Origin: a virus
DNA length: 64,000 nucleotides
Virus record (IMG/VR): IMGVR_UViG_3300037454_000906
Location: 32,001 to 96,000 of that record
Strand: one strand, 5' to 3'
The translations under genes and the position numbers were made by a program. Below the pieces are notes generated by a model, which was not told the origin of the DNA, did no database searches, and saw only the letters and a list, made by a program, of their open reading frames with translations. Below, one piece after another: positions 1 to 64,000 of the stretch. Positions within the stretch are counted from its first letter, which is position 1, and the number at the start of each line of letters is the position of its first letter.

Positions 1-560
1 AACTGGATCAGTTCTTCGAACCCGCCACCCTCGATCGCGGCAAGGGTATCCAGGTGTTCCTGGCGGTCGCGTTTCAGGGAATCGAGGTACGGCCCGGTGA
101 TTCCGAGAAGCACCTGCTCCGCAGTCGGTTCCACCAGGGGAACCCTGTTTGTCCCCTCTTTCCATTTGAAATCCGGCCAGTTGGCGCATACCCAGTCGTA
201 TACGTTATTGTAGTTGAAGCCGAAGTAGAAATCGAAGGATTCGATGGCGCGGTCGCAGAGCTCGCCCTTGTCGATGCACGAAATCTTGACCTGGTAACCG
301 CTAGTGTTGCCGTAGAAGTCATGCGTCTTGTTGACGGTGACATACCTGTACGTGTACCCGCCGCTCCCGCTGCCCCAGGATTCCGGGAGGTCGCCCATCG
401 CGAAATTGGAGGTGAAGTTCTTGCGCTCGGAGCCATCCTTCTTCGTATTGAGACGGAGGAAGCCGAGGGCGAGAATGCTGTTGTCGAGTGATGCAATGGC
501 CTTCTTCACCTCGGTCACCAAGGTGTTCTTTTCGTTTCTTTGGGAGGATGTAAGTTCCAT
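1..560 (-). CDS. Hypothetical protein, partial (runs off left edge; MELTSSQRNEKN...)
   Basis: ATG at 560 after AAGGAG and the motif copy at 585. Not in the ORF track because no stop lies in the window; the listed 74..496 ORF is a shifted frame of it. Confidence 0.7.
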   Translation of the reverse strand, partial: MELTSSQRNEKNTLVTEVKKAIASLDNSILALGFLRLNTKKDGSERKNFTSNFAMGDLPESWGSGSGGYTYRYVTVNKTHDFYGNTSGYQVKISCIDKGELCDRAIESFDFYFGFNYNNVYDWVCANWPDFKWKEGTNRVPLVEPTAEQVLLGITGPYLDSLKRDRQEHLDTLAAIEGGGFEELIQ

Positions 561-642
561 CGTCGTTTCTCCTTGTTGTGTTGTGCCCGCAGGATATGCC
601 GTCGGGCCCCACCGTATCCGGTGGGTACCCCGCGCGGTCGGT

Positions 643-1125
643 CTATTTCGTAACCGCCTCGATCAGTCGCGTGGCGACAGCGATGTCCCGCATTGCCATG
701 GCGTTGAAGTCAAGTTCTTCCTTCGAATTGCTATCCGGTACGTAGGCATCCAACGCGTCCAGGATAGCGGCCTTCGGTGTCTCGCCCACCCCGACAACCC
801 TGACCGTCTTGCCTTCCGGGGGGATGACGAACGTGACGTACGCGCCATATTTCGCCTTCGGTGCCCCGGTGCCCGCTCTCTCGACGAGACGGGCATGCCT
901 GGCGAGCATTTCCTGGTATAGCGGGTGATTCATCTGCTCGACTTCCTTCAACGGCCTCACCCCCGCGCCGGAAAAGCTGTAAAATGCATTGGGGAAACAG
1001 TTCACCAGGGATTCGAGGCTGATTCCCCTTTCGGTTTCCTCCGTGTGGCGAATGAACCTTTCGGCTAGATCCGCGATGCGGTTGAGTGCGTCCGTGAGTT
1101 TCTTTACGGTGTCGATCAATGCCAT
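643..1125 (-). CDS. Hypothetical protein
   Basis: 160-aa ORF, same strand as neighbours. Confidence 0.75.
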   Translation of the reverse strand: MALIDTVKKLTDALNRIADLAERFIRHTEETERGISLESLVNCFPNAFYSFSGAGVRPLKEVEQMNHPLYQEMLARHARLVERAGTGAPKAKYGAYVTFVIPPEGKTVRVVGVGETPKAAILDALDAYVPDSNSKEELDFNAMAMRDIAVATRLIEAVTK

Positions 1126-1134
1126 GGGTTCATC

Positions 1135-1539
1135 CTAGAACTCGACTGATATGATTTGTTCGAACGGGATGAACTTGGTGTGGCTGTATCTGGGGGGTTC
1201 CCCATCCAGCTTCATCGGAAGCATCCCGAAATTGGCAATGCTGTACTTATGTCCCGCGTCATCAACCACAAGTTCGTCTTTCCCAATATCCTTGGGGTCA
1301 ACGCCCGACTGAAGCGGTTCGAGGTGGTTAAGTTTAACCGAAAGGAGCCCATTATACACATGGACTTCGTCCAGGAATACCTTCGGCTTCCCACCCACCT
1401 GGATTGTGCTAATCCCCGGGATTTCTTCGGTCACGACAATGGCACTCTGGGCGCACTTATCGCGGGGAGTGTATGTAATCAAGTAAATTCCGTGGGAATT
1501 GGCTTCATGCAGCATGTCATTGCATTCTTGCAAGTCCAT
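1135..1539 (-). CDS. Hypothetical protein
   Basis: 134 aa, GGAGG RBS, motif upstream. Confidence 0.8.
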   Translation of the reverse strand: MDLQECNDMLHEANSHGIYLITYTPRDKCAQSAIVVTEEIPGISTIQVGGKPKVFLDEVHVYNGLLSVKLNHLEPLQSGVDPKDIGKDELVVDDAGHKYSIANFGMLPMKLDGEPPRYSHTKFIPFEQIISVEF

Positions 1540-1618
1540 CTGTACCTCCTGTGTTGTTCTGTGTCCATGGTGTTACACCGGATCAAACCGGGTGCGTGAC
1601 GTGGCGTACGCGGTGCGT

Positions 1619-1858
1619 TTACTTGCCAAATTTCCACCAGATGTCTCTGGCCAGTTCGCACGCGATTGATGCGGGATATGTCTTGGCCATGATGTAACAC
1701 CCGGCCACGATGCAATCCGGTGGAACCGCGGGGGTCCCGAAAGTGGCTATGAATGCGCTCACTGCGTCAGTGAGCGACTTGGGGTCGGGTTCGTGCACTT
1801 TGATGACGAAGCTCCCGTTTTCCTCGTCCAGGGAAAGAATGTCAAGTCTGTGGTCCAT
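1619..1858 (-). CDS. Hypothetical protein
   Basis: 79 aa, GGAG RBS, motif upstream. Confidence 0.7.
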   Translation of the reverse strand: MDHRLDILSLDEENGSFVIKVHEPDPKSLTDAVSAFIATFGTPAVPPDCIVAGCYIMAKTYPASIACELARDIWWKFGK

Positions 1859-1923
1859 TTTGTTTTCTCCGCGTTACATTACCACCGGGTCCCCTGTCAC
1901 CGGGACCCGGCACTCGCGGTTGG

Positions 1924-2223
1924 CTACGAATTAGCCAGGTAATGAATCTTGGTTGCGTAGTTGTCCAGGTCTACTGTTGAATATGTCACGTTGAGACCGT
2001 TCGCCCACGAAATCAGCTTCGAGAACACAGAGGTCCCCGTGGAAATGTGATTGGTCTGTACCTGGAAGCACGGGTGGGTGGGCTTGAGGAACAGGAGTTC
2101 GGGGAACGTCTCGGTTATCTTTCCGTCAACGTTGTGACTCACGGTGGCGGTGAACTTGACCGCATGGGGATAGTCGGAGATTACTCCATAGAGCAATTCA
2201 TGTGTGTTCTTTGCCTTCTTCAT
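1924..2223 (-). CDS. Hypothetical protein (MKKAKNTHELL...)
   Basis: Start moved to the ATG after AAGGAG; motif upstream. Confidence 0.7.
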   Translation of the reverse strand: MKKAKNTHELLYGVISDYPHAVKFTATVSHNVDGKITETFPELLFLKPTHPCFQVQTNHISTGTSVFSKLISWANGLNVTYSTVDLDNYATKIHYLANS

Positions 2224-2435
2224 GTTCGGCTCCTTGTACATGTGCATACGTCGTGATCCCGGCCTCCACCGGATTCGATGGAACCGGAACACGGATGTAA
2301 TGGAATGGATGGGTCCGGGACCGCAGAGGCTCTCCCGGCATAATCTACTCGTCCGTAGTGCGACTTTCGTTAACGGTTCTGTCTGGCTCCGCGACCTAGA
2401 CTACGATTCATTCGCGGGACAACCCATCCAAGTTT

Positions 2436-2843
2436 CTATTTTGCCTTTCGGTCGCGGGTTACTTCCGCGATGAAGGGGTCAAGATATTTATCCAACTGTT
2501 CCATCACGCTGTTCAAGGCGTTATGGAAAACTCGATCGGTAGCTGCCGCCAACCTGCGCCATTCGAGGCAGTTGTCGGTGTCCTTCAATGCCGATACATT
2601 TACGCCAAACTTACCATTTCCCCCCATGTAGTGAAGGGATGCGGTAACCTTGATATTGGCCGGAATATACACCCCATGTATGCTATACATGCAGTACATA
2701 TTGCCTGGACTCTCGATATCATTTTCGATGGCCGAATCCACGGCGGGTTCACACTCGAACCGCTCACACAAAGCGGCATGGAGCTCAGCAATTTCCTGCG
2801 GAAATTTAGTCACTTTGAAATCAATCGGACCCTTGGTCGGCAT
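2436..2843 (-). CDS. Hypothetical protein
   Basis: 135 aa, follows the 2868..3446 gene. Confidence 0.7.
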   Translation of the reverse strand: MPTKGPIDFKVTKFPQEIAELHAALCERFECEPAVDSAIENDIESPGNMYCMYSIHGVYIPANIKVTASLHYMGGNGKFGVNVSALKDTDNCLEWRRLAAATDRVFHNALNSVMEQLDKYLDPFIAEVTRDRKAK

Positions 2844-2867
2844 AAAGGTTTACTCCATTTTCAGTAG

Positions 2868-3446
2868 TTATTTTTCGCAGTTATCCTCGGTGCAAAAGTT
2901 GGTGCAGAAACCATCGTGGCAGAACCCGTAGGTGTCGGAAAGCCAGTCGGCCACGTCATCCTCGTCCATGTAATACGGGACGATTACGGATCGAGGGAGG
3001 CCGCATTCTTTGTATGTCGCACCATCGGTGTCCCACTTGATGCGATATGCCTTGTGTGGCTTCGTCATAAGAAGGCCCTTGGCGTTCCTTGGGTTCTGAT
3101 TCATTTCGGTGTCCCCATCGGTGGCTTCGACGAATGGGGCACCGGACTGCTTCAGAGCCCAGATATCTTCCTGAATCTCACCGAGTTTCTTCGTGGTCAG
3201 ACACTTACCATTGTACCCGTACCACTTGTCGAAGAACGGAATAAACGCAGGGTTCGACTGTTGAACCCCGTCGGGAACATAAATCCCGCTGTAAGCCATG
3301 CTGCGCCGTGGGTAATACGTGTAGCAGAAGAAATTCAGTCTTTGTTTCTTCTTGTCAGCTTGGGTATATGATACGAATACTACACTGGAATTGTCGATTC
3401 TGAACCCGATGCAGAAATCGCCAAATTGTTTACGAATTGTACTCAT
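2868..3446 (-). CDS. Hypothetical protein
   Basis: 192 aa, AAGGAG RBS, motif upstream. Confidence 0.8.
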   Translation of the reverse strand: MSTIRKQFGDFCIGFRIDNSSVVFVSYTQADKKKQRLNFFCYTYYPRRSMAYSGIYVPDGVQQSNPAFIPFFDKWYGYNGKCLTTKKLGEIQEDIWALKQSGAPFVEATDGDTEMNQNPRNAKGLLMTKPHKAYRIKWDTDGATYKECGLPRSVIVPYYMDEDDVADWLSDTYGFCHDGFCTNFCTEDNCEK

Positions 3447-3778
3447 GGAATGCTCTCCTTGTTAATTGTTGACCATACGCTGTGTCACCGGACACCCCCG
3501 GATCGGGGACACCCGTTAAACGGCGGGTCACTTGATAAGTTCATCTATCATCAAGCGAACGGCCAGGGGGGAATACCAGGGGCACATTCGTATTCTGCGA
3601 TTCGGGTATCTGGTTGTCACTCACGACGGTTTCCCCCATCTTCCATGATGGCCGCTGTGTCTAGGTGGAAATGTATGTCATCGGGAATTGTATTCAAGCG
3701 GAAGTTCACGACGCGCTTGCTTTGCTAACGTTGGCCCCCGTCCCCATCGGAACGGACACCCCTTACGTGCATTCGGTA

Positions 3779-4420
3779 CTAGATGCGATCACGGAGACCC
3801 TTCAATATGATGTTGATTGCTCGGGCTTGTTCCTCATAGGAAGACAATTTCAAAATTTCTTCGCATGACGCTTCAAGCGGCTTGCCGTCCTTGCCAATCA
3901 CGCTCTCCCATTCATCGAAGCCCGGCATTTCCTCCGGGAGCGGTTGGAAAAATTCCTCGTTACTATCCCACTCGGAAAACTTGTTCACGGCAATCTTGAT
4001 GCGCTTGCAGTCTCCGCTGATGACAACGGCATTACCAAGGTCGCTGTAGTATTTCTGGAAACGCTTCACGTGAACGTTCTTGCCCTGGTGGTGACGTACA
4101 CAGATACTGTGAAGTTCATGGGGCCAAAACCAGTCGGGAATAGGCGAATCGCTGTACTCCACCATGTTCCCTTCCACATAATGGGCCATGGCCATCAACG
4201 CGGACATTGCGGTCCTGTAACACTCATGGCACTCATGGTCGTTCACGAAGTACACGGTGTCACCGAAGTCGTCCCGCTTGGCAACAAGGTACGTGCTGTC
4301 CCCGAGGTAGATTTCCTCGCTATTGCGCCAGTCACCGTTGACTTCCGGCTTGCCGTAGCCGAGGACGCGAATGACCTTAAGGTCCCTGGCCGTGAAATAC
4401 TTGCTATCCTTGATATCCAT
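3779..4420 (-). CDS. Hypothetical protein (MDIKDSKYF...)
   Basis: Start corrected to the ATG after the RBS; motif upstream. Confidence 0.8.
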   Translation of the reverse strand: MDIKDSKYFTARDLKVIRVLGYGKPEVNGDWRNSEEIYLGDSTYLVAKRDDFGDTVYFVNDHECHECYRTAMSALMAMAHYVEGNMVEYSDSPIPDWFWPHELHSICVRHHQGKNVHVKRFQKYYSDLGNAVVISGDCKRIKIAVNKFSEWDSNEEFFQPLPEEMPGFDEWESVIGKDGKPLEASCEEILKLSSYEEQARAINIILKGLRDRI

Positions 4421-4503
4421 GCTGCTCTCCTTGTTAAGTTCTGTCCCCAGGTTGTAATCCCGGACACCACCGGATCGGGGACCGAAACCGCACGGTATGC
4501 ACA

Positions 4504-4851
4504 TCACTCGATGTTCACGTATTCCTTCGTCTCGACAAAGGCATCCTCGATGCCCTGGTCAAGCGCGTCCACGGCCTTCGCCACGGAGCGTAGCACAGTT
4601 TCGAGGTCATCCGATTCCTTGAACACCTTGCTGATGATAAGGTTGTTCTCGCCTTCCTTCCATCCCGGAGGGACCTCGTCGTGCATGATGTTGAAGTGCG
4701 GGACACAACTCTGGTAAGACTTGCCCAAGAACACCTTGGCAACGATGTGCATGTAGTTGCTCACGTAGGTGAGTCTGTCACCGACGTTGTTCTTGTTGAA
4801 GTGATAGCCCTCCTCGGAGAGCTTCTCAATGAGTTCGTCTGAAAATTCCAT
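4504..4851 (-). CDS. Hypothetical protein
   Basis: 115-aa ORF. Confidence 0.75.
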   Translation of the reverse strand: MEFSDELIEKLSEEGYHFNKNNVGDRLTYVSNYMHIVAKVFLGKSYQSCVPHFNIMHDEVPPGWKEGENNLIISKVFKESDDLETVLRSVAKAVDALDQGIEDAFVETKEYVNIE

Positions 4852-4861
4852 CGCAACCCCC

Positions 4862-5122
4862 TTAACTTACCTTCGGGTACACCTTGTTGATGACTGCCTT
4901 GATCGAGGTGGGTACGTTATTGGAATACACGTTCACCGTGACATAATTGTCTTCCTTCCATGACGCGAAGGTGAGGCCGACTGCGATAATGCCGCTGTCA
5001 TAGTTCACCTCGCTGATGTAAAGGCGCGGTTCCGCAACACGAAGCACGGTTTCCAAGAGTTCGAGCTGTTCCTTGCTGAACTCGGCCATCGCGAGGTCGT
5101 TCTTGGTCTGAATAATCTTCAT
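4862..5122 (-). CDS. Hypothetical protein
   Basis: 86 aa, GAGGAG RBS, motif upstream. Confidence 0.75.
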   Translation of the reverse strand: MKIIQTKNDLAMAEFSKEQLELLETVLRVAEPRLYISEVNYDSGIIAVGLTFASWKEDNYVTVNVYSNNVPTSIKAVINKVYPKVS

Positions 5123-5176
5123 GGGATTCCTCCTCGTTAAGTTCTGTCCATACGCTGTGCGCCCGGAGTCAACCCG

Positions 5177-5597
5177 CTACGGTCGGCTCCCTGCACGGTC
5201 GATCTGTGCACCCGTTTCCAGGGCAAGCGCGACGGCGAGGTCACGCGCCTGCTTTTCCGCATTCGCTATGACCTTCGGCACATCATCCAGGATAGCCACG
5301 TGTTCCGTGGTCTTGCCGAGGTGGTGCACCGTCTCGTCCTTTATCTGCTCGAAGATGCTCACGGTAAACTTAAGGGGCTCATTCGTGGCCCTGATGTTCA
5401 ATCCGTAGTAAACGCCCTTTATGGCGCAGAACATCCTGGACAATCCGAAAAAAACGACGCGGGGTGTCCTTGGTGTACCCGTAGCCCCATACGCTTTCCG
5501 GCGTGGTTGCATTCGGGTTCCGCGGGTGTGCCTTTACGTACTCCTGTATCTTCTCGAACACTTCGGGTGTAAACGTTGCAGTTGTGCGCATGGGCAC
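5177..5597 (-). pseudogene. Probable single gene split by a frameshift at a T7 (A7 on +) run
   Basis: ORF 5379..5597 (MPMRTTATF...DTPRRFF) continues plausibly as ORF 5177..5512 (...FFGLSRMFC...) across the A7 run at 5448-5454. Confidence 0.45.
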
Positions 5598-5600
5598 CTC

Positions 5601-5969
5601 CTATACGGACATGTAATAGTTCAGAATCTCGGCGATACGGGAATCGTTGTCGAGGTCCACGACATCGGTGAGAAGTTGCGTGGGGCACCTGGCGAGACAC
5701 AGGTGCGAGCCTTCATTGTCCACAACGACTTTGCACTTTACCTTTGTCCCGGTCTCCTTGCGGTTGACCGTGAAGTTAATAGTGATTGTGCCGGACTCGG
5801 GTTCTATCTCGATGATGCCCGGGTACCATGCCAGTTCGTACTTGGAGTTCTTGATTATGGCATTGGCGACGATAGCCTGTTGGACGCGCTTCCCCGTGTT
5901 CAACATGGTCGCGCAGTCATCCGCATTGAACGCGATGATGTTCGGCTTGATTGATTCCAGTTTACCCAT
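5601..5969 (-). CDS. Hypothetical protein
   Basis: 122 aa, GAGGAG RBS, motif upstream. Confidence 0.8.
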   Translation of the reverse strand: MGKLESIKPNIIAFNADDCATMLNTGKRVQQAIVANAIIKNSKYELAWYPGIIEIEPESGTITINFTVNRKETGTKVKCKVVVDNEGSHLCLARCPTQLLTDVVDLDNDSRIAEILNYYMSV

Positions 5970-6049
5970 AAGTGTTCTCCTCGTTGATTTCTGCGCTTAC
6001 GCTGGGACACCGGGGCACACCGGATCTGGCGCGCCCGGAACATGGTAGG

Positions 6050-6280
6050 TCAGGGAAGCGGGCCGCCATGCAGCCAGTCGTTGTATTTGTCGGCCAAGCC
6101 TACCGTAAGTTTCAGTTCGGGCAGCACGCCGCCGTATTGCTGCCAGGATTCGTATAGCGGCTCGATGTAGACCTTGTTGCCGCTCGTCATCGTGACTTTC
6201 ACCTTCCTGCGGGAAGGTTGGTTCACGAAAAGCAGCTCGACTTTCTTTATCTTGCTGTCTTCGGGTCGTTTGGGACGCAT
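6050..6280 (-). CDS. Hypothetical protein
   Basis: 76 aa, GAGGAG RBS. Confidence 0.7.
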   Translation of the reverse strand: MRPKRPEDSKIKKVELLFVNQPSRRKVKVTMTSGNKVYIEPLYESWQQYGGVLPELKLTVGLADKYNDWLHGGPLP

Positions 6281-6294
6281 TCGTTCTCTCCTCG

Positions 6295-6678
6295 TTAACG
6301 GAGTTCCGGGGCAAAGACGCTTAGCTTCTTCACCTCATGCTGATTCTTGTCCTTGCATTCGTCAAGGAAGAACTCCATGATATCCTTGACATCCTTGGGG
6401 TCGCACTTGCCCGTGCCGGGACGAGTGATGTCGTGGTAAGATTCCTTCAGCTCTATGTGGAAGAACCTCTCATGCGTTTCCATGAATATGCCTTCCACCC
6501 AAGAGCGGATATACAACCTGTTCTCGGGGAAGTTGCGGTTCCAGTACAGGATGACGGGGAACCAACATTTCTCGTCGGGATGATATTCCTGCCGGAGAAC
6601 ATATACATTTTCCCAGTTCTTCTTGGCCTTCTTGGGGCCATTGGTGTCCATGATGGTAAAATTCGGTTTCTGGGCCAT
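6295..6678 (-). CDS. Hypothetical protein, paralog of 7834..8247
   Basis: Shares W(E/K)NVY(V/A)LRQEY, WFP(V/I)I, WNR, SWVE/CWVE, (T/S)RPGT(G/D)KCDP and QEVKKL motifs with 7834..8247. Confidence 0.8.
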   Translation of the reverse strand: MAQKPNFTIMDTNGPKKAKKNWENVYVLRQEYHPDEKCWFPVILYWNRNFPENRLYIRSWVEGIFMETHERFFHIELKESYHDITRPGTGKCDPKDVKDIMEFFLDECKDKNQHEVKKLSVFAPELR

Positions 6679-6757
6679 TACGGTCTCCTTTATACTTTCC
6701 GCGAATACGTTCTGCCCCCAGGTTCCCCGGGATCGGGGACCCGCTGTACATGGTTGG

Positions 6758-7162
6758 TTATGCGCCGATCTGCAATATGGCGTAGACGATAGGTGTACTT
6801 TCACCCACGGTAACGTAAACATGGCTAATGCCGCCACATTTGAGCCCTTCGTGGAGAAGTTTCAGTTCCTCCGTGCACTCATTGTCATCGGTCACGGTGA
6901 AGTCCAGTATCTTTTCCCAGGGTTCCCCAACGGTTGCGTTGCGACGGATATGCCAGTCACAGGAAGTGATGCCGTGCTTGTAGGCCACTACATGCACATC
7001 TTCATCATAGTTCATGATGGTGTCCTCGACGCTCTGCATCACGGGGATGACCAGGGGGTCGATACTCTCCTTGGTGTCGATTTCCAGTTCCAGTCTCTCG
7101 CACTTGCCGTCGAGGCTAGTGCCGCCGTGGGAAACGAGAATGTATCTACGCTTGTCTGCCAT
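6758..7162 (-). CDS. Hypothetical protein (MADKRRY...)
   Basis: Start after AAGGAGG; motif upstream. Confidence 0.8.
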   Translation of the reverse strand: MADKRRYILVSHGGTSLDGKCERLELEIDTKESIDPLVIPVMQSVEDTIMNYDEDVHVVAYKHGITSCDWHIRRNATVGEPWEKILDFTVTDDNECTEELKLLHEGLKCGGISHVYVTVGESTPIVYAILQIGA

Positions 7163-7251
7163 GATTGCCTCCTTGTTGATTTCCTGCCCATACGATGTGC
7201 CACCGGGTCCCCTCGATCGGGGGACACATGGCACACGGTAGGATAGATAGG

Positions 7252-7361
7252 TGCCGGAGACGGACTCGAACCGTCAGGTGCTACTGTTTAGATAGTGCCG
7301 AGCGGCCCACAGTTCTCTCTGCTTTACCGCCCCGTGTCTCTGCCAAATTCCACCATCCGAC
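7252..7361 (-). ncRNA. tRNA-like RNA (Leu/Ser-type D arm) with enlarged, non-canonical anticodon arm
   Basis: 5' GTCGGA pairs with 3' TCCGGC-A; D region TGGTGGAATTTGGCAGAGACAC; T arm GACGG-TTCGAGT-CCGTC. The anticodon arm is replaced by GGGCGGT/GCCGCTC plus an inner GCAG/CTGT helix. Long variable arm; no encoded CCA. Confidence 0.6.
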
Positions 7362-7371
7362 ACTTGTTAAT

Positions 7372-7755
7372 TTATCCTTTCCAGTCCTCCGGGGTGCATT
7401 CACGCCACGGTACCCAATGCTTCTTGGGATACGGGGTCGTGTGAGTGACGAACATGCGAACATTCGCAACGAGCACATTTCCGTCCAGGCAGTTGATTAC
7501 TACCTTGTGCGTATCGGAGTCGCTTAGACTGGACACAGTCTCACAGGTTTCCTTCCGGGTCTCGAAAGGTACAACCGTTCCCGCCGGGTCGTTGCCGTAC
7601 ACGACAACATTCTTGATGTTATATTCCTCTCCGTCCGCGATGAAATATTTAGCCCAATCCTTCAACATGCCAACACGCGCATAAGTACCCTCGACCGGGA
7701 AATTCTGCGTGAACAACTGGTTCTTGTTCAAAGTCGTGATTATATTTACAATCAT
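7372..7755 (-). CDS. Hypothetical protein
   Basis: 127 aa, AAGGAG RBS, motif upstream. Confidence 0.75.
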   Translation of the reverse strand: MIVNIITTLNKNQLFTQNFPVEGTYARVGMLKDWAKYFIADGEEYNIKNVVVYGNDPAGTVVPFETRKETCETVSSLSDSDTHKVVINCLDGNVLVANVRMFVTHTTPYPKKHWVPWRECTPEDWKG

Positions 7756-7833
7756 ACTATCTCCTTGATTGCCATGACCTTACGATGTGCCACCGGGTCC
7801 CCTCGATCGGGGGACACATGGCACACGGTCGGT

Positions 7834-8247
7834 CTATTGTTTGCGGTTCCACGGTGCCTTCGGCATATATGCGCCGAGCTTCTTCACTTCCTGCACGGGG
7901 CCGCAGGGGTCGTACTCGTCGCATTCGGCCTGGTAATGCGCTACCATGGCATTCACGTGTTCCGGGTCGCACTTGTCCGTTCCAGGACGGCTGATGCTCG
8001 CATAGTCGGACTTCGGCGCCGAATAGTAGTAGGAACTCCCGGTCTCCGTACAGAGGCACTCGACCCAGCAACGGAAGCGGGTGGTCCCGTCTGCCGTGGT
8101 CTCCTCCATGCGGTTCCAAAAGAAGATAATCGGGAACCATGCATTACGATACCTGTTGTACTCCTGACGGAGCGCGTACACGTTCTTCCAGGTGCGCTTG
8201 ATGGCACTACCCTTCGTCATCATCCTATATATTAACGATTTTGCCAT
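7834..8247 (-). CDS. Hypothetical protein, paralog of 6295..6678
   Basis: Shared motifs with 6295..6678; RBS and motif upstream. Confidence 0.8.
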   Translation of the reverse strand: MAKSLIYRMMTKGSAIKRTWKNVYALRQEYNRYRNAWFPIIFFWNRMEETTADGTTRFRCWVECLCTETGSSYYYSAPKSDYASISRPGTDKCDPEHVNAMVAHYQAECDEYDPCGPVQEVKKLGAYMPKAPWNRKQ

Positions 8248-8328
8248 GATGCTGTTCTCCTTGTTGTCTTGATGCCCACAGGATATGCAGCCGGGCCCCA
8301 CCCGATCGGGAAGTCCGGCGGTACGGTC

Positions 8329-8643
8329 TTACTTGATTACCCAACCATCGTCATCTACAACCCACCCGTCAAGTTCATTCGCGATTTGCTTGGCGAAATC
8401 CAGGCTCGGGAGGTGGACCCTGTACTCATGGGTGATTACGTCGTTGCCGTCGTACTCCTTCGCCCAGATGTTGAACACGGGGTCGTTCTTGTGGGGTCCG
8501 CGGTCGAACAAGTCGTGGCTCCCCTTGGCGGGAGGGTATGCCTTGGACAAAATCCTTTCTATGTCGGATGTGGAAACCGTCCACAGGTTCGGGGCGTTGT
8601 CCACAAGGTCCGACAGCCGGGTGTACTTGTAGGTAGTAGTCAT
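8329..8643 (-). CDS. Hypothetical protein (MTTTYKY...)
   Basis: Start corrected; motif upstream. Confidence 0.7.
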   Translation of the reverse strand: MTTTYKYTRLSDLVDNAPNLWTVSTSDIERILSKAYPPAKGSHDLFDRGPHKNDPVFNIWAKEYDGNDVITHEYRVHLPSLDFAKQIANELDGWVVDDDGWVIK

Positions 8644-8717
8644 GGATAGGTCTCTTTGTTGCCCGTACGATGTGCCATCGGGTCCCCTCGATCGGGGGAC
8701 ACCTGGCACAGGGTTGG

Positions 8718-8954
8718 CTATTTAGCCCGTTTCAGTACGCGGAGCATCTTGTCATACTCCTTGTCGGAAAGCCTGTTAATTATGATGGAACGGCCCAGTA
8801 TGTACTGTACGCGATTTGTCTCGAAGGATAGTTTGTCCAAGAGGATTTCAAACGCCGCTTGTGCAGCCTCATGATTTTCGAACTGGATAATCGCCCGGTT
8901 GCCGTGGTCCACAGCAAGTGTAAACTTGTCGTGGTCAATGAGAGTGTACTGCAT
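8718..8954 (-). CDS. Hypothetical protein (MQYTLID...)
   Basis: Start after AAGGAG; motif upstream. Confidence 0.7.
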   Translation of the reverse strand: MQYTLIDHDKFTLAVDHGNRAIIQFENHEAAQAAFEILLDKLSFETNRVQYILGRSIIINRLSDKEYDKMLRVLKRAK

Positions 8955-9036
8955 GGTAATCTCCTTTGTTGATTTCCTGCCCGTACGATGTGCCACCGGG
9001 TCCCACCCGATCGGGCAGGACCGGAACACGGTCGCA

Positions 9037-9975
9037 TTACTTCTCGATCCCGAGGTCGTGCATAACACAGTAGGATGCGTTGTTTAGCTGTTGGCTATAC
9101 GCGAACACGCCACGGATTCCGGTCTCCAACGCTTGCAGGTCGCTCTCGCCGCTGTAAACCAACTGGACCAACTGCCCGTCAGTACCAAGGATGTCGAACA
9201 CGGCGTAGCCTCCCGCCTCCTCGATGTCGCGGATTAGATCGATGCCAGGGTTGTTCCCCAAAAGGTCCTTGCGTGTACAATGGGTCTGGATTTCCGTGAT
9301 GGGGCTGCCCTTTATGGTGTTGCAAATCCTGTCGTAAAGTTCCTTGCTCACCTTGCTCACCCCGTTCGAGGGGCCACCAGACCTGGTGCCGACATTCTGG
9401 ATATCCCAAAAATTTTTTACAAAATTTCGGATTTTGTGCTTGAAATAGGCGGTTCCGTCAATCTTCGTCCGATTGCACTTGGCGACCTGTTCACCATCCT
9501 TGAAAATCGTGAACCCGAGCGTTTCATCATCCACATGGACACAGAACACCGCGTCATACTTCTTGTCACCATTGGACACAAGCTCGCCCTTGATTTCGAT
9601 TTCCGTTCCATTCGGGTCATTGACACGCATTTCCTCGAATTTGAACATGCCTCCGAGCGCATCCTTGATACCATCGCGGTAAAGGCAGAAGTAATTTTCA
9701 AGGATGAACGAGGGCAACGATGCCTTCGACGGGATGTCGATACAGTTCCCGTCGTGCATGAGTTCCATGACGTGCTCGCCGTTCGCCACGACGAAACGCA
9801 GCGTGAACACCTTCCCGAGGAACTTGAACTCCGTGTCGTGCCACGGTGCGCTAGGGTCATCCGAGCGTTCCTGGTTGGTCACCTTCGCGCCCGGTACCAT
9901 GATGCCCAGGACTTGCTCGGCGAGTGCGTCCACGCCCTTCAATCCCTCCAGGTAGCCGAAAATCTTCTCAATCAT
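9037..9975 (-). CDS. Hypothetical protein (MIEKIFGYLEG...)
   Basis: Start after AAAGGAG; ~312 aa; motif upstream. Confidence 0.8.
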   Translation of the reverse strand: MIEKIFGYLEGLKGVDALAEQVLGIMVPGAKVTNQERSDDPSAPWHDTEFKFLGKVFTLRFVVANGEHVMELMHDGNCIDIPSKASLPSFILENYFCLYRDGIKDALGGMFKFEEMRVNDPNGTEIEIKGELVSNGDKKYDAVFCVHVDDETLGFTIFKDGEQVAKCNRTKIDGTAYFKHKIRNFVKNFWDIQNVGTRSGGPSNGVSKVSKELYDRICNTIKGSPITEIQTHCTRKDLLGNNPGIDLIRDIEEAGGYAVFDILGTDGQLVQLVYSGESDLQALETGIRGVFAYSQQLNNASYCVMHDLGIEK

Positions 9976-10057
9976 GATGGTATCTCCTTTTTTGGTTTCT
10001 GCCCCTACGTTGGATCCCCGGACCCAACCGGACCAGGGACACGCGGGGCACGGTACG

Positions 10058-10474
10058 CTAACACTCGACCGTGTTTCCTTCCGCGACGAGGACACGCTTA
10101 TAGTAGTTCCGTACCAGTTGCATCACATCGGGCCATTGGGCATCGGGAATCCTATTCGCGTCAGGTTCATCGACGATGACGAAAAGGGTCGCGCTGTCAT
10201 TCGCATCGCCCTCGTCGGCCTTGATGTTCGCTTCAAGAAGGACGGAGTACACATCGCGGTTTATCCCCACCAGGGTCCCGCATTTCGCCATGGCGCGGAA
10301 CACCGTGGTCACATATTTGTTGACCGACCCGGAACTGGGTTTCGGGCCGACCGGGTGAACCCCCGCGAGAGCATCATAGAACGGGCAGCACATCCCGAAG
10401 TTCATGAGGGAATCGGCGACATCGGTACAAAGCGACCTGGCATTGTCGCGGGTGATGATAAGTTTGATTTTCAT
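10058..10474 (-). CDS. Hypothetical protein
   Basis: 138 aa, GGAGG RBS. Confidence 0.75.
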   Translation of the reverse strand: MKIKLIITRDNARSLCTDVADSLMNFGMCCPFYDALAGVHPVGPKPSSGSVNKYVTTVFRAMAKCGTLVGINRDVYSVLLEANIKADEGDANDSATLFVIVDEPDANRIPDAQWPDVMQLVRNYYKRVLVAEGNTVEC

Positions 10475-10500
10475 TGGGGCCTCCGTATGTAAAAAATTTT

Positions 10501-10908
10501 TTACGCGTCCGGGTTGGATTTCTGCTTCGCCTCGGCAACCTTTTTTCGACCGTATTCGGCGAGCCGCTTCGCGAAGCGTCTTGCCGTGCGCTCGCTCTTG
10601 AAAAAGAGGTCAAGGAGACAATGGACATCATCGCCGTATTCGTCGTACTTGGCCGGGTAACAGCGCAGGTACATGTTGCGGCCCGCAACGGCAGCCGCCA
10701 TGTCCATGAACTCACATTCGGGGACACCGAGCATGGATGCGGTGTCCTCGGTACAGAGGACCTCGTTGCCGTTCATGAAACCGATTGTCCACCCGGACTC
10801 CCATTTGCAGTTGTCGCGGGACAGCGACTCCTCGATAATGCCAATCGGGCATGCCCCGGATGTTGTCGGGACATCGGCGACCTTGGTCAATTCCTTACTC
10901 TTGGCCAT
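10501..10908 (-). CDS. Hypothetical protein (MAKSKELTKV...)
   Basis: Start overlaps the stop of the upstream gene. Confidence 0.7.
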   Translation of the reverse strand: MAKSKELTKVADVPTTSGACPIGIIEESLSRDNCKWESGWTIGFMNGNEVLCTEDTASMLGVPECEFMDMAAAVAGRNMYLRCYPAKYDEYGDDVHCLLDLFFKSERTARRFAKRLAEYGRKKVAEAKQKSNPDA

Positions 10909-11242
10909 TATTACCACCTTTCCACTTTCTGCACTTACGTTCGTAGCCAAGGCCACGTTTTGCCAGTTCCATGATTTTCAGGGCATTCGCCTCGCTGTTG
11001 CAGGCACAGGCGTAATTGGCCAGGTTGGAGAGCATGTCCCCGAACGCGGACCAGTGCATGCTCACGTAGCTCATGGAAGCATAGGCCGCCTGAAACTCCT
11101 GGTTGGCCTTCTTCGCCGATACGAGCGTGAACCCGTACCGCTTCGCGTTGCTTGCACTGGGCTTGCCCAGGCCGTCCACAATCTCCTTCGCCATGAGCAT
11201 AATGTCGCGACGATCGATGCATTTCTCGTTAACTTCCGCCAT
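10895..11242 (-). CDS. Hypothetical protein (MAEVNEK...)
   Basis: Start after AAGGAGG; motif upstream. Confidence 0.75.
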   Translation of the reverse strand: MAEVNEKCIDRRDIMLMAKEIVDGLGKPSASNAKRYGFTLVSAKKANQEFQAAYASMSYVSMHWSAFGDMLSNLANYACACNSEANALKIMELAKRGLGYERKCRKWKGGNNGQE

Positions 11243-11321
11243 ATCGGCCTCCTTTTCGATTTCTGCCCCTACGTTGGGGCCCCGGACCCAACCGGAGCCG
11301 GGACCGCCGGGACACGGCGGG

Positions 11322-11765
11322 CTACACCTCCGTCTCGCGAACGCAGATGTCAAGGTGCGCTTGACGGAGCGTGTCCGGGTTGGCGATGCCGATGTGCACT
11401 TCCGTTTCCAGGCGCTCCATCGCCTCCAACTTCCTGCGGAAGATTCCGAGGAACCTCTCCAAGGGAATCACACCGCCCGCCCGGATAGGCTTGAAGTCCT
11501 CGTCCTCCGTGTCGCAGAAGAACTTCCACCCGAAATGGCTTGTACCCGCGTTCAGCCTGTCGAGGTCGAGCGCGGTGCCGTCCCCCGACAGGGGCCACCC
11601 GCGCCCCTCGCTCTCCTCGCGGAGATAGTCGCGGATGTCAGCGATTACCCCGTCAACGGCCAGGGCGCGGCTCGTCTTTATCCCGTTCGCCACGCCCGGG
11701 GCTCCGGGCTCCCTGCTGAACTTCATCGTCACGGTTACGGCGTACGCCGCCTGCTTCCTGCGCAT
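11322..11765 (-). CDS. Hypothetical protein
   Basis: 147-aa ORF. Confidence 0.7.
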   Translation of the reverse strand: MRRKQAAYAVTVTMKFSREPGAPGVANGIKTSRALAVDGVIADIRDYLREESEGRGWPLSGDGTALDLDRLNAGTSHFGWKFFCDTEDEDFKPIRAGGVIPLERFLGIFRRKLEAMERLETEVHIGIANPDTLRQAHLDICVRETEV

Positions 11766-11794
11766 GGCATTACCCCCAAAAATGTAAAAATTTT

Positions 11795-12445
11795 TTAACC
11801 TTCTCCTTCCACGGGGGACAGGCAGCTCCTGGCCTCGTAGGAGGACAGGCTCGCGACCAGGGCGCGGCCCGCCCCGTCAACGCCGAAGTCCACGCGCACC
11901 GTGTCGGTCTCGAAGTCGATCGACGTGACCACGCCAGTCGCGGTCCCGAAGTCCGCTACGCGGACCTCGCGGCCATCCCCGGAGCCCGCGCCGTACAGGA
12001 AGTAGTGCTCCTTGTACGGGAGGGCATCCAGGCGCATGCCGCGCTCGGTCGCCTCGCTGTATTCCAACGTGTCGGACATGTCGCCTATAACGGCTGCGGC
12101 CAACGAGGTCATGTCGAACCCGTACCGCTTCCCGACCTCCAGGGAACAGAGGCGGGTCCTGGCGTTCAACGCCGCGACCGCCCTCTCCGCGTCCCTCTTC
12201 CTCGCGTAGTACGCCCGCATGTCGGTGCCGGGCATCACGAAGTACATCGGGCGCATGTCGCCCCCGGTGGCGAGGTAGTCGGACATGAGGACGCCTTCCA
12301 ACGTACCCACGGCCCTCGCTATCTCGCGGACGTAGGGAAAACCCTCCCTCCCGCGGAACGCCACGCAGTACAGTTTCTGGTTGAGGTGGAACGGGTAGCA
12401 TCCCTTCGGGGCAACACCCACTTCAAACACTTCGTAGTTCGTCAT
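11795..12445 (-). CDS. Hypothetical protein (MTNYEVF...)
   Basis: Start after AAAGGAG; separated from its motif copy by the 12472..12837 insertion. Confidence 0.75.
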   Translation of the reverse strand: MTNYEVFEVGVAPKGCYPFHLNQKLYCVAFRGREGFPYVREIARAVGTLEGVLMSDYLATGGDMRPMYFVMPGTDMRAYYARKRDAERAVAALNARTRLCSLEVGKRYGFDMTSLAAAVIGDMSDTLEYSEATERGMRLDALPYKEHYFLYGAGSGDGREVRVADFGTATGVVTSIDFETDTVRVDFGVDGAGRALVASLSSYEARSCLSPVEGEG

Positions 12446-12471
12446 GTCCTTCTCCTTTCCGGTTTGTGTTT

Positions 12472-12837
12472 GGCTATGTTCACCCAAAGTGTTGTTTGGT
12501 GTAAATGGTTAAAAGTTTCACATTTTTTTGCCCGGGCATTGATACGGACCTTGTATTCTTCCGTGTATTTTCCAGCTGTCCGGCTCAATGTTCGGACATA
12601 ATGCCGCTAACCCTTTACGCACTTCATTTTCGAACTGTTCAGTCTTGGGTTGAGCCTCCGTGTCAATGGACACTTCCATATCGGTGATTTTGACTTTACC
12701 GTGGTCGCCGTGGCCGTAAAGCCGTACATAATATCTTGAGATGTCGCTATTGGTCGTTTGTTTGCTCATTTGTCGGGTCCTTTTGTTATTAACTGTTTAC
12801 TTGCTGCTAGTCAGCAACACTTTGGGTGAACATAGCC
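12472..12837. mobile_element. Non-autonomous TIR cassette with passenger gene (IS1595/ISPna2-like MIC)
   Basis: Perfect TIRs GGCTATGTTCACCCAAAGTGTTG at both ends; 8-bp direct repeat TTGTGTTT at 12464-12471 and 12838-12845; no transposase inside. Confidence 0.85.
12518..12769 (-). CDS. Passenger hypothetical protein in TIR cassette
   Basis: 83 aa, AAAGGA RBS, inside 12472..12837. Confidence 0.7.
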   Translation of the reverse strand: MSKQTTNSDISRYYVRLYGHGDHGKVKITDMEVSIDTEAQPKTEQFENEVRKGLAALCPNIEPDSWKIHGRIQGPYQCPGKKM

Positions 12838-12911
12838 TTGTGTTTCATGCCCGTACGTTCGATCCCCGGAACCCACCGTCCGCGGCACCACCGTTACACG
12901 GCGGGTGTCAT

Positions 12912-13370
12912 CTAACGCTCCACCTGTACCCAGTAGGCGTGGTTCACCCCGTCGCAGTTGCCGCACATCACCCCCGAAAGGCAATCCCAGACCTCCTTTC
13001 GCAACGTGGAAAGGTATGCGTCCCTGTCGCTCGAACGGTGCACGCTGAACGTGCGAACCCATTGGCCCACGGCGTAGTAACCCATCACGACGGTCGTAAC
13101 GTCCTGGTCGAAAGGGTCGATGGTCGTGATGCCGTAGGTGCCGTCCGCTCCCATGTACGCCTTCTTCAATGCCGACTGGGTGCTGCCCGCAGGGGCCTCC
13201 CCGCTTACACGGAAGTTAATCCTAGAAAACCGGAAACCCAACGAGGGCTCGGCCCCCGTGTCAACCTCGGCCACCAGTCGCGTCACTAGGTCCACCAGGC
13301 CGTCGAAGGTCTTGTAGTACCTGTACGCGCTCCCGGAAAAACCTGCCTTTTTCTTATCCGTCCTATCCAT
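12912..13370 (-). CDS. Hypothetical protein (MDRTDKKKAG...)
   Basis: Start after GGAGG; motif upstream. Confidence 0.7.
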   Translation of the reverse strand: MDRTDKKKAGFSGSAYRYYKTFDGLVDLVTRLVAEVDTGAEPSLGFRFSRINFRVSGEAPAGSTQSALKKAYMGADGTYGITTIDPFDQDVTTVVMGYYAVGQWVRTFSVHRSSDRDAYLSTLRKEVWDCLSGVMCGNCDGVNHAYWVQVER

Positions 13371-13822
13371 TTTCCATAGCCTCCCAAGGCACGAAGATGC
13401 GTACCCGTTTGCTTGCATGCCCGTACGTTCGATCCCCGGCACCCACCGACCGCGGCACCGCCACGGCACGGAAGGGGCCGGATGTTCCATGTGGAACACC
13501 GCGATTCATATAATTGATATAATTGATAGAATCCATAGACCCGCCGCCCCCAAGGGAACACCTGCCCACAAGTGCACCCTCCAAGGTATCTATGCCACCC
13601 ACTATCCCACACTTTTCCCCACCGCTTCCCCCAGTGCGGCAACAGGTATGGGGCCGACCGGGGGGAAATGGCGGGACACGGGTGGACCGAGGGGGATTAA
13701 ACCCGTGTTCATCGGTCCCCCGAGTTCCCCTTTTTGCGCCAAAAACGCCACATGGTTTACAAAAGGTTACGTAACCCGGTGTGGCCTGGGTGCGCCAGGG
13801 GGACCTGGGGGACAAATGTAAA

Positions 13823-14134
13823 CTAGGGTTTACAGATTGCCGCTCCCGACAGGATCGAGAGTTTCTTGTAGAGCTTGAGGGAATCGGTGAACTTGTCGTT
13901 CCCGATTTGCAGTTCGGCGACCAGGTACCTGTCCCCGAAATTTTCAAAAGATTTTTTCTCGGGTTCCTGTGCGAAGATGATGTCGATGACCTTCTCGGCC
14001 CAAGCCTGGTCATAGTAGTGCACCCTCGTACACTGGCCCCCGGGTGCCTCGGGGTTCCAGGTGACCTTGCCGATGGTCACGAAGGGGACGGTCGCCCTGC
14101 CCCCGTTGGCTAACGTGAGTTCCATGTGTTGCAT
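13823..14134 (-). CDS. Hypothetical protein (MQHMELTLANGG...)
   Basis: Start after AGGAGG. Confidence 0.7.
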   Translation of the reverse strand: MQHMELTLANGGRATVPFVTIGKVTWNPEAPGGQCTRVHYYDQAWAEKVIDIIFAQEPEKKSFENFGDRYLVAELQIGNDKFTDSLKLYKKLSILSGAAICKP

Positions 14135-14516
14135 GGTACCTCCTGTGGTCATTGGTGCACACGCGGGCACCCCGTGTCCAACGATGGGGTCGTGGACATG
14201 GGTGCCCGTGTGTGCAGTGGTGGACCCCCGTGGTTCGCGGTGGCAACACGGGGGAAACGCTTGGTCGGCGGGGGGCGCGGGTACGGGGTAGCCGCCACGG
14301 TCATTCGGGGACCTGGGGGCCACCCCCTGTGAACGCAGGCCGTGCCCTGTCCGGCGACCTGTGCCTACGCTGTACCCCCGTGTCCCCCTCGATCTGGGAC
14401 ACTGGGTACACGGTGGGCATGGGGTCGCCGGGGGTCACTGGTCGCGGGAGGGGTGGTACACGGTGGGGATGGGCGGGCAGGGCGCGGCGGTGGAGCCTGG
14501 ACGGAGGTGGCGCCTG

Positions 14517-14803
14517 GGTTGTTAGCTGTTAATGAAAATGTTAATAAAATTTAACTAAACATACTTAAATATGCTAATGGAAATAATGTATATTTAGTTA
14601 TGCCTAGTTTGATATGCCGACCGTGTTAAGGCTCTTCAGTAATGAAGTAGGACTAGGCAAGTCAGCCGTGTTGCTTGATGCATATTAGGTATATCGCGTA
14701 GATACGGTTGATTAAGTGCCGTTACGGCCTACCCAGTGATGGGCAAGGTAGGAAATCACATAAGTCTATCTCTTGGTAGATTTAGGTAGGTTTCAGCTAA
14801 CGG
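14517..14803 (+). mobile_element. IS607-type mini-element copy 1 (no ORF; AT-rich left end plus omegaRNA-like scaffold)
   Basis: Near-identical to 39106..39393 and 56028..56313 (both inverted). Begins GGTTGTTAGC and ends TTTCAGCTAACGG. Shares CGACCGTGTTAAG, TGCCGTT(A/G)CG, TAGGAAATCAC and the end motif with the last ~190 nt of the tnpB element. Confidence 0.85.
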
Positions 14804-14820
14804 TGGAAAAATGAAAAATT

Positions 14821-14859
14821 AAAAAACGGAAAGGCCCCCGGTTGTTCACCGGGGGCCTT
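14821..14859 (-). terminator. Intrinsic terminator
   Basis: AAGGCCCCCGG-ttgttca-CCGGGGGCCTT hairpin followed on the minus strand by a T-rich tract. Confidence 0.7.
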
Positions 14860-14898
14860 GGATGTTTGGAGTATTATATGGATTTGATTGAGATTGTA

Positions 14899-15129
14899 CT
14901 AGGGGACCATCTTGGATCCGAATATTTTCCTGGACCACTTCCTGAACGTTTCGGGGGTGCAGGGGTTGAGCCAGTTGCCGCATTGTGCGTCGGAGATCTG
15001 TCCGTCCCTGTGGAGGGAGTCCTTGAACGCCGCCCAGGAGAGCTGCATTTCCCAGTAGTCGCCCCAGGGGGTGTCCTTGGACTCGACGAACATCTGGATG
15101 GCCTGTCGTTTGGTGAGGTACTTGCGCAT
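14899..15129 (-). CDS. Hypothetical protein
   Basis: 76 aa, AAGGAG RBS. Confidence 0.75.
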   Translation of the reverse strand: MRKYLTKRQAIQMFVESKDTPWGDYWEMQLSWAAFKDSLHRDGQISDAQCGNWLNPCTPETFRKWSRKIFGSKMVP

Positions 15130-15139
15130 GGTGTTCTCC

Positions 15140-15592
15140 TTACTGCGGCATGACGTGTACGCGGGTGTTGAACCCGAGGGCGGACTCCCCGAGCATCTTT
15201 GCGATGGATTTTCCCTTTTCGGTGAGGGAGAGGGCGAAGATTTCGCCTTGTTCCTCGGTGTCGATAGTCCACACGGGTTCGAGGGTGTCCTTGGTGTCCA
15301 TGTAGCCGATGCTGAGGAACACTCCGCGTTCCTGGGCGGCGTTCTTCACGTCCTCGATTGCGCCGTAGAACTTCTGGACAGCGGGGAGTTCGGCGGTCGG
15401 TATTCCCTTGGCCGGGGCCGCGCCGTCGAGGATGTCCTTGAGGTCGGCGCCGTCTTCGTAGAGGTGCCTGATGGCCTGGTGTGCGTCCTGGTAAGCCTTG
15501 TAGATTTCCGGGGTGACGAGTTTTCTCATGCCTTCGTGTCCGATTTCGGCGTGTCCGAAGTAGGAACCGTTGACTCTCGTGGCGTTTCTCAT
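15140..15592 (-). CDS. Hypothetical protein
   Basis: 150 aa, AAAGGAG RBS, motif upstream. Confidence 0.8.
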   Translation of the reverse strand: MRNATRVNGSYFGHAEIGHEGMRKLVTPEIYKAYQDAHQAIRHLYEDGADLKDILDGAAPAKGIPTAELPAVQKFYGAIEDVKNAAQERGVFLSIGYMDTKDTLEPVWTIDTEEQGEIFALSLTEKGKSIAKMLGESALGFNTRVHVMPQ

Positions 15593-15722
15593 GATTGGAT
15601 CTCCTTTTGATGCCTGTACGGCGTGTCCCCGGGGTCCACGGGGTACGGGGACCTCGGGACACGGCGGGGATGGCTAGAAGCCGACGGGGATTCCGATGGC
15701 TAGTTTTGCAAAAATGAAAAAT

Positions 15723-15905
15723 TTAAGAATCAAATTCCCGGCCCAGGCCACGGAAGTCCTTGTCCATGATATACGCGATTTCGTCGGTGTTGTGCCCGTC
15801 GCGGTAAAGTTCCTGCACCTTGCGGCGGTCCGCCTCGTCGAGGTAGAACCAACCGCGGGCGCGGCACTTCGCCGATACGGCTTCCCATACCTGCTCGAAG
15901 TCCAT
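15723..15905 (-). CDS. Small hypothetical protein (MDFEQVW...)
   Basis: 60 aa, follows the upstream gene. Confidence 0.6.
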   Translation of the reverse strand: MDFEQVWEAVSAKCRARGWFYLDEADRRKVQELYRDGHNTDEIAYIMDKDFRGLGREFDS

Positions 15906-15915
15906 AACTACCCCC

Positions 15916-16578
15916 TTACCCGTCGCCGTTGTCGCAGAGGTCCTCGGCGAGGGATTCATGCCCACGCTGATAGCGGTCCTGCGCACGGTCGAGCATTTTT
16001 ACGATATTTTCCTTGTCCGGTTCGTCGCAATCGGGGATAAGCGGCATGATTCCGGCCATCCACGAATCACCTGCACAGATGTGCACACCTGTCCTGCCGA
16101 GGCCCATGAGGCCGTAATCGGCGAGGCACCTGCCCCCGGTGCGGGTGCGTTCCACGGCCTTGATGCAGTCAAGGAGCGCAATCTCGCTGAAGGGGCTGAA
16201 AATGGCGCCCGTCTTGGGGAGCGGCACAAGGTTGTCGGTGGACGGGGAACCCTTGCTCGACGGGAGGATATGGCGGTAATTCGGGTAGCGGAAGCCATCG
16301 TCGTTGCGCGGGATGTCCTTGAAGAACATCAGGATGCCGTCGCCGCTCGGGTCTGCGAGGACCTTGCAGCGGTGTATGGTCGCCATGTTTTCCAAGCTGA
16401 TGCCCACGGAACCGTCATCGGTGAAGATGAAGATGATGTTCCCGTTGGTCGCCGTGAAGCGGCCCAGGCGCGGTTCGTAGAAAATCGGGTGAAGGTTCGG
16501 ACGGCTCTTGTCCGTAGAAACCACCTTCTTCATCTTGGAAAGGACGGTAGCGGTGTGTGCCATAGAAAATGTAGCCAT
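15916..16578 (-). CDS. Protein with DNA pol III beta-clamp N-terminal-like segment
   Basis: VSTDKSRPNLHPIF...FTATNGNII resembles the DnaN domain motif S-x-D-x-S-R-P-x-L...V-A-T-(D/N)-G; 220 aa, too short for a full clamp. Confidence 0.5.
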   Translation of the reverse strand: MATFSMAHTATVLSKMKKVVSTDKSRPNLHPIFYEPRLGRFTATNGNIIFIFTDDGSVGISLENMATIHRCKVLADPSGDGILMFFKDIPRNDDGFRYPNYRHILPSSKGSPSTDNLVPLPKTGAIFSPFSEIALLDCIKAVERTRTGGRCLADYGLMGLGRTGVHICAGDSWMAGIMPLIPDCDEPDKENIVKMLDRAQDRYQRGHESLAEDLCDNGDG

Positions 16579-16596
16579 GTTCGTGTCTCCTTTTGA

Positions 16597-17322
16597 TGCT
16601 CCCCGTATGTTACGGGGGTGGCGCCTGGGGAGGCGCCGTCCGTGATTCCTAGTCCTGCGGCTCGAAGGAAACTTCTTCCACGAAGCGGGAGTTGCCTTCC
16701 TTCGAGGTGAGGTCGAGGGCCTCGAACTTTTCGCGGGCTTCTTCCTCGTTGGCAGCGGTGATGTAGATTTCGCTGCGGTAGGTGATGCGGAATTTCTTGC
16801 CCCCTTCGGGTTCCTTCGGGGTTTCCGGCTTCTTCTTGGATGTCCTCGGGACGACAACATGGAGTTTGAGCATACCGCCACCTTCCATGTCGATTTCCAC
16901 TTCGTTGCCCTTCATGAGTTCGGCCTTGACGGTGTTCACGAGTTCGTCGAGGCCGAGCTTGCCATCTTCGGCGCGGTCATACATGTCGTTGCCTTCTTCG
17001 CCGATGCTGTCGAGGGAGCCTTCGTCGATATGGCCCGGGACAATCTTGTCGTCCTTGTCAACGGCTTCCTCGTATTTGAGGAACCCTTTGAGCGTTTCGA
17101 TACCGACATCGGCACATTCTTCCTGGGTGTCGCGGAGTTCCGGGTCGAGACGGTCGATCGCCGGGGTGAACTGGCCGGAATAGCAGATTTCGCCTACGAG
17201 GCAGAACTGGGTGGGCTTGGAATTGTTCTTCTTGGACTTTGCCATAAATCGTGTCTCCTTTTGATATGCAGGATATGTTACGGGGACGGCGCCTGGGGTG
17301 GCGCCTCCCGTGATTCCGCGTT
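16597..17322 (-). repeat. Two copies of a variant upstream element (TATGTTACGGGG..GGCGCCTGGGG.GGCGCC.CCGTGATTCC)
   Basis: Copies at ~16597-16650 and ~17263-17322 occupy the motif position before the 16578 and 17245 starts. Confidence 0.7.
16649..17245 (-). CDS. Acidic hypothetical protein
   Basis: 198 aa, AAAGGAG RBS. Confidence 0.8.
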   Translation of the reverse strand: MAKSKKNNSKPTQFCLVGEICYSGQFTPAIDRLDPELRDTQEECADVGIETLKGFLKYEEAVDKDDKIVPGHIDEGSLDSIGEEGNDMYDRAEDGKLGLDELVNTVKAELMKGNEVEIDMEGGGMLKLHVVVPRTSKKKPETPKEPEGGKKFRITYRSEIYITAANEEEAREKFEALDLTSKEGNSRFVEEVSFEPQD

Positions 17323-18055
17323 ACGCGGCCTTCTTCGCCCTTACATGGCAGATTTCGTTCATGGATCCGTATTGGGTCCCGTAGAACTTCCTCCCGTCGA
17401 GGATGAAGCCTACATCGGTCCTTGTCCCGGCGAGGTTGTGGCGCCCTTCCACCGCGTAGTCCACGGGGATTTTGAGGGTGCCGGGCCAGTTAGAAACAAA
17501 AAATTTTCCGTCCTTCTTCGTGAGATACAGATGATACTGTTCGCGCCCTTTGAGGCCCAACAGCGCCTTGCGGTCGCGGACGGCGCAACAGGCGTAGCAA
17601 ATCTTCGCCCCCTCGTATATGCCGCACCCGGTCCCGAAGGATTCGCGTTGCACGGGGAAAGGCTTGCCGCAGTCGGAGCATACGCCCGGTTCCTGGTGGA
17701 CGAAGCCCTTGTAGGCATCCCTCATGGACTTGTCCTGGTTTACCTTGACCTCGACGGTGTAGGTGTCGCCCTTGTATTCGAGCTTCCATTCGCCGAGGTA
17801 GTCGTCGGAGACCTGGCTCCCGGTGACCTCGGAAAGGTCGCCCTTTTCGTCGGGCTTCATGAGGATGGCCTCGGTCCAGGCGCCCTCGTCCTCGGATTCG
17901 GCCCCCACGCACTTGACATCCATCACCATGCCGTTCTCGAAGGTGGCGGAACGGATGATGCTTGCGCCCGGGTCGAGGCGTTCGGTGTTGTCGAGGGCGC
18001 GTTGGACGCGCTCGGCGGTTTCGGGGAAGAGTTCGATTGTGGCACGGTAGTTCAT
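17321..18055 (-). CDS. Two-domain hypothetical phage protein with Cys cluster
   Basis: Start after AAGGAG; CSDCG...GCG...ICYACCA segment. Confidence 0.8.
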   Translation of the reverse strand: MNYRATIELFPETAERVQRALDNTERLDPGASIIRSATFENGMVMDVKCVGAESEDEGAWTEAILMKPDEKGDLSEVTGSQVSDDYLGEWKLEYKGDTYTVEVKVNQDKSMRDAYKGFVHQEPGVCSDCGKPFPVQRESFGTGCGIYEGAKICYACCAVRDRKALLGLKGREQYHLYLTKKDGKFFVSNWPGTLKIPVDYAVEGRHNLAGTRTDVGFILDGRKFYGTQYGSMNEICHVRAKKAA

Positions 18056-18143
18056 GTTGGTGTCTCCTTGTCTGATAGCCCTACGGTGTGTCCCCGGTGT
18101 CCACCCGGCATGGGGACACTGGGACACGGCGGGAACCGGGATT

Positions 18144-18644
18144 TTAGATGCACATGAGCGTTCTTTCGACCTTGGCGATGTCCACTGCGGCCTTGGCGAC
18201 CATGAGCAGTCGTTCCGTGACGAGCGTGGGGACTGGGTTGTTGGTGAGGATGTCGCAGTCTCTTACGATGCCGGAATGAAGGACCTTGACAATGGCCTTA
18301 TGGGGTTCCACATGGGAGCCGACTCGGGAGATAGTCCACTTTATGCCATCCTTGGCCTGGGAGAACTTGACCATGATGATTACGGAGGCAGTGGCAAAGC
18401 GCTCCGTGACGATGATGTTGAACCCCGCGCCGTTGCATTTCCAAGTGGAGGGTTTACCCTTTCCGTGGTATTTGATTGTAATGTATTCGACCTCGATGTA
18501 CGCGTCGTGATTGTCCCCGGTGAAATTTTGCTGAATATAGCCTTTCCATTCATGCCGGAGGGATATGAGTGCTCCGATGTTTGGTTTCCTAATTAACATG
18601 AATGCCTCCTTTCGGCGGTTGCGGGGATTAATCTTCCTCGCCAT
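18144..18644 (-). CDS. Hypothetical protein
   Basis: ORF track; may start at MLIRKP (AAGGAGG RBS). Confidence 0.7.
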   Translation of the reverse strand: MARKINPRNRRKEAFMLIRKPNIGALISLRHEWKGYIQQNFTGDNHDAYIEVEYITIKYHGKGKPSTWKCNGAGFNIIVTERFATASVIIMVKFSQAKDGIKWTISRVGSHVEPHKAIVKVLHSGIVRDCDILTNNPVPTLVTERLLMVAKAAVDIAKVERTLMCI

Positions 18645-18786
18645 CGAGCCATTTGATCAGTTCATCGCGGCACTTGCCGCATATCTTCCTTTCCAACTTG
18701 AAGCCGAGGACATTGGTCATGATGACCGTGTTCATGGGGACATGTCCTTCGAATTTGCACCTGGAACACTTGTTCTTGTGCGGCAT
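18628..18786 (-). CDS. Small CxxC...CxxC protein (MPHKNKCSRC...CGKC...)
   Basis: 52 codons, hand-translated, below the ORF-track cutoff. Confidence 0.5.
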   Translation of the reverse strand: MPHKNKCSRCKFEGHVPMNTVIMTNVLGFKLERKICGKCRDELIKWLDGEED

Positions 18787-18887
18787 TAGTTCTTCTTCAG
18801 GGGGCATTTGTTTCTCCTTTTGATGTCCCTACGGTGTGCCGCCGGGGTCCACCGATCGCGGGGACACCCTGGCACGGTTGGGTATAG

Positions 18888-19012
18888 GGCACCGGGCGGG
18901 CTTCGAACCCGCAACTGTTGACCAGGTAGTCCTGGAACGGACCCCGTGCCTTACCGATGGGCACGGTGGTTATGGTCCCGCCTCTTTCCACGGATTTTTG
19001 GGCTACCGATGC
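18888..19012 (-). ncRNA. tRNA-like RNA with a hairpin inserted in the anticodon loop
   Basis: Acceptor GCATCGG/CCGGTGC; D arm GCC...GGC; anticodon stem GGACC/GGTCC enclosing a CCGTGCC/GGCACGG hairpin; variable arm CCAGG/CCTGG; T arm GCGGG-TTCGAAG-CCCGC; no encoded CCA. Confidence 0.65.
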
Positions 19013-19053
19013 CGATTTCAAAAAATATTTGGGTATGTCTACCCAAAGTGTTT

Positions 19054-19794
19054 CTAGTGGGGGATGTTTTCGTATTCGTCAGAAACCCAGATGGTCGTGG
19101 TGATGATACTGGTGAAACCGTGGCGCAACGCGATTTCATCCGGCATGGACTTTACTACCATTTCCCAGGTCACGGTCGACTTCTTTGCGGCGCTCTTGAA
19201 ACCAGGCTCGCCCGGCTGGATAGCCAAGTCGTTCATTCCCACGTCGGCAACGGCAGCGGCGAAATCTTCCGGGTTACTATCAATCCAGTCCTTGATTGCA
19301 CTCTTGACATTGTACTTAAAGATCTTTTCCGTGTTATGTACGGACTTGAACACAAAGACACGGACACCATCATCACCGTCACATTCCACCTTGTAGATGT
19401 ACGGAAAATTGGTTTCTACCGTCTCGTCAGCGAACTTCGGCAATACTACTTTCTTGGTCATGGTTTTCTTCTTGGGCTTGGATCCGTCATAGGTGACCGT
19501 TCCGTCCAACAGGTCGGCCAGTTCATCGGCATCCTTGCGGGAGGGGAGGTGGATTTTCAGGTAATTCTCCTCATAGTATTCATCCATGGAGTTGTCGATG
19601 ACCTTGATTTTGAACTCCGGGTCATTGGCGCCTTTGTCCATGTCGTATTCGGTATTGTCCTTTGCGGAATCGTCCGGGTAGATGTCGTGGAGGAACTTCT
19701 CGACAGTAGGTACATCGGTGCCATCGTATGCGGACACGTTGGCGAGAAATTCGGCGACATTGTTATATTCGTTCACGTGGGTGGAAATGCTCAT
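19054..19794 (-). CDS. Acidic hypothetical protein
   Basis: 246 aa, GGAG RBS. Confidence 0.8.
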   Translation of the reverse strand: MSISTHVNEYNNVAEFLANVSAYDGTDVPTVEKFLHDIYPDDSAKDNTEYDMDKGANDPEFKIKVIDNSMDEYYEENYLKIHLPSRKDADELADLLDGTVTYDGSKPKKKTMTKKVVLPKFADETVETNFPYIYKVECDGDDGVRVFVFKSVHNTEKIFKYNVKSAIKDWIDSNPEDFAAAVADVGMNDLAIQPGEPGFKSAAKKSTVTWEMVVKSMPDEIALRHGFTSIITTTIWVSDEYENIPH

Positions 19795-19822
19795 GGGTTT
19801 TTCTCCATTTCAAAAAAATTTT

Positions 19823-20275
19823 TTAGTAAAGGTAGAAGTTCACCTTGCGGGTGAGGCCCTCGGTTTCCGCGAGGTGCTTGTGGACCTTGAAGGACTGGGT
19901 TTTATGCTGTTCCCAGTATTCCTCGCCCTTCTTGGTGAGAATGAGAACATCGAGGGACAGGGTGCCGTCATGGTGGTGATCCGCCACATGGAGGCCGTCC
20001 TTGTCGATGTAGATGTCTTGGGCATAGGATGACCTGCCGATGAATTTGAGGAAGTCATCTACGGAGTTGACCTCGATGACCTTGCCAGCGGCACCGGACG
20101 GCTGATAATCAGGGTAGCGGCTGTTGTAGTGACCGAAGAACAGGCAGGTCTTTCCCATGAGGGGACTGTGTTCCATGTTGCTCTTGAAGTCCTCGTATTC
20201 CAGGGTGTCGGAGGGGATGTAGGTGACCTTCGGTGTCGCCTGGAAGTCGATTCTTAATTCTTTCGTGTCTGCCAT
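19823..20275 (-). CDS. Hypothetical protein
   Basis: 150 aa, AAGGAG RBS, motif upstream. Confidence 0.8.
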   Translation of the reverse strand: MADTKELRIDFQATPKVTYIPSDTLEYEDFKSNMEHSPLMGKTCLFFGHYNSRYPDYQPSGAAGKVIEVNSVDDFLKFIGRSSYAQDIYIDKDGLHVADHHHDGTLSLDVLILTKKGEEYWEQHKTQSFKVHKHLAETEGLTRKVNFYLY

Positions 20276-20359
20276 GATGTTGTCTCCTTGTTTCCTTGTT
20301 GTCCCTACGGTGTGTCCCCGGGGTCCACCCGGGATGGGGACATCGGGACACGGCGGGGA

Positions 20360-20710
20360 CTACAAGTCCAAATCCTCGAACTCGAAGTCGGTTTGGTCAC
20401 CATTCGGCTTGGTGACATAGATGTTCATGATATGGTCCCAATAATGGGGCTTCAAATGCTCCATGAACATCATCAGCTTGGTCGGGTCATCGGTGCTTGG
20501 GTCATACGTGAGTTCGTTTAACCCAGGAACCGTGGATTCGCCCTCGTAGATGTAAGTACGCAGAGTAATCTTGCAGGGGGCAAGTTCCTCGCACCGCATG
20601 GTGATGTACTCACACATATCGTCAATGATTTCGTAGCTGGGTGAACGGCACGGGCCATCATACATAACCGTTTCGCCATTTTCACGCAGAATGTAAAGGT
20701 CACAAGCCAT
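20360..20710 (-). CDS. Hypothetical protein
   Basis: 116 aa, GAGG RBS. Confidence 0.75.
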   Translation of the reverse strand: MACDLYILRENGETVMYDGPCRSPSYEIIDDMCEYITMRCEELAPCKITLRTYIYEGESTVPGLNELTYDPSTDDPTKLMMFMEHLKPHYWDHIMNIYVTKPNGDQTDFEFEDLDL

Positions 20711-20721
20711 ATTTTACCTCA

Positions 20722-21135
20722 TTACCCGTAGGTAGGTTCTCCAAAGATGATGCAGTCGATGAAGTTCAGCGCGGAGCACATGTCGGCATTGCCTTTGAGG
20801 TAGTCGGCGAACGCATTGTATTCCTTGGCGTGGTCGATAAGGGCTTGGAGACCCTTCTCGAAGTCGGCCAGGGTGACATCGTGGTCCTTGCCGTCCGGGT
20901 CGGTGACAAGGATGGTCATGCCGCGTTCGAGCATCCCTGCGAAGATGTCCTCGATGCACGGGCCGAACTGGTCATCCTTGGGCCAGGTTTCTTTGAGTGC
21001 CTTCTTCACCTGGTCGTACTCGCCTTCGTTCTTCTCGTTGATGGCGTAGCCTGTCCCGGTGAACATGTCGGAAATGAGATAGGACAGCTTGTAGTCGCTC
21101 AGCTCGAGGAACTTCTTGAAAGTGATTGTTGCCAT
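20722..21135 (-). CDS. Hypothetical protein (MATITFKK...)
   Basis: Start after AAGGAG; motif upstream. Confidence 0.8.
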   Translation of the reverse strand: MATITFKKFLELSDYKLSYLISDMFTGTGYAINEKNEGEYDQVKKALKETWPKDDQFGPCIEDIFAGMLERGMTILVTDPDGKDHDVTLADFEKGLQALIDHAKEYNAFADYLKGNADMCSALNFIDCIIFGEPTYG

Positions 21136-21243
21136 GTTGTCTCCTTGTTTCTTGTTGCCAGCACGTTGTATCGCCGGGGGCCACCGGATCCGGGCCATCG
21201 GATACACGGTGGGCTAAAGGCGCCCGGATGAAAAAAACACGAC

Positions 21244-21275
21244 AAAAAGGGGGCGCCTGGAAACCAGGCGCCCCC
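21244..21275 (-). terminator. Intrinsic terminator
   Basis: GGGGGCGCCTGG-aaa-CCAGGCGCCCCC followed by TTTTT on the minus strand. Confidence 0.8.
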
Positions 21276-21292
21276 GTGGAGACAACAAAATG

Positions 21293-21643
21293 TTAGGAAA
21301 TTTTCTTTACGATGCCTTCGGCAATCTTGACCAGGGGCTTCATTGCGACAATCTTCGAGAGCGCATTCGCGACCGCCTGTTCCGGTGTGTCGCCTATGCC
21401 GAAGCACTGGTTGGTGCATCCGGTCATCCCCGCGTAGTCGATTACCCCGATGGCCTTCTCCGTGGAGTAGGTGAGCGCGAACGGGGCAATCACCTCCTTG
21501 TTGAACCAGTGCCGCCCCATTTCGTCTTTTAGGGCATTGTGCGCCTCCTTCCCTTGATACCACGCGATCTCGCGGATGAACTCGCCGTCGGCGAGGGAGC
21601 AGAGGTCCAGTTTCGGTTTCTTCTTGGGCATTGTAAACTCCAA
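21293..21643 (-). CDS. Hypothetical protein
   Basis: 116-aa ORF. Confidence 0.7.
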   Translation of the reverse strand: MEFTMPKKKPKLDLCSLADGEFIREIAWYQGKEAHNALKDEMGRHWFNKEVIAPFALTYSTEKAIGVIDYAGMTGCTNQCFGIGDTPEQAVANALSKIVAMKPLVKIAEGIVKKIS

Positions 21644-21893
21644 AAGTAAAATTTTAGTAACGATACTCGACCCGAGGGGACTCGCCGGAAAACATTATTT
21701 TCCGCTGTCGCACCGCACACCTGTGGTCCGCATCGACTCGACATACATTGATGGTCGCCCGGTCGGTCAATCGGCTGAATATCTCTGTCTCGGGGTGGCA
21801 TACCCCAAAGCCGATTTAATCGCCACCAAGAATTGATGCCACAATGTCCTGGTTGTATGTCTATATCGTTACGTCAATATGGCAATTTTAAAA

Positions 21894-22518
21894 GGCTATG
21901 TCCACACAAATTGTTGCTGGGCTAATCACACCAATAGTGTGCTAGTGGGTCTCCCCAGCAATTTTCTGGGAGTTTACCGTAATATGGTGAACCATAGGGT
22001 TGAAATCTACGATTCTTTCCGTTAGGAATATAGGGTTTCTTACATTTACCGTCATCGTTTTCAGTAAATCCGTCATTACATCCAGTTATGTAAGGCTGGT
22101 ATGTATCACTTGGTTGCAATTTTACTTTTCTTACATCTTTTCGCAAAGTTTCGTCTAATTCATTACCTATTTCATTAAATTCCCAGCCAGTGCTGGTTGA
22201 CTCTAACTCAATTTCTAGTATAGTTCCCAAATACATGCCATCTGCGTCATATCCCACAAGTTTAACCGATACACCATCGTTAATAGACCACCAATCCCAC
22301 GAAATGCGTCCACGACCAGTTTTCCAATTATATGATGCCGAGATTTTATTATCTGAACACCACCCATTCTTCGGCTTAGGACATATTGTATTACCGATAG
22401 TAGTAGTTAAAATGTTTGATGCATTAGTCATGCATACAAACATCAAAATCAAAAATACCATTTTTTTCATATTTTCCTCTTGTTAATTATTATAGCAACA
22501 CTTTGGGTGAACATAGCC
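21894..22518. mobile_element. Second TIR cassette with AT-rich passenger gene (IS1595/ISPna2-like MIC)
   Basis: Left TIR GGCTATGTCCACACAAATTGTTGCT; right TIR is the reverse complement of GGCTATGTTCACCCAAAGTGTTGCT; 8-bp TSD TTTTAAAA at 21886-21893 and 22519-22526. Confidence 0.85.
21922..22470 (-). CDS. Passenger secreted Cys-containing protein
   Basis: 182 aa; N-terminal signal peptide MKKMVFLILMFVCMTNA; markedly more AT-rich than flanks. Confidence 0.75.
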   Translation of the reverse strand: MKKMVFLILMFVCMTNASNILTTTIGNTICPKPKNGWCSDNKISASYNWKTGRGRISWDWWSINDGVSVKLVGYDADGMYLGTILEIELESTSTGWEFNEIGNELDETLRKDVRKVKLQPSDTYQPYITGCNDGFTENDDGKCKKPYIPNGKNRRFQPYGSPYYGKLPENCWGDPLAHYWCD

Positions 22519-22527
22519 TTTTAAAAT

Positions 22528-23235
22528 TTATTTTCGCGTGAAAGTGTCATAGGCAGAATCAAATCCATACATACCGAAGTCGATGTACGGGATGCATTCG
22601 ATCTTCACCGCCGTGTTGTCGGACTCATTGTCCGAAAGGGTGTTCGGGACCAGGTACGTGACATTGGACCCTTCGAGGTTCCTGTCGATGTAGAGTTTCA
22701 CCCCCGCGGCCTTCGCAATGTCCTTGATTGCCTGGACATGCGGTTCCATCTTCTGCTTGACATCGAGGACGGCTTTGAGATCGTCCTCCATCGTGATCCT
22801 TTCCTTGACGAGCATCGCCTCGTACTGGGTATGGATCGTGTCCAGGATGCGCATGAAGGGAAACTCGGAATCATCCAGGTCCTCCGGCTTGAACTCGGCC
22901 TCCCCCCATTCCTCCTTTGGCCCGTCGCTGTCATCGACGAATGCGCGGACATACCAGGAAGCGTTAAGGAAATCGACGGTCAGGACAATCTGCACCTCGT
23001 CCGTTCCACCGCACCATGTCGGCTTCACGTGGAGACGGAAGTCCAGGTAGGAACCGAACGGGTCGTTGTTCTCGGCTTCCTCGCACTTGACTGCGCGGTA
23101 CATCTCGGGATGTTCCCGTTCGGCCAGGTTGCGGTACATGGCGGCGAAATGTTCCAGTTGGGTATCGGTGAGGCCTTTCTTGGCCTCGGGGGTCATGTTG
23201 GCTAAAAGGAACGCCAAGGACATGAGCTTGTTCAT
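22528..23235 (-). CDS. Hypothetical protein (MNKLMSL...)
   Basis: Start after AAGGAG; motif upstream. Confidence 0.8.
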   Translation of the reverse strand: MNKLMSLAFLLANMTPEAKKGLTDTQLEHFAAMYRNLAEREHPEMYRAVKCEEAENNDPFGSYLDFRLHVKPTWCGGTDEVQIVLTVDFLNASWYVRAFVDDSDGPKEEWGEAEFKPEDLDDSEFPFMRILDTIHTQYEAMLVKERITMEDDLKAVLDVKQKMEPHVQAIKDIAKAAGVKLYIDRNLEGSNVTYLVPNTLSDNESDNTAVKIECIPYIDFGMYGFDSAYDTFTRK

Positions 23236-23317
23236 TATTGTCTCCTTGTTTCGTTGTTGACCGCACGTTGTGCCGCCGGGTCCCACCATTTATGGGACAC
23301 CGGGCACATGGTAGGTG

Positions 23318-23758
23318 CTAGGCGGGACTAAGGTGTTCCAGTCTCACGATGACCCTTGGGGGCGGGTTGTCCGCGAACGCTATGAGGTCGCGCACCAGGT
23401 CGTCCACCAGGTTCTGTATGCGTAGCTCGGAATCTCCCCCGTCGAACGCCGCTGATGCCATGAGGTGGCAGCTCCCCATGTAGCCCCCCGCGAGCAGGTG
23501 GCCCGTGGAGTCAAAGAGGGGGCCGATGTCTCGGATGCCATAGGTCCCTACGGCATTATCCCATGCCCGTGCCTTTTCAGCGGGGTCCATTTTTGAAAAA
23601 TCTTCTTCATAGGGGACATCATCGACTCTGAACTTGATGGCTCCTATGTCACCCCCTTCCTTCCTGATTTTATTGTTCACGTGCGCCGCGATGATTTCCC
23701 CGAGGAAAACGGGGGAACACACGATGTACTCGGGATGAATCCAACATGCTTTGCTCAT
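23318..23758 (-). CDS. Hypothetical protein
   Basis: 146-aa ORF. Confidence 0.75.
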   Translation of the reverse strand: MSKACWIHPEYIVCSPVFLGEIIAAHVNNKIRKEGGDIGAIKFRVDDVPYEEDFSKMDPAEKARAWDNAVGTYGIRDIGPLFDSTGHLLAGGYMGSCHLMASAAFDGGDSELRIQNLVDDLVRDLIAFADNPPPRVIVRLEHLSPA

Positions 23759-23767
23759 TTAGGTCTC

Positions 23768-24118
23768 CTAGTATATGCGAATGTTTCCATTCTCGATTAT
23801 GAGCCCATTGGCGAGGTCGTCCGTCCCGTGTTGCCATCCCGCTTCGAGACTGAGCCGCATGAACTCTATCGGACGGGGGAACAGGGTCGTGTCGGCGAAC
23901 GCATCGCGAATATATGCGTAGTCGAGGCGGGAAACGTTCAACGGCCCGTTGAAGTAGGCGCGGTCAGCGTCCGCCACCCAGATGCAGACGCCCTCCTTGC
24001 GTTCCCATGGTTCGAGAATCCATTTCTTGATCTCGTCCTTGGCTTTCCTGCGGAGTTCCGCGATGAGCTTGTGGAGCTCGCCCTTGGTGAAGTTCTGGTT
24101 GCCGACCTTGTTCGCCAT
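23768..24118 (-). CDS. Hypothetical protein (MANKVGNQ...)
   Basis: Start after AAGGAG; motif upstream. Confidence 0.75.
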   Translation of the reverse strand: MANKVGNQNFTKGELHKLIAELRRKAKDEIKKWILEPWERKEGVCIWVADADRAYFNGPLNVSRLDYAYIRDAFADTTLFPRPIEFMRLSLEAGWQHGTDDLANGLIIENGNIRIY

Positions 24119-24198
24119 CGTAATCTCCTTGTTTCGTTGTTGACCGCACGTTGTGCCGCCGGGTCCCACCATCTGTGGGACACCGGGCACACGGGAGG

Positions 24199-25014
24199 TC
24201 ACTCGTCGGCGGTCACCCCAATCGCGGGGATACCGATGACAACCTTGTCCCCGGACTCGCGGGCGAACTCGATTGCGGCCCTCAACCCCTTTTCCTTGTA
24301 TGTCAGCATGAGCTTCCTCATGAAGCTGATGCCCTTGTGGTCGCCGTAGATGGTCCCGTTGGCCAACGCGTAGCCATAGGAGCCGTCGTTGTAGACGGTG
24401 GCGTCATTGGAGCCGTAAACCATGGGCCCGTCAACCTTGTTGTTCTCGTCTCCGAAGCAGAAGCCGTCGATTGAAAAATATTTTTCATGGTCCACGGGCC
24501 CGAACTCGTCACTCGGTGAGAAACTGGGGTAAAGCCCGTTTGCGGTGGCCCAGTCGAACAATTCGCGGAAATGCAGGGTCAGGTTGGCGCGCAGCTCGGC
24601 CAGGATAAGCCTCTTGACAAGGCACACGGCCTTGTACAATGCATCCGCCTGCTTGTCCAGGCACGTCTCCGCGGCCTTCCTGGTGCGCTTGGAGGGCGGG
24701 TAGAGGTTCTCGACGATGGTGTCGGTGTAGATGTCGAAGTTGCCCCCGTAGCTCGCCTCGCGGCACAGGCGCTTGACCTTGAACACCTCGCCGTCATCGT
24801 ACCTGCGGTCGAGGGGGATGTCCTCGGCTTCCTTATGGCAGATGAGGTGGCCGACGTTCAGCTCGGTAACGTCGCTTTCCCCGTTCACATCGTCGTAGTT
24901 GCCGATGCAGATACTTTCGAGCATCTGCTCGGCAAACCCGAGCACGGCCTTGCCGAAAGTGGAACGGGGCTTGGCCCTGCCCTTGATTTTCTCGTAAAGT
25001 CTGTTTGCGTTCAT
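24199..25014 (-). CDS. Hypothetical phage protein (MNANRLYEK...)
   Basis: Start after AAGGAG; ~271 aa; motif upstream. Confidence 0.8.
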   Translation of the reverse strand: MNANRLYEKIKGRAKPRSTFGKAVLGFAEQMLESICIGNYDDVNGESDVTELNVGHLICHKEAEDIPLDRRYDDGEVFKVKRLCREASYGGNFDIYTDTIVENLYPPSKRTRKAAETCLDKQADALYKAVCLVKRLILAELRANLTLHFRELFDWATANGLYPSFSPSDEFGPVDHEKYFSIDGFCFGDENNKVDGPMVYGSNDATVYNDGSYGYALANGTIYGDHKGISFMRKLMLTYKEKGLRAAIEFARESGDKVVIGIPAIGVTADE

Positions 25015-25125
25015 CGCTTGTCTCCTTGTGCCCCCACGTTGTGCTCCCGGGGTCCCCCACCCATGGGACCGCCAGCACACGGTGGGCAAGGGGGCCCAGG
25101 GGCAAAAATGTAAAAATAAAAATAC

Positions 25126-25158
25126 AAAAAACCCGTCCGGACACGTGGCCCGGACGGG
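25126..25158 (-). terminator. Intrinsic terminator
   Basis: CCCGTCCGG-acacgtggc-CCGGACGGG followed by a T-tract on the minus strand. Confidence 0.7.
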
Positions 25159-25251
25159 AAAAGTGTTGGTTCCCGGTCGCTAACAAGGAGTTTGACATGC
25201 GGCGCGCGACCGGGAACCGGGGGCAACATTGCGCCGCACATCAGGCAATAG

Positions 25252-25698
25252 TCAGTCCCACTGGATTGCGTTGTATGAGCACCCGTCGGGATCCACATGC
25301 ACGTTGTAGATGATTTTCCCCCTGGAAATGCGTTCCTTCTGCGCCTTGAATATGGCATCGACTTCTTCCCGCGAGAGGCTGTACGCCTCGTCCTGGGCCT
25401 TGTTGTACCCGAACTTGCGCAGCACCCTCCCGCTCCCGTCGATTTCCCACAGGCGCTGGAACTGGAACTTGACCCCGTACTCGCCCAGATCGTCCCCGTA
25501 GCAGATGCAGGAATTGGACATCCGCATCGCGTCAAGGACGGCTTGTCGGTGGATTTCGCTCGGGGTTCGCAGGTACCCGCAGCCGTTGGGGAGGGGCATC
25601 CCGTGCCGTTTTCCCACGGCTTCCCAAATCTTGCGTTCCTCCGCCTGGATTTCCTCTGTCGTTAGCCCAATGGGCCCCATCTTGTATTTCTTCTTCAT
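25252..25698 (-). CDS. Hypothetical protein (MKKKYKM...)
   Basis: Start after GAGGAG; motif upstream. Confidence 0.75.
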   Translation of the reverse strand: MKKKYKMGPIGLTTEEIQAEERKIWEAVGKRHGMPLPNGCGYLRTPSEIHRQAVLDAMRMSNSCICYGDDLGEYGVKFQFQRLWEIDGSGRVLRKFGYNKAQDEAYSLSREEVDAIFKAQKERISRGKIIYNVHVDPDGCSYNAIQWD

Positions 25699-25766
25699 TT
25701 TCTCCTCGTGACCCCACGCTGTATCCCCGGGCCCAACCACATCTGGGCACCGGGATACACGGGCGG

Positions 25767-25964
25767 TTACCATTTCACTTCGAACTTCTTCGTGCAGTCT
25801 GAACATACCGGGGTGGAACCGACAAATCGGTAGGTCGGCTTGCCGCACCCCTTGCACGGGTATTTCGTCCCGGCGGTTTCGCTCTTGTTCTTGAATCGCG
25901 CCTCCCCGTAATGGGTGTCAATCTTCGGGGGAGGGTTCGGATTCCCGTCAAGCCACAGCGACAT
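25767..25964 (-). CDS. Small Zn-ribbon protein
   Basis: CKGC...CSDC; AAGGAG RBS. Confidence 0.65.
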   Translation of the reverse strand: MSLWLDGNPNPPPKIDTHYGEARFKNKSETAGTKYPCKGCGKPTYRFVGSTPVCSDCTKKFEVKW

Positions 25965-25988
25965 GGGTTTCTCCTTGAAATCAAAAAA

Positions 25989-26669
25989 TTATTTTTTGGC
26001 CAGGGTGTAGTTGTAGCCGGAATCCATCTTCCCGTGGAACTCGGGGTGCCTCTCGTACCCTGCGCGGACAATCGTCTGGTCGTGCGTGTTGTAGCCGCTG
26101 CCCGAACAGAAACTTGCACCGAACAGGTCGAGCCTGTATCCGTGCCCGGTGTTGAGGGGCTTGCCTTCCAGGTGGTCCCGGTAGGCCGCGATTGCGACAA
26201 TCCAGGCGAAAACCGGATTTTCCTTGAAGGCAATCGAGGTGGCCGTGGATTCCTTGTCGAACCCGTAGCCCTGCGTAACTTTTCCCGTTGTCAGGGTGCC
26301 GTCGGCGTACACGTTGGCCTTGGGGAGGAAGCCCCACGTACGGCTCTTGTGCCACTCGACGCGCACGCTGATGTCGGAGGGGAGCCCGATCTCGCTGCCG
26401 CGCCTGATCTCGGCCAGGGTGTCGCGGCGGCACTTGTCGAGCTCGATGCACGTGGCGTGGAGGACCTCTTCCCTGGCCTGTTCCAGGGTAATCTTCCCCT
26501 CGTCCAGCTTTTTGAGCGCCCTCTTGCCGAGTCGGCGCCGGATGTCGTCCTCGCCCATCTCCTTAATCCACCCGGCGTCCTTGGCCTTGGCGAGCACCGC
26601 GGTTTCAAGTATGGCGCTTTCCGTGAAAGCGAGGACCTTATCGGCATCGAACTTGAAAGTCTGTTCCAT
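25989..26669 (-). CDS. Hypothetical phage protein (GYGFDKES motif)
   Basis: Start after AAGGAG; motif upstream. Confidence 0.8.
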   Translation of the reverse strand: MEQTFKFDADKVLAFTESAILETAVLAKAKDAGWIKEMGEDDIRRRLGKRALKKLDEGKITLEQAREEVLHATCIELDKCRRDTLAEIRRGSEIGLPSDISVRVEWHKSRTWGFLPKANVYADGTLTTGKVTQGYGFDKESTATSIAFKENPVFAWIVAIAAYRDHLEGKPLNTGHGYRLDLFGASFCSGSGYNTHDQTIVRAGYERHPEFHGKMDSGYNYTLAKK

Positions 26670-26787
26670 TTCAGTCTCCTTGTTTCCTTGTTGACCCCAC
26701 GTTGTGCTCCCGGGTCCCACCACAGATGGGACCCAGGGCACATGGTTTTCGTCAACTTCTAACAACCCATGCCGCCATGTCGGCAAT

Positions 26788-27597
26788 CTATTCGGTCAGG
26801 CACCCGTTTTCAACGTGGAATCCGCAGCCCTGGTCATACGCCTCGCCCTGTATGGTGTCGTTCGCGTAGAACGTGAAGCAGCAGGCGTCGATTGCTTGCG
26901 GGTAGTCTCGCATCTGCGTCATTATCGACTCGATGTCATCGGCGCCGCACTCCACGCACTCCCGCCCTCTCCCGTTGTCGGGGTAGCCACGGATATCCAG
27001 GAAGAACGGATATTCCAGGTCATCGTTGGCACGGGAGTCGATTTGCTGCTCCATGGCGTCTTTCCATGCCGTGTACAATTCCTCGTAAGTAAATTTTTGG
27101 TGTCCGACCATGGAATTGCGAACCCGGTGGAACTTCTTGGGGAACCCGGGAATCTTGTATTTCGCGTAGCCCATGGACTTCGCGTCGGCCACGGAGCGAA
27201 TGGGGTCGAACGCTATGATGTTTCCGTGGGAATCATTGCGGACACGGAACCAGGATGCATTGGATTCGAGCGCTTTACGGGCGAGCGCTTGATATGCGGT
27301 CACTTCTTCCCGCGCCGTATTGGTCACATGGAGGGCGTGTGACAGGATTTCCGAGGTAACGATGCTCCCGGTGAACATGGCCAACGGCACCATGAGCTGA
27401 TCAAGTTCGGACCATTCGGCGGGCTCCTCGTTATCGACAGACGTGGTAACCTGTCCGGCGGCAAAATCGCGGTAGCATTCCTTCTTGGCCATTTCGAGCG
27501 CGATGCCGCTGGCCATGTCCGCGGTCGCGGCGGTCACTTCGTAGGTCTTGTGGAACAGGCGTTCCACCTTGATTTTCCACTTGATTTCATGTGCCAT
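26788..27597 (-). CDS. Hypothetical protein (MAHEIKW...)
   Basis: Start after AAGGAG; motif upstream. Confidence 0.8.
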   Translation of the reverse strand: MAHEIKWKIKVERLFHKTYEVTAATADMASGIALEMAKKECYRDFAAGQVTTSVDNEEPAEWSELDQLMVPLAMFTGSIVTSEILSHALHVTNTAREEVTAYQALARKALESNASWFRVRNDSHGNIIAFDPIRSVADAKSMGYAKYKIPGFPKKFHRVRNSMVGHQKFTYEELYTAWKDAMEQQIDSRANDDLEYPFFLDIRGYPDNGRGRECVECGADDIESIMTQMRDYPQAIDACCFTFYANDTIQGEAYDQGCGFHVENGCLTE

Positions 27598-27772
27598 GTG
27601 TATCTCCTTGTTTCCTTGTGACCCCACGCTGTGCCGCCGGGTCCCACCATTCATGGGACAACTGGCACGCGGTGGGGCAAACGGAAAATCGAAAAATAAA
27701 AAGTGCCCATGTGGGCACTATGGAAACTTAGCCTTTTTATTATTTCTCCCCTATCCCCAAAGTGTTGCCGAT

Positions 27773-27976
27773 TTACCTGTAATTGCCCATAACAGACGCA
27801 GCTAAGGCATCCTCCGTCAAGTCCTCATCCGTAATGGTACGGATTGCGGATGAGCCGCATTCGCTACGCCTGTTTCGCATGAATTTAATCCAGCAGTCCT
27901 TTGCGGGATGGGAACTTTTCTCCATTACGGCAAGCACCATGTCCGCTTCTTCATCGTTCATTTCAAACCGAACCAA
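27773..27976 (-). CDS. Small hypothetical protein
   Basis: 67 aa, AAGGAG RBS. Confidence 0.6.
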   Translation of the reverse strand: MVRFEMNDEEADMVLAVMEKSSHPAKDCWIKFMRNRRSECGSSAIRTITDEDLTEDALAASVMGNYR

Positions 27977-28010
27977 GTGTATTTCTCCTTTTACGTTTTA
28001 ATTCCTCGGT

Positions 28011-28373
28011 TTAAGCACCCCGTGCGTAGGCGATGCCGTTCCAGTGCTCGGGACGGAGCCGGGGAGCCGGATAGCTCCTGCGGAGGTCCATGACGAGCGG
28101 TTTCACGCGCTTGGCCAGGGACGGCATGGACTCGATCTTGTCCGCGAGCCTGCTGCGTACGGAGTCGCCGGGGTAGCATTCCCAGGTGCGGTTGCAGTAG
28201 CCGACGTTGGCACGGGCGACCACGTTGCCCTGTGGGTCAACGAGGGCAGCCGAATGCACGAACTGGGTCTCGGTCCTGGGATTGTCAATCCCGTAAGACC
28301 ACCATTCAGTATGGTATTGGCCTGTGGGTTGGAATTTCGGGTTCTTCCTGCCGAGTTTCGGTGTCTTGTACAT
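28011..28373 (-). CDS. Hypothetical protein (MYKTPKLG...)
   Basis: Start after AAGGAG; motif upstream. Confidence 0.75.
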   Translation of the reverse strand: MYKTPKLGRKNPKFQPTGQYHTEWWSYGIDNPRTETQFVHSAALVDPQGNVVARANVGYCNRTWECYPGDSVRSRLADKIESMPSLAKRVKPLVMDLRRSYPAPRLRPEHWNGIAYARGA

Positions 28374-28426
28374 TGTTGTCTCCTTGTTGTTGAACATGCC
28401 CACGTTGTGCCCCCGGGTCCCACCAA

Positions 28427-28750
28427 TCATGGGACATCTGGCGCATGGTCGGGGACCAGGGTTAACATAGGGAGCAAGTCCTTGGTCTTGAAGTACACGC
28501 GGCAATTCTTGAACGGCTCATGAAACGCGCAGACGGACATTTTTCCAAACGAGCGGATGGCTGCATGGAGCTGCATTTCGGTCAGCATTTTCTCCTCGCC
28601 ATTTACCACGTATTTTTTCGTGCACAGCTTTTTCCAGTAGTTCTCAAATTCTTCGTCACTCAGAATCGAATCATAGGCTCGCAGCAGAGCCCAACCTTCG
28701 TCGGTCAATTCGACGTACACGTAATCATTCATGTTAAATTCTGTAAACAT
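28427..28750 (-). CDS. Hypothetical protein
   Basis: 107 aa; NMNDYVYVELTDEG start. Confidence 0.7.
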   Translation of the reverse strand: MFTEFNMNDYVYVELTDEGWALLRAYDSILSDEEFENYWKKLCTKKYVVNGEEKMLTEMQLHAAIRSFGKMSVCAFHEPFKNCRVYFKTKDLLPMLTLVPDHAPDVP

Positions 28751-28771
28751 AGTTGCCCCAAAATTAAAAAA

Positions 28772-29107
28772 TTAAATTTGAATTGCGTTGATGGTGTAGG
28801 ATCTCTCGGAACCATCACTCCACATGAGAAGCACATACTGGCGCGCTTCGGGTTTCATGTTCTTCATCACATATTCGTAGGCTTCTTTCCAAGAAGTGGC
28901 CGTAAATGTGTCTGCGTCGTTGATGGAGATATTAAGTTCGGTCCCATCAACCATATTTGCCACCTCGTTGGCGATGGATTCACGGGCCTCTTCCCCGTTG
29001 ATATAGAGTTCGGTATTTCCGTCCTCGTTATCGAACACGCCCGTCGCGTCATTGATATGTCCGTTTTTGTCGGTGTCCGCCTGGGTCACAATGTAGTAGG
29101 TTGTCAT
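28772..29107 (-). CDS. Hypothetical protein
   Basis: 111-aa ORF. Confidence 0.7.
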   Translation of the reverse strand: MTTYYIVTQADTDKNGHINDATGVFDNEDGNTELYINGEEARESIANEVANMVDGTELNISINDADTFTATSWKEAYEYVMKNMKPEARQYVLLMWSDGSERSYTINAIQI

Positions 29108-29115
29108 GGTTCCCC

Positions 29116-29448
29116 CTAGATGTCGAGGTCGTTGATGGTGTAGACATCGGTGCGGGTGGAGCCGTCAGCGATGTAGATCTGCTTCACCATGATGGTAGTC
29201 GCGCCGTTGGCGATTGCCTCGCATACCGCCCCGACATTCGGTTCGATTGAGTTGCCCTCGTCGTCCTCGATGGTGATGTCCTTGATGTCGTCCATAGCGA
29301 GCGTGGCCGCCACATCGTCTGAGAGCGCGGGAACGAGGTCATCCGTGGTCTCCCCGTGCGCCATGATGACCACCGGAACCATCTCGCGGTCAATTTGGTC
29401 GCTGAGGTTAAGGTGGTCGCCGCAGGAATAGGTAGTCAGAAGTTTCAT
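29116..29448 (-). CDS. Hypothetical protein (MKLLTTY...)
   Basis: Start after AAGGAG; motif upstream. Confidence 0.75.
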   Translation of the reverse strand: MKLLTTYSCGDHLNLSDQIDREMVPVVIMAHGETTDDLVPALSDDVAATLAMDDIKDITIEDDEGNSIEPNVGAVCEAIANGATTIMVKQIYIADGSTRTDVYTINDLDI

Positions 29449-29526
29449 GTTGTCTCCTTGTCGTTGAACACGCACACGTTGGGCCCCCGGGTGCCCCCGA
29501 TCGCGGGACACGGGGAGCACGGATGG

Positions 29527-29826
29527 CTACGCCTGCATGACGGAAAGTCCGAGGTCCGGGTTCCCGTAGAGCCATGCGTTGTAGATTACGTCATAGTCCA
29601 TGTTGAGCAGGGTGGCCAGTTTCTCAAACAGGCGCTCGCGGACAACGCTGTCGCCCACCCCGATATAATCATAGATGTCCTTGTGTTCGCGGAGCGTCTG
29701 AATTGCTCCCGCAAAGGTTCCCGTAATCCGATTACCGAGGGTATCGTCCGGGAAAGCCTTTTTGTACCACGGCTTGATTGCCTTGTTGAACGGCTTCATT
29801 CCCTTGTTGATTTCGCGTTTAGCCAT
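29527..29826 (-). CDS. Hypothetical protein
   Basis: 99 aa, AAGGAGG RBS. Confidence 0.75.
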   Translation of the reverse strand: MAKREINKGMKPFNKAIKPWYKKAFPDDTLGNRITGTFAGAIQTLREHKDIYDYIGVGDSVVRERLFEKLATLLNMDYDVIYNAWLYGNPDLGLSVMQA

Positions 29827-29853
29827 GCCGTTGCCTCCTTGGTTAAGATGGTG

Positions 29854-30252
29854 TTAGTCCTTGCACTCGAAGTCGAAGAAGTCTTCATCACAATGGTCAC
29901 ATGTCCATCGGTATTCACCCACCTCGGACGGGGTAACCTTGCGCCCGCAGCGCGGGCAATGGCGGTGATTCGCGTTGTCGCTTACTATGGGCAAGATGGT
30001 CCATCGGATGTTGTGGGCATCGTGTTCGGCGCGGTCGAGGACAACCTCGTGCTCGAAGATGATGATGGTGCCGTCATGGTCCTCCTGCTCCTTTTCCGCG
30101 ACACGATTGGCAAAGTCTTTCGCCTCGTCATGCGAGGGGAAATCCCTGGCGTACGCGGTCACATGGGTGTTCTCGGGGTCATCCGAGTGCTTGATTACGA
30201 CGTAGCGTTCGTCGGCCCCCTCGTTTCCTTGTTTCTGTTCGTGCTTTGCCAT
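29854..30252 (-). CDS. Hypothetical protein with C-terminal Zn ribbon
   Basis: CPRCG...CDHC; AAGGAG RBS; motif upstream. Confidence 0.75.
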   Translation of the reverse strand: MAKHEQKQGNEGADERYVVIKHSDDPENTHVTAYARDFPSHDEAKDFANRVAEKEQEDHDGTIIIFEHEVVLDRAEHDAHNIRWTILPIVSDNANHRHCPRCGRKVTPSEVGEYRWTCDHCDEDFFDFECKD

Positions 30253-30496
30253 GTCGTCTCCTTGTCTCTGAACGTGCCCACGTTGTATCCCCGGGCCCCA
30301 CCGCCCGCGGGAATCCGGATACCCGGTGGGGGGAATGGGAAAATTGAAAAATAAAGTGCCCGTTTGGGCACCTCATTCCGATCGAGGTCACTTCGCGCGC
30401 TCGGGGGCGCGGACCTTTGCCACTTTCAGCTGCCCGTTGGAACCCGGGACGAGCATCGGTGCGCTATATTGCTTCTCTTCGCGCATTCTGTTCTCC

Positions 30497-30952
30497 TTAG
30501 TTGAAGTCAAGTTTGAAATCCAGGTCGCTCGCGACGGCCATCATGTAGAGGTTGTGGTGCACGAACTCATTCACTTTCATGGCCAGGAAGAGCATGTCCC
30601 CCGCATTGTCCGCATGGAACGTGCCGTGGAGAAGGCGGTTCCCGTTCCCCCCGTTTTCCGCGTTCGCGCTGTCGAAGCGGATGGAACACACTTCCACGTC
30701 AATGTCCCCGTTGTTCGTGTGGTTGGGCGTGAACAGGATGTCGAGCCTGGGATATTCGTGCGTGGTCCCGACGAGTCGGCTCCCGCTCCTGTCGCGGGGG
30801 ACCGCCTTGCAGGCGAACATCTTGATAGTGCCGTTCTCGTTCTCCACGGGGACAAGCTCGCCCATGCCCCAGTGCTCGTGGGCAATCTCGTTGAAATTGT
30901 TGGTCTCCCCAATCGTTTTCAGCATCTTGGCCGTCTTTTCGGTAAAGTACAT
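30497..30952 (-). CDS. Hypothetical protein (MYFTEKT...)
   Basis: Start after AAGGAG; motif upstream. Confidence 0.75.
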   Translation of the reverse strand: MYFTEKTAKMLKTIGETNNFNEIAHEHWGMGELVPVENENGTIKMFACKAVPRDRSGSRLVGTTHEYPRLDILFTPNHTNNGDIDVEVCSIRFDSANAENGGNGNRLLHGTFHADNAGDMLFLAMKVNEFVHHNLYMMAVASDLDFKLDFN

Positions 30953-31071
30953 GTCGCGTCTCCTTGTCATTGCATCCCCACGATGTGCCGCCGGGTCCCC
31001 CCGTCCGTGGGACACCGGGCACACGGTGGGCATAGGGACCCAGGGGCAAAAAAATGTAAAAATAAAAATAC

Positions 31072-31103
31072 AAAAAGGGGCGCCTGCTCACGCAGGCGCC
31101 CCC
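31072..31103 (-). terminator. Intrinsic terminator
   Basis: GGGGCGCCTGC-tcac-GCAGGCGCCCC followed by TTTTT on the minus strand. Confidence 0.8.
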
Positions 31104-31123
31104 GTTGGGATGGATGGAATTTT

Positions 31124-31318
31124 TTAGTCAGTCAGCTCGGGTGGGTTGTCGATGGGCACAACCTTTTGCTTGGGGTATGCCTTTTTCATTCTCGCCAGGG
31201 CCATCCACTTTGATTCGTCAAAGATGGACTTGGTTGCGGTGTATCCCGTGAAGTGAACCTCGAAGAGGAACTTCTTCTTGGGATATTTTCCGAGAGTGGG
31301 TTGAATGGGTGTCGCCAT
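31124..31318 (-). CDS. Small hypothetical protein
   Basis: 64 aa, GAGG RBS. Confidence 0.65.
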   Translation of the reverse strand: MATPIQPTLGKYPKKKFLFEVHFTGYTATKSIFDESKWMALARMKKAYPKQKVVPIDNPPELTD

Positions 31319-31326
31319 TGTTCCTC

Positions 31327-31653
31327 CTAGAAGTAGTTGCCCGCGCCGTCACCCTCTTCGTAGAGGGAGTTCGTTTCGGTGGAAAGTATCGTCACGGAGA
31401 GATCGTCGATTGCCGGGACGGTATCGAGGTCGATTTCCAGGTCACACTGGTCCTTGCCGGACTCATCTTCTTCCGGCGTAAGTTCGCGTGCTTTATGCCA
31501 CATCTCGACCTCTTCGGGGACAAGGCGGATGGTAGTGTCCCAATAGCAATCGTTTTGCGCGAGAAGTCTGCAATCCGCTTCATCAACGGCATCTTGCAAC
31601 TGCTTTGCCAAACTGCGAATCTTCGCAAGCTGTTCTTCGGGAATCTTTCTCAT
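31327..31653 (-). CDS. Hypothetical protein
   Basis: 108 aa, AAGGAG RBS, motif upstream. Confidence 0.75.
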   Translation of the reverse strand: MRKIPEEQLAKIRSLAKQLQDAVDEADCRLLAQNDCYWDTTIRLVPEEVEMWHKARELTPEEDESGKDQCDLEIDLDTVPAIDDLSVTILSTETNSLYEEGDGAGNYF

Positions 31654-31738
31654 GATTTCTCCTTGTTTCTGTGTTGCCCATACGATGCACCCCCGGCCCC
31701 CACCTTGTCGGGGGTGCCGGGCGCACGGAAGTCATGCT

Positions 31739-32119
31739 TCATCGTCGTCGGGTCAATTTTTCATCTGCCGACTTTCGGATTTCTGATGTGGTGGATTTCA
31801 TAGTCTTTGCGAGCGTGTCCGGGGAATCGCGGGCGTGCTGCACTATGGCATCCTTGGTGTCCTTGGCCATCTCGACCGCCTTTTTCTTGGCCGAGTCAAC
31901 CATCTCGCCGCCCTTTTCGGCCACGACCTCGCCCGCCCCCGATGCTACCTCGGTGGCAATGTCCAGGGTAGCGGAGACCGCATCCGTGGCCATCGCGCCC
32001 ACGAGCTTCCCCGTGGACTTGGCCGCTTCGCGGGCTGCCGTCTTGGTGTCCTCCCCGCATCCGGTGAGGAGGATGGCGAAGATGGCCATTATGCCGAAGA
32101 GTGTCATGATCTTCTTCAT
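31739..32119 (-). CDS. Putative lipoprotein
   Basis: Signal peptide with lipobox LLTGC; A/K-rich helical body. Confidence 0.7.
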   Translation of the reverse strand: MKKIMTLFGIMAIFAILLTGCGEDTKTAAREAAKSTGKLVGAMATDAVSATLDIATEVASGAGEVVAEKGGEMVDSAKKKAVEMAKDTKDAIVQHARDSPDTLAKTMKSTTSEIRKSADEKLTRRR

Positions 32120-32646
32120 GTGGTATCTCCTTTTGTTTGGTTAAACTTTGGTACCACTCTACAATTAAGCTATCGCCCCACATAAATGTACAGTCAAGCC
32201 CTCACTTGCATTTATGAGCTAGACCTTCCAAGTTTTTTCGTGGCGACCGGGTCGTTATGCCGGACCTGTACCCCATGTTTCTTGTGACCCCACGTTGTCC
32301 CGCCGAGTACCACCGGAACCGAGGGGGTCACTGCACGGTGTGTTCCGAGTGATAGTTGAACATTGGTCACCTGCCTGGTGACGAAAATGTTGCCCGCGGA
32401 TGACGGCATTGTGTTGTGGCAAGGTACGCCAACGCCACCCGCGGGCTCCCCCAGGGAAAGGGGGATTTTTAAATTTTTTACTTCATGCGGTCTCCTTTGC
32501 CCACGGGTTGGATATGCGCGGGACGGTGCCTGGTGAATTGCTCGCGGACTGCCTGGCGGAACGGCATTACCCCTATCGGTTCATATTCGCCCGCCATGTC
32601 CTTGATCTGTACCATGTAAAGTCTTTCTTCTTTCACGATTCCTCGC

Positions 32647-33018
32647 TTATCTTACGCTCACGGCATACACCTTGAACGAGTGACAGCAGTCAATATCGAC
32701 CATCGCTTCCACCTCGAAGGCATCGCGCCAAACGTACCGTTCCTTGACATGGATGGGCTCCCCGTGCTCACCCGTCTGTATGGGCGGGACTTCCTTTCGG
32801 ATATGCACCGACCACGAATACTTGTGGATGCCATCATGTTCGGGAACGCGGGGGTTGGGTCCGGGGAACACCACCGTGTCCTCCCCGAACTGATCGCGGG
32901 CAATCTTGCCCACTTCGGACAGGAAGTCCTCGTGGGTCACGTAGATGGGGTTTTCGTTGTCGAGGGTTTCAAAGTCAGCACGTAGCTTGTTCTCTATCTG
33001 TTGGCAAGTCAGTTTCAT
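32647..33018 (-). CDS. Hypothetical protein (MKLTCQQ...)
   Basis: Start after AAAGGAG; motif upstream. Confidence 0.75.
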   Translation of the reverse strand: MKLTCQQIENKLRADFETLDNENPIYVTHEDFLSEVGKIARDQFGEDTVVFPGPNPRVPEHDGIHKYSWSVHIRKEVPPIQTGEHGEPIHVKERYVWRDAFEVEAMVDIDCCHSFKVYAVSVR

Positions 33019-33096
33019 GTCCGCTCCTTTCGTTGAACGTGCCCACGTTGTGCCGCCGGGGTGCACTGGATACGGTGCACCCGGTACACGGTTTAC

Positions 33097-33390
33097 TTAG
33101 TTACTCCATGCAGGTGATTTACACCGCGTAGGTGAGGTCGCATGTGCTCTATCATATTCTCTAATCTTGTATTTCAGTTTGCGTAATTCATCAGCACTGC
33201 ATTTTACTACAAACTTATATGCGTCATAATTAGCAATAGCGGTCCGTTGTTCATCGTTATAACAAGAAGGATGTGTACCAATAGTTTCTTGAGCATCTTG
33301 CTTCGCAATTAGCAAACCACGTTCATAAAAATGAAATTTTTCTAATGCCTCTGCATATTGTTTTCTTAAGCCATCACATATCAGTGCCAT
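33097..33390 (-). CDS. AT-rich hypothetical protein
   Basis: 97 aa; AT-rich codon usage unlike neighbours; truncated motif upstream. Confidence 0.7.
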   Translation of the reverse strand: MALICDGLRKQYAEALEKFHFYERGLLIAKQDAQETIGTHPSCYNDEQRTAIANYDAYKFVVKCSADELRKLKYKIREYDRAHATSPTRCKSPAWSN

Positions 33391-33450
33391 ATAAAATTTC
33401 CTTTCCTTGAACGTGTCTGCGATGTTCCCTGGGTGCCACGGGATCGGGCA

Positions 33451-34029
33451 CTACTTCGATCTTCGCTCAAAGGCAACTTTGATGTAATCCTCGCCATTGC
33501 CGACATATGTATTGAGAATATCCCAACCTGTGGAACCTACCTTATTCCAAGGCCGGTCGAGGTAGAAACTGCGCATGGCGTTGATTGTTTCCACCACGGA
33601 AGCGCCCTCATCAAACTTTACGGGCATGACCTTGTCATATCCATCGGACACATCCACAAGTTCAAAGCCCAACTGAACACACTTGCCATCGTCAACGATG
33701 TCAATGAGTTCCACCTCGTCCTCGCCCTCTTCATGGAGCTCTGCTGTGTCGGAGAGTACATTGCTGAGCAGGCTATCGGGCATGGGAACGATTTTCAGTT
33801 CTATGCCCCACTTGTTCTCGTCCTTGGCCTCTCCGGTCATTTCGTATTGGTTTTTCGCGTGCATGACATACTTGTAGTCGAAATCAAGGGAACCATCGTC
33901 CTCTTTATGGTGATAAGTTTCCTTTGAAGCGAGGACAACCTCGTCATCCACATCGCGGATGGTGTCAAAAAGGTCGTTCGCCTTGAGAACATCATGGTCG
34001 AACGCCACACCGAAAATCTTGTGCTTCAT
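33451..34029 (-). CDS. Acidic hypothetical protein (MKHKIFG...)
   Basis: Start after AAAGGAG; motif upstream. Confidence 0.8.
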   Translation of the reverse strand: MKHKIFGVAFDHDVLKANDLFDTIRDVDDEVVLASKETYHHKEDDGSLDFDYKYVMHAKNQYEMTGEAKDENKWGIELKIVPMPDSLLSNVLSDTAELHEEGEDEVELIDIVDDGKCVQLGFELVDVSDGYDKVMPVKFDEGASVVETINAMRSFYLDRPWNKVGSTGWDILNTYVGNGEDYIKVAFERRSK

Positions 34030-34195
34030 TCTTGTAACTCCTTTCGTTGAACGTGCCCACGTTGTGCAGCCGGATCCCACCACCCGCGGGGCACAGGGCA
34101 TACGGTGGCGCCGATTCCAAAAATTAAAAATTAAGTGCCCAAGTGGGCACTAATGGAACATGATGGACTAACAGTCGGAATCTTCTTCGTCCTGG

Positions 34196-34753
34196 CTATT
34201 CGTAGATGCTGTATACGTTATGGTACGTCAGTCCGCCCTGGTCGAGCAGAATCCATCCATCGGGGTCCAAATTGTTCATGTCGCACACACCTTTGAGCGC
34301 GTCATTGGAACTAATCGGGGGCAATTTTCCATCGAACCCTACCCATTGGCATAGGTTATCGAGGAATTTCAACCCGTTGGCTGTCGAAAGGTCGGCACTG
34401 CTGTCGGGGTTAATGAGTTCGAGCTTTCCCTTCTTGGCCAGCTTGCGCTCGGCAGTGTCCGTGACCTCATAGAGGTCGGGAATTATGCTGTTGTGGAAGT
34501 TAGCCCAGTTGCCGTTGATTTGAGTGCGATCGTTATCACAGGAACTGTCATGGTATGTGAGCTGCAAGAGTTCATGGTACTTCGGGTTATAATAGACTGC
34601 GTAGTGGCGGTCAGATACTTCATGTGAATCCGTTACCTTAATACTCTTGACCTCGTCCGGTGTGAACGTGGAAAGAATACTATCCGTCAGTTTTACGCCG
34701 TCCGGCAGGTTGATTGCCACCGTAGCCTTGTAGGTTACTAACAGTCTTTGCAT
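34196..34753 (-). CDS. Hypothetical protein
   Basis: 185 aa, AAAGGAG RBS, motif upstream. Confidence 0.8.
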   Translation of the reverse strand: MQRLLVTYKATVAINLPDGVKLTDSILSTFTPDEVKSIKVTDSHEVSDRHYAVYYNPKYHELLQLTYHDSSCDNDRTQINGNWANFHNSIIPDLYEVTDTAERKLAKKGKLELINPDSSADLSTANGLKFLDNLCQWVGFDGKLPPISSNDALKGVCDMNNLDPDGWILLDQGGLTYHNVYSIYE

Positions 34754-34804
34754 AATGTCTCCTTTCGTTGAACGTGCCCACGATGTTCCATCGGGTCCCC
34801 CCGA

Positions 34805-35074
34805 TCATGGTGAGGTCCTGTCACGGTCGGACGGCGACCACCATCGGGTGTCCTCAAACGAGGAGCCGTCATTCAGAGAGTTCTCGTTGTCGGATAGATA
34901 GACACGGCAATGGTTTGAAAATTCGCCTATGGTGCGTTCTACCCTGGATACGATACCGCGCACCCGCTTGTCGTCATTATACCCGACCTGCACATCGTCA
35001 CCCACACGGGGTGTCTCGTTGACCTGCACCAAGTAGGAACGGCCACACCAATCTACTATTTCAATATGGAGCAT
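34805..35074 (-). CDS. Hypothetical protein (MLHIEIVD...)
   Basis: Start after GAGGAGG. Confidence 0.7.
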   Translation of the reverse strand: MLHIEIVDWCGRSYLVQVNETPRVGDDVQVGYNDDKRVRGIVSRVERTIGEFSNHCRVYLSDNENSLNDGSSFEDTRWWSPSDRDRTSP

Positions 35075-35084
35075 GGGTTCCTCC

Positions 35085-35594
35085 TCAGTAATTGAGCATA
35101 TTGCGGAGTTTTTCCGCATTGGATTTTTCAAGTTTTTTCTCGGCAAGTTTGCCCGCCTTGTGCCCTTCAAGCATGGCGACAATGGTCGCGACCGCATGGG
35201 TGAGCGAAGTCTGCTGAATGAACTCAAAGTCAAAGGTAGTGCCGTAAGAGTTCTGCTCAAAGATGTGATGGCTTTCAACCACGTTCCCCTGCATATACTT
35301 GCCAATCTGGTCACCACTGACAATCCCCCAATGGACAAGCACACAAGCGCACTTGATGTAATTGTCGCTTCGTTCGTGGTGATACGTGAAGAATGGGCAT
35401 ATTGAGGTGGCCACGAAGAGGACTGCGACCTCATTTTCGCCCGCCTTGGGCTTCTCGGACATAATGAATTCGGCAATGGCCGATTCGTCGTGAAGTTCCA
35501 CCCCGTAGCGGTTGTCGGGGCCACATGGGCTATAACTGAAGGCAAGCACCCCGTTCATGGAAGTAGGCTTGGCGTTAGCGTAAATGGTCTGCAT
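35085..35594 (-). CDS. Hypothetical protein (MQTIYAN...)
   Basis: Start after AAAGGAG; motif upstream. Confidence 0.75.
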   Translation of the reverse strand: MQTIYANAKPTSMNGVLAFSYSPCGPDNRYGVELHDESAIAEFIMSEKPKAGENEVAVLFVATSICPFFTYHHERSDNYIKCACVLVHWGIVSGDQIGKYMQGNVVESHHIFEQNSYGTTFDFEFIQQTSLTHAVATIVAMLEGHKAGKLAEKKLEKSNAEKLRNMLNY

Positions 35595-35670
35595 ATCTGC
35601 TCCTTTCGTTGAACATCCCCACGTTGTCACACCGGGCACCACCGCGCATGGCACGCGGTGTACACGGCAT

Positions 35671-36117
35671 TTACCCATAATGGACGAAGAACGCATCATC
35701 AATGATGTCGCCATACTTTTGCTGCATGGCGGTGTATTCTTCGGTGGGCTTGTAGATATCCCCAAAACTTACGGAGAAATACAGGCCGTCCACCATGTCG
35801 TGGCAGTCCCCCTCGTTGGCCTTGTCGTGATATTCCGGCCAGATGCTGATGTTGGTTTCGTTGGTGAACTTGCCGGAAATCTCGTCCCATAGGGCATTGA
35901 GTGTCTTGTATTCCTGGCGGTCGGTGTCAATGTCGCCCGGATTTTCAAGGCTGAGCGTCTGCGCAAGAACTTCGCGGTCGCACACTTCGTGCTCGGTAAA
36001 CTTGTACCCGTTGAACTTTCTGATGAACTCATTGACAAGATTCTCGTCCCCGACCACCTTGATGAGGTTGTCGGCGCTGATTATGTGGGCACTGTTCGCG
36101 CCATATCCCGTAGCCAT
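35671..36117 (-). CDS. Hypothetical protein (MATGYGA...)
   Basis: Start after GGAGG. Confidence 0.75.
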   Translation of the reverse strand: MATGYGANSAHIISADNLIKVVGDENLVNEFIRKFNGYKFTEHEVCDREVLAQTLSLENPGDIDTDRQEYKTLNALWDEISGKFTNETNISIWPEYHDKANEGDCHDMVDGLYFSVSFGDIYKPTEEYTAMQQKYGDIIDDAFFVHYG

Positions 36118-36145
36118 GCGGCACCTCCGTTTTGAAAAATAAATT

Positions 36146-36523
36146 TTACCTTTCGAGCAGGTAACACCCCGCCCCTCCCGTGGCCATGAAGGTCCCCGTG
36201 CCGAGCACCAACGTGGTGCCGTCAGCCGTCCCGTAGGTCTCCGTGAGCCCGTCAGCCGAGTAGGGGACGGTGGCCTCTGTGCACCTCTCGTCACCGGAGT
36301 ACCCGATGCACACCCATGATCGGCTCTCGTACTTCGTTATCTCAACGTGAAACCGCGCTTCCGTGGTCTCACCCATCGGCACATGGTCAAGGCACCCTAT
36401 CCTGGTCACTTTCCCGTAGTCCGTGGAGGAACTTCCCACCACGCGCTCGTCGGGTACCTCAGTGGGCCCCGTGGAACACGAAACGGCCATGAGCAGGATT
36501 GCAAAAATTAAAAGTTTCTTCAT
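36146..36523 (-). CDS. Putative lipoprotein
   Basis: MKKLLIFAILLMAVSC lipobox. Confidence 0.7.
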   Translation of the reverse strand: MKKLLIFAILLMAVSCSTGPTEVPDERVVGSSSTDYGKVTRIGCLDHVPMGETTEARFHVEITKYESRSWVCIGYSGDERCTEATVPYSADGLTETYGTADGTTLVLGTGTFMATGGAGCYLLER

Positions 36524-36672
36524 GATGTTACCTCTCGTCCGTCGTATCCCACGGTGTGCTCCCGGATTCCACCGCCCCGGGATCCCCGGACACGCGGTGG
36601 GAAAGGATCTAAATTAGTGGACAAAGAGGGGCGGGCCGTGGCCCGTCCCCCTTGTTCAGCGGAGTCAGATAT

Positions 36673-36873
36673 TTAACATTCGTATGCCAGGTAGAATTCA
36701 AGGGAATCCTGGCAGTGATGGTATTGTTTGAGGAAATTCTCGGCTTCATCCGGCGCCATTTGATGCAGGTCGCGCCAGAGTCTGGAATAGAGACCCTGCG
36801 AACCCGCCATGTCACCGATGTAACCCATGAGTCGCCTTGAATCCGCGCTCAGCGTGTCATTCAATCTTGACAT
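36673..36873 (-). CDS. Small protein, paralog of 48689..48874
   Basis: Both have (S/A)QG(L/F)Y(S/G)RL...M(A/G)P(D/E)...L..YH.C.D motifs. Confidence 0.7.
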   Translation of the reverse strand: MSRLNDTLSADSRRLMGYIGDMAGSQGLYSRLWRDLHQMAPDEAENFLKQYHHCQDSLEFYLAYEC

Positions 36874-36882
36874 GTTGCCTCC

Positions 36883-37329
36883 TTATGCCGCTTCCAACTT
36901 GCTGCGCAGGTCACCGATTCGGTAGTAGAATCCCGATGTGTGCAGCGAATTGGCGAGCTTGAGATAGTGGATATCGTAGTGGTGCATGAACTCGTGCAGG
37001 AGCGTTCCCGTGAACGTCTTTATCGCGACAACCTTGTTGGTCTTTGCGGTATAGTTGTACACGTTGATGAACTTGCTCTCGTACACCCCGTTGCGCTTGT
37101 TGAGCCTGATGTAGCCCTTGGTGGTCACTCGGCCATTGACCTTTCGTGCCTTGTCGGCAACGTTGACCCTCACGCGGGGAATCTTGAACTCATCGCATAG
37201 GTAGTTGATGAGGTCCTGCGAGCTTGTCTCGCGGTCGCCAGTGTCGGCGAGCAAGGTCTGATATGCCGGAGTGGATAACTTCTCGCGATCAACTGTCGTG
37301 ATTGCTTTGGATTGTTCGTATGCGTCCAT
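36883..37329 (-). CDS. Zinc metallopeptidase-like protein (SprT/WLM-type HExxH)
   Basis: TLLHEFMHHYD...HTSGFY motif; AAGGAG RBS; motif upstream. Confidence 0.65.
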   Translation of the reverse strand: MDAYEQSKAITTVDREKLSTPAYQTLLADTGDRETSSQDLINYLCDEFKIPRVRVNVADKARKVNGRVTTKGYIRLNKRNGVYESKFINVYNYTAKTNKVVAIKTFTGTLLHEFMHHYDIHYLKLANSLHTSGFYYRIGDLRSKLEAA

Positions 37330-37471
37330 GCTTGACTCCTTTTATTGAACGTGCCCACGATGTATCCCCGGCCCCCACCAAGCGTGGGGCACCTGATACA
37401 TGGTGGGACGTGGCCAACACTAGTAAAAATTAATGCCCCTTTCGGGGCAAGGTTAGTGTTCAGATTCCCTG

Positions 37472-37879
37472 CTAGGGTTCAAATTCATGTCTTGCCTTGA
37501 CTCGCTCGTAGATACTAAGGATAGTCTGCTTGATAGACGGCCACCTATCCACGAATGCACCGAAGTGGTGGGGTGCGAAGTCATAGTAGAACCCTTCATC
37601 GTCCTTGAAGTGGTAATCACCGCAACCACTAGAAATATGAGGGTCATTGAACTTTGCCAAGGCAATGCAGCCTACACCCATCGCTATTCCACGTTCCTTG
37701 CAGATACTCCACCAATAGTGGTAGCCGTTCACTTCAAACTTGCCGCGTGCCCCATTGGAGTAAAGTTCATTAATGCAGTCCGCGGGAATGTTTTCCTTTA
37801 CCCAATTACGAATTTTGATTACATTCTTGATGGCAAGATAGTTCTTGTCACTCGGGTCTAAATCGTTGATGTTTCTCAT
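37472..37879 (-). CDS. Hypothetical protein (MRNINDL...)
   Basis: Start after AAAGGAG; motif upstream. Confidence 0.75.
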   Translation of the reverse strand: MRNINDLDPSDKNYLAIKNVIKIRNWVKENIPADCINELYSNGARGKFEVNGYHYWWSICKERGIAMGVGCIALAKFNDPHISSGCGDYHFKDDEGFYYDFAPHHFGAFVDRWPSIKQTILSIYERVKARHEFEP

Positions 37880-38532
37880 GTTGTACTCCTTTTGTTGAAC
37901 GTGTCCACGATGTATCTCCGGCCCCCACCGATCGTGGGGCGCCTGATACATGGTGGTGCAGCATGTCAAAATTGAAAAAAAGTGGCAGGGGATTTCTCCC
38001 CTGCCGTGTTCATCGGAGTCAGAAAATCAAACATTGTTGATTACTTCAATCTTGTCCTCGGGGAGCGATTCAAGGTAGGTCTCTATGCAATGCTTGACCT
38101 CGCACCACAGGAGTCCGTTTCCGTCCTTCCATTCCTCCCAAATCAATCCGTCAAGGGCCTTTTTGATGCCATACTCTTCGCGGCAGGAGAACCCCATCTC
38201 GCGGAACTGATCAAGGTCATGCATCTCGTCCATCACGGACACCAGCTCGCGCGCCCCGAAGTCATATCCGCCATACCTCCCTGTGGTGAGGATGATGGAA
38301 CTAAACGGAGAGGTCATGAGGATGCCATGATGGTCGGACACGTCATCCTGCTCGGAACTGTCGCTCGCGAAGTCCACATTTTTAACTCCTTTCGTTGAAC
38401 ATGCCCACGATGCGTCACCGGGGTCCACCGGGTGCGATGGGCCATGCACACGGATGGACAAAAGGTGTCCCCGCAAGAGGAGGCTCCGTCTCTAATGTGC
38501 CTGGGAGTTGTTCCTCCCCGTGCGGGGCAGTA

Positions 38533-38805
38533 TCATTTGATGGGCGTACGCTCCTTGTTCACAGACCATTCTTCACAGAAGCAAGAGAACGGGGCGAGTA
38601 GCGGACATAGCTCCTTGGCCCTGGCGATGGCCAGCTGAGCAAGCTCGCTATCGTTGGGCACGTGCGTCCCGTACACGCTGTCCGCGTTGACATCCGAGCC
38701 ATCGGGGTTGCACTGATGGTCAAGCGTGAGCCCCACCCATAGGGTCACGTCAAGGTTGCCTTCCTTGGGCAGCACGTGTACGTAATAGTGGAATTTTTCC
38801 CCCAT
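38533..38805 (-). CDS. Hypothetical protein
   Basis: 90 aa, GAGGAGG RBS. Confidence 0.65.
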   Translation of the reverse strand: MGEKFHYYVHVLPKEGNLDVTLWVGLTLDHQCNPDGSDVNADSVYGTHVPNDSELAQLAIARAKELCPLLAPFSCFCEEWSVNKERTPIK

Positions 38806-39105
38806 CTAGTCCTCCTCGCTAACTCGCTTGTTACGTGGTTTCTTGCGCTTGTCAGGCACCTTCCGTGTGCGGAGCTTGCGCCCGTTCTCGGTCTCGGATA
38901 TGCGGATGGCGCGCTGCCCCTTGCTTTCTTTCCCGTCAACCGAAATTGAAATTGTGATTGTCATGTTCTTCATCGCTGACTCCTTGTTTCCGAACGCACC
39001 CACGATGTGCCGCCGGGGTCCACCGCCCGCGCATCCAGCGGCACACGGTGGCACCGGGGCGAAATTGAAAGAAAAAGTAAACTTTCGTTTACCCTTTCTT
39101 CCCTA

Positions 39106-39393
39106 CCGTTAACTGAAACCTACCTAAATCTACCACTAGGACAGACCTACGTGATTTCCTGCCTTGCCCATTGCTGAGTAGGCCGTAACGGCACTTAATC
39201 AACCGCATCTACGCGATATACCTAATATGCATCAAGCAACACGGCTGACTTGCCTAGTCCTACTCCATTACTGAAGAGCCTTAACACGGTCGGCATATCA
39301 AACTAGGCATTGTTAAATATACATTATTTCCATTAGCATATTTAAGTATATTTAGTTAAATGTTGTTAACATTTTCGTTAACTGCTAACAACC
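39106..39393 (-). mobile_element. IS607-type mini-element copy 2
   Basis: Inverted, slightly diverged copy of 14517..14803; flanks TG|GG...GG|T. Confidence 0.85.
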
Positions 39394-39644
39394 CACACAC
39401 CAAGCATGAATACCGCGAAGGCGCCACCGAGCATCGGATGTACCGAGTAGAGGTATCCGGTCACGACGAGCGCTCCGATGAATGCGAGGCACCCCATGGT
39501 CGCCCTACTTGCGCCTGCGGAACCTGCCGTAAAGGTCGGTGTTCCCGTTGGAGTGTACGTTCACGGGGCGCACAGAGGGCAGTCCCGCGCTCTTCGCGGC
39601 AAAGGAGGCGAATTTGAAAAATTTTGTGGAGATGAGTCTGAGCA

Positions 39645-40157
39645 TTAGTCCTCCTCGGTCTGAGTGTCTTCTGTCCGTTCCACGAGGCGCCCATAGAGCA
39701 TCGTGTTGCCGTCAACGATTTCCACGCCGTCGGTGGGGAGGTTGGGTGCAACGTGGATGATGTCATTCACGCGCACGCACTTCGGGTCCTTTATTCCTTC
39801 CGGTCGGCGCATGGTGACAGGACCTGCGGTCAGCATGATGCTGCCGTTGTCAAGGCGCCCCACGAGAAGAGTGTAGTTGAGCTCTTTCAAGCGCTTGGCA
39901 AAGGGCGCAAAGAGGTCGCGCAATTCGCGAAAGTTGCCGAGGTATCCATCGGGATTTCCCATCATCTTGCTTGCACGGATTAAGCCCTGCGCGTTGACGA
40001 TGCGTTCAATGAGTTCGGTGCCGTCCTGCGCCACGTCAATGGCACGCTTGGCTCCGCTAATGATGCCGACGGCTCCCGCGATGCTCTGACGCTTGGTTAT
40101 GAGGATGTTGCGCGTCACTGCAAGTGCACGGAGTTCTTCGTTAGTAAGTTCGTCCAT
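39645..40157 (-). CDS. Hypothetical protein (MDELTNE...)
   Basis: Start after AAAGGAG; motif upstream. Confidence 0.75.
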   Translation of the reverse strand: MDELTNEELRALAVTRNILITKRQSIAGAVGIISGAKRAIDVAQDGTELIERIVNAQGLIRASKMMGNPDGYLGNFRELRDLFAPFAKRLKELNYTLLVGRLDNGSIMLTAGPVTMRRPEGIKDPKCVRVNDIIHVAPNLPTDGVEIVDGNTMLYGRLVERTEDTQTEED

Positions 40158-40244
40158 GTCTGTCTCCTTTTGTTGAACATGCCCACGATGTGCCCCCGGG
40201 TCCCACTGCACATGGGACACCGGGCACACGGTCGTTGGATAGAT

Positions 40245-40451
40245 CTACCGATTCACCTTGAAAACGAGGTCGGATTCGGCATTGACCACGGGGAACTCCT
40301 TGACCTCATAGTGGTCATAGTCCGTCCACGAGTCGGGCATGGCGCGCAAGTCCGCGTCCGCGAGCTCCATGCTCGTATAGATGCAGGTCCTCCCGTTGCG
40401 ATTGATGGGGGTGTTGGACCCGAACATCACGATGGCGAAAATCTTGTCCAT
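40245..40451 (-). CDS. Small hypothetical protein (MDKIFAI...)
   Basis: 68 aa. Confidence 0.6.
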   Translation of the reverse strand: MDKIFAIVMFGSNTPINRNGRTCIYTSMELADADLRAMPDSWTDYDHYEVKEFPVVNAESDLVFKVNR

Positions 40452-40461
40452 GCTATACCCC

Positions 40462-40809
40462 CTAGTGCCAGTTGGCCTTCTGCGCGTCCCAAAATTCGTG
40501 GATGAACGCGGTTGCCTCGGCTTCCGTGATATGGCAACGGGTGAAGTCGTCGCTGAACGGCTCCGAGCGGTACGACACGATACCATTGGAATTGTCGCAA
40601 AATTCCCTGCGGAACACGCACATGGTGCCCGTCACGGTATCCCAATAGATGTTGAATTCGTTCTTCTCGTGGTCCTTGAAGATGACATCGCCCTGAATTT
40701 CCCAATTCCCGCGCCTGTTGCGGGCGCGCTTGACCTTCTTCAAGACTTTGACCTCGGCGATAGCCGCAATCTTGTTCTCAAATTGTTTTGTGAGAGAAAC
40801 ATTTGCCAT
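40462..40809 (-). CDS. Hypothetical protein (MANVSLTK...)
   Basis: Start after AAGGAG; motif upstream. Confidence 0.75.
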   Translation of the reverse strand: MANVSLTKQFENKIAAIAEVKVLKKVKRARNRRGNWEIQGDVIFKDHEKNEFNIYWDTVTGTMCVFRREFCDNSNGIVSYRSEPFSDDFTRCHITEAEATAFIHEFWDAQKANWH

Positions 40810-40957
40810 AGTTGACTCCTTGTTAGTTGTTTTCTGAACATGCCCACGATGTGCCCCCGGATCCCACCGCAAGTGGGACATCTGACACGCGGTGGGGCGC
40901 GAGGTTGAAATTGAAAAATGTTGGCAGGGGTTTCCCCCTGCCGTGTTCATTCGGAGT

Positions 40958-41464
40958 CTAGTTCTGTTTAAAGGATAGAATCTTCTCCTTGCCGTCAAGT
41001 AGGGTAACCAAGTCGTTCTGACTTTCGTCAAGGGCATTGCCTTGGTCAAACAGGTACTCGGAGCTAACCCCGTGGTCATAGTCATCGCCGTTGCCGTTGC
41101 CGAAGAACAGCCCATCGGGTATGATGATCAGGTGATAGTCGCAACGCATGTCCACGGCCAACTGCATCTTGTATTCGGCCAACTTGTCCGACAGCGGTCG
41201 GTAGAGCCGTTGGATTTCCCTGCACTTGCTGTGAAAGTCCTGTGAGGTCATGACCGCGGACACGCTGGACTTGACTTCGGCGTCCGTTTGGTGTTGGAGC
41301 AATTCGTCAATGAGTATGCAGGCTGAATCAAGGGTCGCGCCGACAGACTGGTCACCCGCCGACTTCGGGCATTCCTTTGGCCATTCCGTGATGGACTTAT
41401 TCTCCCTGAACATGCGCTTTACGATATTGAGCGCATTGATTTCTTCGTCAGTAAACTTTCGCAT
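40958..41464 (-). CDS. Hypothetical protein (MRKFTDE...)
   Basis: Start after AAAGGAG; motif upstream. Confidence 0.75.
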   Translation of the reverse strand: MRKFTDEEINALNIVKRMFRENKSITEWPKECPKSAGDQSVGATLDSACILIDELLQHQTDAEVKSSVSAVMTSQDFHSKCREIQRLYRPLSDKLAEYKMQLAVDMRCDYHLIIIPDGLFFGNGNGDDYDHGVSSEYLFDQGNALDESQNDLVTLLDGKEKILSFKQN

Positions 41465-41588
41465 GGTTGACTCCTTTTGTTGAACATGCCCACGATGTGT
41501 CACCGGGCCCCACTGCACGCGGGAAACCGGACACACGGTGGCCATAATAGGCCGCATGGGAAATGGTGCTCGGCTGAGCACCTATATC

Positions 41589-42104
41589 CTATTTGCAGCA
41601 GACCTTGATACATTCGGCAAGCGTGGCAACCGCAATACATTCGGTGCCGCACGGCTTGTTCTTCTCGCATTCCTTGGGAATAATCAAGGTCTTGCCTTTG
41701 CATGTCTTACTCGTCACATCATTATAGACAACACTAGCAAACTCGCTAGGGCGGTTCAGACGCCCGTCAAGGCTCAAATTGCCGAAGAACGTATACTTGT
41801 CCGCGTCAAGGGTCACTTCGCCCGTGGCAGCAAGCAAGCCCATGGCGACCGCCAAATCAAGTCCATCGGTGGCCGATGAACGATACAAGCCACGGACATT
41901 CATGGTTGTGTTGAAACCCGTGATGACCTTCCCCGTTTCACGGACGGCACATCTCACCCTGTCAAGGACACCGCAGTCCTTCGGAAGGCCGAACTGGGTC
42001 AATGACGGGGTGCCGCTTGCGGAACTGACCTCAATCTCAACGGGGCTGACTTGGAAATAATTTGCGTCACAATGGTGTGCGATGGTGATAATTCTTGCGA
42101 ACAT
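41589..42104 (-). CDS. ComM/YifB (Mg-chelatase-like) N-terminal domain only
   Basis: VEIEVSSASGTPSLTQFGLP...DRVRCAV...GLDLAVAMGLLAATG...FFGNLSLDGRL...LIIPKE matches the ComM N-domain pattern; no AAA+ domain. Confidence 0.75.
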   Translation of the reverse strand: MFARIITIAHHCDANYFQVSPVEIEVSSASGTPSLTQFGLPKDCGVLDRVRCAVRETGKVITGFNTTMNVRGLYRSSATDGLDLAVAMGLLAATGEVTLDADKYTFFGNLSLDGRLNRPSEFASVVYNDVTSKTCKGKTLIIPKECEKNKPCGTECIAVATLAECIKVCCK

Positions 42105-42253
42105 GTTTAACTCCTTTGCTGAACACTCCCACGATGTGTCACCGGGTGCCACCGATCGTGGCACACCGGACACACGGTGGAAACAATGGATGCAAGTTAA
42201 AAAATTTAGTGCCCAAGCGGGCACTAATTGTAAAATTAAATTATCGTCCGACC

Positions 42254-42778
42254 CTATTTGGCACAAAGCACTTCCATCTTGTCGGCAAGGTCGCTCCCGC
42301 ATTTCTCGCTGAGAACCGACTTCGCCTTTTCAATGGCGTCCGCTCGGGTACATTCGGTGACTTTGATGGCGATGACCATGCTCTCTTGGTCATTGGAGTG
42401 TTCGTCCGACTGCCCGAACCCGAACTTGACGGACCATTCACGGGGGTCAAGTGACTCCTTGTACTTGTCAATGACGACCTTCTCGATGTGCTCCCTCAGC
42501 TGCCGTGTTATCGGGCAGCAGACGCTGCGGCAGTCTTCCCCCTTGTAGAAGGGGTCATTCGGATAGCCTACATAGAGGCCATTCTCCACCGCACCTTCCA
42601 TGATGCGAAGACCCCTGATTTGGAACTGGTCATTGAGGACGATAGCCGCCAATCCCAACAGATGTCCCATAGACGGGCCTTCCGTGAAGGGGAACACCTG
42701 CACCTGCGTAACTGCGAGGCAATCAAATGCGGACGAGGTTTCTTTTTCTTTTTCTTTTTCTGCTGCTTTCTTGCCCAT
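42254..42778 (-). CDS. spoVG: SpoVG-family nucleic-acid-binding protein with C-terminal extension
   Basis: VTQVQVFP...LAAIVLNDQFQIRGLRIMEG..GLYVGYP...VCCPITRQLREHIEKVVIDKY. Confidence 0.8.
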   Translation of the reverse strand: MGKKAAEKEKEKETSSAFDCLAVTQVQVFPFTEGPSMGHLLGLAAIVLNDQFQIRGLRIMEGAVENGLYVGYPNDPFYKGEDCRSVCCPITRQLREHIEKVVIDKYKESLDPREWSVKFGFGQSDEHSNDQESMVIAIKVTECTRADAIEKAKSVLSEKCGSDLADKMEVLCAK

Positions 42779-42900
42779 AGCTGAACTCCTTTTTCTGAAC
42801 ATGCCCACGATGTTCCACCGGATCCCACCGCGCGCGGGGCACCGAATCCATGGTGGGAATGAAAATAAAAAATTGAAATTCGGGCTTTCGCCCGATTTCA

Positions 42901-43452
42901 CTATTTGCACTTCGCCTTGATTTCTGTGCGGTTGTCAAGGAACCACTTGATGTCTTCCACCAAATTTTCAGCGGTCTCTTCCACTGAATTGGCGTTGGCG
43001 CCCACTGCAAGCAACTTCTTTACTTGGTCAAGTGAGTCAGCATGTTCCTTGCGCTTTTGGGCGATAAAGGCGTAACACTTGGCAAGGCTATCCTTTCCTG
43101 CCTCTCCAAAGAACTTGGCAAAATGCATGCCCACATACACTTCCACCTCGTAGTTGTTTTGGTTTAAAACGCAGTGGCCCGTTTTCAGCAATTGGTCCAT
43201 GTGGACACTTGCATTAAAGATTTCGGGGCCGTAGCAATGGAGCAGGCAACGTTGATAATCCTCCTTGCCAATGGTCTGAATGCCGAGTTCGTGGCGATAG
43301 GAATAGCTGGACTTCTTAGAAAGGACGAAATAGAGCTTGTCCGATTCTACGCGGGCATAGTCTTTCACTTCTACTTTGTCGGAATTTACATCAACATTGC
43401 CAACGATTTCAAATGCGTAGCGGTTGGTGTAGCGAATAATGGTTGTAGCCAT
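42901..43452 (-). CDS. Hypothetical protein (MATTIIRY...)
   Basis: Start after AAAGGAG; motif upstream. Confidence 0.75.
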   Translation of the reverse strand: MATTIIRYTNRYAFEIVGNVDVNSDKVEVKDYARVESDKLYFVLSKKSSYSYRHELGIQTIGKEDYQRCLLHCYGPEIFNASVHMDQLLKTGHCVLNQNNYEVEVYVGMHFAKFFGEAGKDSLAKCYAFIAQKRKEHADSLDQVKKLLAVGANANSVEETAENLVEDIKWFLDNRTEIKAKCK

Positions 43453-43739
43453 AATGGACTCCTTTTGTTGAACATGTCCACGATGTTCCACCGGATCCCA
43501 CCGCACATGGGACACCTGGAACATGGTGGGGGCGCAGTCAATAAAAAATGAAATCCCGAATGTCCTCATGGGTGTTAAGCCCCCCACCGCGCCGATTGGA
43601 CATTCGGGATAAAGGTTAAATTCTCAGAACCGAACGGCAGACATGCACCATGTCCCCGAAGATAACGTCACGCCAACGACAACCCACGCAGAACACGCCT
43701 TTAACGATGGACGGGGCTGGCTTGGTCGGCACACGCTTG

Positions 43740-43988
43740 CTATGCTTTCCCATCATCCCCATCCTTCACGGGAGTCAGCGCCCCGTTAGAAATCAAAAAT
43801 TCATGGAGCTTCTTGGTCACAAGGTATTCCTTGCCGTCAACGTTGTAGGTGTACACGGAGAAACACTTTTCCCCCTTGCGCACGAATCCGGTTATGGAAT
43901 CGGAAACCGTGATGTCAGCCTTGCTCGCCTTTAAAATGTCAGCGAGCGCATCGTGGTCGGCCCTGCACTTCTTGAAAAAATTCTGCAT
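43740..43988 (-). CDS. Hypothetical protein (MQNFFKK...)
   Basis: Start after AAAGGAG; motif upstream. Confidence 0.7.
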   Translation of the reverse strand: MQNFFKKCRADHDALADILKASKADITVSDSITGFVRKGEKCFSVYTYNVDGKEYLVTKKLHEFLISNGALTPVKDGDDGKA

Positions 43989-44140
43989 TTCAAACTCCTT
44001 TTCTGAACATTCCCACGTTGTGCCGCCGGACTCCACCCGTCACGGGAATCCAGGCCCGCGGTGGGCGCCCTTGTCACAAAAAACGTATCGCTTTTGTGAC
44101 AACCCCGCCCCCGATGGGGGACGGGTGTCCACCCCCATGC

Positions 44141-44467
44141 CTAGACGGCAACCGAGCCCGCTTGGTGCAGCTCGGGGACATACGCATAGACACGCCAATG
44201 CCCCTCGGTGTAATGCGTTTCGGCCCAAAGAGCCGCCTGTGTCGGGTTGTCAAAGGTCATGCCGTTCTCGTCGTCACGCCATTCCCCGACCGCATAGCTC
44301 TCTTTCTTGCCCGTCAAGGGATTGTCCTTGTGGCCGATGAACTTTCGGAACCATACTTCCCCACTGACCTTGTAGGTCACGCTAGGGAACATCTGTTTCA
44401 AAATAGTGTAGGGGAGTTGTTCTATTTCCCTTGCGTTGGCTATCGCCATGAGTTCGTTATTGCCCAT
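44141..44467 (-). CDS. Hypothetical protein
   Basis: 108 aa, AAAGGAG RBS, motif upstream. Confidence 0.75.
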   Translation of the reverse strand: MGNNELMAIANAREIEQLPYTILKQMFPSVTYKVSGEVWFRKFIGHKDNPLTGKKESYAVGEWRDDENGMTFDNPTQAALWAETHYTEGHWRVYAYVPELHQAGSVAV

Positions 44468-44610
44468 TTGGTACTCCTTTGATGAACATGGTCACGATGT
44501 GCCGCCGGCCCCCACCACCCGTGGCCCATCGGACACACGGTGGAACCGGAGCCCACACCGAAAAAAGAAAAGGAAAAGGGTCGCCCCATTCCTTTTCTGT
44601 GGAAAAAACC

Positions 44611-45036
44611 CTAGTCCTTTTCTATGGAAACCTTATCCAATACGTAAATATCCCCGTTGGATAACTTGATGGCGTCATGCTCCGAGAGGTCGGCCATGGC
44701 GCTGCAACAGCCCCATTCGGCAGTGAATCCCCAATGGGCGATGGCGGCCTCGCGCCAGCTCTTGTAGTCCGTTCCGGCCTTCTCGTTGTAGGGCCCGATC
44801 TTCTCGTTGTCAATCGCCGGACCTTCGTCATTTTTGAGGTAGATGGCCGAGCATCCGGTAAAGCCGCCTTCAAGCAAGGACAGGGCGCAGTCGTTGTTGA
44901 TTTCATGGGCAAGAGCCTCTTCGCCCTTCTTCTTGCGGGTGAACCACTTGTCCACCCCATCGTCATTAGCGTTGCGGGTTTCAAGGTGATAGACCTTGAT
45001 TAGCTTGTAGGGCTGCTCCAAAAAATTTTTCTTCAT
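44611..45036 (-). CDS. Hypothetical protein (MKKNFLE...)
   Basis: Start after AAAGGA; motif upstream. Confidence 0.75.
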   Translation of the reverse strand: MKKNFLEQPYKLIKVYHLETRNANDDGVDKWFTRKKKGEEALAHEINNDCALSLLEGGFTGCSAIYLKNDEGPAIDNEKIGPYNEKAGTDYKSWREAAIAHWGFTAEWGCCSAMADLSEHDAIKLSNGDIYVLDKVSIEKD

Positions 45037-45222
45037 GGTTGTATCCTTTTGTTGAACACACCCACGCTGTGCAGCCGGACCCCACCCGCCGCGGACCCAC
45101 GGGAACATGGTGGAACCGGTCATCCTTCCGGCACCGGGTACATGGTGGAACCCGGATAATTTCCGTTACAGAAAAGGGGCAAGGGCGAACCCCTGCCCCC
45201 CGTTCATCGGAGTCAAAAGCCC

Positions 45223-45546
45223 CTAGTCGGTCATGCGGTAGAAGTAGTCCGCTGCGTCCCCTTCAAGCATGTCGCACGCATACGTGTCCGCCGTGCGCCA
45301 AAGTTCGTCATAGAGTTTCGCATACTCAGGGTTTTTCTCGTGCCATTCCCAAATCTTGTGGTTGAGGGCGATGACGAGGTGGGTGAGGTAGCGGTAGTCA
45401 CGTTTCCATTCGTTGAACGCCCGGTTGAACGTGTCACGGATGGCCTTTACCCCGAACTTATCAGCAATGGTGAAGTCGCTGGGGAACGTGGTGGAGAACC
45501 CCTCCTCGTTCAACTTTTCCGAAATTTTCTTTTCCTTGGTTTCCAT
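45223..45546 (-). CDS. Hypothetical phage protein (METKEKK...)
   Basis: Start after AAAGGAGG; motif upstream. Confidence 0.8.
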   Translation of the reverse strand: METKEKKISEKLNEEGFSTTFPSDFTIADKFGVKAIRDTFNRAFNEWKRDYRYLTHLVIALNHKIWEWHEKNPEYAKLYDELWRTADTYACDMLEGDAADYFYRMTD

Positions 45547-45715
45547 GTAGCCTCCTTTTTCTGAACATGCCCACGGTGTATCCCCGGACCCAACCGATCG
45601 CGGGGATCCGGATACACGGTTGGCACCAGGTAAAAAATTTGGGGGAATGCCCACCCAAAATATTCGGGGAACTTCTATATCGTATTGGATGCCGTTTTGA
45701 AAGCCCCGTTAAACC

Positions 45716-46312
45716 TTAAATCCCCTGCATTCCCTGTTCAAAAATTTCGGGATAGAGCCTACAAATTGAAGTATATCCGCTCCGACCGATGACGATGTGG
45801 TCAAGCACAGGAAGTTTCAAAATTTTTCCCGATGCGCATAGCACTCGGGTCAATGTAATATCCTGCTCGGATGGCGCAGTGTCACCGCTCGGGTGATTAT
45901 GGGCAAATATGACACTCACTGCATTGTCAAGTATAGCAAAACGGAACGATTCCCGTGGGGCGCATTTGGTTTCGTTCACGAGCCCCTTGGTCACGATGTG
46001 CTTGCCGATGATATGGTTGTGTGAATCAAGGGTCACCACAACCATGTTTTCCTGCCGTTCCCACTTCAACCACGATACGTGATTGACGATTGTGGAAGGG
46101 TCGGTGACGGATATTGCCCTAGTCCCAGCAAGATACTCCGCAGAACTCTCCATGACCATGAGCAGAGTGTTGGCAACGTTCATGCCGACACCACGGAACT
46201 TCACAAGGTCGTTCGCCTTTGCGTAGGGGTTCTCGGCGAGATAGTCGGCAACCCTTATACCCGTGTATTCGTCGCCTATTATGCGACCGAAAATCTGTGC
46301 CAAACTTGTCAT
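45716..46312 (-). CDS. radC: RadC-like JAB-domain protein
   Basis: E...VVVTLDSHNHII...G.VNET...PRE.FRFAILDNAVSVIFAHNHPSGDTAPSEQDITLT...LDHIVIG (JAB H-N-H-P-S...D motif). Confidence 0.9.
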   Translation of the reverse strand: MTSLAQIFGRIIGDEYTGIRVADYLAENPYAKANDLVKFRGVGMNVANTLLMVMESSAEYLAGTRAISVTDPSTIVNHVSWLKWERQENMVVVTLDSHNHIIGKHIVTKGLVNETKCAPRESFRFAILDNAVSVIFAHNHPSGDTAPSEQDITLTRVLCASGKILKLPVLDHIVIGRSGYTSICRLYPEIFEQGMQGI

Positions 46313-46461
46313 GGCGAACCTCTTTGAATTGAACATGCCCACGCTGTTCCGCCAGGGCCAACTGCACGCGGGGATCCGGATACACGGTTGGCGCGGCTCC
46401 CCCGAGGAAAAAAGTTTGGTGCCCGTGTGGGCACCTAGTTCACTCCCATGTCCCGCACGGC

Positions 46462-46779
46462 TTACGGAGTCACCAACTTCGCCCTGTCCTTGAACCAATC
46501 GGTCGCCACAATCTTGGCATAGTCGGGCTGCTTGGGGTTTGCCTTGAACGCATCGTTCACGGCTTTCATCATGGTGTCGTTGCGGAAATAGAGGACCTTG
46601 CCCTCGGCCTCCACATTGATGAACGGAGACCATCCATCCTCCACTTGGTAACGGGCGTCCTTGGCTTCCTCCTCGGTAGAAAATTCCACCTCGTAGTGCT
46701 TGGTCTCCTTGATGGGCTTGGCCGACTCGGCCATCATCGCAGCCATCGCCAATTCGCCAATAACATTGATTCCCGACAT
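46462..46779 (-). CDS. Hypothetical protein (MSGINVI...)
   Basis: Start after AAGGAG; motif upstream. Confidence 0.7.
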   Translation of the reverse strand: MSGINVIGELAMAAMMAESAKPIKETKHYEVEFSTEEEAKDARYQVEDGWSPFINVEAEGKVLYFRNDTMMKAVNDAFKANPKQPDYAKIVATDWFKDRAKLVTP

Positions 46780-46916
46780 TGCAAACTCCTTTTGAACATG
46801 CCCACGATGTATCCTCGGCCCCAACCGCCCGCGGGAATCCGGATGCACGGTTGGCGCCGATGATAAAATTTTTAAAGGAAGGTGCCCAAGTGGGCACCTT
46901 TTTTCGTGGCTACAAG

Positions 46917-47324
46917 TTAAAGGTTAAAGTTGATTTCGTGTTTCAGTTCGTCGGGGATTTCGTCTTTGAGGATTTTGTCGTCATCCCACACGGAGTCGGG
47001 AATGTAGCCGTCCCCGTCAGGTTCGGCGAACCCGTTCTTGATGGCGTCACGCAGAACGCCCATGTCGCCCTCGTCAATCTTGCGGAGCTCGGCCACGGAG
47101 AGCTGAACGCTCATGCCGACACGCATCCAAATCTTGTGCTTCTTGTTTTCGTCAATTTCCTTTTTCTCGGGTTCGGGACATTCCCCGCTTTCGGAATTTT
47201 CTTCCGCTTCGCCGAAATCATCGTCGGACGGGGCGGGATTTTCAAACCCGCAGTCCATACAGAAAAACTGTCCGTTGTCTTCCGAGATGTTCTCGCTGCC
47301 GCAATTCCAACACTTCTGTGCCAT
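46917..47324 (-). CDS. N-terminal Zn-ribbon, acidic protein
   Basis: MAQKCWNCG...FFCMDCG; AAAGGAG RBS; motif upstream. Confidence 0.75.
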   Translation of the reverse strand: MAQKCWNCGSENISEDNGQFFCMDCGFENPAPSDDDFGEAEENSESGECPEPEKKEIDENKKHKIWMRVGMSVQLSVAELRKIDEGDMGVLRDAIKNGFAEPDGDGYIPDSVWDDDKILKDEIPDELKHEINFNL

Positions 47325-47467
47325 ATTGTACTCCTTTCGTTGAATGTTCCCACGATGTTCCACCGGACCCCACCGCATGCTCCACCCAGGGAACACGGTG
47401 GACGCCCGGCCACCCCGAGGTACATGGGCGCCCCGATGCAGTATCGGGGCGCCCCGTTTCCTCCCTC

Positions 47468-47719
47468 TTAGCCCTGTACCAAAGACCAGCTGGGATGCTT
47501 GACCATTCGGCCCGACTTGTCAAGTCCGTGAATCCACTTCTTGACGATGCGCCACCCGATAAGGCGATAATCTTCCCGTTCGGTGCGGTACCAGATGCTG
47601 CCGTTGTTGTAGTCAACGAACACGCCGAGGAACGCACCGCCCGCACGCTTGGCGGCTTCCCATGCCTTTTGGCACAGATTGCGCAACTGACCCATGACCT
47701 TGTAGACGAATTTTTTCAT
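47468..47719 (-). CDS. Hypothetical protein (MKKFVYK...)
   Basis: Start after AAAGGAG; motif upstream. Confidence 0.7.
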   Translation of the reverse strand: MKKFVYKVMGQLRNLCQKAWEAAKRAGGAFLGVFVDYNNGSIWYRTEREDYRLIGWRIVKKWIHGLDKSGRMVKHPSWSLVQG

Positions 47720-47845
47720 TTCCTGAACTCCTTTGGTTGAACATGCCCACGTTGTATCCCCGGAGTCCACCGGATCAGTTACCCCGGATACCCGGTGGGC
47801 GCCCGTGAACCCGTGGGGAAAGGGGACGCGCCCCGTCCCCCTTGG

Positions 47846-48331
47846 CTAGTCAATAAGATATTTCCAGTCTCGGATTATGCCCTCAACGTCCACCTCGGCA
47901 CCTGTGGCTACATCAACGAACACCCCGTGCGCGGGACACCAAAGGACACTATGGCGATGGTTCCCCAAGTAGTCAACCCCCACCACCTTTGCCGCGTACT
48001 GGGCTCCGTTGTGGCGCAGACCCATCTTCACGGGGGTGTACTGGAAGATGTGACCCTCTTCCATGAGGCGCCTGACGAGCTCCGTGAGGCCGTCCTCGGG
48101 CAGGTTCACCTCAACCACTTCCCAGTAATGGATGCACCCGCGGTAGTCAAGGCTGACTGCCTCGTCGGTGACCTCGGGATCCGCCTCGATTCCTTCCCGT
48201 TCCTTGAATTCAAGGGCTAAGCGGAGAGCCTCCCCCTTGGCCAAGTCAAACGTTTCGCAAGGTTCGCCCTGTTGGCCGGTGATGCTTTCATGCGAATCGC
48301 ACCTGTTGACAACGATGTATTTGATTGACAT
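47846..48331 (-). CDS. Hypothetical protein (MSIKYIV...)
   Basis: Start after AAAGGAG; motif upstream. Confidence 0.75.
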   Translation of the reverse strand: MSIKYIVVNRCDSHESITGQQGEPCETFDLAKGEALRLALEFKEREGIEADPEVTDEAVSLDYRGCIHYWEVVEVNLPEDGLTELVRRLMEEGHIFQYTPVKMGLRHNGAQYAAKVVGVDYLGNHRHSVLWCPAHGVFVDVATGAEVDVEGIIRDWKYLID

Positions 48332-48458
48332 ATGGCTCCTTTTCTGAACGTGCCCACGGTGCGCCGCCGGACCCCACCGGATCCGGTTCACGGGGAACAC
48401 GGTTGGCGCGGTTCCCCAGAGGCGAAAAGTTTGGTGCCCATGTGGGCACCTAGTTCAC

Positions 48459-48665
48459 TCATGCTGCCTTCTTCATGGAATCATATTCCGCACGGAGTTC
48501 ACGGAGTCTGGCGTCACGGTACCCAATGAACCTCGTCCACTGCTCGTGCCAACGATGGGACCTGCCCACATCCCGCATGTTCGCCATGTGGTCAAAGATG
48601 CCGTCGCAGATGCGGCAAAGGGTCATGTACTTCTTGTCCGAATGGACGCATTCCTTGAAATTCAT
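48459..48665 (-). CDS. Small hypothetical protein
   Basis: 68-aa ORF. Confidence 0.6.
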   Translation of the reverse strand: MNFKECVHSDKKYMTLCRICDGIFDHMANMRDVGRSHRWHEQWTRFIGYRDARLRELRAEYDSMKKAA

Positions 48666-48688
48666 AGCGTACCACTTTAAAAAATTTT

Positions 48689-48874
48689 TTACATGCCGCT
48701 CTCAATGGCCATGGAAAAGTCAACGCAGTCCTTGCAGCCGTGATACCTGCTCAGCGCGGCCTCGGTCTGCTCGGGACCCATCTCATCAAAATATTTCAGA
48801 AGACGCCCGTAGAACCCCTGAGCACGGGAAAGGGCCCTTATCCACCCGAGTATGGTCTTGGTCTTTTCGCTCAT
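48689..48874 (-). CDS. Small protein, paralog of 36673..36873
   Basis: Shared motifs with 36673..36873; AAAGGAG RBS; motif upstream. Confidence 0.7.
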   Translation of the reverse strand: MSEKTKTILGWIRALSRAQGFYGRLLKYFDEMGPEQTEAALSRYHGCKDCVDFSMAIESGM

Positions 48875-49396
48875 GTTGAAACTCCTTTTCTGAACACGCC
48901 CACGGTGCACCGCCGGACCCCACCGGATCCGCTACGCCGGGCACACGGTGGCGCCGCACGCGTCACGATACAGGAACGGGCGGTTCCCGAGGGGTATCGG
49001 GAACCGCCCGTCATTGCTTGGCTCGGGCTTCGGATGCCAGTTTCGCCCTGCGGTCGCCTATTCATATCGTCGTAAGTTGGACATCCCGACCCGACGACCT
49101 TGCCACATATCCGCTACTTGCCCACGGGGCGCACCACGCACGGGAATCCCGCTGCGCTGCGCTTGGCAGCGTTCCTGTCCGCAACCGACTTCTTGTAGTG
49201 GGAAGAGAAAAGGTTGAGACCGGCAGTGGTGACCGAGTAAACGCCATACTTTTTCATTTTGTAACCTCCGTTGTTTGAACATGCCCACGTTGCGCCCCCG
49301 GACCCAACCGCCCGCGGGACATCCCGGACACGGTGGGGCGCGCCGTGTCCCTTGAAGCATGGTGCCCATATGGGCACCCCGTCTCCCCCCGTGCAA

Positions 49397-49780
49397 TTAC
49401 TTCTTCATTTCGTCCCCCCTGCTGAGCTCGTTTAGCACGAGCGTGTTCATGTCCGTCTCGGGCGCCTCCAAGAGCGAGAGGACCCTGTGCAGAGTGTGGT
49501 TCGGCATGTAGCCGAATTCGAATGCACGCTTTGAGCCGTCTTTGTCATCGCACACGATTACGGGATTCATGTCGGCTCCAGCGGCCACATGGGTTATCGT
49601 GAACTTCAGGGGAGGCATATATCCCTTGATGCTGAACTTGACGGGTTTCGGGAGAGGCACCAGCTTTTTACGCTGATCGGCCTCGCTGCATTCGGGGAAC
49701 ATTGCCCCCGCCTTCGCCATGATGCTCTTGTAGAGGTGCTCCCTGTACATTACCGCAGTGAATACGCCCATAGATGCCAT
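49397..49780 (-). CDS. Hypothetical protein
   Basis: Start after AAAGGAG; motif upstream. Confidence 0.7.
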   Translation of the reverse strand: MASMGVFTAVMYREHLYKSIMAKAGAMFPECSEADQRKKLVPLPKPVKFSIKGYMPPLKFTITHVAAGADMNPVIVCDDKDGSKRAFEFGYMPNHTLHRVLSLLEAPETDMNTLVLNELSRGDEMKK

Positions 49781-50791
49781 GATGTAACTCCTTTTGATGA
49801 ACATGCCCACGATGCGACGCCAGGTCCCACCAAGGGCGGGACTGTGGTCACATGGTGGCCCCCAAGCAAAACACTGACCCGCAGGAGGCCGTAGGGCTAT
49901 CGCATACCAAATCCGGTGCCCCCATGTAGCATTCCGCCTCCATGCTTAACTCGTCCTCCATGAGGTCCGTGTCAAGTTCGCATCGTGCATCTAGTTCGGT
50001 AACCATGCGTGCCTCCTCGGGTTGAACGGGCCCACGCTGTGCCGCCGGACCCCACCGACCGCGGGACACCGGACGCACGGCGGGTGCAAGTTCCTGGGGA
50101 CCGAAAGGCCGTATAGGGAACATGGGGCACAATTGAGCACCATGGTAGCGTCCTCGGTTCCCCCGGTGTCCCCAGGGTCCCGCGGGGTGACCCCCGCGCC
50201 CACGGTGTCCCACCGGCGGGCGCGCCCGCCGGGACGCGAGGGGGACATGGCCGGGAAAAAATCAAAATCAAAACCTGGGGGTCACATTTTGGAAAATGGC
50301 GATCTCCGCTTTGCCCCGATTTCAAAAAATTTACCCGGTAGGGGGGTACGGGGGTTTCCGGCGGCCCTTTGTAAACATTTGTAAACATTTTCCGGGGGTA
50401 ACTGGCCCCAAAAAATCAAAAACTTTTTTAACCCGGTACCGGGTACCCTAAGTTTGAATGAATGATGTCTAATTAACGAAAAAAAATTTTTGGGGGGTGG
50501 GGGTCTGCATATTTTTATGAATAATATAAGCTGTATTATAGATACAGTGGGGGTTATCAACAGCTAACCTAAAATCTACCTAAATTTACTCAATTTTACC
50601 GAAATCGGCAAGTATTTTAGTGCATTTTAGGTTGAAAATCGACATAAAATTTTGTACATTGTTATAAACTTGATATATAACGGTTCGATGAATTAGTCGT
50701 GTTCTTCGTCGAGCTATAGTGGAAACCATTTCGATGGCTCGTTTGGAATTGAACACGACAATAAGTTCCTTACGAGCCATTTCTGTATTGT

Positions 50792-52528
50792 ATGAGCAAG
50801 CATTGTTGGACATTGAAGGATCGGTATGAGTCGCAGTTCTCCGCTGCGTTCTATCCTATTCTATTGTCCGACACCAAGCGTGCCGAAATTACCCATCGTG
50901 CGGGGGAAATCCGTTCCGTAAGGAACGACATATCGGAAGTGTTCTTCTCGGATATGCTCGGCTTCCAGGATATGAGCAAGTTCGAGGCCTTTAACTTTTT
51001 CAATCCGACATTCAATACACGCCTATCTGGCCACTACTTGAAGAAGGCTATCGAGGATGTCTGGAAGGCATACCAATTACGGTTCGATGCGATCCGCAGG
51101 AAGATTGAGTTCGTCAAGGTTGAAGAGCTGGTTCCATCCTTTTACAAGATAAACACCCATGGGCATAGGAAAGGCGACCTTAAATCTATTGAAGTTCATA
51201 CCAAGAAGACAGAACTTACCAAAGTGCTGACTTGGCTTGCTCGATACGGCAAGAATGAAACCGTCTATTGGCTTGAATCCGTTATTCCTACCGTAGTAGA
51301 ATCCAAGCAGAAGTTCTATCGAGCTATACTTGATAAGATACGCAAATTTGGGTTTGACCGCCTCATGCGGTTGGCGCGGTCAAGAAGAACATCTGTATTT
51401 GCCGAATACGAGAAGCGTGGCAAGATTACCTTTGAATCGCTTACATTCTCTGGCCGTAGTCGTATCAAGCGTCCTATCGTGGATGCTCGCAGGAACGAGA
51501 CTGGTAAGTTCGATTACTTCATCGAGATTTCCTGGGATTGGAATGACCAAGGCTACCGTGGTGACAGCAAGAACACGCTATGCATGCCGTTCAAGTATAA
51601 CAAGGCATACCACCGTTCGTTGAACCGCTACTGCAACGGAACCGATACATCCTATACGATGGTAGTCCGAGGAAAGGACATCCATGTAGTTCTCGCAAGG
51701 GACGGCTACCGCTATAAGAATACTGACGAGATTACCGAAGAAAATACCGTCGGAATAGATGTCAATTCCAAGCACAACATGTTCGCATTGAGTACCGGTG
51801 AGTTCATCCCGAACGACGATGCCTTGATTGCCGACCTTGAAACCGAGTTGCTCAAGATAGACCGGAAGCAGAAGAACTACAACGTCAAATTCAAGGAAGA
51901 CGAAGAGCATGAAGCGTTCAAGATATCCAAGAAGGACAAGGCTCGCATCGAAGCTATTACATTGAAGCTGAACGAGTCCAACAAGCGAGCTATCGTACTG
52001 CTTTGCCAAGCATTTGCCGCTAAAGGAATCAAGCACATCGCAATGGAGAACCTCGATGGTTTCCAAGGCAGAAGGCTCCATGCTGATGACTCAAAAGGAT
52101 TTAATCTAGGAAGGTTGCATCTAAGGACTGGACTATCCTCGTTGAAGGACGAGTTCATCCATATTGCACCGCATTACGGACTGTCGGTTTCACTTGTGCA
52201 ACCCGAATACACTTCCAAGATGTGCGGTGAGTGCGGTTGCATCGACGACCGGAACCGCCAGACACAAGAAGAATTTTGCTGTGTTGAATGCCATCATGCG
52301 GAAAACGCGGATATTCATTCAGCCAAGAATATTAAAGTCCGTCTTACCTCGACCGTGTTAAGAGGGAACTTGCTCGAAAGGGCAGGGGATAGCGGATATA
52401 GGTACTTCCAGCCAAAGAGCTTGTTCAGGTGGCAAGTAAGGAAGTGCCTAGAAAAATGCCGTTGCGATGGTCTTCTCAAACGGACCATAGGAAATCACGA
52501 AAACCTTACTGTGAGTAGGTTTGAGTAG
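50792..52528 (+). CDS. tnpB: TnpB RNA-guided RuvC endonuclease (large, 578 aa)
   Basis: RuvC-I VGIDVN, RuvC-II IAMENL, V.PEYTSK.C..C...C..C Zn finger, RuvC-III NADIHSAKNI; all catalytic residues present. Confidence 0.92.
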   Translation: MSKHCWTLKDRYESQFSAAFYPILLSDTKRAEITHRAGEIRSVRNDISEVFFSDMLGFQDMSKFEAFNFFNPTFNTRLSGHYLKKAIEDVWKAYQLRFDAIRRKIEFVKVEELVPSFYKINTHGHRKGDLKSIEVHTKKTELTKVLTWLARYGKNETVYWLESVIPTVVESKQKFYRAILDKIRKFGFDRLMRLARSRRTSVFAEYEKRGKITFESLTFSGRSRIKRPIVDARRNETGKFDYFIEISWDWNDQGYRGDSKNTLCMPFKYNKAYHRSLNRYCNGTDTSYTMVVRGKDIHVVLARDGYRYKNTDEITEENTVGIDVNSKHNMFALSTGEFIPNDDALIADLETELLKIDRKQKNYNVKFKEDEEHEAFKISKKDKARIEAITLKLNESNKRAIVLLCQAFAAKGIKHIAMENLDGFQGRRLHADDSKGFNLGRLHLRTGLSSLKDEFIHIAPHYGLSVSLVQPEYTSKMCGECGCIDDRNRQTQEEFCCVECHHAENADIHSAKNIKVRLTSTVLRGNLLERAGDSGYRYFQPKSLFRWQVRKCLEKCRCDGLLKRTIGNHENLTVSRFE

Positions 52529-52542
52529 ATTTCAGTCAACGG
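52350..52542 (+). ncRNA. Predicted omegaRNA (reRNA) scaffold of the tnpB element
   Basis: Overlaps the tnpB 3' end and right end, as is typical for TnpB systems; homologous blocks are conserved in the three mini-elements. Confidence 0.6.
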
Positions 52543-52668
52543 TAGCATGCATGTCGTCGGGCACGGTAATCATGTCCCGGAGGAACTTGCACAGTTCAGG
52601 GAAAGTTGTCGGCATGCGCTTGACTAAGTCGGATAACACCGGATTGTATATTTTATCCATATGACGCC

Positions 52669-53169
52669 TCATATGCACTTGACGATTGTACCGTTGTATG
52701 TTCCCAGTTCCATCATGTCCCTGATGGCGGCTTCCCTGGTGTCGGCAAACGATATAACGTACCGTTCGTCGAGGTCGTAAACATCGTAGCCTTTGTTGGT
52801 TTTCCGGATGGCGAACCTGGCGGACTGGATGGAATAGCACGGCTTTCCGGTTTCGGTGAACAGGTCGGCCTCACGGAAAGGTTCCTGGAGCCAGTCGAGC
52901 AGGGCTTTGGCACCGACCATGGCGTCATAGAATGTCTTGAACCTGGCGAAAGCGAGGAACACGAACTGGCTCCGGTGTAATCCGTCGCCCCTGGACCTGG
53001 GGATGGCGGGGTTGTCATCCCTGAGAGCCAGCGAGAAGTACCCGTTGTGCCTGTCGACCACCTTGATTTTAGTGTGCTTGGGGGACCATAGGCGCCAGTT
53101 CTTGTTGGCGTAAAATGGTCGTTGTGAGTCGTGTTTTGCAATGATGTGCTCAATTACGCCGCTCATCAT
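52669..53169 (-). CDS. Hypothetical protein
   Basis: 166 aa, coupled to the upstream gene. Confidence 0.7.
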   Translation of the reverse strand: MMSGVIEHIIAKHDSQRPFYANKNWRLWSPKHTKIKVVDRHNGYFSLALRDDNPAIPRSRGDGLHRSQFVFLAFARFKTFYDAMVGAKALLDWLQEPFREADLFTETGKPCYSIQSARFAIRKTNKGYDVYDLDERYVISFADTREAAIRDMMELGTYNGTIVKCI

Positions 53170-53969
53170 AGTTTGCCCCCGTTGATATTCTTCAAGGCGT
53201 ATTCCGGCCGGTTGAATTCCGCACGGGAAAGCATCTTGTTGAACCGTGTCAGTTCCCTGGTGATGTAGGACTTCATGTTCTTCATGTTGCTCTTCAGTGG
53301 GCCCCTATACGTGTTGGACATGGATACCTGGAAGTTGTGGACGTACACGACGGTAGACAGCGACTCGGAATGCTTGAAACCGAACGTGCCGTCCTTCTTG
53401 ATGGTCGGTTCACCGGTTACCCAGAGATCCATGTATCCTTCCCCCGTGATGTTGAGCCGCATCCCAACACTCTTGTGGTCATCGGTGAAGATGGTACTGA
53501 TACGGTAGTCGCGTTTCGTATCTTGTTCAGATAAAGTGGCGAAGTCCTTAGAGACACATTCGGTGGCCGCCTTGTAGATGAGCTGCAGGATCCAGATCTG
53601 CCATGCAGGGGGCGTGATTGCGGTGTCGGGAGCGGTGAACACCGGGTTCATGTCAGCCATGAACAGGGTGAAGTGCAGGTTGTGGAATGCGTTAAGGAGG
53701 TTCACATCCCACGGTAAGTTCTTCATCTTAAAAACGGCGCGATCCCGGAGGGGCATGCAGTATTTGTATGCCTCGAACGTGGACATGATGGGGGTCATCG
53801 AACCGTTGGCCATGTAGTTGACCAGGTAAGTCGTTGTGCGGGCAGATGCACTGGCGGGGAGGTCACTGTCAGGTTCGAACATTGTGCCCACGTCATCATC
53901 AGACGGGTGCCACTCACCATCCAGGTCACCCCTGGTCCAGTTCAAACGATTTTCTTCGATAAAGTCCAT
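53166..53969 (-). CDS. Hypothetical protein
   Basis: 267 aa, GGAGG RBS. Confidence 0.8.
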   Translation of the reverse strand: MDFIEENRLNWTRGDLDGEWHPSDDDVGTMFEPDSDLPASASARTTTYLVNYMANGSMTPIMSTFEAYKYCMPLRDRAVFKMKNLPWDVNLLNAFHNLHFTLFMADMNPVFTAPDTAITPPAWQIWILQLIYKAATECVSKDFATLSEQDTKRDYRISTIFTDDHKSVGMRLNITGEGYMDLWVTGEPTIKKDGTFGFKHSESLSTVVYVHNFQVSMSNTYRGPLKSNMKNMKSYITRELTRFNKMLSRAEFNRPEYALKNINGGKL

Positions 53970-53970
53970 G

Positions 53971-54270
53971 TTATTCCTCCGTGCACTCGATTGTTTCCGG
54001 GTATGGGTAGTTTTCCATGGCGCCGCTTCCGCTATGATGTCCGGGGCGCGGGTGATGGTAGGAGAAGTTATTGCCTATCTTGCACCTGAGCTTCTTCGCC
54101 GGCACCTGTGTCTCGATGCAGACGGCATCGAGGGTTCTCCCCCTGTGATAGAATGCAGAGAGGATTTTTGACTTTGCGGCCTCGCACTGCTGCAATGTTG
54201 GGAATTTGAGGTCGGCGTTGGCCGAGTAGCCGTTGATGGAAAATACGAGAATGAATATTGCTTTTACCAT
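53971..54270 (-). CDS. Small secreted or membrane-anchored Cys protein
   Basis: Hydrophobic N-terminus, four Cys; AAGGA RBS. Confidence 0.7.
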   Translation of the reverse strand: MVKAIFILVFSINGYSANADLKFPTLQQCEAAKSKILSAFYHRGRTLDAVCIETQVPAKKLRCKIGNNFSYHHPRPGHHSGSGAMENYPYPETIECTEE

Positions 54271-54274
54271 TTTG

Positions 54275-55420
54275 TTATCCTTCGTACCAGGGTTTGAGAA
54301 CTTCCATTTTCATTTCGCTAAAACGGGGTGAAGCGTTGCGGAATCCCAGATCGTATGTCTTGTCCACGCGCTTTTGGATCATGTCCTTGGCGATGCGTTC
54401 GGCTTCTTCCGGGGTAGTTGCACTGACCTTGACATGCACGTTGGCCACGACCGGGACTGTGAAGCGGTAGTTCACAACAGGATCCGGACGTTCGAACTTG
54501 GAGATGTCTACAAGGTAATCGTCAATCTGGCGCACTTTCGCACGTTCAGGCTTCTTGCTCCATGATTCCATGCTCTTGTACTCTTCCTCAAATTCCATGC
54601 TCTTGTACTCTTCCTCAATCCAGTCCTTTACCACTCCGCGCCCGTATTCGGCCAGTTCGTCATAGGACATCCCGAATAGCTTCTTCGGCACTTCGAGTGT
54701 ACAGGGGCCGTGATGAAAGGGCCATTCGACATCTACCTTGATATAGTCGGAATCTTCTGGGGTACCGAACAGGTAAAACCCGGTAAACACGATGTCATCC
54801 TCGTGATTCCACCTTCCACCGTGGAGAGTATTGAGACGAAGGCGGGACACGACGACGATTGGCCAAATAACCTTATTGGCAAGAGCTTGGTATTCATGTC
54901 GCAGATTGTGGACCTTTTTGTCCTTGAAATCATCTAAATCCTTACCCTCGTACGGCTTGATTGCATCGTTGAACTTGGCGAGGATATCTTTGAGCTTCGC
55001 ATACAATGTGGCGTAGTCGGGAAATTCCTTGCGGTTTTCCTCGATTTGCGTGCGCAACTTTTCCACTTCGGCGCGATAGGAAATCTGTACTCCCTCGATG
55101 GCCTTCAGGATTGGCTTACGGAGATACGGGCTGTACACGCCCTTGGCGCAGCCGCGCTTGTTAGAGCTCGGGGAATACTCCCTGGTTGTCAGCATGGCAT
55201 ACGGGATACGGCAGTCTGGATTATATTCCGGGCCATCGAACCTGACATACCACTTGTCCATGGATAGCCAAGCAATCTGGATTCCATACCAGGTGACGGT
55301 ACCCGTATCCGCATCGCATAGACCAAATTCGTTTACCGAAATTCCGGGGATGTCCCCGATGGTTTCCCTGGCGGTCTTTATCGCCTGTTTTACAATAGGA
55401 TTGTTGCTCTCTGTACTCAT
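54275..55420 (-). CDS. Hypothetical protein (MSTESNN...)
   Basis: Start after AAGGA; ~381 aa; sigma70-type promoter upstream. Confidence 0.8.
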   Translation of the reverse strand: MSTESNNPIVKQAIKTARETIGDIPGISVNEFGLCDADTGTVTWYGIQIAWLSMDKWYVRFDGPEYNPDCRIPYAMLTTREYSPSSNKRGCAKGVYSPYLRKPILKAIEGVQISYRAEVEKLRTQIEENRKEFPDYATLYAKLKDILAKFNDAIKPYEGKDLDDFKDKKVHNLRHEYQALANKVIWPIVVVSRLRLNTLHGGRWNHEDDIVFTGFYLFGTPEDSDYIKVDVEWPFHHGPCTLEVPKKLFGMSYDELAEYGRGVVKDWIEEEYKSMEFEEEYKSMESWSKKPERAKVRQIDDYLVDISKFERPDPVVNYRFTVPVVANVHVKVSATTPEEAERIAKDMIQKRVDKTYDLGFRNASPRFSEMKMEVLKPWYEG

Positions 55421-55438
55421 ATTAGTTTCCTTGTACAA

Positions 55439-55467
55439 AATGTAGCAAAAAGGGCCCGGTTTGACAA
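55439..55467 (-). promoter_or_regulatory. Sigma70-type promoter with extended -10
   Basis: TTGTCA-N17-TACATT with TG immediately upstream (TGC-TACATT). Confidence 0.7.
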
Positions 55468-55475
55468 CCGGACCC
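55447..55475 (-). terminator. Intrinsic terminator at the trailer end of the CRISPR array
   Basis: GGGTCCGGTT-GTCA-AACCGGGCCC-TTTTT; overlaps the -35 box of the next promoter. Confidence 0.7.
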
Positions 55476-55514
55476 ATGTGTCAAGATTTGTTGACATGCT
55501 ACGACTAACATTCT

Positions 55515-55991
55515 GTCGTCCCCGGGCTTCAAACTACGCCCGGTTCGAGCAAGATTCTGGAACGCAACGGCTGCTGTCCTCGGGTTTCAAACTACGCCCG
55601 GTTCGAGCTTCAGACCTAAAAATGCCCATTTTAGGGTGCTGTCTCCGGGCTTCAAACTACGCCCGGTTCGAGCAGTCGGAAAAATACATGTACAAACTGC
55701 CTGGCTGTCTCCAAGTTTCAAACTACACCCGGTTCGAGCGCCTCTTAAAATACCCCAGCTGTCCCCGGGTTTCAAACTACACCCGGTTCGAGCTTAACTG
55801 ACAGAACATCTTCTGTCCAGCCTGCTGTCCCTGGGTTTCAAACTACACCCGGTTCGAGCTAACAACGATGTAATAGGTGTCACTTGGGGGCTGTCCCTGG
55901 GTTTCAGACTACACCCGGTTCGAGCGAACTTTTACGGCCTTCTCGCTTTGATGATGCTGTCCCTGGGTTTCAGACTACACCCGGTTCGAGC
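55515..55991 (-). CRISPR. CRISPR array: 8 repeats (36 nt) and 7 spacers
   Basis: Repeat on + strand GCTGTCCCCGGGTTTCAAACTACACCCGGTTCGAGC at 55515, 55573, 55638, 55704, 55758, 55824, 55890, 55956; spacers of 22, 29, 30, 18, 30, 30, 30 nt. The degenerate repeat and terminator on the left imply minus-strand transcription (GCTCGAACCGGGTGTAGTTTGAAACCCGGGGACAGC, with CCGGGT/ACCCGG stem). Confidence 0.97.
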
Positions 55992-56027
55992 ACATTTTGC
56001 ATAAGTCCCCGTTGGCCAAATAGTTAA

Positions 56028-56313
56028 CCGTTAACTGAAACCTACCTAAATCTACCAAGAGATAGACTTATGTGATTTCCTACCTTGCCCATCACTGGGT
56101 AGGCCGTAACGGCACTTAATCAACCGTATCTACGCGATATACCTAATATGCATCAAGCAACACGGCTGACTTGCCTAGTCCTACTCCATTACTGAAGAGC
56201 CTTAACACGGTCGGCATATCAAACTAGGCATTATTAAATATACATTATTTCCATTGCATATTTAAGTATGTTTAGTTAAATTTTATTAACATTTTCATTA
56301 ACAGCTAACAACC
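56028..56313 (-). mobile_element. IS607-type mini-element copy 3, in the CRISPR leader
   Basis: Near-identical to copy 1; lies 32 bp after the cas stop and 36 bp before the first repeat, co-oriented with both. Confidence 0.88.
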
Positions 56314-56345
56314 CACATAAAATAATAAAAAACTGGCATTCAAGA

Positions 56346-59030
56346 TTACCTGAACATGAATTTCTGGTTCTTCACACAGCATGCGCTATTCTCGTCGGCA
56401 TACTGGTACATGCCGTACCAGGGAGACTCCGGTACGAATGTGATGAACGTGCGTCCACTGCGGTAGTTCCACCCGTTCATGCGGCATCCTTCGATTCCTG
56501 CAGTCCGTACCTTGGCCTTTGTGACCGTCTTGGGCAAGCCCACCATCGTGTAGTGGTCGGTGAATGACGTGCCCCTCTTGTCAACTGTTCCGAAGAGGAT
56601 CTTTCGCTTGGCGCACATCTTCTCCATAGCCTTGCCCTCTATGGATATGTGGAGAGACTTGATCAACCTGCCGTCGGCCCTGGCAATCGCTCTTAGCTCG
56701 ATGAATTCCCTGGTGGCGGAGCATTTCATCTTCACCGCACCGTTCCTTACGTAAACCTTGTCACATACCCAGAGGTCACTGCAGCGGTCGGCAGCGTTCT
56801 TTATGGTCTTTGCGGTATGGCCCTTGGGGCACGGGAACGTCACGTCAGCGGAATACCCATCTGGGGAAAACGTGATGTCCGGGATGAAGTCCGCGCCTTC
56901 AAACCATCCCTTGGTGATAACTCTAAAGAGACTCTTCACCTTGCGGTCCTTCTCTCCGTTGAAATTGAGGTCATTTTCCATCTTGATGACCTTCAGGCGC
57001 TTCTTGCCGAATTCCGTATCAAGGAAACAGATAGAACGGATGCGTGCCATGTTGCTGTCGATGCGGTTGTCTATGGCATGGCGCTCGTTCAGGAGTGCCG
57101 CGGCTTCCGCCGTTTCCGAGAACTTGCCGGTATGTTTGAGGGACCATTCGGACTGTTTGGCGTAGTATCTCTCGTAGCCGACAATCTGTTCCTTGATCAG
57201 CCTGCGCTGGATGAAGGTGTAATCCACGATTTCGCGCTTCCTGGTGCCGCTATGGTACTTGCTGCGGAGATAAGCGAAGAAGCCGACGAGAGGATCCACG
57301 GGGGTCTTCCACCCGTTCTCCCTGATACCAACGAGTCCATAACGGATGCCAAGTGTCAGCATGAATGCATAGCGGTGAACACTGTCCTTCTTCGGTCGTT
57401 CGTGGACGGCGCGGTACATGACTTCGAGTTCGCCAATGACCGCGTCGATTTCCCTGCGGCACAAGGTGGTGCGGGCAAGTTCCTTCTCGATTATCCCGTT
57501 ATCATGGAACTTCTCGTAATATTCGGCCAGCTCGCCTACCCAGTCGACAACGTCGCCCATGAGGTTTACTGGAATCGACGTGTTGTAAAAGAAAACCGCG
57601 GTATTGAGGTCGATGCCAACCACCGATTCCTTGTCCATCTTGGTCTCGTCGCTAATCTTGATTTCGGTGGATTCCACGCTTCCCGCAACCGATCCCGTGA
57701 ATTCGGCATGTCTAGGGCACTTGCGGAACCCGGTGGGGGAAATAATGTCTTCGGGCATGAAGGCGGACTTGGGCAGGGACACCGTGACCGTGGGCGTTTC
57801 CTTGAGTGCCTTCTCGATGCCGGCGAAATAGGGGAACTTGCCGACCCTGGACTGGGAACGGGTCTTCATGAGGAGCGTAGCGGAAGCACATTCGTCGCCG
57901 GTCACCGGAAGCTGCGGGATAACCAGTTCGGAATTGTAGTATCCGTCCTTGTGCACGTCGAGGTTCACGATGCAGTGGTCCATGGGGACTGCTGTGTTGT
58001 CGGAGAGCTTGACACACCCCATGTTTTCGATGAACACCCGCATCGCCGCACGGTAGGCCTTGTTGAACTTTTCGATGTCCGTTGGCTTTTCAATCTTTAC
58101 CTTCTTGCCACATACCTTGGCGTAGGGGAACGCATCCTCCCCATTCTTGTTCTTCTTGTCCCATATGGCCAGGGACGGCATTCGCTTGTTTAGGTACGAA
58201 TGGGTGTCGGGCCCGACCTGCTCCAGTTGGGCGGCGAGCATCTGAACATTTTCCGGCATGTGTTTCCAGTTGTCGAATTTCCGCTCAGGATCGTCGCCGT
58301 TCCACCCGAGGGACAGCTTGATGGAATTGCGGAACAGCTTGTCGTCGTAACCTTCCCCCACGTTACGGAGCATCTTCGCGCCGACAAAGGCGCGTAGCTT
58401 CCCGTTGACCATCGTGTTCACGATTGCGCCGGATACGAATGCGGAAGCGCAGAACTGCATTTCGTCGGGGTCGATGCCGGCGAGGGCCGCATAGGACTTC
58501 CTCAGCACGGATTCGACATCGCTGGTAGTGACGCCGAAAAGTTTCCGGTAATAACCGCTGGGGCTGAACAGGGAATACGAGAGGTATGCCCCCTGGCGCA
58601 GGTGGGTGACCGGGATCTCGATATCCCTGCCACGGATCTTGGCCACATGGCATTCCTTTCCCCTGGTCTTTCCGATAATGCGCCCATCGGACATTACGAC
58701 ATCGAAGTTGTTCTTGTATTCGTTGAGTGCCTGGTTACGGAGGTCATACAGGTCCCAGATGTAGAACTTTTCGTACCGCCCGTCCTTGAGCCTGATGTCG
58801 ATCGTATCAAAAAAGTGCTTGCCGATTGTTTCCACCGCAAACTTTGCAGCGGATACAGCCGCCTTCGATAGGTTGCTTATCCTCGTGGCATCGGTTTCAT
58901 TCATTGCGGCAATTTCGCACTTGTAGCCCCGAGTCTTCTTGTTTGCTTCGGGCGCGAAGGTGGAATAGGTGATTCCCCTATTCACACGGACCGTCGGTTC
59001 TATTTTCGGTTTACTGCGTTTCATTTTCAC
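56346..59030 (-). CDS. cas12: Type V CRISPR effector, Cas12 family, divergent Cas-lambda-like (894 aa)
   Basis: RuvC-I VVGIDLN, RuvC-II IKMENDL, GTSFTDH, RuvC-III YADENSA; no Zn finger; adjacent to the array. Segments GYYRKLFG, MGCVK, YYAKQSE...FSET, IKSLH recall Cas-lambda (from memory; needs alignment). Confidence 0.85.
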   Translation of the reverse strand: MKMKRSKPKIEPTVRVNRGITYSTFAPEANKKTRGYKCEIAAMNETDATRISNLSKAAVSAAKFAVETIGKHFFDTIDIRLKDGRYEKFYIWDLYDLRNQALNEYKNNFDVVMSDGRIIGKTRGKECHVAKIRGRDIEIPVTHLRQGAYLSYSLFSPSGYYRKLFGVTTSDVESVLRKSYAALAGIDPDEMQFCASAFVSGAIVNTMVNGKLRAFVGAKMLRNVGEGYDDKLFRNSIKLSLGWNGDDPERKFDNWKHMPENVQMLAAQLEQVGPDTHSYLNKRMPSLAIWDKKNKNGEDAFPYAKVCGKKVKIEKPTDIEKFNKAYRAAMRVFIENMGCVKLSDNTAVPMDHCIVNLDVHKDGYYNSELVIPQLPVTGDECASATLLMKTRSQSRVGKFPYFAGIEKALKETPTVTVSLPKSAFMPEDIISPTGFRKCPRHAEFTGSVAGSVESTEIKISDETKMDKESVVGIDLNTAVFFYNTSIPVNLMGDVVDWVGELAEYYEKFHDNGIIEKELARTTLCRREIDAVIGELEVMYRAVHERPKKDSVHRYAFMLTLGIRYGLVGIRENGWKTPVDPLVGFFAYLRSKYHSGTRKREIVDYTFIQRRLIKEQIVGYERYYAKQSEWSLKHTGKFSETAEAAALLNERHAIDNRIDSNMARIRSICFLDTEFGKKRLKVIKMENDLNFNGEKDRKVKSLFRVITKGWFEGADFIPDITFSPDGYSADVTFPCPKGHTAKTIKNAADRCSDLWVCDKVYVRNGAVKMKCSATREFIELRAIARADGRLIKSLHISIEGKAMEKMCAKRKILFGTVDKRGTSFTDHYTMVGLPKTVTKAKVRTAGIEGCRMNGWNYRSGRTFITFVPESPWYGMYQYADENSACCVKNQKFMFR

Positions 59031-59036
59031 TCTCGT

Positions 59037-59342
59037 TTATTGAAATTTCCTTCCGAACATTGAGATACCATGGGCTTCCCAGTCGCACAGTTGCAATGGG
59101 ATCGGGTTGTCTTTTACAGCGTCATCCCCATACTGCTTACGAAGAGCTTCGCGAGCATCATCCGGAAGGGTGGAAATATCCCGAAAATAGAAATAGACGG
59201 TCACCGTGTTAGAGTCCTCCCAGTATTTCTTCGGGAAGGGCCTCTTGAACACAGCGAACCATATACGTTTAGATGACTCAGCCATCTTATTGCCCGATGA
59301 CGAGCTCCTTATATTTTTCGAGTTGATATTTGACGGAATCAT
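59037..59342 (-). CDS. Hypothetical protein directly upstream of the cas gene
   Basis: 101-aa ORF (likely start MAESSK); ends 6 bp before the cas start. Confidence 0.6.
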   Translation of the reverse strand: MIPSNINSKNIRSSSSGNKMAESSKRIWFAVFKRPFPKKYWEDSNTVTVYFYFRDISTLPDDAREALRKQYGDDAVKDNPIPLQLCDWEAHGISMFGRKFQ

Positions 59343-59595
59343 ATACTTCTTTGATTGTCATGTTCTCGCCATACACCTTCCTGATGGCAGAAATTTGATC
59401 CATGCGTTCTACGCAGTGCACGTAGACGCCCAGATCATTCATCTTTTCATACCGGTTAGCTGGCGAGTCCTTTACCGATGACATCTGGTTTAGGAGTTTA
59501 CGCAGGCCCTTTTTCGATGACATCTGTTTTAGGCGTTTACACAGTGTTCCGGCAGTCATCGTAAGATTTGTTGTTGCCTGTTTTTCTTTAGCCAT
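59287..59595 (-). CDS. Basic hypothetical protein
   Basis: 102 aa, GAGG RBS. Confidence 0.7.
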   Translation of the reverse strand: MAKEKQATTNLTMTAGTLCKRLKQMSSKKGLRKLLNQMSSVKDSPANRYEKMNDLGVYVHCVERMDQISAIRKVYGENMTIKEVYDSVKYQLEKYKELVIGQ

Positions 59596-59602
59596 ATTTT
59601 CC

Positions 59603-59881
59603 TCATTTTAAGTAGCGCCATGCGACAACGTTTTCCGTCGGGAAACTGTTGCCCGATTCATCATCGATGTACCACACAGGTCCATAATCTGTAACCGTAT
59701 CCCCATCGGAATCAGTGTAGGTATACGGCTCTTCCCCAACCCATACCTCACCCGGTTTGATATTGCCGTCAGACATACGGCATTCAATTCTGTGAGCGTC
59801 CCAGTCACCCGTGAACACGTCGGTAACATCATACACTAGGTTACCGGGGTTCACCGTGCGCCACCCGCTCCATTCTTCCAT
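59603..59881 (-). CDS. Hypothetical protein
   Basis: 92 aa, ATGA-coupled to the upstream gene. Confidence 0.75.
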   Translation of the reverse strand: MEEWSGWRTVNPGNLVYDVTDVFTGDWDAHRIECRMSDGNIKPGEVWVGEEPYTYTDSDGDTVTDYGPVWYIDDESGNSFPTENVVAWRYLK

Positions 59882-60432
59882 CAGAACGTAACTCCCCGGT
59901 GCTGGTGAAGGTATTCCATGGTATCATCCGGGACAACGGGGCCGCTCTTAGGTTCGTGCGCCAGTTTGCCGTCGGGCGTCACGTCAATAAACTCGTCTCG
60001 GACGAGTACCTTCACGCCGCTCAGCTGCTTTCCAGCAACCTGCTTCAACCCGGCGCGGTATGCTTCCCCGTTCCTGGCAATACCGGCCAGTTCATCATTA
60101 ATATAGAAGCTGACCGGATCCATCACGCTGTTTTCGATATTGAGAGGGAACACCCTGGCTTTACGATACATGTTGTCTATGATGGTGGCCACGGGTTCAG
60201 TCTCCAAGAATATCATTCCGTTGGCGGCGAGTCGCTCCAAGGATTCCAGAATTCCATGATCCGCAAACATGCAATCACGGATTTTGTGCACCTGCTCATC
60301 AGGGGTCAGGCCACTACAGTTGTTCAAGCACTCCCTGATGGCTCCGGTGGCATACTTCACCCGGTCGACTGCCCACTGGTATTCAATCAGTGTGTGAGAA
60401 ATCATTTCGAGGTCATTGTCATCGAGTTTCAT
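59881..60432 (-). CDS. Hypothetical protein; N-terminus resembles 62093..62284
   Basis: AVDRVK...DE/KEK..KIRD..F...G..E motif shared with 62093..62284; GGAGG RBS. Confidence 0.75.
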   Translation of the reverse strand: MKLDDNDLEMISHTLIEYQWAVDRVKYATGAIRECLNNCSGLTPDEQVHKIRDCMFADHGILESLERLAANGMIFLETEPVATIIDNMYRKARVFPLNIENSVMDPVSFYINDELAGIARNGEAYRAGLKQVAGKQLSGVKVLVRDEFIDVTPDGKLAHEPKSGPVVPDDTMEYLHQHRGVTF

Positions 60433-60501
60433 AATTACGCTATTTCCTCCATGAATTGTAAATAATATAACAATTGCCAGCCCGTTGGCAACAAGGGGCT
60501 G

Positions 60502-60963
60502 TTAATCGTTCCGGTGTTCCTTCGATTTGTATTTCTTGATTTTCAGTTCCATCTCGTTATGATAATCGTCCATCACGTGTCGGTAGAATGCCGAATCATG
60601 CAACCACTTGCCGTATTGCTTAAGGCATTCCGCATCGGTACTGTTCGCGGCGAGGCATGCCGGGCGCTCATTCATTATTCGCGCGTAGCTCCTGTCTATC
60701 ATGGTGGCATGCGATGGGGTGTAGGCAAAACATAGGAGACCTGCGCCAAAACTGAGTATGAAAAGGAACGCAAATAATTCCTCCCGAAATATGATGGTAA
60801 TCACCAGAAATACCGTGGAGAGTATCCCGAAGATGATCATGCTCCATACGAACGTATCGCAGTACATGTTTCCGAATGCATCAACTAGGAACTTGTAGAC
60901 GAACATGGAAAATTTCCTCCAATCTTTTTCACCAAATATAGCAACACTATACCAGGTTGCCAA
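60502..60963 (-). CDS. Membrane protein with two TM helices
   Basis: Two hydrophobic segments (WSMIIFGILSTVFLVITIIF; LFAFLFILSFGAGLLCFAY). Confidence 0.75.
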   Translation of the reverse strand: MATWYSVAIFGEKDWRKFSMFVYKFLVDAFGNMYCDTFVWSMIIFGILSTVFLVITIIFREELFAFLFILSFGAGLLCFAYTPSHATMIDRSYARIMNERPACLAANSTDAECLKQYGKWLHDSAFYRHVMDDYHNEMELKIKKYKSKEHRND

Positions 60964-61354
60964 CTCTGGTCATTGGTGTGCCAGCGTGCGCCACCTCATA
61001 TTCAGTGCAATCACCCAGCCACGAGGCAACTATGTGACGGTGGCAGAAATCACCGGGCCGTTCGAAGCACAGCAGTACGATCTTGGTACAATCTGTGCCG
61101 GTGAGGTACGTCAGGTCCCGCTTGACCTTCTCACGATCCAGGCGCCCGAGAATTTCCTCCGTGAAGCGGCGAACGTAATGTCCAGTGTCATCCTTGAAGT
61201 TACCGTACCGGTATCCGTTGAGTATGGATGCCGAGGGGGCCAGTAATGGGTACCGCAGGCCGTCAAACCATACTGGGGGATGCAGTGATATGGCAACGGG
61301 GACCAGCCCGCAATCGGCATAGTGCTTTGCTTTCGCGTAGTATCCCGTGTACAT
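60947..61354 (-). CDS. DUF488-family protein
   Basis: MYTGYYAK...PVAIS...LAPS...IVLLCFERPGDFCHRHIVASWL. Confidence 0.8.
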   Translation of the reverse strand: MYTGYYAKAKHYADCGLVPVAISLHPPVWFDGLRYPLLAPSASILNGYRYGNFKDDTGHYVRRFTEEILGRLDREKVKRDLTYLTGTDCTKIVLLCFERPGDFCHRHIVASWLGDCTEYEVAHAGTPMTRVGNLV

Positions 61355-61446
61355 TGTCCTACGAATCCAGGAACCAGGAAAAGAAAAATATGTTGGCTAT
61401 GGTTTCCAGGATGTCCAGGACAACTTGCAATTTGCCCTTCTTGTTC

Positions 61447-62016
61447 TTATTGCTGGACATGGGCATTCTCCGGGTTCCAGATGCTGTTCTTGGCCTTATC
61501 GGATGCATTTCGCATCCGTTCAATCAGTTCGCACCTGACCTGCGTGAGGATTTTCCCCAGCTGGTTGCTTCCTTTCCACTTGCCGGCATCATTGATATCG
61601 GGATCGCTGGCGTCCATTCCAATCCCCCAGAACGTGTCGTGGGGCGAAGCCTCGACGAACTCCTTTCCGTCGAATACGGGGTCGGTTAACATGGCCAGTA
61701 GGTCCATATCCTGGCTGTACTTGTCGAACACCACCTTGTACATGGCTTGGCGTCGGACGCGGTCCCAGAAATCCGCATCGAAATTGCGCACCCGGTTCCC
61801 CAGGATGAGGGCTGCCTGGGGCGAATCGGAGTCGAGTATTAGGCCTTCAATTTCCTCGTCCCCGAAATGGGCCGCCTTCTCGAACTGGAACGCCTGTTCG
61901 GAAGAGGTGAACACGAGCGTCCTGGAACCAATCTCGTGGATGAAGCGGGTTTTCTTGAAGTTCGATGGCCATTCCTTCCAGAAGAATACGAACTCGTCGG
62001 TCATTTTCAGTGGCAT
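61447..62016 (-). CDS. NADAR (YbiA-like) ADP-ribosyl hydrolase
   Basis: FFW...SNF...SSEQAFQFEKA..FGD...LG..VRNFD...W...KYSQ...FVEASPHDTFWGIG...KG.NQLGKIL. Confidence 0.9.
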   Translation of the reverse strand: MPLKMTDEFVFFWKEWPSNFKKTRFIHEIGSRTLVFTSSEQAFQFEKAAHFGDEEIEGLILDSDSPQAALILGNRVRNFDADFWDRVRRQAMYKVVFDKYSQDMDLLAMLTDPVFDGKEFVEASPHDTFWGIGMDASDPDINDAGKWKGSNQLGKILTQVRCELIERMRNASDKAKNSIWNPENAHVQQ

Positions 62017-62081
62017 AACTGTCTCCTGCGGCATGCAGTCGCGGGCGCCATCCCGGCGCCCCGGCATTCCCTTTCGCTAAA

Positions 62082-62110
62082 AATGTAGCATTTTATGGAC
62101 AATCTGGCAA
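62082..62110 (-). promoter_or_regulatory. Sigma70-type promoter with extended -10
   Basis: TTGCCA-N17-TACATT (TGC-TACATT). Confidence 0.7.
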
Positions 62111-62284
62111 TAGTTCAGATTCCAAATATGTCATCCCGTCCGTAACTGCCCGGCCAATGCCTTCCACGAGGCCATATTCACTAAATAGCTCATCCCGTAT
62201 CTTGTCCAGTTTTTCTTTATCGGTACCGGGCGCACTGACCGCATCAACGAGTTTTCTCTTGATACGTTTAACACGGTCGACCAA
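62093..62284 (-). CDS. Small hypothetical protein
   Basis: 63 aa, AGGA RBS; similar to the N-terminus of 59881..60432. Confidence 0.6.
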   Translation of the reverse strand: MVDRVKRIKRKLVDAVSAPGTDKEKLDKIRDELFSEYGLVEGIGRAVTDGMTYLESELLPDCP

Positions 62285-62343
62285 TTCCTAGTATTCGCAC
62301 AGGGCGAATGAAAGCATTTCGGTTTCATTGTCAGTGAGAATCA

Positions 62344-62706
62344 TTACGTCTCTCCTTCCGGATTCGGGAGCGGTTCACCGATTTCGGTGATGATTTCCAC
62401 GCCATCGTATGTGGTGATGTTATAGTCCTTTCCCTTGACTTCCTTGATCTTGATGTCCGAGCCCCAGGTGTTGTATTCATTAGGACTCATGGTGTCGATT
62501 ACATGTACAAGGATGCAGTCATGACGCTTGATGCGGCCATAACGGATATCATCCTCGGAAGGGCATCCCTCCATGGAACCGTACACTTCCTTGTAGATGT
62601 CGAAGTATTTGCAGATTGCCTCGTCGGAGAGGCGGAATCCACCATAGTCGTCGTTGTACACTACTTTTAAAGACATATTTGTATCCTCTTGCCCAAAATG
62701 TAGCAT
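62344..62706 (-). CDS. Hypothetical phage protein (KVVYN..YGGF.LS...RHD motif)
   Basis: Likely start MSLKVVY; motif pattern common in large phages (recall). Confidence 0.75.
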   Translation of the reverse strand: MLHFGQEDTNMSLKVVYNDDYGGFRLSDEAICKYFDIYKEVYGSMEGCPSEDDIRYGRIKRHDCILVHVIDTMSPNEYNTWGSDIKIKEVKGKDYNITTYDGVEIITEIGEPLPNPEGET

Positions 62707-62725
62707 TAGTGACTACTTATGGCAA
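62697..62725 (-). promoter_or_regulatory. Sigma70-type promoter with extended -10
   Basis: TTGCCA-N17-TACATT (TGC-TACATT). Confidence 0.7.
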
Positions 62726-62731
62726 CTGGAA

Positions 62732-63307
62732 TTAACCGGCAGCATGAGTCCGCTTCCATTCTTCCATCTGTTTCTTCTCATACTCATATTCTTCCCTGAT
62801 ATCCTTGAAGAACGTCATGTACTTCACCTCTTCAGGGGTCATGTCGATAAACCGTCTCATATATTGCTCGCCAGTAGGAACCTTATGGCACGGTTCAATA
62901 GTCATATCAGGAAACAGCATACCATCGAAGCAATGCCCCCAACCATTCATTGGCTCATAGTTGCCGCATTTGATCCGCAGTTCCTTACACAGAGACTTTA
63001 AACTGATAATCGCCGAATCACGTTCCGAAGTAGTGTTGAAATTCAGCACAAAATCACACCTGTCCAGGAAGGTATGTGGTATTGCATCTCCTGACCAGAA
63101 ATCGCAAGCCCGCACCATCTGGCGAAGAGAAGTCACGTTTTTTAGCCCCGGGATACGCTCGGCATTATCCATAATGCGATAAATCGCATATAGGAATTTC
63201 TGGAAAGAGAATGCCCTATGCAGTCGTATGGACACATCCGGCCTCTCGGGAACTCTGTGTTTCCCGAATATTTTTTCCAAATCTAACTCGTTTTTACGTT
63301 TTCTCAT
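62732..63307 (-). CDS. Hypothetical protein
   Basis: 191 aa, ATGA-coupled. Confidence 0.75.
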   Translation of the reverse strand: MRKRKNELDLEKIFGKHRVPERPDVSIRLHRAFSFQKFLYAIYRIMDNAERIPGLKNVTSLRQMVRACDFWSGDAIPHTFLDRCDFVLNFNTTSERDSAIISLKSLCKELRIKCGNYEPMNGWGHCFDGMLFPDMTIEPCHKVPTGEQYMRRFIDMTPEEVKYMTFFKDIREEYEYEKKQMEEWKRTHAAG

Positions 63308-63768
63308 ATGAAATTACCTGCCTTTGATGGAAGCATGTCACGGAGCCAGTTGAGCCTATGACAGAACTCGCGGATGGTAAGGACTGTCTCCCCTTCCTTG
63401 CGCTTTCCTACACTGTGGGTGAACGTGGCGTTTCCGGCAGCGCGGAGTGCGTTGCGGAAGCCCTCGTTCTGGAACAGGGCCAGGTATGCTCGGTCGAGAA
63501 GATCCTGGTATTCCTGGGACCGACGGCCAATCTTCTGGCCGCGCCAGTAGAGTATCTGGTGTTTCTTCCAGTCCTTCTCGCTACCGGCCCGCTTCGCAGC
63601 AATGCCGATGAGGGAGCAGATATGTACCTGCATGTCCGGGTTCGCGAATTTGAGCGACTGCAGGAAACCTTCCATCGAGGCACAGCGTACGCCGTCGATG
63701 TAGAATTCATGGGCGGCAAAGTTGCTCAATGCGTTGGAAGGATAAGAGCCGTTAGATCCTACGTCCAT
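63304..63768 (-). CDS. Phage-type NADAR-like protein (T4 gp30.3-like)
   Basis: YPSNALSNFAAHEF.IDGVRCASMEGFLQSLKF...LYWRG....R.SQEYQDLLDRAY. Confidence 0.75.
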   Translation of the reverse strand: MDVGSNGSYPSNALSNFAAHEFYIDGVRCASMEGFLQSLKFANPDMQVHICSLIGIAAKRAGSEKDWKKHQILYWRGQKIGRRSQEYQDLLDRAYLALFQNEGFRNALRAAGNATFTHSVGKRKEGETVLTIREFCHRLNWLRDMLPSKAGNFI

Positions 63769-63769
63769 A

Positions 63770-63991
63770 TTAGTACCTCTTGTCTTCGAGCCAGTCGTTT
63801 TCGAGCGATACGAACCCGATTACGCCGGCAATGAGTAAAATCATGTAGACAATCCAAAATATCAGCCGGTGGTGGACACTGACATAGGCATCGCGAGCCT
63901 TGTCGATGGTGACACCCGGCTTGAATTCGGCCTTGTTCATGTGGTGGTTGTCGATAATCGCGAACAGAGTTCCCGATACCTGCAACGGCAT
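63770..63991 (-). CDS. Small membrane protein
   Basis: 73 aa, one C-terminal TM helix. Confidence 0.55.
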   Translation of the reverse strand: MPLQVSGTLFAIIDNHHMNKAEFKPGVTIDKARDAYVSVHHRLIFWIVYMILLIAGVIGFVSLENDWLEDKRY

Positions 63992-64000
63992 CGTATGGTA

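Follow-up and report, generated by a model that had tools for sequence, protein, structure and literature searches.

The 253-kb genome of a T4-like jumbo phage from the rumen carries a 72-kb block of orphan genes arranged in units of one to three genes, each of which opens with a conserved bulged hairpin and a ribosome-binding leader. We tentatively interpret this repeated element as a cassette head resembling the promoter-early stem-loops (PeSLs) of T4-type phages, which would combine a start signal for the unit, a folded element, and homology for cassette shuffling.

Distribution of the Hairpin

Searching the window (the whole 64,000-nucleotide stretch analyzed) with a covariance model trained on 33 copies, whose scores are given below as R1 bits, returned 64 minus-strand matches between 577 and 50257, 62 of them with E ≤ 0.0013, which bears out the approximately 65 copies reported in the initial annotation. 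The plus strand gave only three weak echoes, each atop a minus-strand copy, and the search of the whole window found no copy beyond 50.3 kb. Across the whole genome, the model recovered 72 copies, all at genome 9.5–82 kb and all co-oriented with the genes of the block, the array reaching past the window edge. No Rfam family matched the hairpin and no paper describing it was found in the literature, consistent with the earlier remark that the motif could be recognized from no described family.

577..50257, minus, whole array, 64 co-oriented cassette heads, continuing outside the window to genome 9.5 kb
50188..50257, minus, hairpin copy, degenerate, first of the array, 12.1 bits
50020..50087, minus, hairpin copy, 70.6 bits
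49795..49862, minus, hairpin copy, 67 bits
49273..49340, minus, hairpin copy, 69.9 bits
48888..48955, minus, hairpin copy, 71.5 bits
48342..48409, minus, hairpin copy, 71.3 bits
47735..47802, minus, hairpin copy, 66.8 bits
47338..47405, minus, hairpin copy, 64 bits
46790..46857, minus, hairpin copy, 66.6 bits
46327..46394, minus, hairpin copy before the RadC-domain gene (Pfam RadC), 52.6 bits
45559..45626, minus, hairpin copy, 77.2 bits
45050..45117, minus, hairpin copy, 66.5 bits
44480..44547, minus, hairpin copy, 49.5 bits
44001..44068, minus, hairpin copy, 69.9 bits
43466..43533, minus, hairpin copy, 69.7 bits
42793..42860, minus, hairpin copy before the SpoVG-like gene, 70.2 bits
42117..42184, minus, top-scoring hairpin copy, 78 bits, fold −36.2 kcal/mol
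41478..41545, minus, hairpin copy, 73.9 bits
40832..40899, minus, hairpin copy, 72.8 bits
40171..40238, minus, hairpin copy, 70.5 bits
38988..39055, minus, hairpin copy, 66.7 bits
38393..38460, minus, hairpin copy, 58.4 bits
37893..37960, minus, hairpin copy, 61.5 bits
37343..37410, minus, hairpin copy, 73.9 bits
36537..36604, minus, hairpin copy, 59.8 bits
35607..35674, minus, hairpin copy, 57.2 bits
34766..34833, minus, hairpin copy, 28.5 bits
34045..34112, minus, hairpin copy, 69.4 bits
33031..33098, minus, hairpin copy, 50.5 bits
32278..32345, minus, hairpin copy without an ORF directly behind, 32 bits
31668..31735, minus, hairpin copy, 53.8 bits
30966..31033, minus, hairpin copy, 69.3 bits
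30266..30333, minus, hairpin copy, 76.8 bits
29462..29529, minus, hairpin copy, 43.1 bits
28388..28455, minus, hairpin copy, 70.7 bits
27612..27679, minus, hairpin copy, 66.7 bits
26685..26752, minus, hairpin copy, 61.4 bits
25702..25769, minus, hairpin copy, 53.9 bits
25022..25089, minus, hairpin copy, 60.3 bits
24134..24201, minus, hairpin copy, 55.4 bits
23251..23318, minus, hairpin copy, 56.7 bits
21149..21214, minus, hairpin copy, 49.8 bits
20293..20360, minus, hairpin copy, 56.9 bits
18817..18884, minus, hairpin copy, 61.3 bits
18069..18136, minus, hairpin copy, 59.5 bits
15602..15671, minus, hairpin copy, 32.4 bits
14353..14420, minus, hairpin copy without an ORF directly behind, degenerate second copy just upstream, 44 bits
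13411..13473, minus, hairpin copy, weak, 23.3 bits
12841..12908, minus, hairpin copy, weak, 26.8 bits
11257..11324, minus, hairpin copy, foot abutted by upstream TAG, 44 bits
9993..10060, minus, hairpin copy, 34.3 bits
8971..9038, minus, hairpin copy, 41.8 bits
8653..8720, minus, hairpin copy, 29 bits
8266..8333, minus, hairpin copy, 48.9 bits
7770..7835, minus, hairpin copy, 37.5 bits
7178..7245, minus, hairpin copy, 48.5 bits
6693..6760, minus, hairpin copy, degenerate, 12.3 bits
5985..6052, minus, hairpin copy, 28.8 bits
5138..5205, minus, hairpin copy, 38.2 bits
4435..4502, minus, hairpin copy, 45.7 bits
3463..3530, minus, hairpin copy, 36 bits
2234..2301, minus, hairpin copy, 49 bits
1555..1618, minus, hairpin copy, weak, 19.3 bits
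577..644, minus, hairpin copy, weak, 20.5 bits

Spacing, Fold, and Conservation

The fixed 38-nt geometry and the imperfect bulged hairpin described initially both held under quantitative analysis. With up to two mismatches allowed, CCGTGT-N38-CGTGGG matched 60 times, against 8.95 ± 2.98 matches in shuffled sequences, and since the same boxes searched at a different spacing yielded nothing above chance, the 38-nt spacing is rigid. The hairpin itself is GC-rich, rigid, and about 50 nt long, comprising approximately 22 bp with bulges: a C.C mismatch is invariant in the basal stem (ACCGTGT/ACAnCGT), which is followed by a covarying middle stem and then by an apical stem, while the 3′-side boxes CCCGG.G and GGTGG are conserved and unpaired, their partners varying. 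Pairing was found in 74% of cells compared with 35–47% when the partner was slid, and the covariation exceeded that of all 500 shuffles, with compensatory pairs at 14/63 (AU 31, GC 27, UA 21), 15/62 (CG 51, UA 29), and 24/53 (GC 45, CG 32). The folding energies of individual copies range from −20 to −36 kcal/mol. Information content reaches 32.7 bits in the 3′ arm versus 23.6 bits in the 5′ arm, the excess residing in CCCGG.G and GGTGG. Conservation is strongest in the boxes that make up the two sides of the basal stem, 38 nt apart, so it is the folded form that is conserved, which suggests that this form is recognized. As RNA, the sense strand folds at −27.3 versus −26.0 kcal/mol for the antisense (P = 3e-4), a weak strand test, and with DNA parameters the two did not differ; G.U against A.C counted 218:153 in total and 15:23 when restricted to the covarying pairs.

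Units, Leaders, and Terminators

Behind the hairpin come the AC-rich leader and AAGGAG noted earlier, the leader spanning about 15 nt, and then the start codon, the ATG lying 22–25 nt past the hairpin foot in most copies. In the top-scoring copy (42117..42184), the model match extends into the A/C-rich leader, with AAGGAG next and the ATG at 42104. The claim of one motif per gene did not survive, as the hairpin heads units of one to three genes (32 with one gene and 29 with two), in which the second gene starts 7–28 nt after the first and lacks a hairpin of its own. Likewise, the proposed order of terminator, T-rich tract, and motif applies to part of the array: an intrinsic terminator was found upstream of approximately 16–23 of the 72 copies, whereas another 30 or so have the upstream stop codon directly against the hairpin foot. 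Hairpin conservation is best in the copies with a terminator upstream, the best copies being directly preceded by good intrinsic terminators, at least a dozen in all. The sequence separating terminator from hairpin is unconserved and contains no conserved promoter; T-rich flanks precede many copies, and some of these tracts carry TAnnnT-like hexamers 7–25 nt before the hairpin. The sequence shared among units is limited to the 70–90-nt head, often together with the terminator.

42206..42227, minus, example intrinsic terminator of the preceding unit (GC-rich stem and T run), about 20 nt upstream of the hairpin
31076–31103, intrinsic terminator
34134–34151, intrinsic terminator
37434–37449, intrinsic terminator
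37984–38005, intrinsic terminator
40923–40942, intrinsic terminator
42880–42895, intrinsic terminator
46418–46435, intrinsic terminator
50260..50700, minus, AT-rich noncoding stretch with a TATAAT box (read by eye), directly upstream of the first unit

The sigma70-type promoters reported after 52 kb are real and unlike the motif, reading TTGCCA-N17-(TG)nTACATT. Within the block, sigma70-like sites were not enriched (12 found, 13.1 expected), and no member of the TTGCCA...TACATT class occurs on the minus strand between genome 28.6 and 92 kb. The conserved boxes of the hairpin offer no readable −35/−10 pair with sigma-type spacing, and no A/T-rich −10-like element is common to both leader subfamilies. 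To judge from its sequence, the stretch at 50260..50700 could provide the block with an entry promoter, should its units be cotranscribed.

Gene Content and Exchange among Relatives

The motif heads orphan genes that are unrelated to one another: the approximately 72 unit-first genes include a single paralogous pair, and Pfam matches were obtained for about 5 of 100 proteins of the block, the RadC-domain and SpoVG-like genes being headed by the copies marked above. The T4-type markers gp15, the S77 prohead protease, and gp30.3 are present. Regarding the phage RNA polymerase or sigma factor suggested initially, one sigma-70-family gene with regions 2 and 4 was detected, in the last hairpin-headed unit, but no polymerase came to light: neither a T7-like match (in a PF00940 search that had no positive control) nor a beta-subunit match was obtained, and the DFDGD-type motif is absent from all large ORFs. 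Two ORFs considered as RNA polymerases were rejected, the 2728-aa one scoring as a tail protein and the 845-aa one as a baseplate wedge subunit. The phage has no tyrosine recombinase; its sole Y1 transposase and sole resolvase lie elsewhere in the genome and, judging from co-occurring OrfB/TnpB families, appear to belong to IS elements.

Related rumen phage contigs contributed 57 further hairpin copies. Diverged copies occupy orthologous sites in phages whose sigma is 49–57% identical, and the orthologous hairpins of distant relatives keep the pairing with different sequences. Among relatives, we observed gains and losses of single cassettes and one ORF swap, with the junctions falling within the motif or its leader, the breakpoint location that the initial annotation had proposed to test; the three mapped junctions lie in three places, namely the 3′ arm, the foot/leader boundary, and after the SD. 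Together with the unrelated orphan genes and the T4-type markers, these junctions support the modular PeSL-type cassette system proposed at the outset.

Possible Roles of the Hairpin

PeSLs combine a promoter, a stem-loop that often lies within the promoter, and an SD; each genome has about 50, located ahead of orphan genes, and indels arise through them (PMC2839356, PMC4122927). Intergenic repeats also serve as promoters in halovirus HF2 (PMC8707807). We infer that the mRNA of each unit would begin at the head, where the host RNA polymerase, assisted by a phage factor, would read a start signal overlapping the hairpin's foot and gene-proximal arm. The candidate for this factor is the sigma-70-family protein; its gene sits in a hairpin-headed unit and would thus need another promoter to start, and it might equally serve the TTGCCA...TACATT class. 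With the ATG at a fixed distance, all the orphan genes would share one type of short leader, unstructured and strongly translated. The hairpin would be selected as a folded single-stranded structure, forming in read-in transcripts from the upstream unit as an attenuator, 3′ stabilizer, or processing site, and it may also aid recognition of the start signal. That conservation is best behind terminators is hard to fit with a role only in read-through RNA. Because the head, often with the terminator, is the only sequence common to the units, homologous recombination between heads would delete, insert, or swap whole cassettes. The promoter reading is plausible but unproven: the approximately 54 kb holding 64 hairpins and a dozen or more good terminators with no sigma70-like excess speaks for it, and the basal-stem halves being the best-conserved boxes, with no A/T-rich −10-like box, speaks against it.

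The main rival, possible but on balance doubtful, is a purely RNA-level operator or processing site, with transcription of the block starting at a small number of promoters upstream or at weak −10-like boxes within the T-rich tracts. A specific protein would bind the mRNA hairpin at the basal stem, with its C.C mismatch, and the internal loop. It could cut at the foot in the manner of Cas6/Csy4 or RNase III, giving the unit a defined 5′ end and the previous one a protective 3′ hairpin; regulate translation, negatively or positively, from a position 15 nt ahead of the SD; or mark a nut-like antitermination site that lets the polymerase pass the unit's terminator. The compensatory changes and invariant mismatch suit such a role, as do the rigid geometry with boxes that adjoin only when folded, the fixed SD distance, the stop codons abutting the foot, the slightly more stable sense RNA, the pairing retained in distant relatives, and the lack of a visible sigma-type box pair; the TATAAT-bearing region before the first unit and the TAnnnT-like hexamers would supply the promoters. 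Since good terminators directly precede the best copies and the intervening spacers hold no conserved promoter, this model needs antitermination, terminator-blind transcription, or unrecognized promoters. Moreover, no hairpin nuclease or RNA-binding regulator occurs among the Pfam matches listed (at least 25 of 37 families), second genes are expressed without a hairpin, and wobble counts at the covarying pairs do not favor the sense strand.

Why promoters are needed behind terminators and why the fold is conserved would both be explained by a DNA-hairpin promoter of the N4 virion-polymerase kind, extruded by supercoiling with the help of AT-rich flanks and read in its conserved bases by a specialized polymerase starting just past the foot. 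The N4 early promoters follow the same logic of conserved bases and variable bases that need only pair (PMC4496689), and the fixed foot-to-leader distance and T-rich flanks would agree; we nevertheless consider it improbable, as the polymerase searches and the large ORFs described above provided no candidate enzyme, and the wobble pairs of the apical stem would be C.A mismatches on the template strand. Furthermore, the N4 hairpin has 5–7 bp and three copies at the genome end, in contrast to approximately 22 bulged bp and 72 copies over 72 kb here. Least probable, and not supported, is the alternative raised initially, an integron-like site, or more broadly any site-specific recombination site used as single-stranded DNA, acting mainly in cassette capture and excision. 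It would account for the imperfect hairpin in which some conserved bases are unpaired, the array of unrelated genes that share one orientation and look promoterless, and cassette-sized indels, but the recombinase content is against it, as are the rigid length without a variable center, the absence of a GTTRRRY-type core, the conserved leader with its fixed distance to SD and ATG, and the three junction positions, which are expected of homologous exchange.

The PeSL-like cassette head thus remains our preferred reading. The PeSLs of T4-type phages serve the expression and shuffling of accessory genes, and the hairpin array of this rumen phage looks like a new form of these promoter/stem-loop cassettes, a lineage-specific counterpart.

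Copy Number and Extent of the Repeat

A repeat search returned overlapping direct-repeat families of 45–110 nt, all in a single orientation, over the first 50 kb of the window. Thirty-three copies of the motif, a folded repeat of about 50 nt followed by a leader and AAGGAG, were aligned in the orientation of the genes, on the minus strand, and a covariance model (R1) was built from them with the structure taken from single-copy folds. With filters off, R1 detected 64 minus-strand copies at window positions 577–50257 and three weak plus-strand echoes, each overlying minus-strand copies, and gave no match past 50.3 kb in the window. Across the entire source record (253,117 bp, rated 99% complete by IMG/VR) the count rose to 72, every copy being on the minus strand and within 9.5–82.2 kb, with zero copies in the remaining 170 kb. 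The fixed 38-nt spacing between boxes described in the initial annotation was borne out: CCGTGT-N38-CGTGGG with at most two mismatches gave 60 matches, against 8.95 ± 2.98 in shuffled sequences, and the same pattern with 34 N in place of 38 gave chance-level matches only, showing that the spacing is rigid. Rfam families at gathering score produced 0 matches over the window, and no tRNA was found in the region. Elsewhere in the genome, Pfam and PHROG searches identified a T4 gp15-like tail sheath stabiliser, an S77 prohead protease, gp30.3, PhoH and a baseplate wedge protein; judged by these predicted proteins, the phage is a distant T4-type jumbo myovirus.

Anatomy of the Hairpin and Leader

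The consensus, derived from 118 copies of this genome and its relatives on the gene strand, reads C-ACCGTGT, a variable stretch, CC and a loop in its 5' part, and G-GTGG, three variable bases, CCCGG-G, a second variable stretch and ACA-n-CGT-GGG in its 3' part. The leader that follows is commonly CATGTTCAAC AAAAGGAG, and the distance from the foot (the base of the hairpin, its 3' end lying nearest the gene) to the ATG is 22–25 nt, with AAGGAG in between. The motif forms a single bulged hairpin of about 22 pairs, single copies folding at −20 to −36 kcal/mol. In the basal stem, ACCGTGT pairs with ACAnCGT and encloses a C·C mismatch of which both Cs are 100% conserved, adjoined by a pair that is mostly G·T. 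The middle stem is variable yet paired (positions 14/63: AU 31, GC 27, UA 21; 15/62: CG 51, UA 29), and a further covarying pair lies in the apical stem (24/53: GC 45, CG 32). In the internal loop region, CCCGG.G on the 3' side shows almost no variation, whereas the bases nominally opposite it are paired in 55–60% of copies only. The information content of the 3' arm (32.7 bits) exceeds that of the 5' arm (23.6 bits).

RNAalifold applied to a plain MAFFT alignment gave no consensus fold, and the structure was therefore drawn from single-sequence folds and then set against slid and shuffled controls. Pairing was observed in 74% of cells, compared with 35–47% when the partner was slid by one to three columns, and covariation exceeded that of 500 of 500 shuffles. 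Since the alignments were nearly gap-free, they had not been forced toward the structure. At orthologous sites of distant relatives, diverged copies retain the basal stem, and their middle stem is paired through other sequences.

Two leader subfamilies were also distinguished, GGGG(C/T)CA...AACAAGGAGA at window 0–28 kb and GGGCATGTTCAACAAAAGGAG at 28–50 kb. Neighbouring heads, as we call the motif copies that open units, resemble each other more than distant ones, a likeness that suggests local homogenisation by recombination.

Units, Genes and Terminators

The initial annotation had assigned one motif to each gene, and this has to be revised, as heads open single-gene units (32), two-gene units (29) or longer ones, according to our own rough gene calls, which agree with the calls on an independent contig. 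Second genes begin 7–28 nt after the first with their own ribosome-binding site (SD) and without a hairpin. The order of terminator, T-rich tract and motif that had also been described holds for about 16–23 copies, mostly at 28–50 kb of the window, in which a good intrinsic terminator and a T-rich tract close the previous unit; in about 30 others, mostly at 0–28 kb, the preceding gene's stop codon directly adjoins the foot instead (TAG-CC, TGA-CC). The spacer between terminator and hairpin measures 15–35 nt and is not conserved, and the top-scoring copies are mostly those preceded by a terminator. The terminators (window 34134–34151, 42206–42227, 46418–46435 and others) form a repeat family of their own, GTGCCCA-N3-4-TGGGCAC, with at least eight copies, and their arms resemble those of the motif's middle and apical stems in direct succession.

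The genes directly behind hairpins (about 72) include one paralogous pair. Tandem gene duplication was accordingly ruled out as the source of the repeat, which, the cassette genes being mutually unrelated, is not a by-product of gene duplication. A Pfam match was obtained for about 5 of 100 proteins of the 72-kb block, namely RadC, SpoVG, a ChlI-like domain, a zinc ribbon and a TnpB-like nuclease.

Relatives and Cassette Exchange

Exact-pattern scans detected the motif in a single further IMG/VR record, which is a fragment of 253 kb whose array is truncated by the contig end, and in four rumen metagenome contigs; the record and the contigs jointly carry 57 copies confirmed by R1. About one-third of the cassette genes in these relatives are homologous to those of this phage, with 31–75% identity and in a different order. 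One block protein looked up in other assemblies led to a single further contig, with identical gene order. As a family, the motif was not found in a scan of 185,579 reference prokaryote genomes, where the hits were isolated ones in MAGs unrelated to each other, and a looser pattern run over IMG/VR yielded chance matches, none confirmed by R1. A host REP-like or MITE family was ruled out in view of the one orientation, the fixed distance to the ATG, and these scan results.

Three exchange events were mapped at base level among related rumen phage contigs. Contig L028 has an extra cassette compared with L027, the single L027 head being chimeric with its switch point in the 3' arm; L027 in turn has an extra cassette compared with L030, the switch lying at the boundary of foot and leader; and at one site L028 and L030 have different ORFs, homology stopping just past the SD and resuming at the stop codon and terminator. 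The right-hand junction of this ORF swap is a terminator of the GTGCCCA-N3-4-TGGGCAC type. A test for gene gain and loss breakpoints within the motif had been proposed in the initial annotation, and the cassette indels and ORF replacement in relatives do have junctions in the motif/leader module. The three breakpoints fall at three differing places, a pattern expected of homologous exchange between repeats and not of a site-specific recombinase.

An Ordinary Promoter Class and CRISPR Neighbours

A second promoter class of ordinary sigma70 type, GTTGCCA-N15-TGCTACATTT, is present in about 13 sharply conserved minus-strand copies.

Sites of the GTTGCCA-N15-TGCTACATTT class (window coordinates, then genome coordinates of the whole record)
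Window 60464–60491, minus strand
Window 60935–60963, minus strand
Window 62082–62110, minus strand
Window 62697–62725, minus strand
Genome 12491, minus strand
Genome 15956, minus strand
Genome 28613, minus strand
Genome 97696, minus strand
Genome 99265, minus strand
Genome 122084, minus strand
Genome 159060, minus strand
Genome 165803, minus strand
Genome 174740, minus strand
Genome 182305, minus strand

This class (TTGCCA...TACATT) is represented at window 59–64 kb but has no member on the minus strand at genome 28.6–92 kb. Sigma70-like sites in general were not enriched in the block (12 against 13.1 expected, window 30.5–50.4 kb), and none occupies a fixed place within the motif. In several copies of the GTTGCCA class the ATG lies just 7–9 nt past the −10 box, and the genes concerned look like sources of leaderless mRNAs; the class itself could be a host-sigma early class or the target of the phage's own sigma factor.

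Between the first hairpin unit and a TnpB-like gene (window 50792–52528, plus strand; a 578-aa protein with a Cas12f1-like TNB domain), a non-coding AT-rich stretch of about 450 nt (window 50260–50700) bears GATTTT repeats and a TATAAT box and could be a control region or origin. Further on, a CRISPR array (window 55513–56009, a 36-nt repeat in eight copies) lies beside an 894-aa ORF (56346–59030) without Pfam match. A 195-nt duplicate with 95% identity occurs inside the cassette array (window 39140–39334) and at 56061–56255, between this CRISPR array and the 894-aa gene. A second array (genome 27834–28410, about 9834–10410 of the genome segment L002; the 36-nt repeat GTTGTAGTCACCATGCGACCCAGTGGGGATGCTATC in nine copies) adjoins a 426-aa TnpB-like gene (L002:10591–11868, minus strand), which is headed by a hairpin copy at genome 29890–29957. 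A link between the motif and the CRISPR arrays was ruled out, as neither repeat matches R1 and six spacers of the window array are AT-rich, unlike the motif.

Candidate Readers of the Motif

A phage RNA polymerase, a sigma factor and a recombinase had been named in the initial annotation as genes to be sought elsewhere, and a sigma factor was found, as one gene. It encodes a sigma-70-family protein of 256 aa with regions 2 and 4 (L001:7451–8218, minus strand; L001 being a further sequence handle for this genome) and lies in the last hairpin-headed unit, preceded there by an FtsK/SpoIIIE-like ATPase gene (L001:8305–9504, minus strand). This FtsK–sigma module is kept in a wider phage group (L039, L041, L042, L043), with sigma proteins 49–57% identical; the contigs of that group carry diverged hairpins, in two cases with one directly before the FtsK gene.

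For a T7-like polymerase, PF00940 had no match in the genome in a search run without a positive control, and three proteins of 1380–1706 aa lack assignment. No RNA polymerase beta-subunit domain was matched and a DFDGD-type motif was absent from every large ORF; the 2728-aa ORF is a PHROG tail protein and the 845-aa ORF scores as a baseplate protein. Tyrosine recombinases (PF00589) were absent from the genome, the control having matched 14 of 14 genomes. A single Y1 transposase and a single resolvase are encoded, both apparently parts of IS elements located elsewhere in the genome, to judge from the co-occurring OrfB/TnpB families. The IS200/IS605 TnpA at 186.5 kb was considered as a hairpin partner and is unsupported, R1 having no match nearby.

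Weighing the Possible Roles of the Head

Several observations pull toward a start signal located in the head: terminators close many of the units and nothing is conserved between terminator and hairpin, 54 kb pass without a visible ordinary promoter, conservation is higher in the gene-proximal arm than in the other, and both the leader and the ATG distance are fixed. Analogy would pull the same way, since similar repeated intergenic motifs proved to be promoters in the promoter-early stem-loop cassettes (PeSLs) of T4-type phages and in halovirus HF2. Other observations pull toward recognition of a folded strand: the strongest boxes form the two strands of the basal stem, which lie 38 nt from each other in the duplex but side by side in the fold, this stem encloses an invariant mismatch, and the middle stem covaries. 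The search for a box pair with sigma-type spacing and an A/T-rich −10 within the motif found none, which likewise points to the fold. A sigma54-type reading (GG-N10-GC in GGCAC-ATCGT-GGGCA) was ruled out by eye, the GGCAC part being variable, covarying stem, and the leader CATGTT was discarded as a −10 box, given a second leader subfamily that lacks it. As these two lines of evidence are opposed, we favour, tentatively and at somewhat less than even confidence, a composite PeSL-like head, in which a start signal would overlap the gene-proximal arm and foot, the hairpin would be selected as a fold, and the shared sequence would provide homology for cassette exchange.

The motif may instead be a purely RNA-level site, serving processing, translational control or short-range antitermination, which we regard as a real but lesser possibility. 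T7 RNase III hairpins occupy about ten intercistronic sites without invariant boxes, in a system whose polymerase is terminator-insensitive. The motif shares with these and with Cas6/Csy4 sites an intercistronic hairpin that spans some two helical turns and contains an internal loop, and that would remain on the 3' end of the upstream message; it differs in its invariant sequence boxes, and neither a sign of cleavage nor, among the Pfam families listed, a nuclease candidate was found here. A related proposal, which we regard as possible though less likely than not, is that a dedicated phage factor reading folded nucleic acid (a hairpin-specific endoribonuclease, a translational regulator or a short-range antiterminator) recognises the hairpin. 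Strand tests (sense and antisense folding, G·U against A·C counts) were too weak to separate RNA from DNA. A DNA-hairpin promoter as in phage N4 would similarly mix conserved bases with pairing-only bases, imply recognition of the fold and place the start after the hairpin. The promoters of the N4 virion RNA polymerase, however, number three, have a stem of 5–7 bp and a loop of 3 nt, are centred at −11, lie in few copies at the first-injected end and need the virion T7-like polymerase (PMC4496689), whereas 72 copies of a bulged hairpin of about 22 bp extend here over 72 kb; mainly because no such polymerase was found, we hold this reading to be improbable. Least probable is the integron-like recombination site offered as an alternative in the initial annotation. 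Against it stand the absence of PF00589, the rigid spacing and the lack of a GTTRRRY core: integron attC sites have R/L boxes, that core and a centre of variable length, and cross over at one nucleotide, whereas the motif has ACCGTGT...ACAnCGT at a fixed 38 nt and three junctions at three positions in the three events mapped.

Comparison with Known Systems

The closest counterparts to the composite head that we favour are the PeSLs, of which about 50 occur per genome, each with an upstream stop, often an AT-rich tract, a stem-loop, an SD and a start codon (PMC2839356, PMC4122927). PeSL/PmSL elements precede orphan genes in hyperplastic regions of T4-like genomes (Arbiol et al. 2010, PMC2839356; Comeau et al. 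2014, PMC4122927), and the PeSL stem-loop is a short stem of a G-run and a C-run accompanied by a sigma70-like −35/N17/−10 early promoter (PMC2839356, PMC4122927). PeSLs are further characterised by promoter and terminator activity that has been demonstrated and by mini-circles. Both elements are thus intergenic composite modules in tens of copies before orphan genes, in a hyperplastic region of a T4-like genome, with a stable stem-loop followed by SD and start codon, and with indels and replacements among related phages whose junctions lie in the module. In contrast to the PeSL, the motif has no sigma70-type −35/−10 pair, and its stem-loop, much larger and more conserved, forms a bulged hairpin of 22 bp that is rigid in geometry, conserved in sequence, invariant in its mismatch and marked by compensatory changes. 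Many copies here come after a canonical terminator separate from the hairpin, the ATG distance is fixed, and all copies are found in one contiguous 72-kb block. By this analogy, the element is probably best described as PeSL-like in working and setting, minus one defining feature, the sigma70-type promoter.

The SAS/ESAS elements of Cluster K mycobacteriophages, with 11–19 copies per genome, a spacer of 4–13 bp and departures that lend no support to base pairing (PMC3203893), are also conserved repeats of one orientation; they are fused to the SD a few bases before non-structural genes that belong to unrelated families, with an imperfect inverted repeat upstream; here, by contrast, pairing is compensated, spacing is rigid and copies number 72. 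The intergenic repeats of halovirus HF2, shown to be promoters (PMC8707807), are likewise repeat classes of tens of bases between myovirus genes, with sequence and position kept among relatives, but they are archaeal, AT-rich and without the hairpin that makes up the motif here. No published description of the motif was found in the literature.

Implications for Jumbo-Phage Accessory Genes

The genomes of jumbo phages include long runs of orphan genes, which in many cases probably serve host takeover or anti-defence, and to our knowledge the expression and exchange of these genes are poorly known beyond model phages. The array provides a clean and testable case, in which one rigid structured signal is repeated over about 70 units, among them those with a TnpB-like CRISPR-associated nuclease gene and a RadC-domain gene as well as the sigma-carrying unit, and in which, from the comparison of relatives, the same signal is the place where cassettes are gained, lost and swapped. 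If a factor reading the folded form exists, a single protein would switch, process or silence some 70 orphan-gene cassettes together, as a natural counterpart of Csy4-insulated synthetic operons; we know of no phage for which such global early-gene control by one hairpin factor has been described. As a promoter, the signal would define the specificity of a new phage sigma factor or cofactor; as an RNA site, it would define a new hairpin-binding regulator or nuclease and a possible insulator part. Under either reading, R1 offers a way to search metagenomes for this phage lineage's arrays of accessory genes.

Follow-up and report, generated by a model that had tools for sequence, protein, structure and literature searches.

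Members of the IS607 family carry GG at both termini and in their targets, with a preference for (G)GG (Chen et al. 2018). The best studied IS607 TnpB/omegaRNA system is that of CboIStron from Clostridium botulinum, where the TAM is TGGG and the right end reads TCGG (Zedaveinyte et al., bioRxiv 10.1101/2023.11.20.567912); a laboratory 'mini-IS' of this element, without both genes, was excised by TnpA supplied in trans (10.1101/2023.11.20.567912). A further IS607 TnpB, that of ISFba1, is a protein of about 390 aa which uses a RAGATH-18-derived reRNA and the TAMs AGGAG or GAGGG (Ren et al., PMC11061315). Natural protein-less elements that encode omegaRNAs have been described among IS200/IS605 transposons, where they are termed PATE-like (Meers et al., PMC10055086), and guide-only mini-elements are in this sense already known in the literature for IS605. 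The concept of 'transposon non-restorative homing' has been set out in a review of OMEGA systems (PMC13565253).

The elements presented here resemble CboIStron in the GG core at their ends and target, in a G-rich motif that is both the insertion site and the presumed TAM (TGGG there, nGGG here), in a right end that departs from this motif at -3 only (TCGG there, ACGG here) and in an omegaRNA that ends at the right-end GG, with the guide presumably drawn from the 3' flank. In contrast to CboIStron these elements lack a group I intron and show a long TnpB (578 aa) and an invariant T at +1, and the mini-elements (minis) are natural, protein-less and multi-copy in a phage genome. As in ISFba1, an IS607 TnpB is found together with a structured RNA encoded at the 3' side and a presumed G-rich TAM, but the scaffold differs in matching neither RAGATH-18 nor any other Rfam family at gathering thresholds, with permissive scans giving chance-level matches only. 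The minis share with PATEs the absence of genes, a non-autonomous lifestyle, the combination of transposon ends with an omegaRNA and the need for a TnpB from elsewhere; PATEs, however, rely on a Y1 tyrosine transposase, single-stranded intermediates and hairpin ends, and insert 3' of a tetra- or pentanucleotide with no GG core in common, whereas the ends of the minis are of IS607 type and their putative partner is a serine recombinase.

The mini-elements and the tnpB unit

The DNA derives from IMG/VR virus record IMGVR_UViG_3300037454_000906, belonging to a phage with a 253-kb genome, and 'the window' refers to the whole stretch of 64,000 nt that was analysed (record positions 32,001-96,000). 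Its relevant features are as follows.

14517..14803, plus strand: mini copy 1, 287 bp from GG core to GG core, antisense to the adjoining minus-strand genes
39106..39393, minus strand: mini copy 2, 288 bp, the left end of which provides the final codons and stop codon of a 39-aa ORF
56028..56313, minus strand: mini copy 3, 286 bp
55514..55991, minus strand: CRISPR array with 8 repeats of 36 nt, directly downstream of copy 3
56346..59030, minus strand: 894-aa gene, upstream of copy 3
50552..52542, plus strand: non-autonomous tnpB unit, 1991 bp from GG to GG, made up of a left end that includes a structured leader, then tnpB, then the omegaRNA/right end
50792..52528, plus strand: tnpB, 578 aa, with a Cas12f1-like TNB domain

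An initial annotation of this DNA had described three near-identical copies of about 287 bp, which is borne out by their alignment along the entire length at 93-98% identity, with similarity ending abruptly at GGGTTG... and ...AACGGT. Across the whole 253-kb genome, exactly these three were recovered (100, 98 and 93% identity), and no notable ORF was found inside any of them, again as first described. Each consists of a left end of ~95 nt followed by an omegaRNA scaffold of ~197 nt. Copy 3 runs in the same direction as the 894-aa gene and the CRISPR array, lying 32 nt past the stop codon of the former and 36 nt ahead of the first repeat of the latter; the 894-aa product has no Pfam match, and a synteny search of IMG/VR anchored on it gave no relatives.

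The protein encoded by the tnpB unit matches the TNB and guided_TnpB models and is predicted to be an intact nuclease, as its RuvC residues (D323, E419 and D507) and its zinc ribbon (C478/C481/C497/C500) are all present; across 15 homologues of 30-59% identity neither the D-E-D triad nor the CxxC...CxxC motif varies. Together with a structured scaffold spanning the tnpB 3' end and right end, and a guide position that would follow it, these are the features of a TnpB/omegaRNA system. The unit gives sharp DNA matches of 79-86% in phages that are otherwise barely alignable, and many TnpB homologues occur in metagenomes. A search with a 4-sequence TnpB alignment returned one genome locus, on a Clostridia MAG contig from water-buffalo caecum, which is a weak hint on the host.

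Element ends, insertion sites and the putative recombinase partner

All minis and tnpB units have the form N|GGGT...ACGG|T. The base at -4 varies over 25 independent sites (T 9, C 9, G 5, A 2), while the base after the right-end CGG (+1) is T at 27/27 sites. Within the window a T precedes GGG in all three minis, so that the target TG[GG]T first proposed holds for these copies; as a family trait it does not, and the target is better written N-G-GG-T. The assignment of the tnpB unit to GG[GG]T was confirmed by the G that precedes its GGG. Candidate subterminal direct repeats are present at the right end (GGTAGATTT and GGTAGGTTT, with starts 11 nt apart) and candidate subterminal repeats at the left end (CTAAACATAC and TTAAATATGC), both sets being putative TnpA-binding sites, and part of the right-end conservation could stem from TnpA binding instead of RNA function. 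The two ends of a mini are not inverted copies of one another. Because terminal inverted repeats and a target-site duplication are both absent from the minis, the label 'MITE' used at first fails by its strict definition and 'mini-transposon' is the safer name. The minis are internal-deletion derivatives of an IS607-type tnpB element and retain three parts of it, namely the left end with its subterminal repeats, the right-hand scaffold of ~197 nt and a GG crossover dinucleotide at each end.

The IS607 assignment made in the initial annotation rests on firmer ground with the finding of autonomous relatives and of an IS607 TnpA in this genome. In two loci (L060 and L064) a 91%-identical tnpB is immediately preceded by tnpA_S, and the left end is homologous. 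The TnpA of contig G000 scores 182 bits on NF033518 (cut-off 110) and has HTH_17/MerR_1 followed by Resolvase. GG at the ends and target, insertion without duplication, the lack of inverted repeats and a serine TnpA in autonomous members are the IS607 traits seen in the minis and their relatives. As had been reported, the window itself has no tnpA: resolvase and Y1 transposase searches match only outside it, where the full genome holds a sister IS607 TnpA in a 4.4-kb IS607. This TnpA is only 55-57% identical to those of the autonomous relatives, and the ends of the 4.4-kb element differ in detail from the mini-family ends, their similarity being apparent only on closer reading. The ends of a second IS607-like element in G002, and the flanks of a solo-looking TnpA, gave no simple match to GGGTT...AACGGT.

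A Y1 TnpA is also encoded in this genome, at 186.5 kb, and the minis could be imagined as IS200/IS605-type PATEs moved by such an enzyme. We regard this as close to negligible in probability given the GG at both ends, the single GGGT in empty sites, the serine rather than Y1 TnpA of autonomous relatives and the lack of matching subterminal hairpins common to the two ends. With neither Y1 ends nor hairpins, and with a GG core, the minis are PATE-like in their working and not members of that family.

Mobility is evident from 27 independent sites and from the 85-99% identity of minis across phages that can otherwise be aligned only patchily, at 63-75%; the minis belong to a widespread protein-less IS607-type family in large phages. 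Two occupied/empty mini pairs were identified. In the first, G001 is occupied and G000 empty, and both genes end ...GIGGRFG*; in the second, L113 is occupied and L106/L100 are empty with near-identical flanks, and removal of 273 bp restores the reading frame. For the tnpB unit, the copy in L065 corresponds to an uninterrupted ORF in G002. In-silico removal of the element plus one GG restored the host-gene frame in two pairs and revealed no target duplication, and the empty alleles carry a single GGGT or a synonymous variant. Read from these alleles, insertion is at the GG of a G-GG-T site, without duplication. L100 against L106 was also considered as an occupied/empty pair ('pair B') and was dropped for want of a clean alignment. 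Empty sites in relatives were thus found for family members and not for the window's own three sites, for which exact scans found no predicted empty alleles and the flanks of which, searched against five related records, matched only at the mini itself. In a translated flank search of G000 against G002 most mini sites fell in regions without any homology, and mini DNA had no match among GenBank phages.

The omegaRNA scaffold and its putative nuclease partner

The scaffolds, and the guides predicted from the known layout of IS607 TnpB systems, are placed as follows.

52339..52542, plus strand: omegaRNA scaffold of the tnpB unit, overlapping the last ~63 tnpB codons and ending ...CAACGG
14607..14803, plus strand: omegaRNA scaffold of copy 1, from covariance model R1 and fold
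39106-39303, minus strand: omegaRNA scaffold of copy 2
56028-56224, minus strand: omegaRNA scaffold of copy 3
14804..14823, plus strand: predicted guide of copy 1, taken from the 3' flank, with T as its first base
39086-39105, minus strand: predicted guide of copy 2
56008-56027, minus strand: predicted guide of copy 3

The 3' flanks agree with those listed originally as probable guide sources. Model R1, of 204 positions, was built from 16 tnpB 3' ends alone and matches the three minis over positions 1-204 of 204, at 66.8-67.9 bits (E about 1e-18); in the 253-kb genome it matched nothing besides the minis, its own tnpB family aside. Ordered sequence blocks are common to the minis and the tnpB 3' end, and the mini scaffold folds with z = -4.8. 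In the tnpB family 98.1% of cells are paired, against 37-45% in slid controls, with 61 covarying pairs in the tnpB units and double changes in 64 cells, where 24.6 would be expected (0/500 shuffles). Among 30 distinct minis from related phages and metagenomes, 97.9% of cells are paired (controls 27-43%), and double changes affect 11 pairs, where 4.7 would be expected, and 44 cells, where 12.4 would be (0/500 shuffles). The closing stem reads CCGUUGC:G-CAACGG in tnpB units and CCGUUAC:G-UAACGG in minis, and one copy has exchanged G-C for A-U. Conserved structure is therefore supported by covariation both in tnpB 3' ends and in minis that encode no protein, and the omegaRNA fold is under selection in both. 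An absence of covarying structure or of empty-site alleles had been named at the outset as a ground for refuting the first interpretation, and neither absence was seen for the family.

These results bear directly on whether the minis are inert relics, that is, deletion products which still transpose through their TnpA-binding ends, the RNA of which no TnpB uses and the likeness of which reflects recent spread. The mean column identity of 94% over the 30 sequences and the failure to detect a promoter in the window copies would fit such a reading, which we nonetheless hold to be unlikely, since compensatory changes across seven helices of protein-less copies lie far above shuffled and slid controls, the scaffold is conserved at least as well as the left end (95.9% vs 93.3%), and the loops common to the tnpB family, CGACCGUGUUAAG and GGAAAUCAC, are invariant.

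By sequence, the scaffolds of minis and of tnpB units fall into two separate lineages, and R1 scores 227 bits on the native tnpB scaffold compared with 67 on a mini. The divergence from the local tnpB noted at the outset is therefore real; the suggestion drawn from it, that a different TnpB may be the partner, fared less well. A different, unsampled TnpB with a mini-type scaffold at its own 3' end would account for both observations, but no tnpB was attached at any locus with a mini-specific 20- to 24-mer (0/36 in metagenomes, 0/5 in IMG/VR), the genome's other TnpB-like genes have unrelated 3' ends unmatched by R1, and the 578-aa TnpB and minis co-occur in all four large related contigs (G000, G002, G003 and G004). 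A different TnpB is not favoured because the omegaRNA model of the local TnpB matches the minis end to end and matches nothing else, and because of this co-occurrence; we consider it quite improbable. The local 578-aa TnpB appears to be the best partner, its loading with mini RNA remaining putative because the scaffolds differ to the extent given by these scores.

Proposed guiding in trans and its implications

The minis are, in our view, probably protein-less IS607 mini-transposons moved in trans by TnpA and guiding the 578-aa TnpB in trans. The serine recombinase would excise a mini as a circle and insert it at G-GG-T without duplication, the candidate enzymes being this phage's TnpA in its sister 4.4-kb IS607 and the cognate one in autonomous relatives. 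Transcription would probably be mostly by read-through from the upstream gene, after which TnpB would trim the transcript to the scaffold plus about 16-20 nt of 3' flank, the guide. Loaded in trans, the 578-aa TnpB from the tnpB unit may then cut DNA with a GGG motif beside the flank sequence, the arrangement found where a sister or co-infecting genome has no insertion. An occupied site would be spared by the CGG at the motif position, the nGGG of the left junction and the ACGG of the right end paralleling the TAM logic of CboIStron, and recombinational repair would copy the mini into the cut genome. As in marker exclusion by T-even homing endonucleases and in non-restorative homing, the proposed gain lies in cutting an element-free allele of a co-infecting genome, with repair copying the element in; the difference is that recognition here would be RNA-guided, with the guide on an element apart from the nuclease gene.

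A simple scan of copies 1 and 2 and their surroundings detected no sigma-70-like promoter. Longer mini variants show TTGAAA-N17-TATRTT by eye, but the window copies do not, and the idea that minis have their own sigma-70 promoter was rejected. Copy 1 has a terminator nearby on the opposite strand, and its antisense orientation to its neighbours was counted against the preferred explanation.

A same-strand terminator lies within 80 nt past the right end at 14/28 sites, compared with 9% of random windows, several insertions replace gene 3' ends, and one mini sits in a CRISPR leader. From this it might be argued that phages have co-opted the minis as movable modules that supply 3' ends or regulatory RNA, or as additional TnpB guides against rival phages, rather than for the minis' own spread. 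The same pattern is expected if insertions survive at harmless, transcribed sites, and mini positions are not conserved between related phages, which leaves co-option very improbable beside guiding and movement in trans.

Tentatively, the mini scaffold may be a long-lived, self-sustaining guide-only lineage with no coding parent left, kept by selection, each copy acting as an extra TnpB guide against relatives that lack the insertion, in a form of RNA-guided marker exclusion between co-infecting jumbo phages; on the same possible reading each near-complete genome has three minis for every nuclease gene. If true, copy 3, in the leader between the 894-aa gene and the array, would drive or police inheritance of the CRISPR locus.

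The three copies are a natural and well-supported case of a type of selfish element already described in outline, and their value is that of a worked example and not of a new principle, since the general concept is in the literature. They offer a clean natural system in which to ask whether one TnpB can be re-armed in trans by guides on protein-less transposons, driving their spread, a question so far approached mostly with engineered constructs. One phage genome combines one intact nuclease with three natural trans-guide candidates and a scaffold of about 200 nt that is uncatalogued and covaries strongly, and the autonomous, nuclease-only and guide-only members of a single family can be set side by side with real occupied and empty alleles. 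For the family as a whole, IS607 elements and their derivatives shuttle among otherwise very divergent jumbo phages and land preferentially at gene 3' ends, just ahead of terminators.

Protein-less elements and the tnpB unit

The three protein-less copies (minis) reported in the initial annotation are real, being alignable end to end, with a sharp loss of identity at the left-hand GGGTTG and the right-hand AACGGT. They were recovered as long repeat pairs by a repeat finder run on the window and are 100, 98 and 93% identical, and a search of the whole 253,117-bp virus record (G000), which is rated 99% complete and of which the window forms bases 32001-96000, gave no further copies. Inspection of each copy confirmed that none contains an ORF of note, and the 3' flanks proposed as guides had been correctly given. 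Copies 2 and 3 have the same orientation as their neighbours and copy 1 is antisense to its own, and a promoter scan of copies 1 and 2 and their surroundings found no sigma-70-like promoter.

Features of the window
14517-14803, plus strand: mini copy 1
39106-39393, minus strand: mini copy 2
50552-52542: tnpB unit, sharply bounded
50792-52528: tnpB, the 578-aa ORF named in the initial annotation
55514-55991, minus strand: CRISPR array of eight 36-nt repeats, verified, downstream of the 894-aa gene
56028-56313, minus strand: mini copy 3
56346-59030, minus strand: 894-aa gene

Over its right-hand ~197 nt the mini has blocks in common with the tnpB 3' end, in the same order (CGACCGTGTTAAG, TGCCGTT, AGGAAATCAC and TTTCAGnnAACGGT), and all tnpB units take the form N/GGGT...AACGGT/N with variable outer bases, exactly as the minis do. 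Given these blocks and identical ends, the mini is, by sequence comparison, a tnpB unit reduced to roughly the first 95 nt of the left end and the final ~197 nt. The unit is found again at 79-86% DNA identity and at non-syntenic positions in other phages, whose genomes are otherwise alignable only in patches at 63-75%. Residues D323, E419 and D507 and four zinc-ribbon cysteines are invariant in 15 TnpB homologues of 30-59% identity, a conservation taken to show an intact nuclease in the 578-aa protein; sequence alignment with solved Cas12f/TnpB structures covers the C-terminal part only.

The tnpB leader (50690-50790) contains nested stems, GTCGTGTTC...GAACACGAC and ATGGCTCGT...ACGAGCCAT, with compensatory changes seen by eye among four related units aligned. 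A related locus (L078:1-999) has a tandem pair of tnpB 3' ends, in which a right end is followed directly by a 5'-truncated tnpB and a second right end, an arrangement that indicates the insertion of one unit within the tnpB gene of another.

A conserved omegaRNA fold

Folding against shuffled controls gave z = -4.8 for the mini and -3.7 for the tnpB 3' end. Among 16 distinct tnpB 3' ends the consensus has 61 pairs in nine helices, with 98.1% of cells paired against 37-45% with slid partners. Double changes occur in 64 cells; shuffling gave 24.6 such cells and reached 64 in 0 of 500. Nine minis placed on the corresponding architecture were 99.1% paired, with double changes at five pairs; 30 distinct minis were 97.9% paired (27-43% with slid partners) and had double changes at 11 pairs (4.7 expected) and in 44 cells (12.4 expected), again with 0 of 500 shuffles as high. 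The conserved structure on which the earlier reading depended is thus present by covariation, against both shuffled and slid controls, in tnpB 3' ends and in protein-less minis. In tnpB units the closing stem of the 3' domain is formed by CCGUUGC and a terminal G-CAACGG; the minis have CCGUUAC and G-UAACGG instead, and in one mini a G-C pair of this stem has become A-U. A covariance model built from tnpB ends alone, with no minis, aligned to the three minis over 204 of 204 positions at 67-68 bits each; it had no other match in the 253-kb genome, the 3' ends of other TnpB-like genes included, and the scaffold matched no Rfam family. These covariation results are read as showing that the RNA fold of the minis is under selection.

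The only prokaryotic-genome match for the 578-aa TnpB (L119, 71% identity) comes from a water-buffalo caecum Clostridia MAG, on a contig of 23 kb, and hints weakly at host or habitat. In the L119 omegaRNA the closing stem has a G-C to A-U swap, and the right end reads ...TTGG/T.

Insertion sites and spread

Empty-site alleles, as had been predicted, exist in relatives, and comparison of related-locus DNA yielded three pairs of occupied and empty alleles. In the related record G001 a mini lies exactly at a gene end (...CGT TTC GGG, element, TAA); the empty G000 orthologue reads ...CGG TTT GGG TAA, and both proteins end in GIGGRFG. The left end of this mini (L013:1500-1510) is GGGTAG instead of GGGTTG, and the TAG remakes a stop codon exactly where the insertion splits the host gene's GGG TAA. 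The flanks of a second mini (L113) are nearly identical in two loci without it (L106 and L100): removal of 273 bp (the element and one GG) leaves ...FQGNGWREAPNK before the stop, and the empty alleles have ...FQGIGWREAPKQKK there. The third case is a tnpB unit (L065) splitting an ORF at GCA G/GG/TCA that is uninterrupted in the related record G002. From these pairs the target is G-GG-T with one GG in common, and we regard GG-core insertion without duplication as shown at the level of these alleles. In the three empty alleles GGG is missing (CGGTT, CCGGTA) or the flank is unlike the guide, which would be the trace expected of homing pressure and, with n=3, could be chance.

Matches to a mini-specific 20- to 24-mer occur in five IMG/VR records and in 36 stretches of metagenome DNA, in none of which is a tnpB ORF attached to the mini. 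At the 27 independent insertion sites T directly follows the right-end CGG without exception (27/27), and the base preceding GGG, read at 25 sites, is variable (T 9, C 9, G 5, A 2). Most minis are about 287 nt long, with variants of ~276 and ~298 nt. Clusters of the 578-aa TnpB itself at ≥81% identity number more than 120, many from contigs of 100-450 kb, besides more than 150 distant homologues, and every large record with minis also has this TnpB. The mobility of the minis is considered shown by such comparisons.

A same-strand terminator-like hairpin lies within 80 nt past the right end at 14 of 28 sites; random windows had one in 181 of 2000 cases (binomial p ~3e-8 for enrichment after minis). 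Several minis have their left junction within the final codons of a gene. Such placement fits survival at harmless, co-transcribed sites. Copy 3 is 32 nt past the 894-aa gene, which has no match in Pfam or PHROG, and 36 nt ahead of the first CRISPR repeat, so that its predicted guide is leader sequence. Two further minis (L092, L115), with variant or shortened left ends, sit just 3' of tRNA-like 3' ends (GGTTCGAGTCC...).

Two other repeat-bearing regions were seen in the genome. Outside the window, at ~27.9-29.9 kb (L005), a gene for a 426-aa TnpB-like protein with the domains HTH_OrfB_IS605, OrfB_IS605 and TNB precedes eight or more exact 36-nt repeats with ~30-nt spacers, a miniature type V-like CRISPR locus. 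Within the window, at positions 3400-50100, a 70-95-nt repeat occurs more than 40 times (families D1-D10; e.g. 43448-43540) directly 5' of minus-strand genes, each copy having an A/T run followed by a bulged, GC-rich hairpin and then CAACAAAAGGAG-N6-ATG.

IS607 membership and proposed homing

Published hallmarks of IS607 are GG at the ends and target, with (G)GG favoured, insertion without duplication, a lack of inverted repeats, and short subterminal motifs in direct repeat (Chen et al. 2018). By their sequences the minis and tnpB units have the GG at ends and target and neither duplication nor inverted repeats, and the minis have candidate subterminal repeats. In CboIStron TGGG is both TnpA target and TnpB TAM, and the omegaRNA terminates in UCGG, position -3 telling the empty site from self (10.1101/2023.11.20.567912); in the phage elements the left junction is nGGG and the right end ACGG. 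Two related loci (L060, L064) have an IS607-type serine TnpA directly 5' of a 91%-identical tnpB, and their left end, like that of the mini, starts GGGTTAYCAACTGTAAA and includes AAAATTTAACTAAAT. These loci are taken as direct proof of the family linkage. The absence of tnpA from the window holds, and a search of the full genome found two such genes outside it.

TnpA genes of G000 (genome positions)
~148.8-149.5 kb: IS607 TnpA, HTH then resolvase domain, score 182 bits (cut-off 110)
186.5 kb: IS200-type Y1 TnpA

The serine TnpA belongs to a 4.4-kb IS607 with the left end CTGGG/AAGTCAACTGTAAAC and a right end comprising AAGAAATCAC, two GTAGAAAT repeats and TATCGG/A, which confirms ends on the same plan as those of the minis and tnpB units. 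At the left end and the start of tnpA this element is homologous to L060 and L064, and its TnpA is 55-57% identical to theirs.

A literature search found no account of IS607-type guide-only minis occurring naturally in phages. Guide-only elements using omegaRNA in trans are already known in kind, as an omegaRNA is often encoded by protein-less elements of the PATE-like kind and has to be used in trans (Meers et al., PMC10055086), and transposon homing into co-infecting phages is listed in a 2026 review (PMC13565253). Following published IS607/IS605 work, the mini RNA would be transcribed and trimmed and then loaded by the 578-aa TnpB, which would cut GGG-plus-flank sites in genomes without the insertion, and repair would copy the mini into the cut genome.

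Follow-up and report, generated by a model that had tools for sequence, protein, structure and literature searches.

Cas-lambda1 and Cas-lambda2, named Cas12l or Cas12n depending on the authors, are the described effectors closest in predicted fold to the protein analysed here. Cas-lambda2, an enzyme that cuts double-stranded DNA, is a protein of 741 aa with its RuvC-I aspartate at D324; its equivalent of the zinc-bearing, target-nucleic-acid-binding domain has been described without a zinc site (PMC12141684). Its scaffold is a 36-nt repeat with a terminal stem, a stem-loop and a U-rich loop, and involves neither a pseudoknot nor a tracrRNA. Cas-lambda is further characterised by pre-crRNA trimming that depends on RuvC and falls inside the spacer, by a TTR PAM and by a staggered cut of both DNA strands. 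Homologues accepted as Cas-lambda by CHOOSER are 735-798 aa long and match 8DC2 at E<=1e-10, and the same source places an uncharacterised IMG/VR 'clade 4' (628-1052 aa) between Cas12h and Cas-lambda. In Cas-delta, reported to be topologically nearest to Cas12b, RuvC-III lies at a considerable distance from the C-terminus and an essential C-terminal loop comes after it (PMC12721324).

The locus described here lies in a window of 64,000 nucleotides (the whole stretch of DNA that was analysed) from an IMG/VR virus record of 253,117 bp that is 99% complete. We consider it probable that this jumbo phage carries a functional type V module that needs no tracrRNA, with an effector family that is distinct and structurally closest to Cas-lambda.

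The effector gene, its relatives and the array

The features of the locus, in window coordinates, are given below.

56346..59030, minus strand: effector ORF, 894 codons from GTG
57609-57611, minus strand: RuvC D474, motif GIDLN
56976-56978, minus strand: RuvC E685, motif KMENDL
56394-56396, minus strand: RuvC D879, motif ADENSA
56315..56345, minus strand: native gene-array junction, 5' part, ~31 nt, collinear with the 69-70-nt junction of the related loci L016 and L001
56029..56314, minus strand: inserted repeat element, ~286 bp, missing at the same site in L016 and L001
55992..56028, minus strand: native junction/leader, 3' part, abutting repeat 1
55515..55991, minus strand: CRISPR array, eight 36-nt repeats with seven spacers, downstream of the effector on the same strand
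55452..55475, minus strand: intrinsic-terminator-like hairpin whose 10-bp stem contains 7 G-C pairs, followed by a T run

The sequence-only reading had proposed an 894-aa protein with an intact D/E/D RuvC triad, followed on the same strand by an eight-repeat array, and both proposals held. A GAGAG ribosome-binding site precedes an ATG at 59024, two codons inside the 894-codon ORF, and 892 aa is also the length of the effector's close relatives; the product is therefore likely to be the 892-aa protein starting at this ATG. The split triad is complete, and D474, E685 and D879 all fall in the conserved RuvC I, II and III columns of the family alignment. Of the 13 full-length family members examined, 12 had the triad. 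In this effector RuvC-III sits 15 aa before the C-terminus (15-45 aa in the other relatives with a placeable motif). Comparison with the L001 gene gave a dN/dS of 0.16 at a dS of 0.33, and the effector gene is under purifying selection.

The effector family comprises about 12 representative clusters of 797-929 aa, and a profile search of a 5.8-billion-protein set returned nothing beyond close relatives. An array on the same strand, with 36-nt repeats and 30-nt spacers, follows the effector in all 12 loci that have downstream DNA, and these loci span five deep subclades. Arrays start 13-70 nt past the effector stop codon in the eight related loci measured, the spacing being only 13-15 nt in several relatives. 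In most family members the RuvC motifs are canonical and a PF07282 zinc ribbon is present. This effector and its three nearest relatives lack the four Cys/His zinc ligands, in agreement with the earlier remark that no TnpB zinc finger is present. The rest of the family keeps these ligands, and their absence is a secondary loss in this subclade. In one relative, P0013 (locus L012), Asn replaces the RuvC-III Asp, yet a 17-repeat array is kept; in the L005/L006 lineage the array is clearly degenerate.

The array is the only one in the record, and its leader end is the cas-proximal end. Its spacers measure 30, 30, 30, 18, 30, 29 and 22 nt, its eight repeats include five variants, and the terminal repeat is degenerate at the 3' end; the repeat quoted in the sequence-only reading is exactly repeat 4 (55758-55793, minus strand). 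Gene and array are separated by 354 nt, of which ~286 nt is a recent insertion. Two other copies of the inserted element occur at 14515-14804 (plus strand, 98%) and 39105-39397 (minus strand, 94%), and the 56 nt at its 3' end have 75% similarity to the 3' end of a tnpB-like gene (52488-52543). No terminator-like site was detected inside the insert by a consensus scan; the terminator-like hairpin listed above lies ~40 nt past the last repeat. Rfam recognised no known RNA in the array or leader, and no anti-repeat was found within 5 kb.

Repeat structure and spacer turnover

In the 36-nt repeat, a terminal stem of 3-4 bp encloses a stem-loop whose loop is U-rich, and this fold is conserved across the whole effector family. 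In a covariation analysis of 16 repeats from 8 loci, 85% of cells were paired, compared to 33-48% in slid controls, and 10 of the 12 base pairs changed on both sides; single-sequence folds of the repeats agreed with the covariation structure. The repeat had earlier been singled out as unusually GC-rich. This description is correct for the present lineage but does not extend to the family, as the repeats of relatives are lower in G+C and fold in the same way; a G+C-rich repeat is thus a trait of the lineage.

The absence of cas1, cas2 and cas4, proposed earlier for the 64-kb window, was upheld at the scale of the whole 253-kb record, across which Cas1 (PF01867) and Cas4 (PF01930) gave no match and Cas2 gave one sub-threshold match (14.6-15.1 bits against a cut-off of 23.8). 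The Cas2 candidate, in the ORF at 60502-60963, scored 14.6 bits with a Pfam-wide E of 0.038, and was treated as a chance match. Comparison of the array with that of L016, a 92%-identical relative, showed six old spacers in common and a difference at the cas-proximal end, where the present array has its own unique leader-side spacer. This difference, alongside the shared old spacers, indicates recent spacer acquisition at the cas-proximal end.

Protospacers were sought in the phage's own genome and the related loci, in GenBank phages (blastn) and in viral contigs (five 22-mers), and for spacer 1 in one metagenome scan and one genome scan, with no match in any of these sets; a second metagenome scan matched a sister array and no target. 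When 185,579 species genomes were scanned for this repeat in a host array, 81 single matches turned up in unrelated taxa, none of them tandem, and these were regarded as chance.

Predicted fold, proposed working and alternatives

The protein alone had no match in Pfam, NCBIfam, PADLOC or PHROGs. Several segments had been named in the sequence-only reading as matching Cas-lambda, and the comparison did not support this: phmmer against PDB sequences gave a chance match only, with no Cas-lambda chain at E<=10, and the family profiles A1 and A4 likewise found no Cas-lambda match at E<=10. By sequence, the family profiles matched only TnpB/Cas12f-type C-terminal domains in the PDB, over the RuvC-III and zinc-ribbon region (E 2e-8 to 1e-4).

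Structural comparison gave a different result. A full-length model of the effector, of mid confidence (pLDDT 75.5) and built from 14 sequences, matched Cas-lambda2 and Cas-lambda1 in Foldseek at E 6e-13 to 2e-11, the next match being Cas12b at 1.7e-5. In VIA, Cas-lambda1/2 reached Z 23-24 with 478-588 aligned residues over model positions 32-894, far ahead of Cas12p at Z 12.3. Identity in the structural alignments with Cas-lambda was 13-14%. The best match in BFVD was an unnamed 756-aa viral protein (E 1.6e-15; next 1.7e-4), and a fold search of the ESM-Atlas with the full model returned weak TnpB-type rows only. When the N-terminal half was modelled separately, Cas-lambda2 (Z 10.0) was tied with Cas12X2 (10.0), followed by Cas12f (9.5). 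As this half by itself is not specifically Cas-lambda-like, the signal of kinship is carried by the nuclease half of a mid-confidence model. The effector is thus closest to Cas-lambda1/2 by predicted fold only, and no sequence method ties it to a named family. Among the tied matches of a feature search, at 0.93, was a 'CasLambda family' cluster, which can serve only as a lead.

By analogy with Cas-lambda1/2, the array would be co-transcribed with the effector gene, and the effector would bind each repeat hairpin and trim the pre-crRNA by means of its RuvC site; guided by the crRNA, the same site would then cut double-stranded DNA in a PAM-dependent manner. The module would likely serve to combat competing phages or other mobile elements that share the host, and new spacers are probably supplied in trans by host Cas1-Cas2. 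The ~286-bp insert would lengthen the gene-array co-transcript and need not abolish it. Nevertheless, with a leader insertion, heterogeneous repeats and two shortened spacers, this particular array could be poorly expressed.

It is conceivable, but in our view unlikely, that the effector is nothing new, being either a long Cas-lambda of the kind already described or part of a phage type V family that has been catalogued without receiving a name. Among known structures, Cas-lambda matches far better than any other, and the crRNA architecture and phage niche are the same. A 2022 study by Al-Shayeb in Cell reportedly lists 44 phage type V-related families, and CHOOSER reports its uncharacterised 'clade 4' (628-1052 aa) in IMG/VR. 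However, accepted Cas-lambda homologues are shorter and are recognised by their match to 8DC2, which neither the effector nor the two family profiles approached; identity in the structural alignments is low, and the zinc ribbon and canonical RuvC motifs of most members differ from a Cas-lambda RuvC that has been described as unrecognisable from sequence. The transposon-type explanation, a TnpB nuclease with coincidental neighbouring repeats, can be given almost no weight. The PDB matches of the family profiles, and the presence of a tnpB-like gene and related small elements in the same window, would fit it. It is contradicted by an array that accompanies the gene in 12 of 12 loci, and also by an effector about twice the size of TnpB, by repeats that covary as an RNA fold next to spacers that turn over, and by a likeness to the window's own tnpB-like protein that is confined to the RuvC motifs.

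Two further explanations concern activity. The module may be decaying in this phage, the array being a relic severed from transcription by the insertion, but this seems rather improbable. The insertion falls precisely between gene and array and is missing from L016 and L001, the repeats and spacers are irregular as described, and the related L005/L006 lineage provides an example of array degeneration. On the other hand, the short spacers and repeat variants are also found in L016 and therefore predate the insertion; the effector is intact and under purifying selection, the array has its unique leader-side spacer, and the insert lacks a terminator-like site in the consensus scan. More doubtful still is that the effector binds double-stranded DNA without cutting it, acting as a silencer or nickase like Cas12m, Cas12c or Cas12k. 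Loss of the zinc ribbon of the target-nucleic-acid-binding domain in this subclade, and retention of an array beside the Asn-substituted P0013, point in this direction; the complete triad here and in nearly all full-length members examined points away from it, as does Cas-lambda2, which cuts double-stranded DNA with an equivalent domain that has no zinc site.

We therefore return to the reading of a working module, whose effector belongs to a real, distinct, Cas-lambda-related type V family that is apparently uncharacterised. Somewhat short of an even chance, in our estimate, is the broader proposal that this family is a separate type V subtype and a missing link, in which TnpB/Cas12f-type RuvC motifs and zinc ribbon occur alongside the nuclease-lobe fold and crRNA architecture of Cas-lambda. 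The zinc ribbon would be in the course of loss in this subclade; the subtype would follow a PAM rule of its own and possess an enlarged recognition lobe, and its arrays would receive spacers in trans from adaptation enzymes of the host. Where Cas-lambda came from is obscure, as its RuvC can hardly be recognised by sequence, and a family with readable TnpB-type motifs, one subclade of which has lost the zinc ribbon, may offer a concrete path for tracing it. In practical terms, a self-contained and probably crRNA-only effector of <900 aa, whose 36-nt scaffold is well defined and whose PAM is probably different, is a candidate editor. Spacer turnover at the leader end in phages without cas1/cas2 would also provide a clean case for studying spacer acquisition by phage arrays.

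Comparison with known systems

Cas-lambda1 and Cas-lambda2 (PDB 8DC2; 9IZM-9IZS) were the best full-length structural match of the effector. Like the present system, they are encoded by huge phages without adaptation genes and have a single RuvC site; the distance from RuvC-I to the end of the protein is ~420 aa in both Cas-lambda2 and this effector, and the repeat architecture is common to both (36 nt, terminal stem and stem-loop, U-rich loop, no pseudoknot). The effector is longer (892-894 aa, family 797-929, compared to 735-798 aa), as the sequence-only reading had noted, and all of the extra length precedes RuvC-I: the WED/REC half is ~150 aa longer than that of Cas-lambda2, whereas the C-terminal halves are equal in length. 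The terminal crRNA stem also differs, being formed here by the very first repeat nucleotides (3-4 bp, with two-nucleotide junctions on both sides), compared to a 5-bp stem from -33 in Cas-lambda. The effector falls outside the CHOOSER sequence limit for Cas-lambda (E about 1e-10 to 8DC2_A).

Cas12f and TnpB (PF07282 TNB domain; e.g. PDB 9NZO, 9NZP, 7C7L), the sole sequence-level matches of the family profiles, are half the size of this effector and need a long tracrRNA or omega RNA, and Cas12f works as a dimer. Their structural Z is about 10-11, against 24 for Cas-lambda, and the zinc ligands are lost in this effector. By its protein size and its array the locus also departs from the TnpB/IS200-IS605 pattern of a ~400-aa protein with an omega RNA over its 3' end, transposon ends and no array. 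Cas-delta (NAR 2025, PMC12721324) is similar in size (867-936 aa), with ~36-nt repeats and an origin in JGI metagenomes, and is described as tracrRNA-free, but on its published description it is set apart by RuvC-III at D783 in Cas-delta-1, far from the C-terminus. Cas-phi (Cas12j) is a compact, crRNA-only type V effector of huge phages, which processes its own crRNA with RuvC; as a structural match it is far weaker (Z 9-11, Foldseek E 0.06). In the broad sense of Cas12 the system is type V, with a single large split-RuvC effector beside an array and Cas12 folds filling the structural lists. The earlier suggestion of a new Cas-lambda clade or type V subtype is in keeping with Cas-lambda1/2 as the closest solved folds, a Cas-lambda2-like crRNA architecture and a locus that has no adaptation module.

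The effector locus in a large phage genome

The source record (253,117 bp, rated 99% complete in IMG/VR), of which the window covers bases 32001-96000, carries a genuine type V module that is intact and probably works with crRNA alone. Its features in the window are as follows.

59030 to 56346, minus strand: effector ORF, 894 codons, GTG start
56029-56314, minus strand: non-coding insert, between effector gene and array
55991-55515, minus strand: CRISPR array downstream of the effector gene, eight 36-nt repeats
55475-55452, minus strand: strong terminator-like hairpin after the array
50792-52528, plus strand: tnpB-like gene, 578-aa TnpB/Cas12f-like protein (PF07282, E 1e-11; phrog_506 transposase)
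14515-14804, plus strand, and 39105-39397, minus strand: further copies of the insert

Small same-strand ORFs precede the effector gene, almost without gaps. The GAGAG ribosome-binding site of a second start codon, the ATG at 59024, overlaps the GTG; since the close relatives also have 892 residues, a product of 892 aa is likely. The array, which the sequence-only reading had correctly placed on the effector strand with eight repeats, was the sole such array in the whole record, and its spacers measured, in order, 30, 30, 30, 18, 30, 29 and 22 nt. The lack of cas1, cas2 and cas4 seen by the sequence-only reading held for Cas1 and Cas4, whose profiles found no match in the whole record; for Cas2, a single match far below threshold was seen (14.6 bits vs a cut-off of 23.8) at residues 111-149 of the 153-aa product of an ORF that lies upstream of the effector gene (60502-60963, minus strand), and this is probably due to chance. 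The cas operon region is preceded, at a distance of two genes, by a gene for a 135-aa protein (60947-61354, minus strand) that belongs to the 'active DUF488-N3' subclade (PF22751, E 9e-12).

The effector family and its guide RNA

Searched alone, the effector matched nothing among PDB sequences, nor in Pfam, NCBIfam, PADLOC or PHROGs. When 1.84 billion representatives were searched exhaustively with HMMER, 12 family clusters of 797-929 aa emerged, the nearest being 97% and 37% identical to the effector and the remainder 25-32%; IMG/VR phage contigs, 222 and 253 kb in length, supplied two further members. In the family alignment, D474, E685 and D879 sit in conserved GIDxN, MED and NADxNAA blocks, bearing out the RuvC triad described earlier as intact. 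The absence of a TnpB zinc finger was likewise borne out: PF07282 (Cas12f1-like TNB zinc ribbon) was matched by 11 of the 14 family members, and all four zinc ligands are replaced in the effector and its three nearest relatives. These zinc-less proteins form one of five deep subclades in the family tree. Comparison with the 89%-identical gene of the relative L001 gave a dN/dS of 0.16 at a dS of 0.33, and the protein is therefore maintained by selection. In the family member P0013 (L012:2501-5275), Asn replaces the RuvC-III Asp and a 17-repeat array is retained (L012:5289-6376); this protein may be a nuclease-dead, binding-only variant.

All family loci whose sequence continues past the gene (the window, L016, L001, L003/4, L005/6, L007, L008, L010, L011, L012, L013 and L015) have a same-strand array there. 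Family arrays have 36-nt repeats, 30-nt spacers and a degenerate repeat at the trailer end. The first repeat often begins only 13-15 nt past the effector stop codon, which argues for co-transcription of gene and array and is too short a stretch to contain a tracrRNA. No anti-repeat was found within 5 kb of the window locus, and the array and leader had no match in Rfam. Sixteen repeats from eight loci aligned without gaps, with positions 1-4 pairing with 33-36 and 7-14 with 23-30. This structure was 85% paired, vs 33-48% when the partner was slid; both sides change in 10 of 12 pairs, and thermodynamic folds agreed with the covariation-derived structure. The window repeat is indeed rich in G+C, as had been remarked, but this is a feature of the lineage; relatives' repeats adopt the same fold at lower G+C.

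The arrays of L005 (6510-7247) and L006 are degenerate, with diverged repeats and irregular spacing (25-184 nt) beside an intact effector gene, and look like decay. The first two repeat-spacer units of L011 (4886-5017) are 100% identical, and the leader-end spacer has therefore been duplicated. Paired direct repeats with tRNA T-arm-like sequence adjoin the effector loci of L010 (1305-1424) and L015 (6470-6582); these are probably tandem tRNA genes.

Spacer turnover and an inserted element

With window spacer 2 as the query, a metagenome scan picked up the 334.6-kb contig L016, which encodes a 92%-identical effector. Its six trailer-side spacers are window spacers 2-7, including those of 18 and 22 nt, and the cas-proximal spacers differ (one window-only, two L016-only). 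This polarised pattern is as would be expected of acquisition at the gene-adjoining leader, and it was seen in phages without adaptation genes of their own. For the spacers tried, targets were not found in the phage itself, family loci, GenBank phages, IMG/VR, JGI metagenomes or species genomes, and none of the 185,579 species genomes searched held an array with the window repeat.

The gene-array junction, 69-70 nt in L016 and L001, is split in the window by ~286 bp: one of three copies (~286-290 bp, 94-98% identical) of the insert lies exactly between cas gene and array, at a site empty in both relatives. The other two copies show 98% and 94% identity. The last 56 nt of the insert show 75% similarity to 52488-52543, at the 3' end of the tnpB-like gene, and this resemblance suggests a protein-less derivative of the tnpB-like element. 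The tnpB-like gene and the array are 3 kb apart and on opposite strands, and the likeness of the tnpB-like protein to the effector is confined to the RuvC motifs.

Predicted fold and relation to known systems

The effector was modelled with AlphaFold2 on the family alignment (mean pLDDT 75.5). The sequence-only reading had suggested a likeness to Cas-lambda and proposed HMM and structure searches; the latter placed the effector model closest to the solved folds of Cas-lambda1 and Cas-lambda2. Foldseek against the PDB ranked Cas-lambda2 (9IZM/Q/R/P) and Cas-lambda1 (8DC2) top (E 6e-13 to 1e-10), followed by a Cas12b (E 1.7e-5). VIA-align gave a Z of 23-24 for Cas-lambda (13-14% identity over 478-588 aligned residues, pairing model 32-894 with chain 1-703) and at most 12.3 for every other Cas12, TnpB or Fanzor structure. 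In BFVD, an unnamed 756-aa viral protein stood out (E 1.6e-15; second-best 1.7e-4). The likeness thus stood for the predicted fold but not for the sequence: family profiles against PDB sequences did not find Cas-lambda chains at E<=10, matching only the zinc-ribbon/RuvC-III region of TnpB, Cas12f, Cas12m, Cas12c and Cas12p. Modelled separately (pLDDT 79, pTM 0.80), the N-terminal half aligned to Cas-lambda2 along 269 residues with a Z of 10.0, level with the scores of Cas12X2 and Cas12f; because this half alone is not discriminating, the specific resemblance lies mainly in the nuclease half.

A 2022 Cell paper reportedly catalogued 44 phage type V-related families. Judged by modelled fold and guide architecture, the effector family is related to Cas-lambda, from which its sequence, its size and the TnpB-type motifs that it has kept set it apart. 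Self-processing, double-strand cutting and PAM use would be expected by analogy. The family repeat is built as published for the crRNA of Cas-lambda2, whose 36-nt scaffold has a terminal stem next to the guide, a junction of two purines and a stem-loop closed by a U-rich loop, and lacks a pseudoknot. The RuvC-I Asp is residue 474 of 894 in the effector vs 324 of 741 in Cas-lambda2 (PMC12141684), so that the ~150 extra residues all precede RuvC-I and the remaining 420 are equal in length. Known Cas-lambda homologues, with lengths of 735-798 aa, hit 8DC2 at an E of about 1e-10 (CHOOSER), a match that the family lacks. Cas-delta is similar in size to the effector but is set apart by its description, with RuvC-III far from the C-terminus (PMC12721324). 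The uncharacterised IMG/VR 'clade 4', which lies between Cas12h and Cas-lambda (CHOOSER), could overlap the effector family.

Follow-up and report, generated by a model that had tools for sequence, protein, structure and literature searches.

A protein-less omegaRNA-type element inserted in the CRISPR leader of a rumen jumbo phage

Introduction

PATEs are protein-less, non-autonomous elements of the IS200/IS605 family that frequently encode an omegaRNA and depend on a TnpB supplied in trans (Meers et al., 10.1101/2023.03.14.532601). In the tnpB-only IS elements of the IS1341 group, the omegaRNA overlaps the 3' end of tnpB (PMC10278001). Closer to CRISPR systems, the account of Jin et al. (2025) given in PMC13565253 describes TranC intermediates in which one protein uses both kinds of RNA and the omegaRNA is split into a tracrRNA and a crRNA. 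A literature search on insertion sequences in CRISPR leaders yielded, by title and abstract, no report of an omegaRNA element in a leader.

Here we analyse such a locus in a 64,000-nt stretch of phage DNA (the window), which corresponds to positions 32001-96000 of a whole 253-kb genome (G000), an IMG/VR virus record that is 99% complete according to CheckV. A first-pass annotation, made from the letters alone, had described a mini-element lying between a cas gene and the first repeat of a CRISPR array, and had left three options for it: a supplier of the array promoter, a tracr- or scoutRNA-like RNA, or a recent neutral insertion. We find that the element has truly been inserted, that it is a non-autonomous transposon of a known kind and not a built-in CRISPR part, and that its functional link to the array is limited to probable read-through transcription.

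Results

Setting of the locus and layout from cas gene to array

The host genome is that of a rumen jumbo phage, and the region occurs in sequencing runs labelled as bovine, sheep or unspecified gut metagenomes, together with one small-share soil run. DNA run X1 is probably the source sample of the window, and its contigs bridge both junctions of the leader copy at phage depth (12-14.5). No contig of this run carries an excised (empty) allele, which does not show that such an allele is absent. Eight genes of the 253-kb phage encode a Cas12f/TnpB TNB domain, which is an unusually large number of RNA-guided nuclease genes in a single phage; one Y1 TnpA and one serine recombinase are also present.

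The locus lies entirely on the minus strand and comprises, in order, the 894-aa ORF, a 35-nt leader piece, the element, approximately 35 nt of leader, eight repeats and a terminator-like hairpin (Table 1). This order and the co-orientation are as the first-pass annotation had them, whereas its ends for the element, 56028-56313, are 1-3 nt off when compared with the 284 bp delimited by the empty sites of relatives. A protein-coding ORF could not be accommodated in this length, given the AT-rich 5' part, and no ORF of 80 aa or more was found inside 56027-56310, in agreement with its description as protein-less. The leader does lie on the cas side of the array, as had been proposed, since extra cas-proximal spacers in two relatives (L002 and L101) fix the polarity. 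The remaining leader (55992..56026) matches the empty-leader allele next to GGGT, and no terminator-like site was detected in this interval between the element and repeat 1. A search of the whole window against Rfam at the gathering threshold returned zero matches.

A GC hairpin followed by a T-run is conserved directly 3' of the array, in the window (55452-55477) and in two relatives (L001:14103-14150; L002:5893-5935). Because this conserved hairpin lies there, the 400-aa ORF listed from 55477 probably starts further in; in relatives it is called at 370-381 aa.

Table 1. Coordinates of the leader locus and of related elements, in window positions.
Feature	Position	Strand	Basis or remarks
894-aa Cas-lambda (Cas12l)-like type V effector	59030->56346	-	RuvC triad, family profile, fold
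Upstream native leader piece, ending in GGGT (56314->56311)	56311..56345	-	continuous with downstream leader in empty sites of L002, L112, L113, L101 and L001
Mini-element, 284 bp	56310->56027	-	bounds from empty sites of relatives, 2-nt TT ambiguity
AT-rich 5' part of mini-element: left end and -10-like box TGTATATT	56218..56310	-	conserved among copies
OmegaRNA-type scaffold of mini-element, right end ...TTTCAGTTAACGGT	56027..56217	-	aligned with tnpB 3' ends
Remaining leader; also the flank that would be read as omegaRNA guide	55992..56026	-	identical in L112 and L113 empty sites
CRISPR array, 8 repeats of 36 nt	55991->55513	-	repeat farthest from cas degenerate
Terminator-like hairpin and T-run closing the cas-array unit	55475->55452	-	same hairpin after L001 and L002 arrays
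Second mini-element copy, 98% identical	14520..14804	+	intergenic, antisense to neighbouring genes
Third mini-element copy, 94% identical	39105..39390	-	intergenic
tnpB-only element, 1,989 bp	50555-52543	+	578-aa TnpB ORF 50792-52528, scaffold 52342-52543, GGGT 50551-50554

The neighbouring gene encodes a type V effector

The 894-aa protein alone gave zero matches in Pfam, NCBIfam, PADLOC and the sequences of the PDB. An exhaustive search among 1.8 billion proteins yielded a family of 12 representatives, in the alignment of which (A3) D474, E685 and D879 are invariant, in the contexts GID-N, ME-DLN and NAD-NAA, respectively. PF07282 is matched by nine of the 12 members, and the family profile matches Cas12f/TnpB chains in the PDB at 6.5e-8. 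Foldseek searches with an AlphaFold model (pLDDT 75.7) gave CasLambda2 (9izm, E 2e-12) and CasLambda as best matches, in the range 2e-12 to 8e-11, the nearest solved fold being that of Cas-lambda with crRNA. With its RuvC D-E-D triad, its Cas12 fold and its position adjoining the array, this neighbour is a real type V (Cas12) effector. A zinc ribbon of the form CxxC...CxxC is kept in distant members of the family; its cysteines have been lost in the lineage of the window (TSFTDHYT; 56346-56480, at the C-terminus), in which the RuvC-III aspartate is kept despite this loss.

The mini-element belongs to a mobile family with a fixed target motif

BLAST analysis of 55992-56345 against the window revealed two more copies, at 14515-14804 (98%) and 39105-39397 (94%), as well as short stretches of similarity at either end of the tnpB locus, a tnpB-only element that lies 4 kb from the leader copy. 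The 578-aa TnpB encoded there matches PF07282 at 1.2e-11, NF040570 at 1.5e-19 and Cas12f/TnpB entries in the PDB, and homology of the element to loci in other phages spans exactly 50551-52543. An nhmmer profile of the scaffold detected exactly four copies in the 253-kb genome, with E-values of 1e-50 to 1e-56, namely the three mini-elements, at 94-100% identity, and the tnpB-linked copy.

Scanning IMG/VR with a two-block pattern identified 21 further loci on phage contigs, 10 of the mini type, eight of which have the full left end, and 11 of the tnpB type, which lie at the 3' end of tnpB genes 75-92% identical to that of the window. In every copy of either type in which the left end is present, GGGT directly precedes the element; the right end reads AACGGT and the flanks are unrelated. 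Multiple copies with unrelated flanks, together with precise empty sites, establish that the element is mobile. The cognate tnpB is present in five of the eight records that hold mini-elements, the other three being fragments of 8-36% completeness. The gene for the Cas-lambda-like effector is absent from five records with mini-elements, including a 91%-complete one that has three.

A mini-type scaffold (L017:5572-5926) without the usual left part and -10-like box lies approximately 78 nt downstream of a co-oriented tRNA-Ala gene, from which it may be transcribed. Two tnpB elements (L012 and L015), the TnpB proteins of which are 83% and 81% identical to that of the window, occupy the same site with near-identical flanks, which could reflect either an old orthologous insertion or copying into one site.

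The insertion follows a fixed motif without target duplication and the empty site is restored exactly, with the 2-nt TT ambiguity, a trait of IS200/IS605 elements. A hairpin at the right end, 10 nt from the tip, has a z-score of -2.6 in the mini-element and -1.2 in the tnpB element; at the left end no significant hairpin was found, the single-stranded DNA fold scoring z +1.1 (mini-element) and -0.7 (tnpB element) against shuffles. Both junctions read GGT, which would fit either IS200/IS605 or the core of a serine recombinase (IS607). The genome has one Y1_Tnp gene (Y1 TnpA; genome positions 186545-186922) and one serine recombinase (resolvase; 148803-149225), both located elsewhere, and no loci with mini-element ends were found in the 253 kb beyond the four copies. 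On this sequence evidence, IS200/IS605 and IS607 chemistry are both possible.

The right part of the element is an omegaRNA-type scaffold

Four sequence blocks had been reported to be shared between the mini-element and the tnpB element. We find them in the same order and at similar spacing, over 186 nt in the mini-element and 194 nt at the 3' end of tnpB (52350-52543). In an alignment (A4) of 20 distinct copies, 11 mini-type and nine tnpB-type, CGACCGTGTTAAG, GCCGTT, AGGAAATCAC and the right-end tip are invariant. RNAalifold predicts 37 pairs in five helices from this alignment, one of which is long-range and pairs GCCGTTAC with the terminal GTTAACGGT. Changes on both sides of a pair, that is, compensatory changes, occur in 15 of the 37 pairs; 98.9% of cells are paired, compared with 26-46% when the partners are slid, and zero shuffles reach the covariation score. 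Most of the compensatory changes separate the mini from the tnpB type and therefore represent few independent events, while some, such as those in the first hairpin, are also found among mini-type copies. The RNA fold of the scaffold in the leader copy (56027..56217) has a z-score of -2.8. By its invariant blocks, common fold and compensatory changes, the 3' ~190 nt of the mini-element is thus an omegaRNA-type scaffold homologous to that of the 578-aa tnpB element, as the first reading of the locus had supposed.

The -10-like box that had been noted in the AT-rich part is located at 56245->56238. Its TATATTT core is present in 12 of 13 aligned mini-type copies (L017 lacks it) and TG in nine. 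A sigma-70 scan returned zero minus-strand promoters inside the element, the box having failed for lack of a -35 hexamer.

Empty leaders in relatives

In eight related contigs (L001, L002, L101 and L112-L116), the effectors of which are 89-97% identical to that of the window, the leader is an uninterrupted stretch of approximately 70 nt. The empty leader predicted by the first-pass annotation, TATGTGGGTTAACTATTTGG, occurs verbatim in three of them (L002, L112 and L113), and the five further relatives are also empty. The leaders of L112 and L113 are identical to the two flanks of the window joined exactly, which gives an insert of 284 bp and implies that the insertion is recent and dispensable. 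From these comparisons we judge the insertion to be young; of the three options originally offered, the precise empty sites in eight relatives favour that of a recent insertion. Searching IMG/VR with a leader pattern returned 77 unrelated matches and zero relatives, and the one metagenome scan returned a single relative, L101.

GGGT is absent in the group of relatives at 89% identity, and in each of L002, L101 and L001 either GGGT or the flank departs from that of the window. We considered whether empty leaders might be mutants that have escaped TnpB, and rejected this because L112 and L113 keep the perfect motif and flank.

Comparison of the arrays shows that spacers 1-2 of the window equal spacers 4-5 of L002 and that spacers 2-5 equal spacers 3-6 of L101, with three and two extra spacers, respectively, on the cas side of these relatives. 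The arrays are mosaic: only two spacers are common to L002 (4986-5870) and the window, while L101 has the entire trailer half in common with it. To judge from the sequences, this mosaicism points to recombination between arrays. Some of the spacers are only 18-22 nt long.

Contigs from RNA libraries

In three metatranscriptome studies, contigs from RNA libraries span 56027 to ~56217, and the AT-rich 5' part is missing from all of them. These data are assembled contigs in which strand, true ends and levels are not readable and DNA carry-over is possible. Two RNA contigs stop at 56216/56217, that is, 21 nt downstream of the -10-like box, where DNA contigs of run X1 continue through. One contig of run X8 extends beyond the right end by 63 nt, into the sequence flanking the copy at 39 kb, as would be expected of an omegaRNA precursor that bears its guide. 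The X8 RNA library also contains the array at 100% identity and a depth of 2-3; the bridge from repeat 1 to the leader and cas contigs are absent from it, which is uninformative either way as contigs break at repeats.

A single transcript running from omegaRNA through leader into array had been suggested from the layout and is expected in principle, since transcription of an omegaRNA has to cross the right end. A contig from the RNA library of run X19 (record 8; 268 nt) bears on this point. Its depth is 55.6, compared with 5.3 for a cas contig of the same run. It starts with 118 nt, the first 30 letters of which resemble a tnpB-type right end; next come the final 18 nt of the right end with the leader and repeat 1, and a later repeat-spacer unit follows. 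For such a contig to be assembled, reads must have spanned the junctions, so that a relative carries a different member of the family at the same leader position and this junction occurs in an RNA library. The contig weakly supports read-through transcription from the leader element into the array.

Discussion

We consider it likely that the leader copy is a recently transposed, PATE-type omegaRNA-only transposon for which TnpB acts in trans, and that any effect on the array is a by-product. The element carries a left end, the -10-like box and a ~190 nt omegaRNA scaffold that ends at the right end. In the mechanism that we envisage, it would insert scarlessly 3' of GGGT, a motif that the leader happens to contain. 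RNA would start inside the element, from its putative promoter, and cross the right end, so that the adjacent leader would become the guide. The 578-aa TnpB would load this RNA in trans, and the complex would be predicted to cut the empty allele (GGGT plus leader) in the genomes of sibling or co-infecting phages, which would favour keeping or copying the element by recombination, in the manner of homing. The same transcript probably enters the array, given that repeat 1 lies only ~35 nt downstream with no terminator between, and may add to the pre-crRNA. Any such effect on transcription of the array would follow from the landing position and not from CRISPR design.

One alternative, which we regard as unlikely, is that the insertion is mildly harmful, in that the 70-nt leader is interrupted 35 nt from repeat 1, to the detriment of spacer uptake or of the native promoter, and that it persists because it is recent or is homed by TnpB. 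The window has no unique cas-proximal spacers where L002 and L101 have three and two, its first spacer being the fourth of L002, and the occupied-leader variant of run X19 also starts with an old shared spacer. However, the sample is very small, and in mosaic arrays, such as that of L002 with its two shared spacers, recombination and deletion blur the order of spacers. With so few data and such arrays, we did not conclude from the spacer counts that the insertion stops spacer uptake.

A second alternative is co-option, whereby the promoter of the element drives a transcript of omegaRNA, leader and pre-crRNA that the Cas-lambda-like protein processes, and elements settle in the leader again and again because the phage or the element benefits. 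The element is co-oriented and lies ~35 nt from repeat 1, and no terminator-like site separates the two; this is consistent with co-option, as are the conservation of the TATATTT box and the X19 contig, in which the right end of a different, tnpB-type member is joined to repeat 1 and a spacer. On the other hand, eight relatives have empty leaders, two of these (L002 and L101) carry three and two cas-proximal spacers that the window lacks while its first spacer is shared, most copies of the family are unrelated to CRISPR, the other two window copies are oriented differently with respect to their neighbours, and the contig in question is one record of one run. We therefore hold co-option to be distinctly unlikely.

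Two family members at the same leader site are nevertheless unexpected for purely random insertion. This leaves room for a more elaborate scheme, rather improbable in our estimation, in which the leader is a preferred landing site for omegaRNA elements (at least two members, at the same GGGT, in different lineages), the 3' extension of the omegaRNA in a chimeric transcript is at the same time pre-crRNA and feeds both TnpB and Cas12, and the TnpB guide is aimed at the CRISPR leader of rival siblings.

That the element RNA is a tracrRNA- or scoutRNA-like partner, pairing with the repeat or acting as a second guide component of the Cas-lambda-like effector, is suggested only by its position beside the array and by the TnpB/Cas12 ancestry common to both proteins, and this option of the first-pass annotation can be set aside as extremely improbable, since no anti-repeat that exceeds shuffles was detected, either in the element or around the array (best repeat duplex -23.0 kcal/mol, shuffles -23.7 +/- 2.8), the eight close relatives run the same array with no element, the nearest solved structures are of CasLambda with crRNA, and the invariant blocks of the scaffold are those of the 3' region of the 578-aa TnpB gene itself.

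The locus documents a new, covariation-supported omegaRNA family for an unusually long (578-aa) TnpB of rumen jumbo phages, and a stripped-down derivative, consisting of box and omegaRNA, that spreads without its nuclease gene. The 4-nt target motif GGGT and the ~190-nt scaffold may serve genome editing. The naturally occurring occupied alleles and exactly matching empty ones amount to a natural experiment on omegaRNA read-out versus CRISPR array, and the same pair of alleles bears on TnpB homing between co-infecting phages. Of all its features, the recurrent use of the leader site is the one that merits further work.

Comparison with known systems

The 894-aa effector resembles Cas-lambda (Cas12l) of huge phages in its best structural matches, CasLambda2 and CasLambda, and in its setting, a compact phage locus of effector and array without adaptation genes. 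It differs from Cas-lambda in its size (894 aa here, ~740 there), in the ~11% identity over the structural alignment and in the loss of the zinc-ribbon cysteines in the lineage of the window. Like tracrRNAs, scoutRNAs and the RNAs of TranC, the element provides an omegaRNA-derived structured RNA beside the array of a TnpB-descended effector; unlike them, this RNA has no anti-repeat, probably belongs to the 578-aa TnpB, is mobile and is absent from close relatives. Whereas TranC, in the account cited above, unites both RNA kinds in one protein, the 578-aa TnpB and the 894-aa effector are separate proteins and the RNA is assigned to TnpB.

The 1,989-bp element of the window has the plan of the IS1341 group, and the mini-element shares with it the target motif, the right end and the scaffold fold. 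Relative to the tnpB element, ~1.8 kb, comprising the left-end leader and tnpB, is replaced in the mini-element by ~95 nt of AT-rich sequence, and the middle of the scaffold has diverged, with pairing kept by compensatory changes. As in PATEs, there is no ORF, the left and right ends are kept, an omegaRNA-type scaffold abuts the right end, insertion by a short fixed motif is scarless, a genome carries several copies and, at another of its loci, the gene for a related TnpB. Unlike PATEs, the mini-element shows no detected left-end hairpin, has its own conserved -10-like box and resides in jumbo phage genomes rather than in a bacterial chromosome, with one copy sitting in a CRISPR leader.
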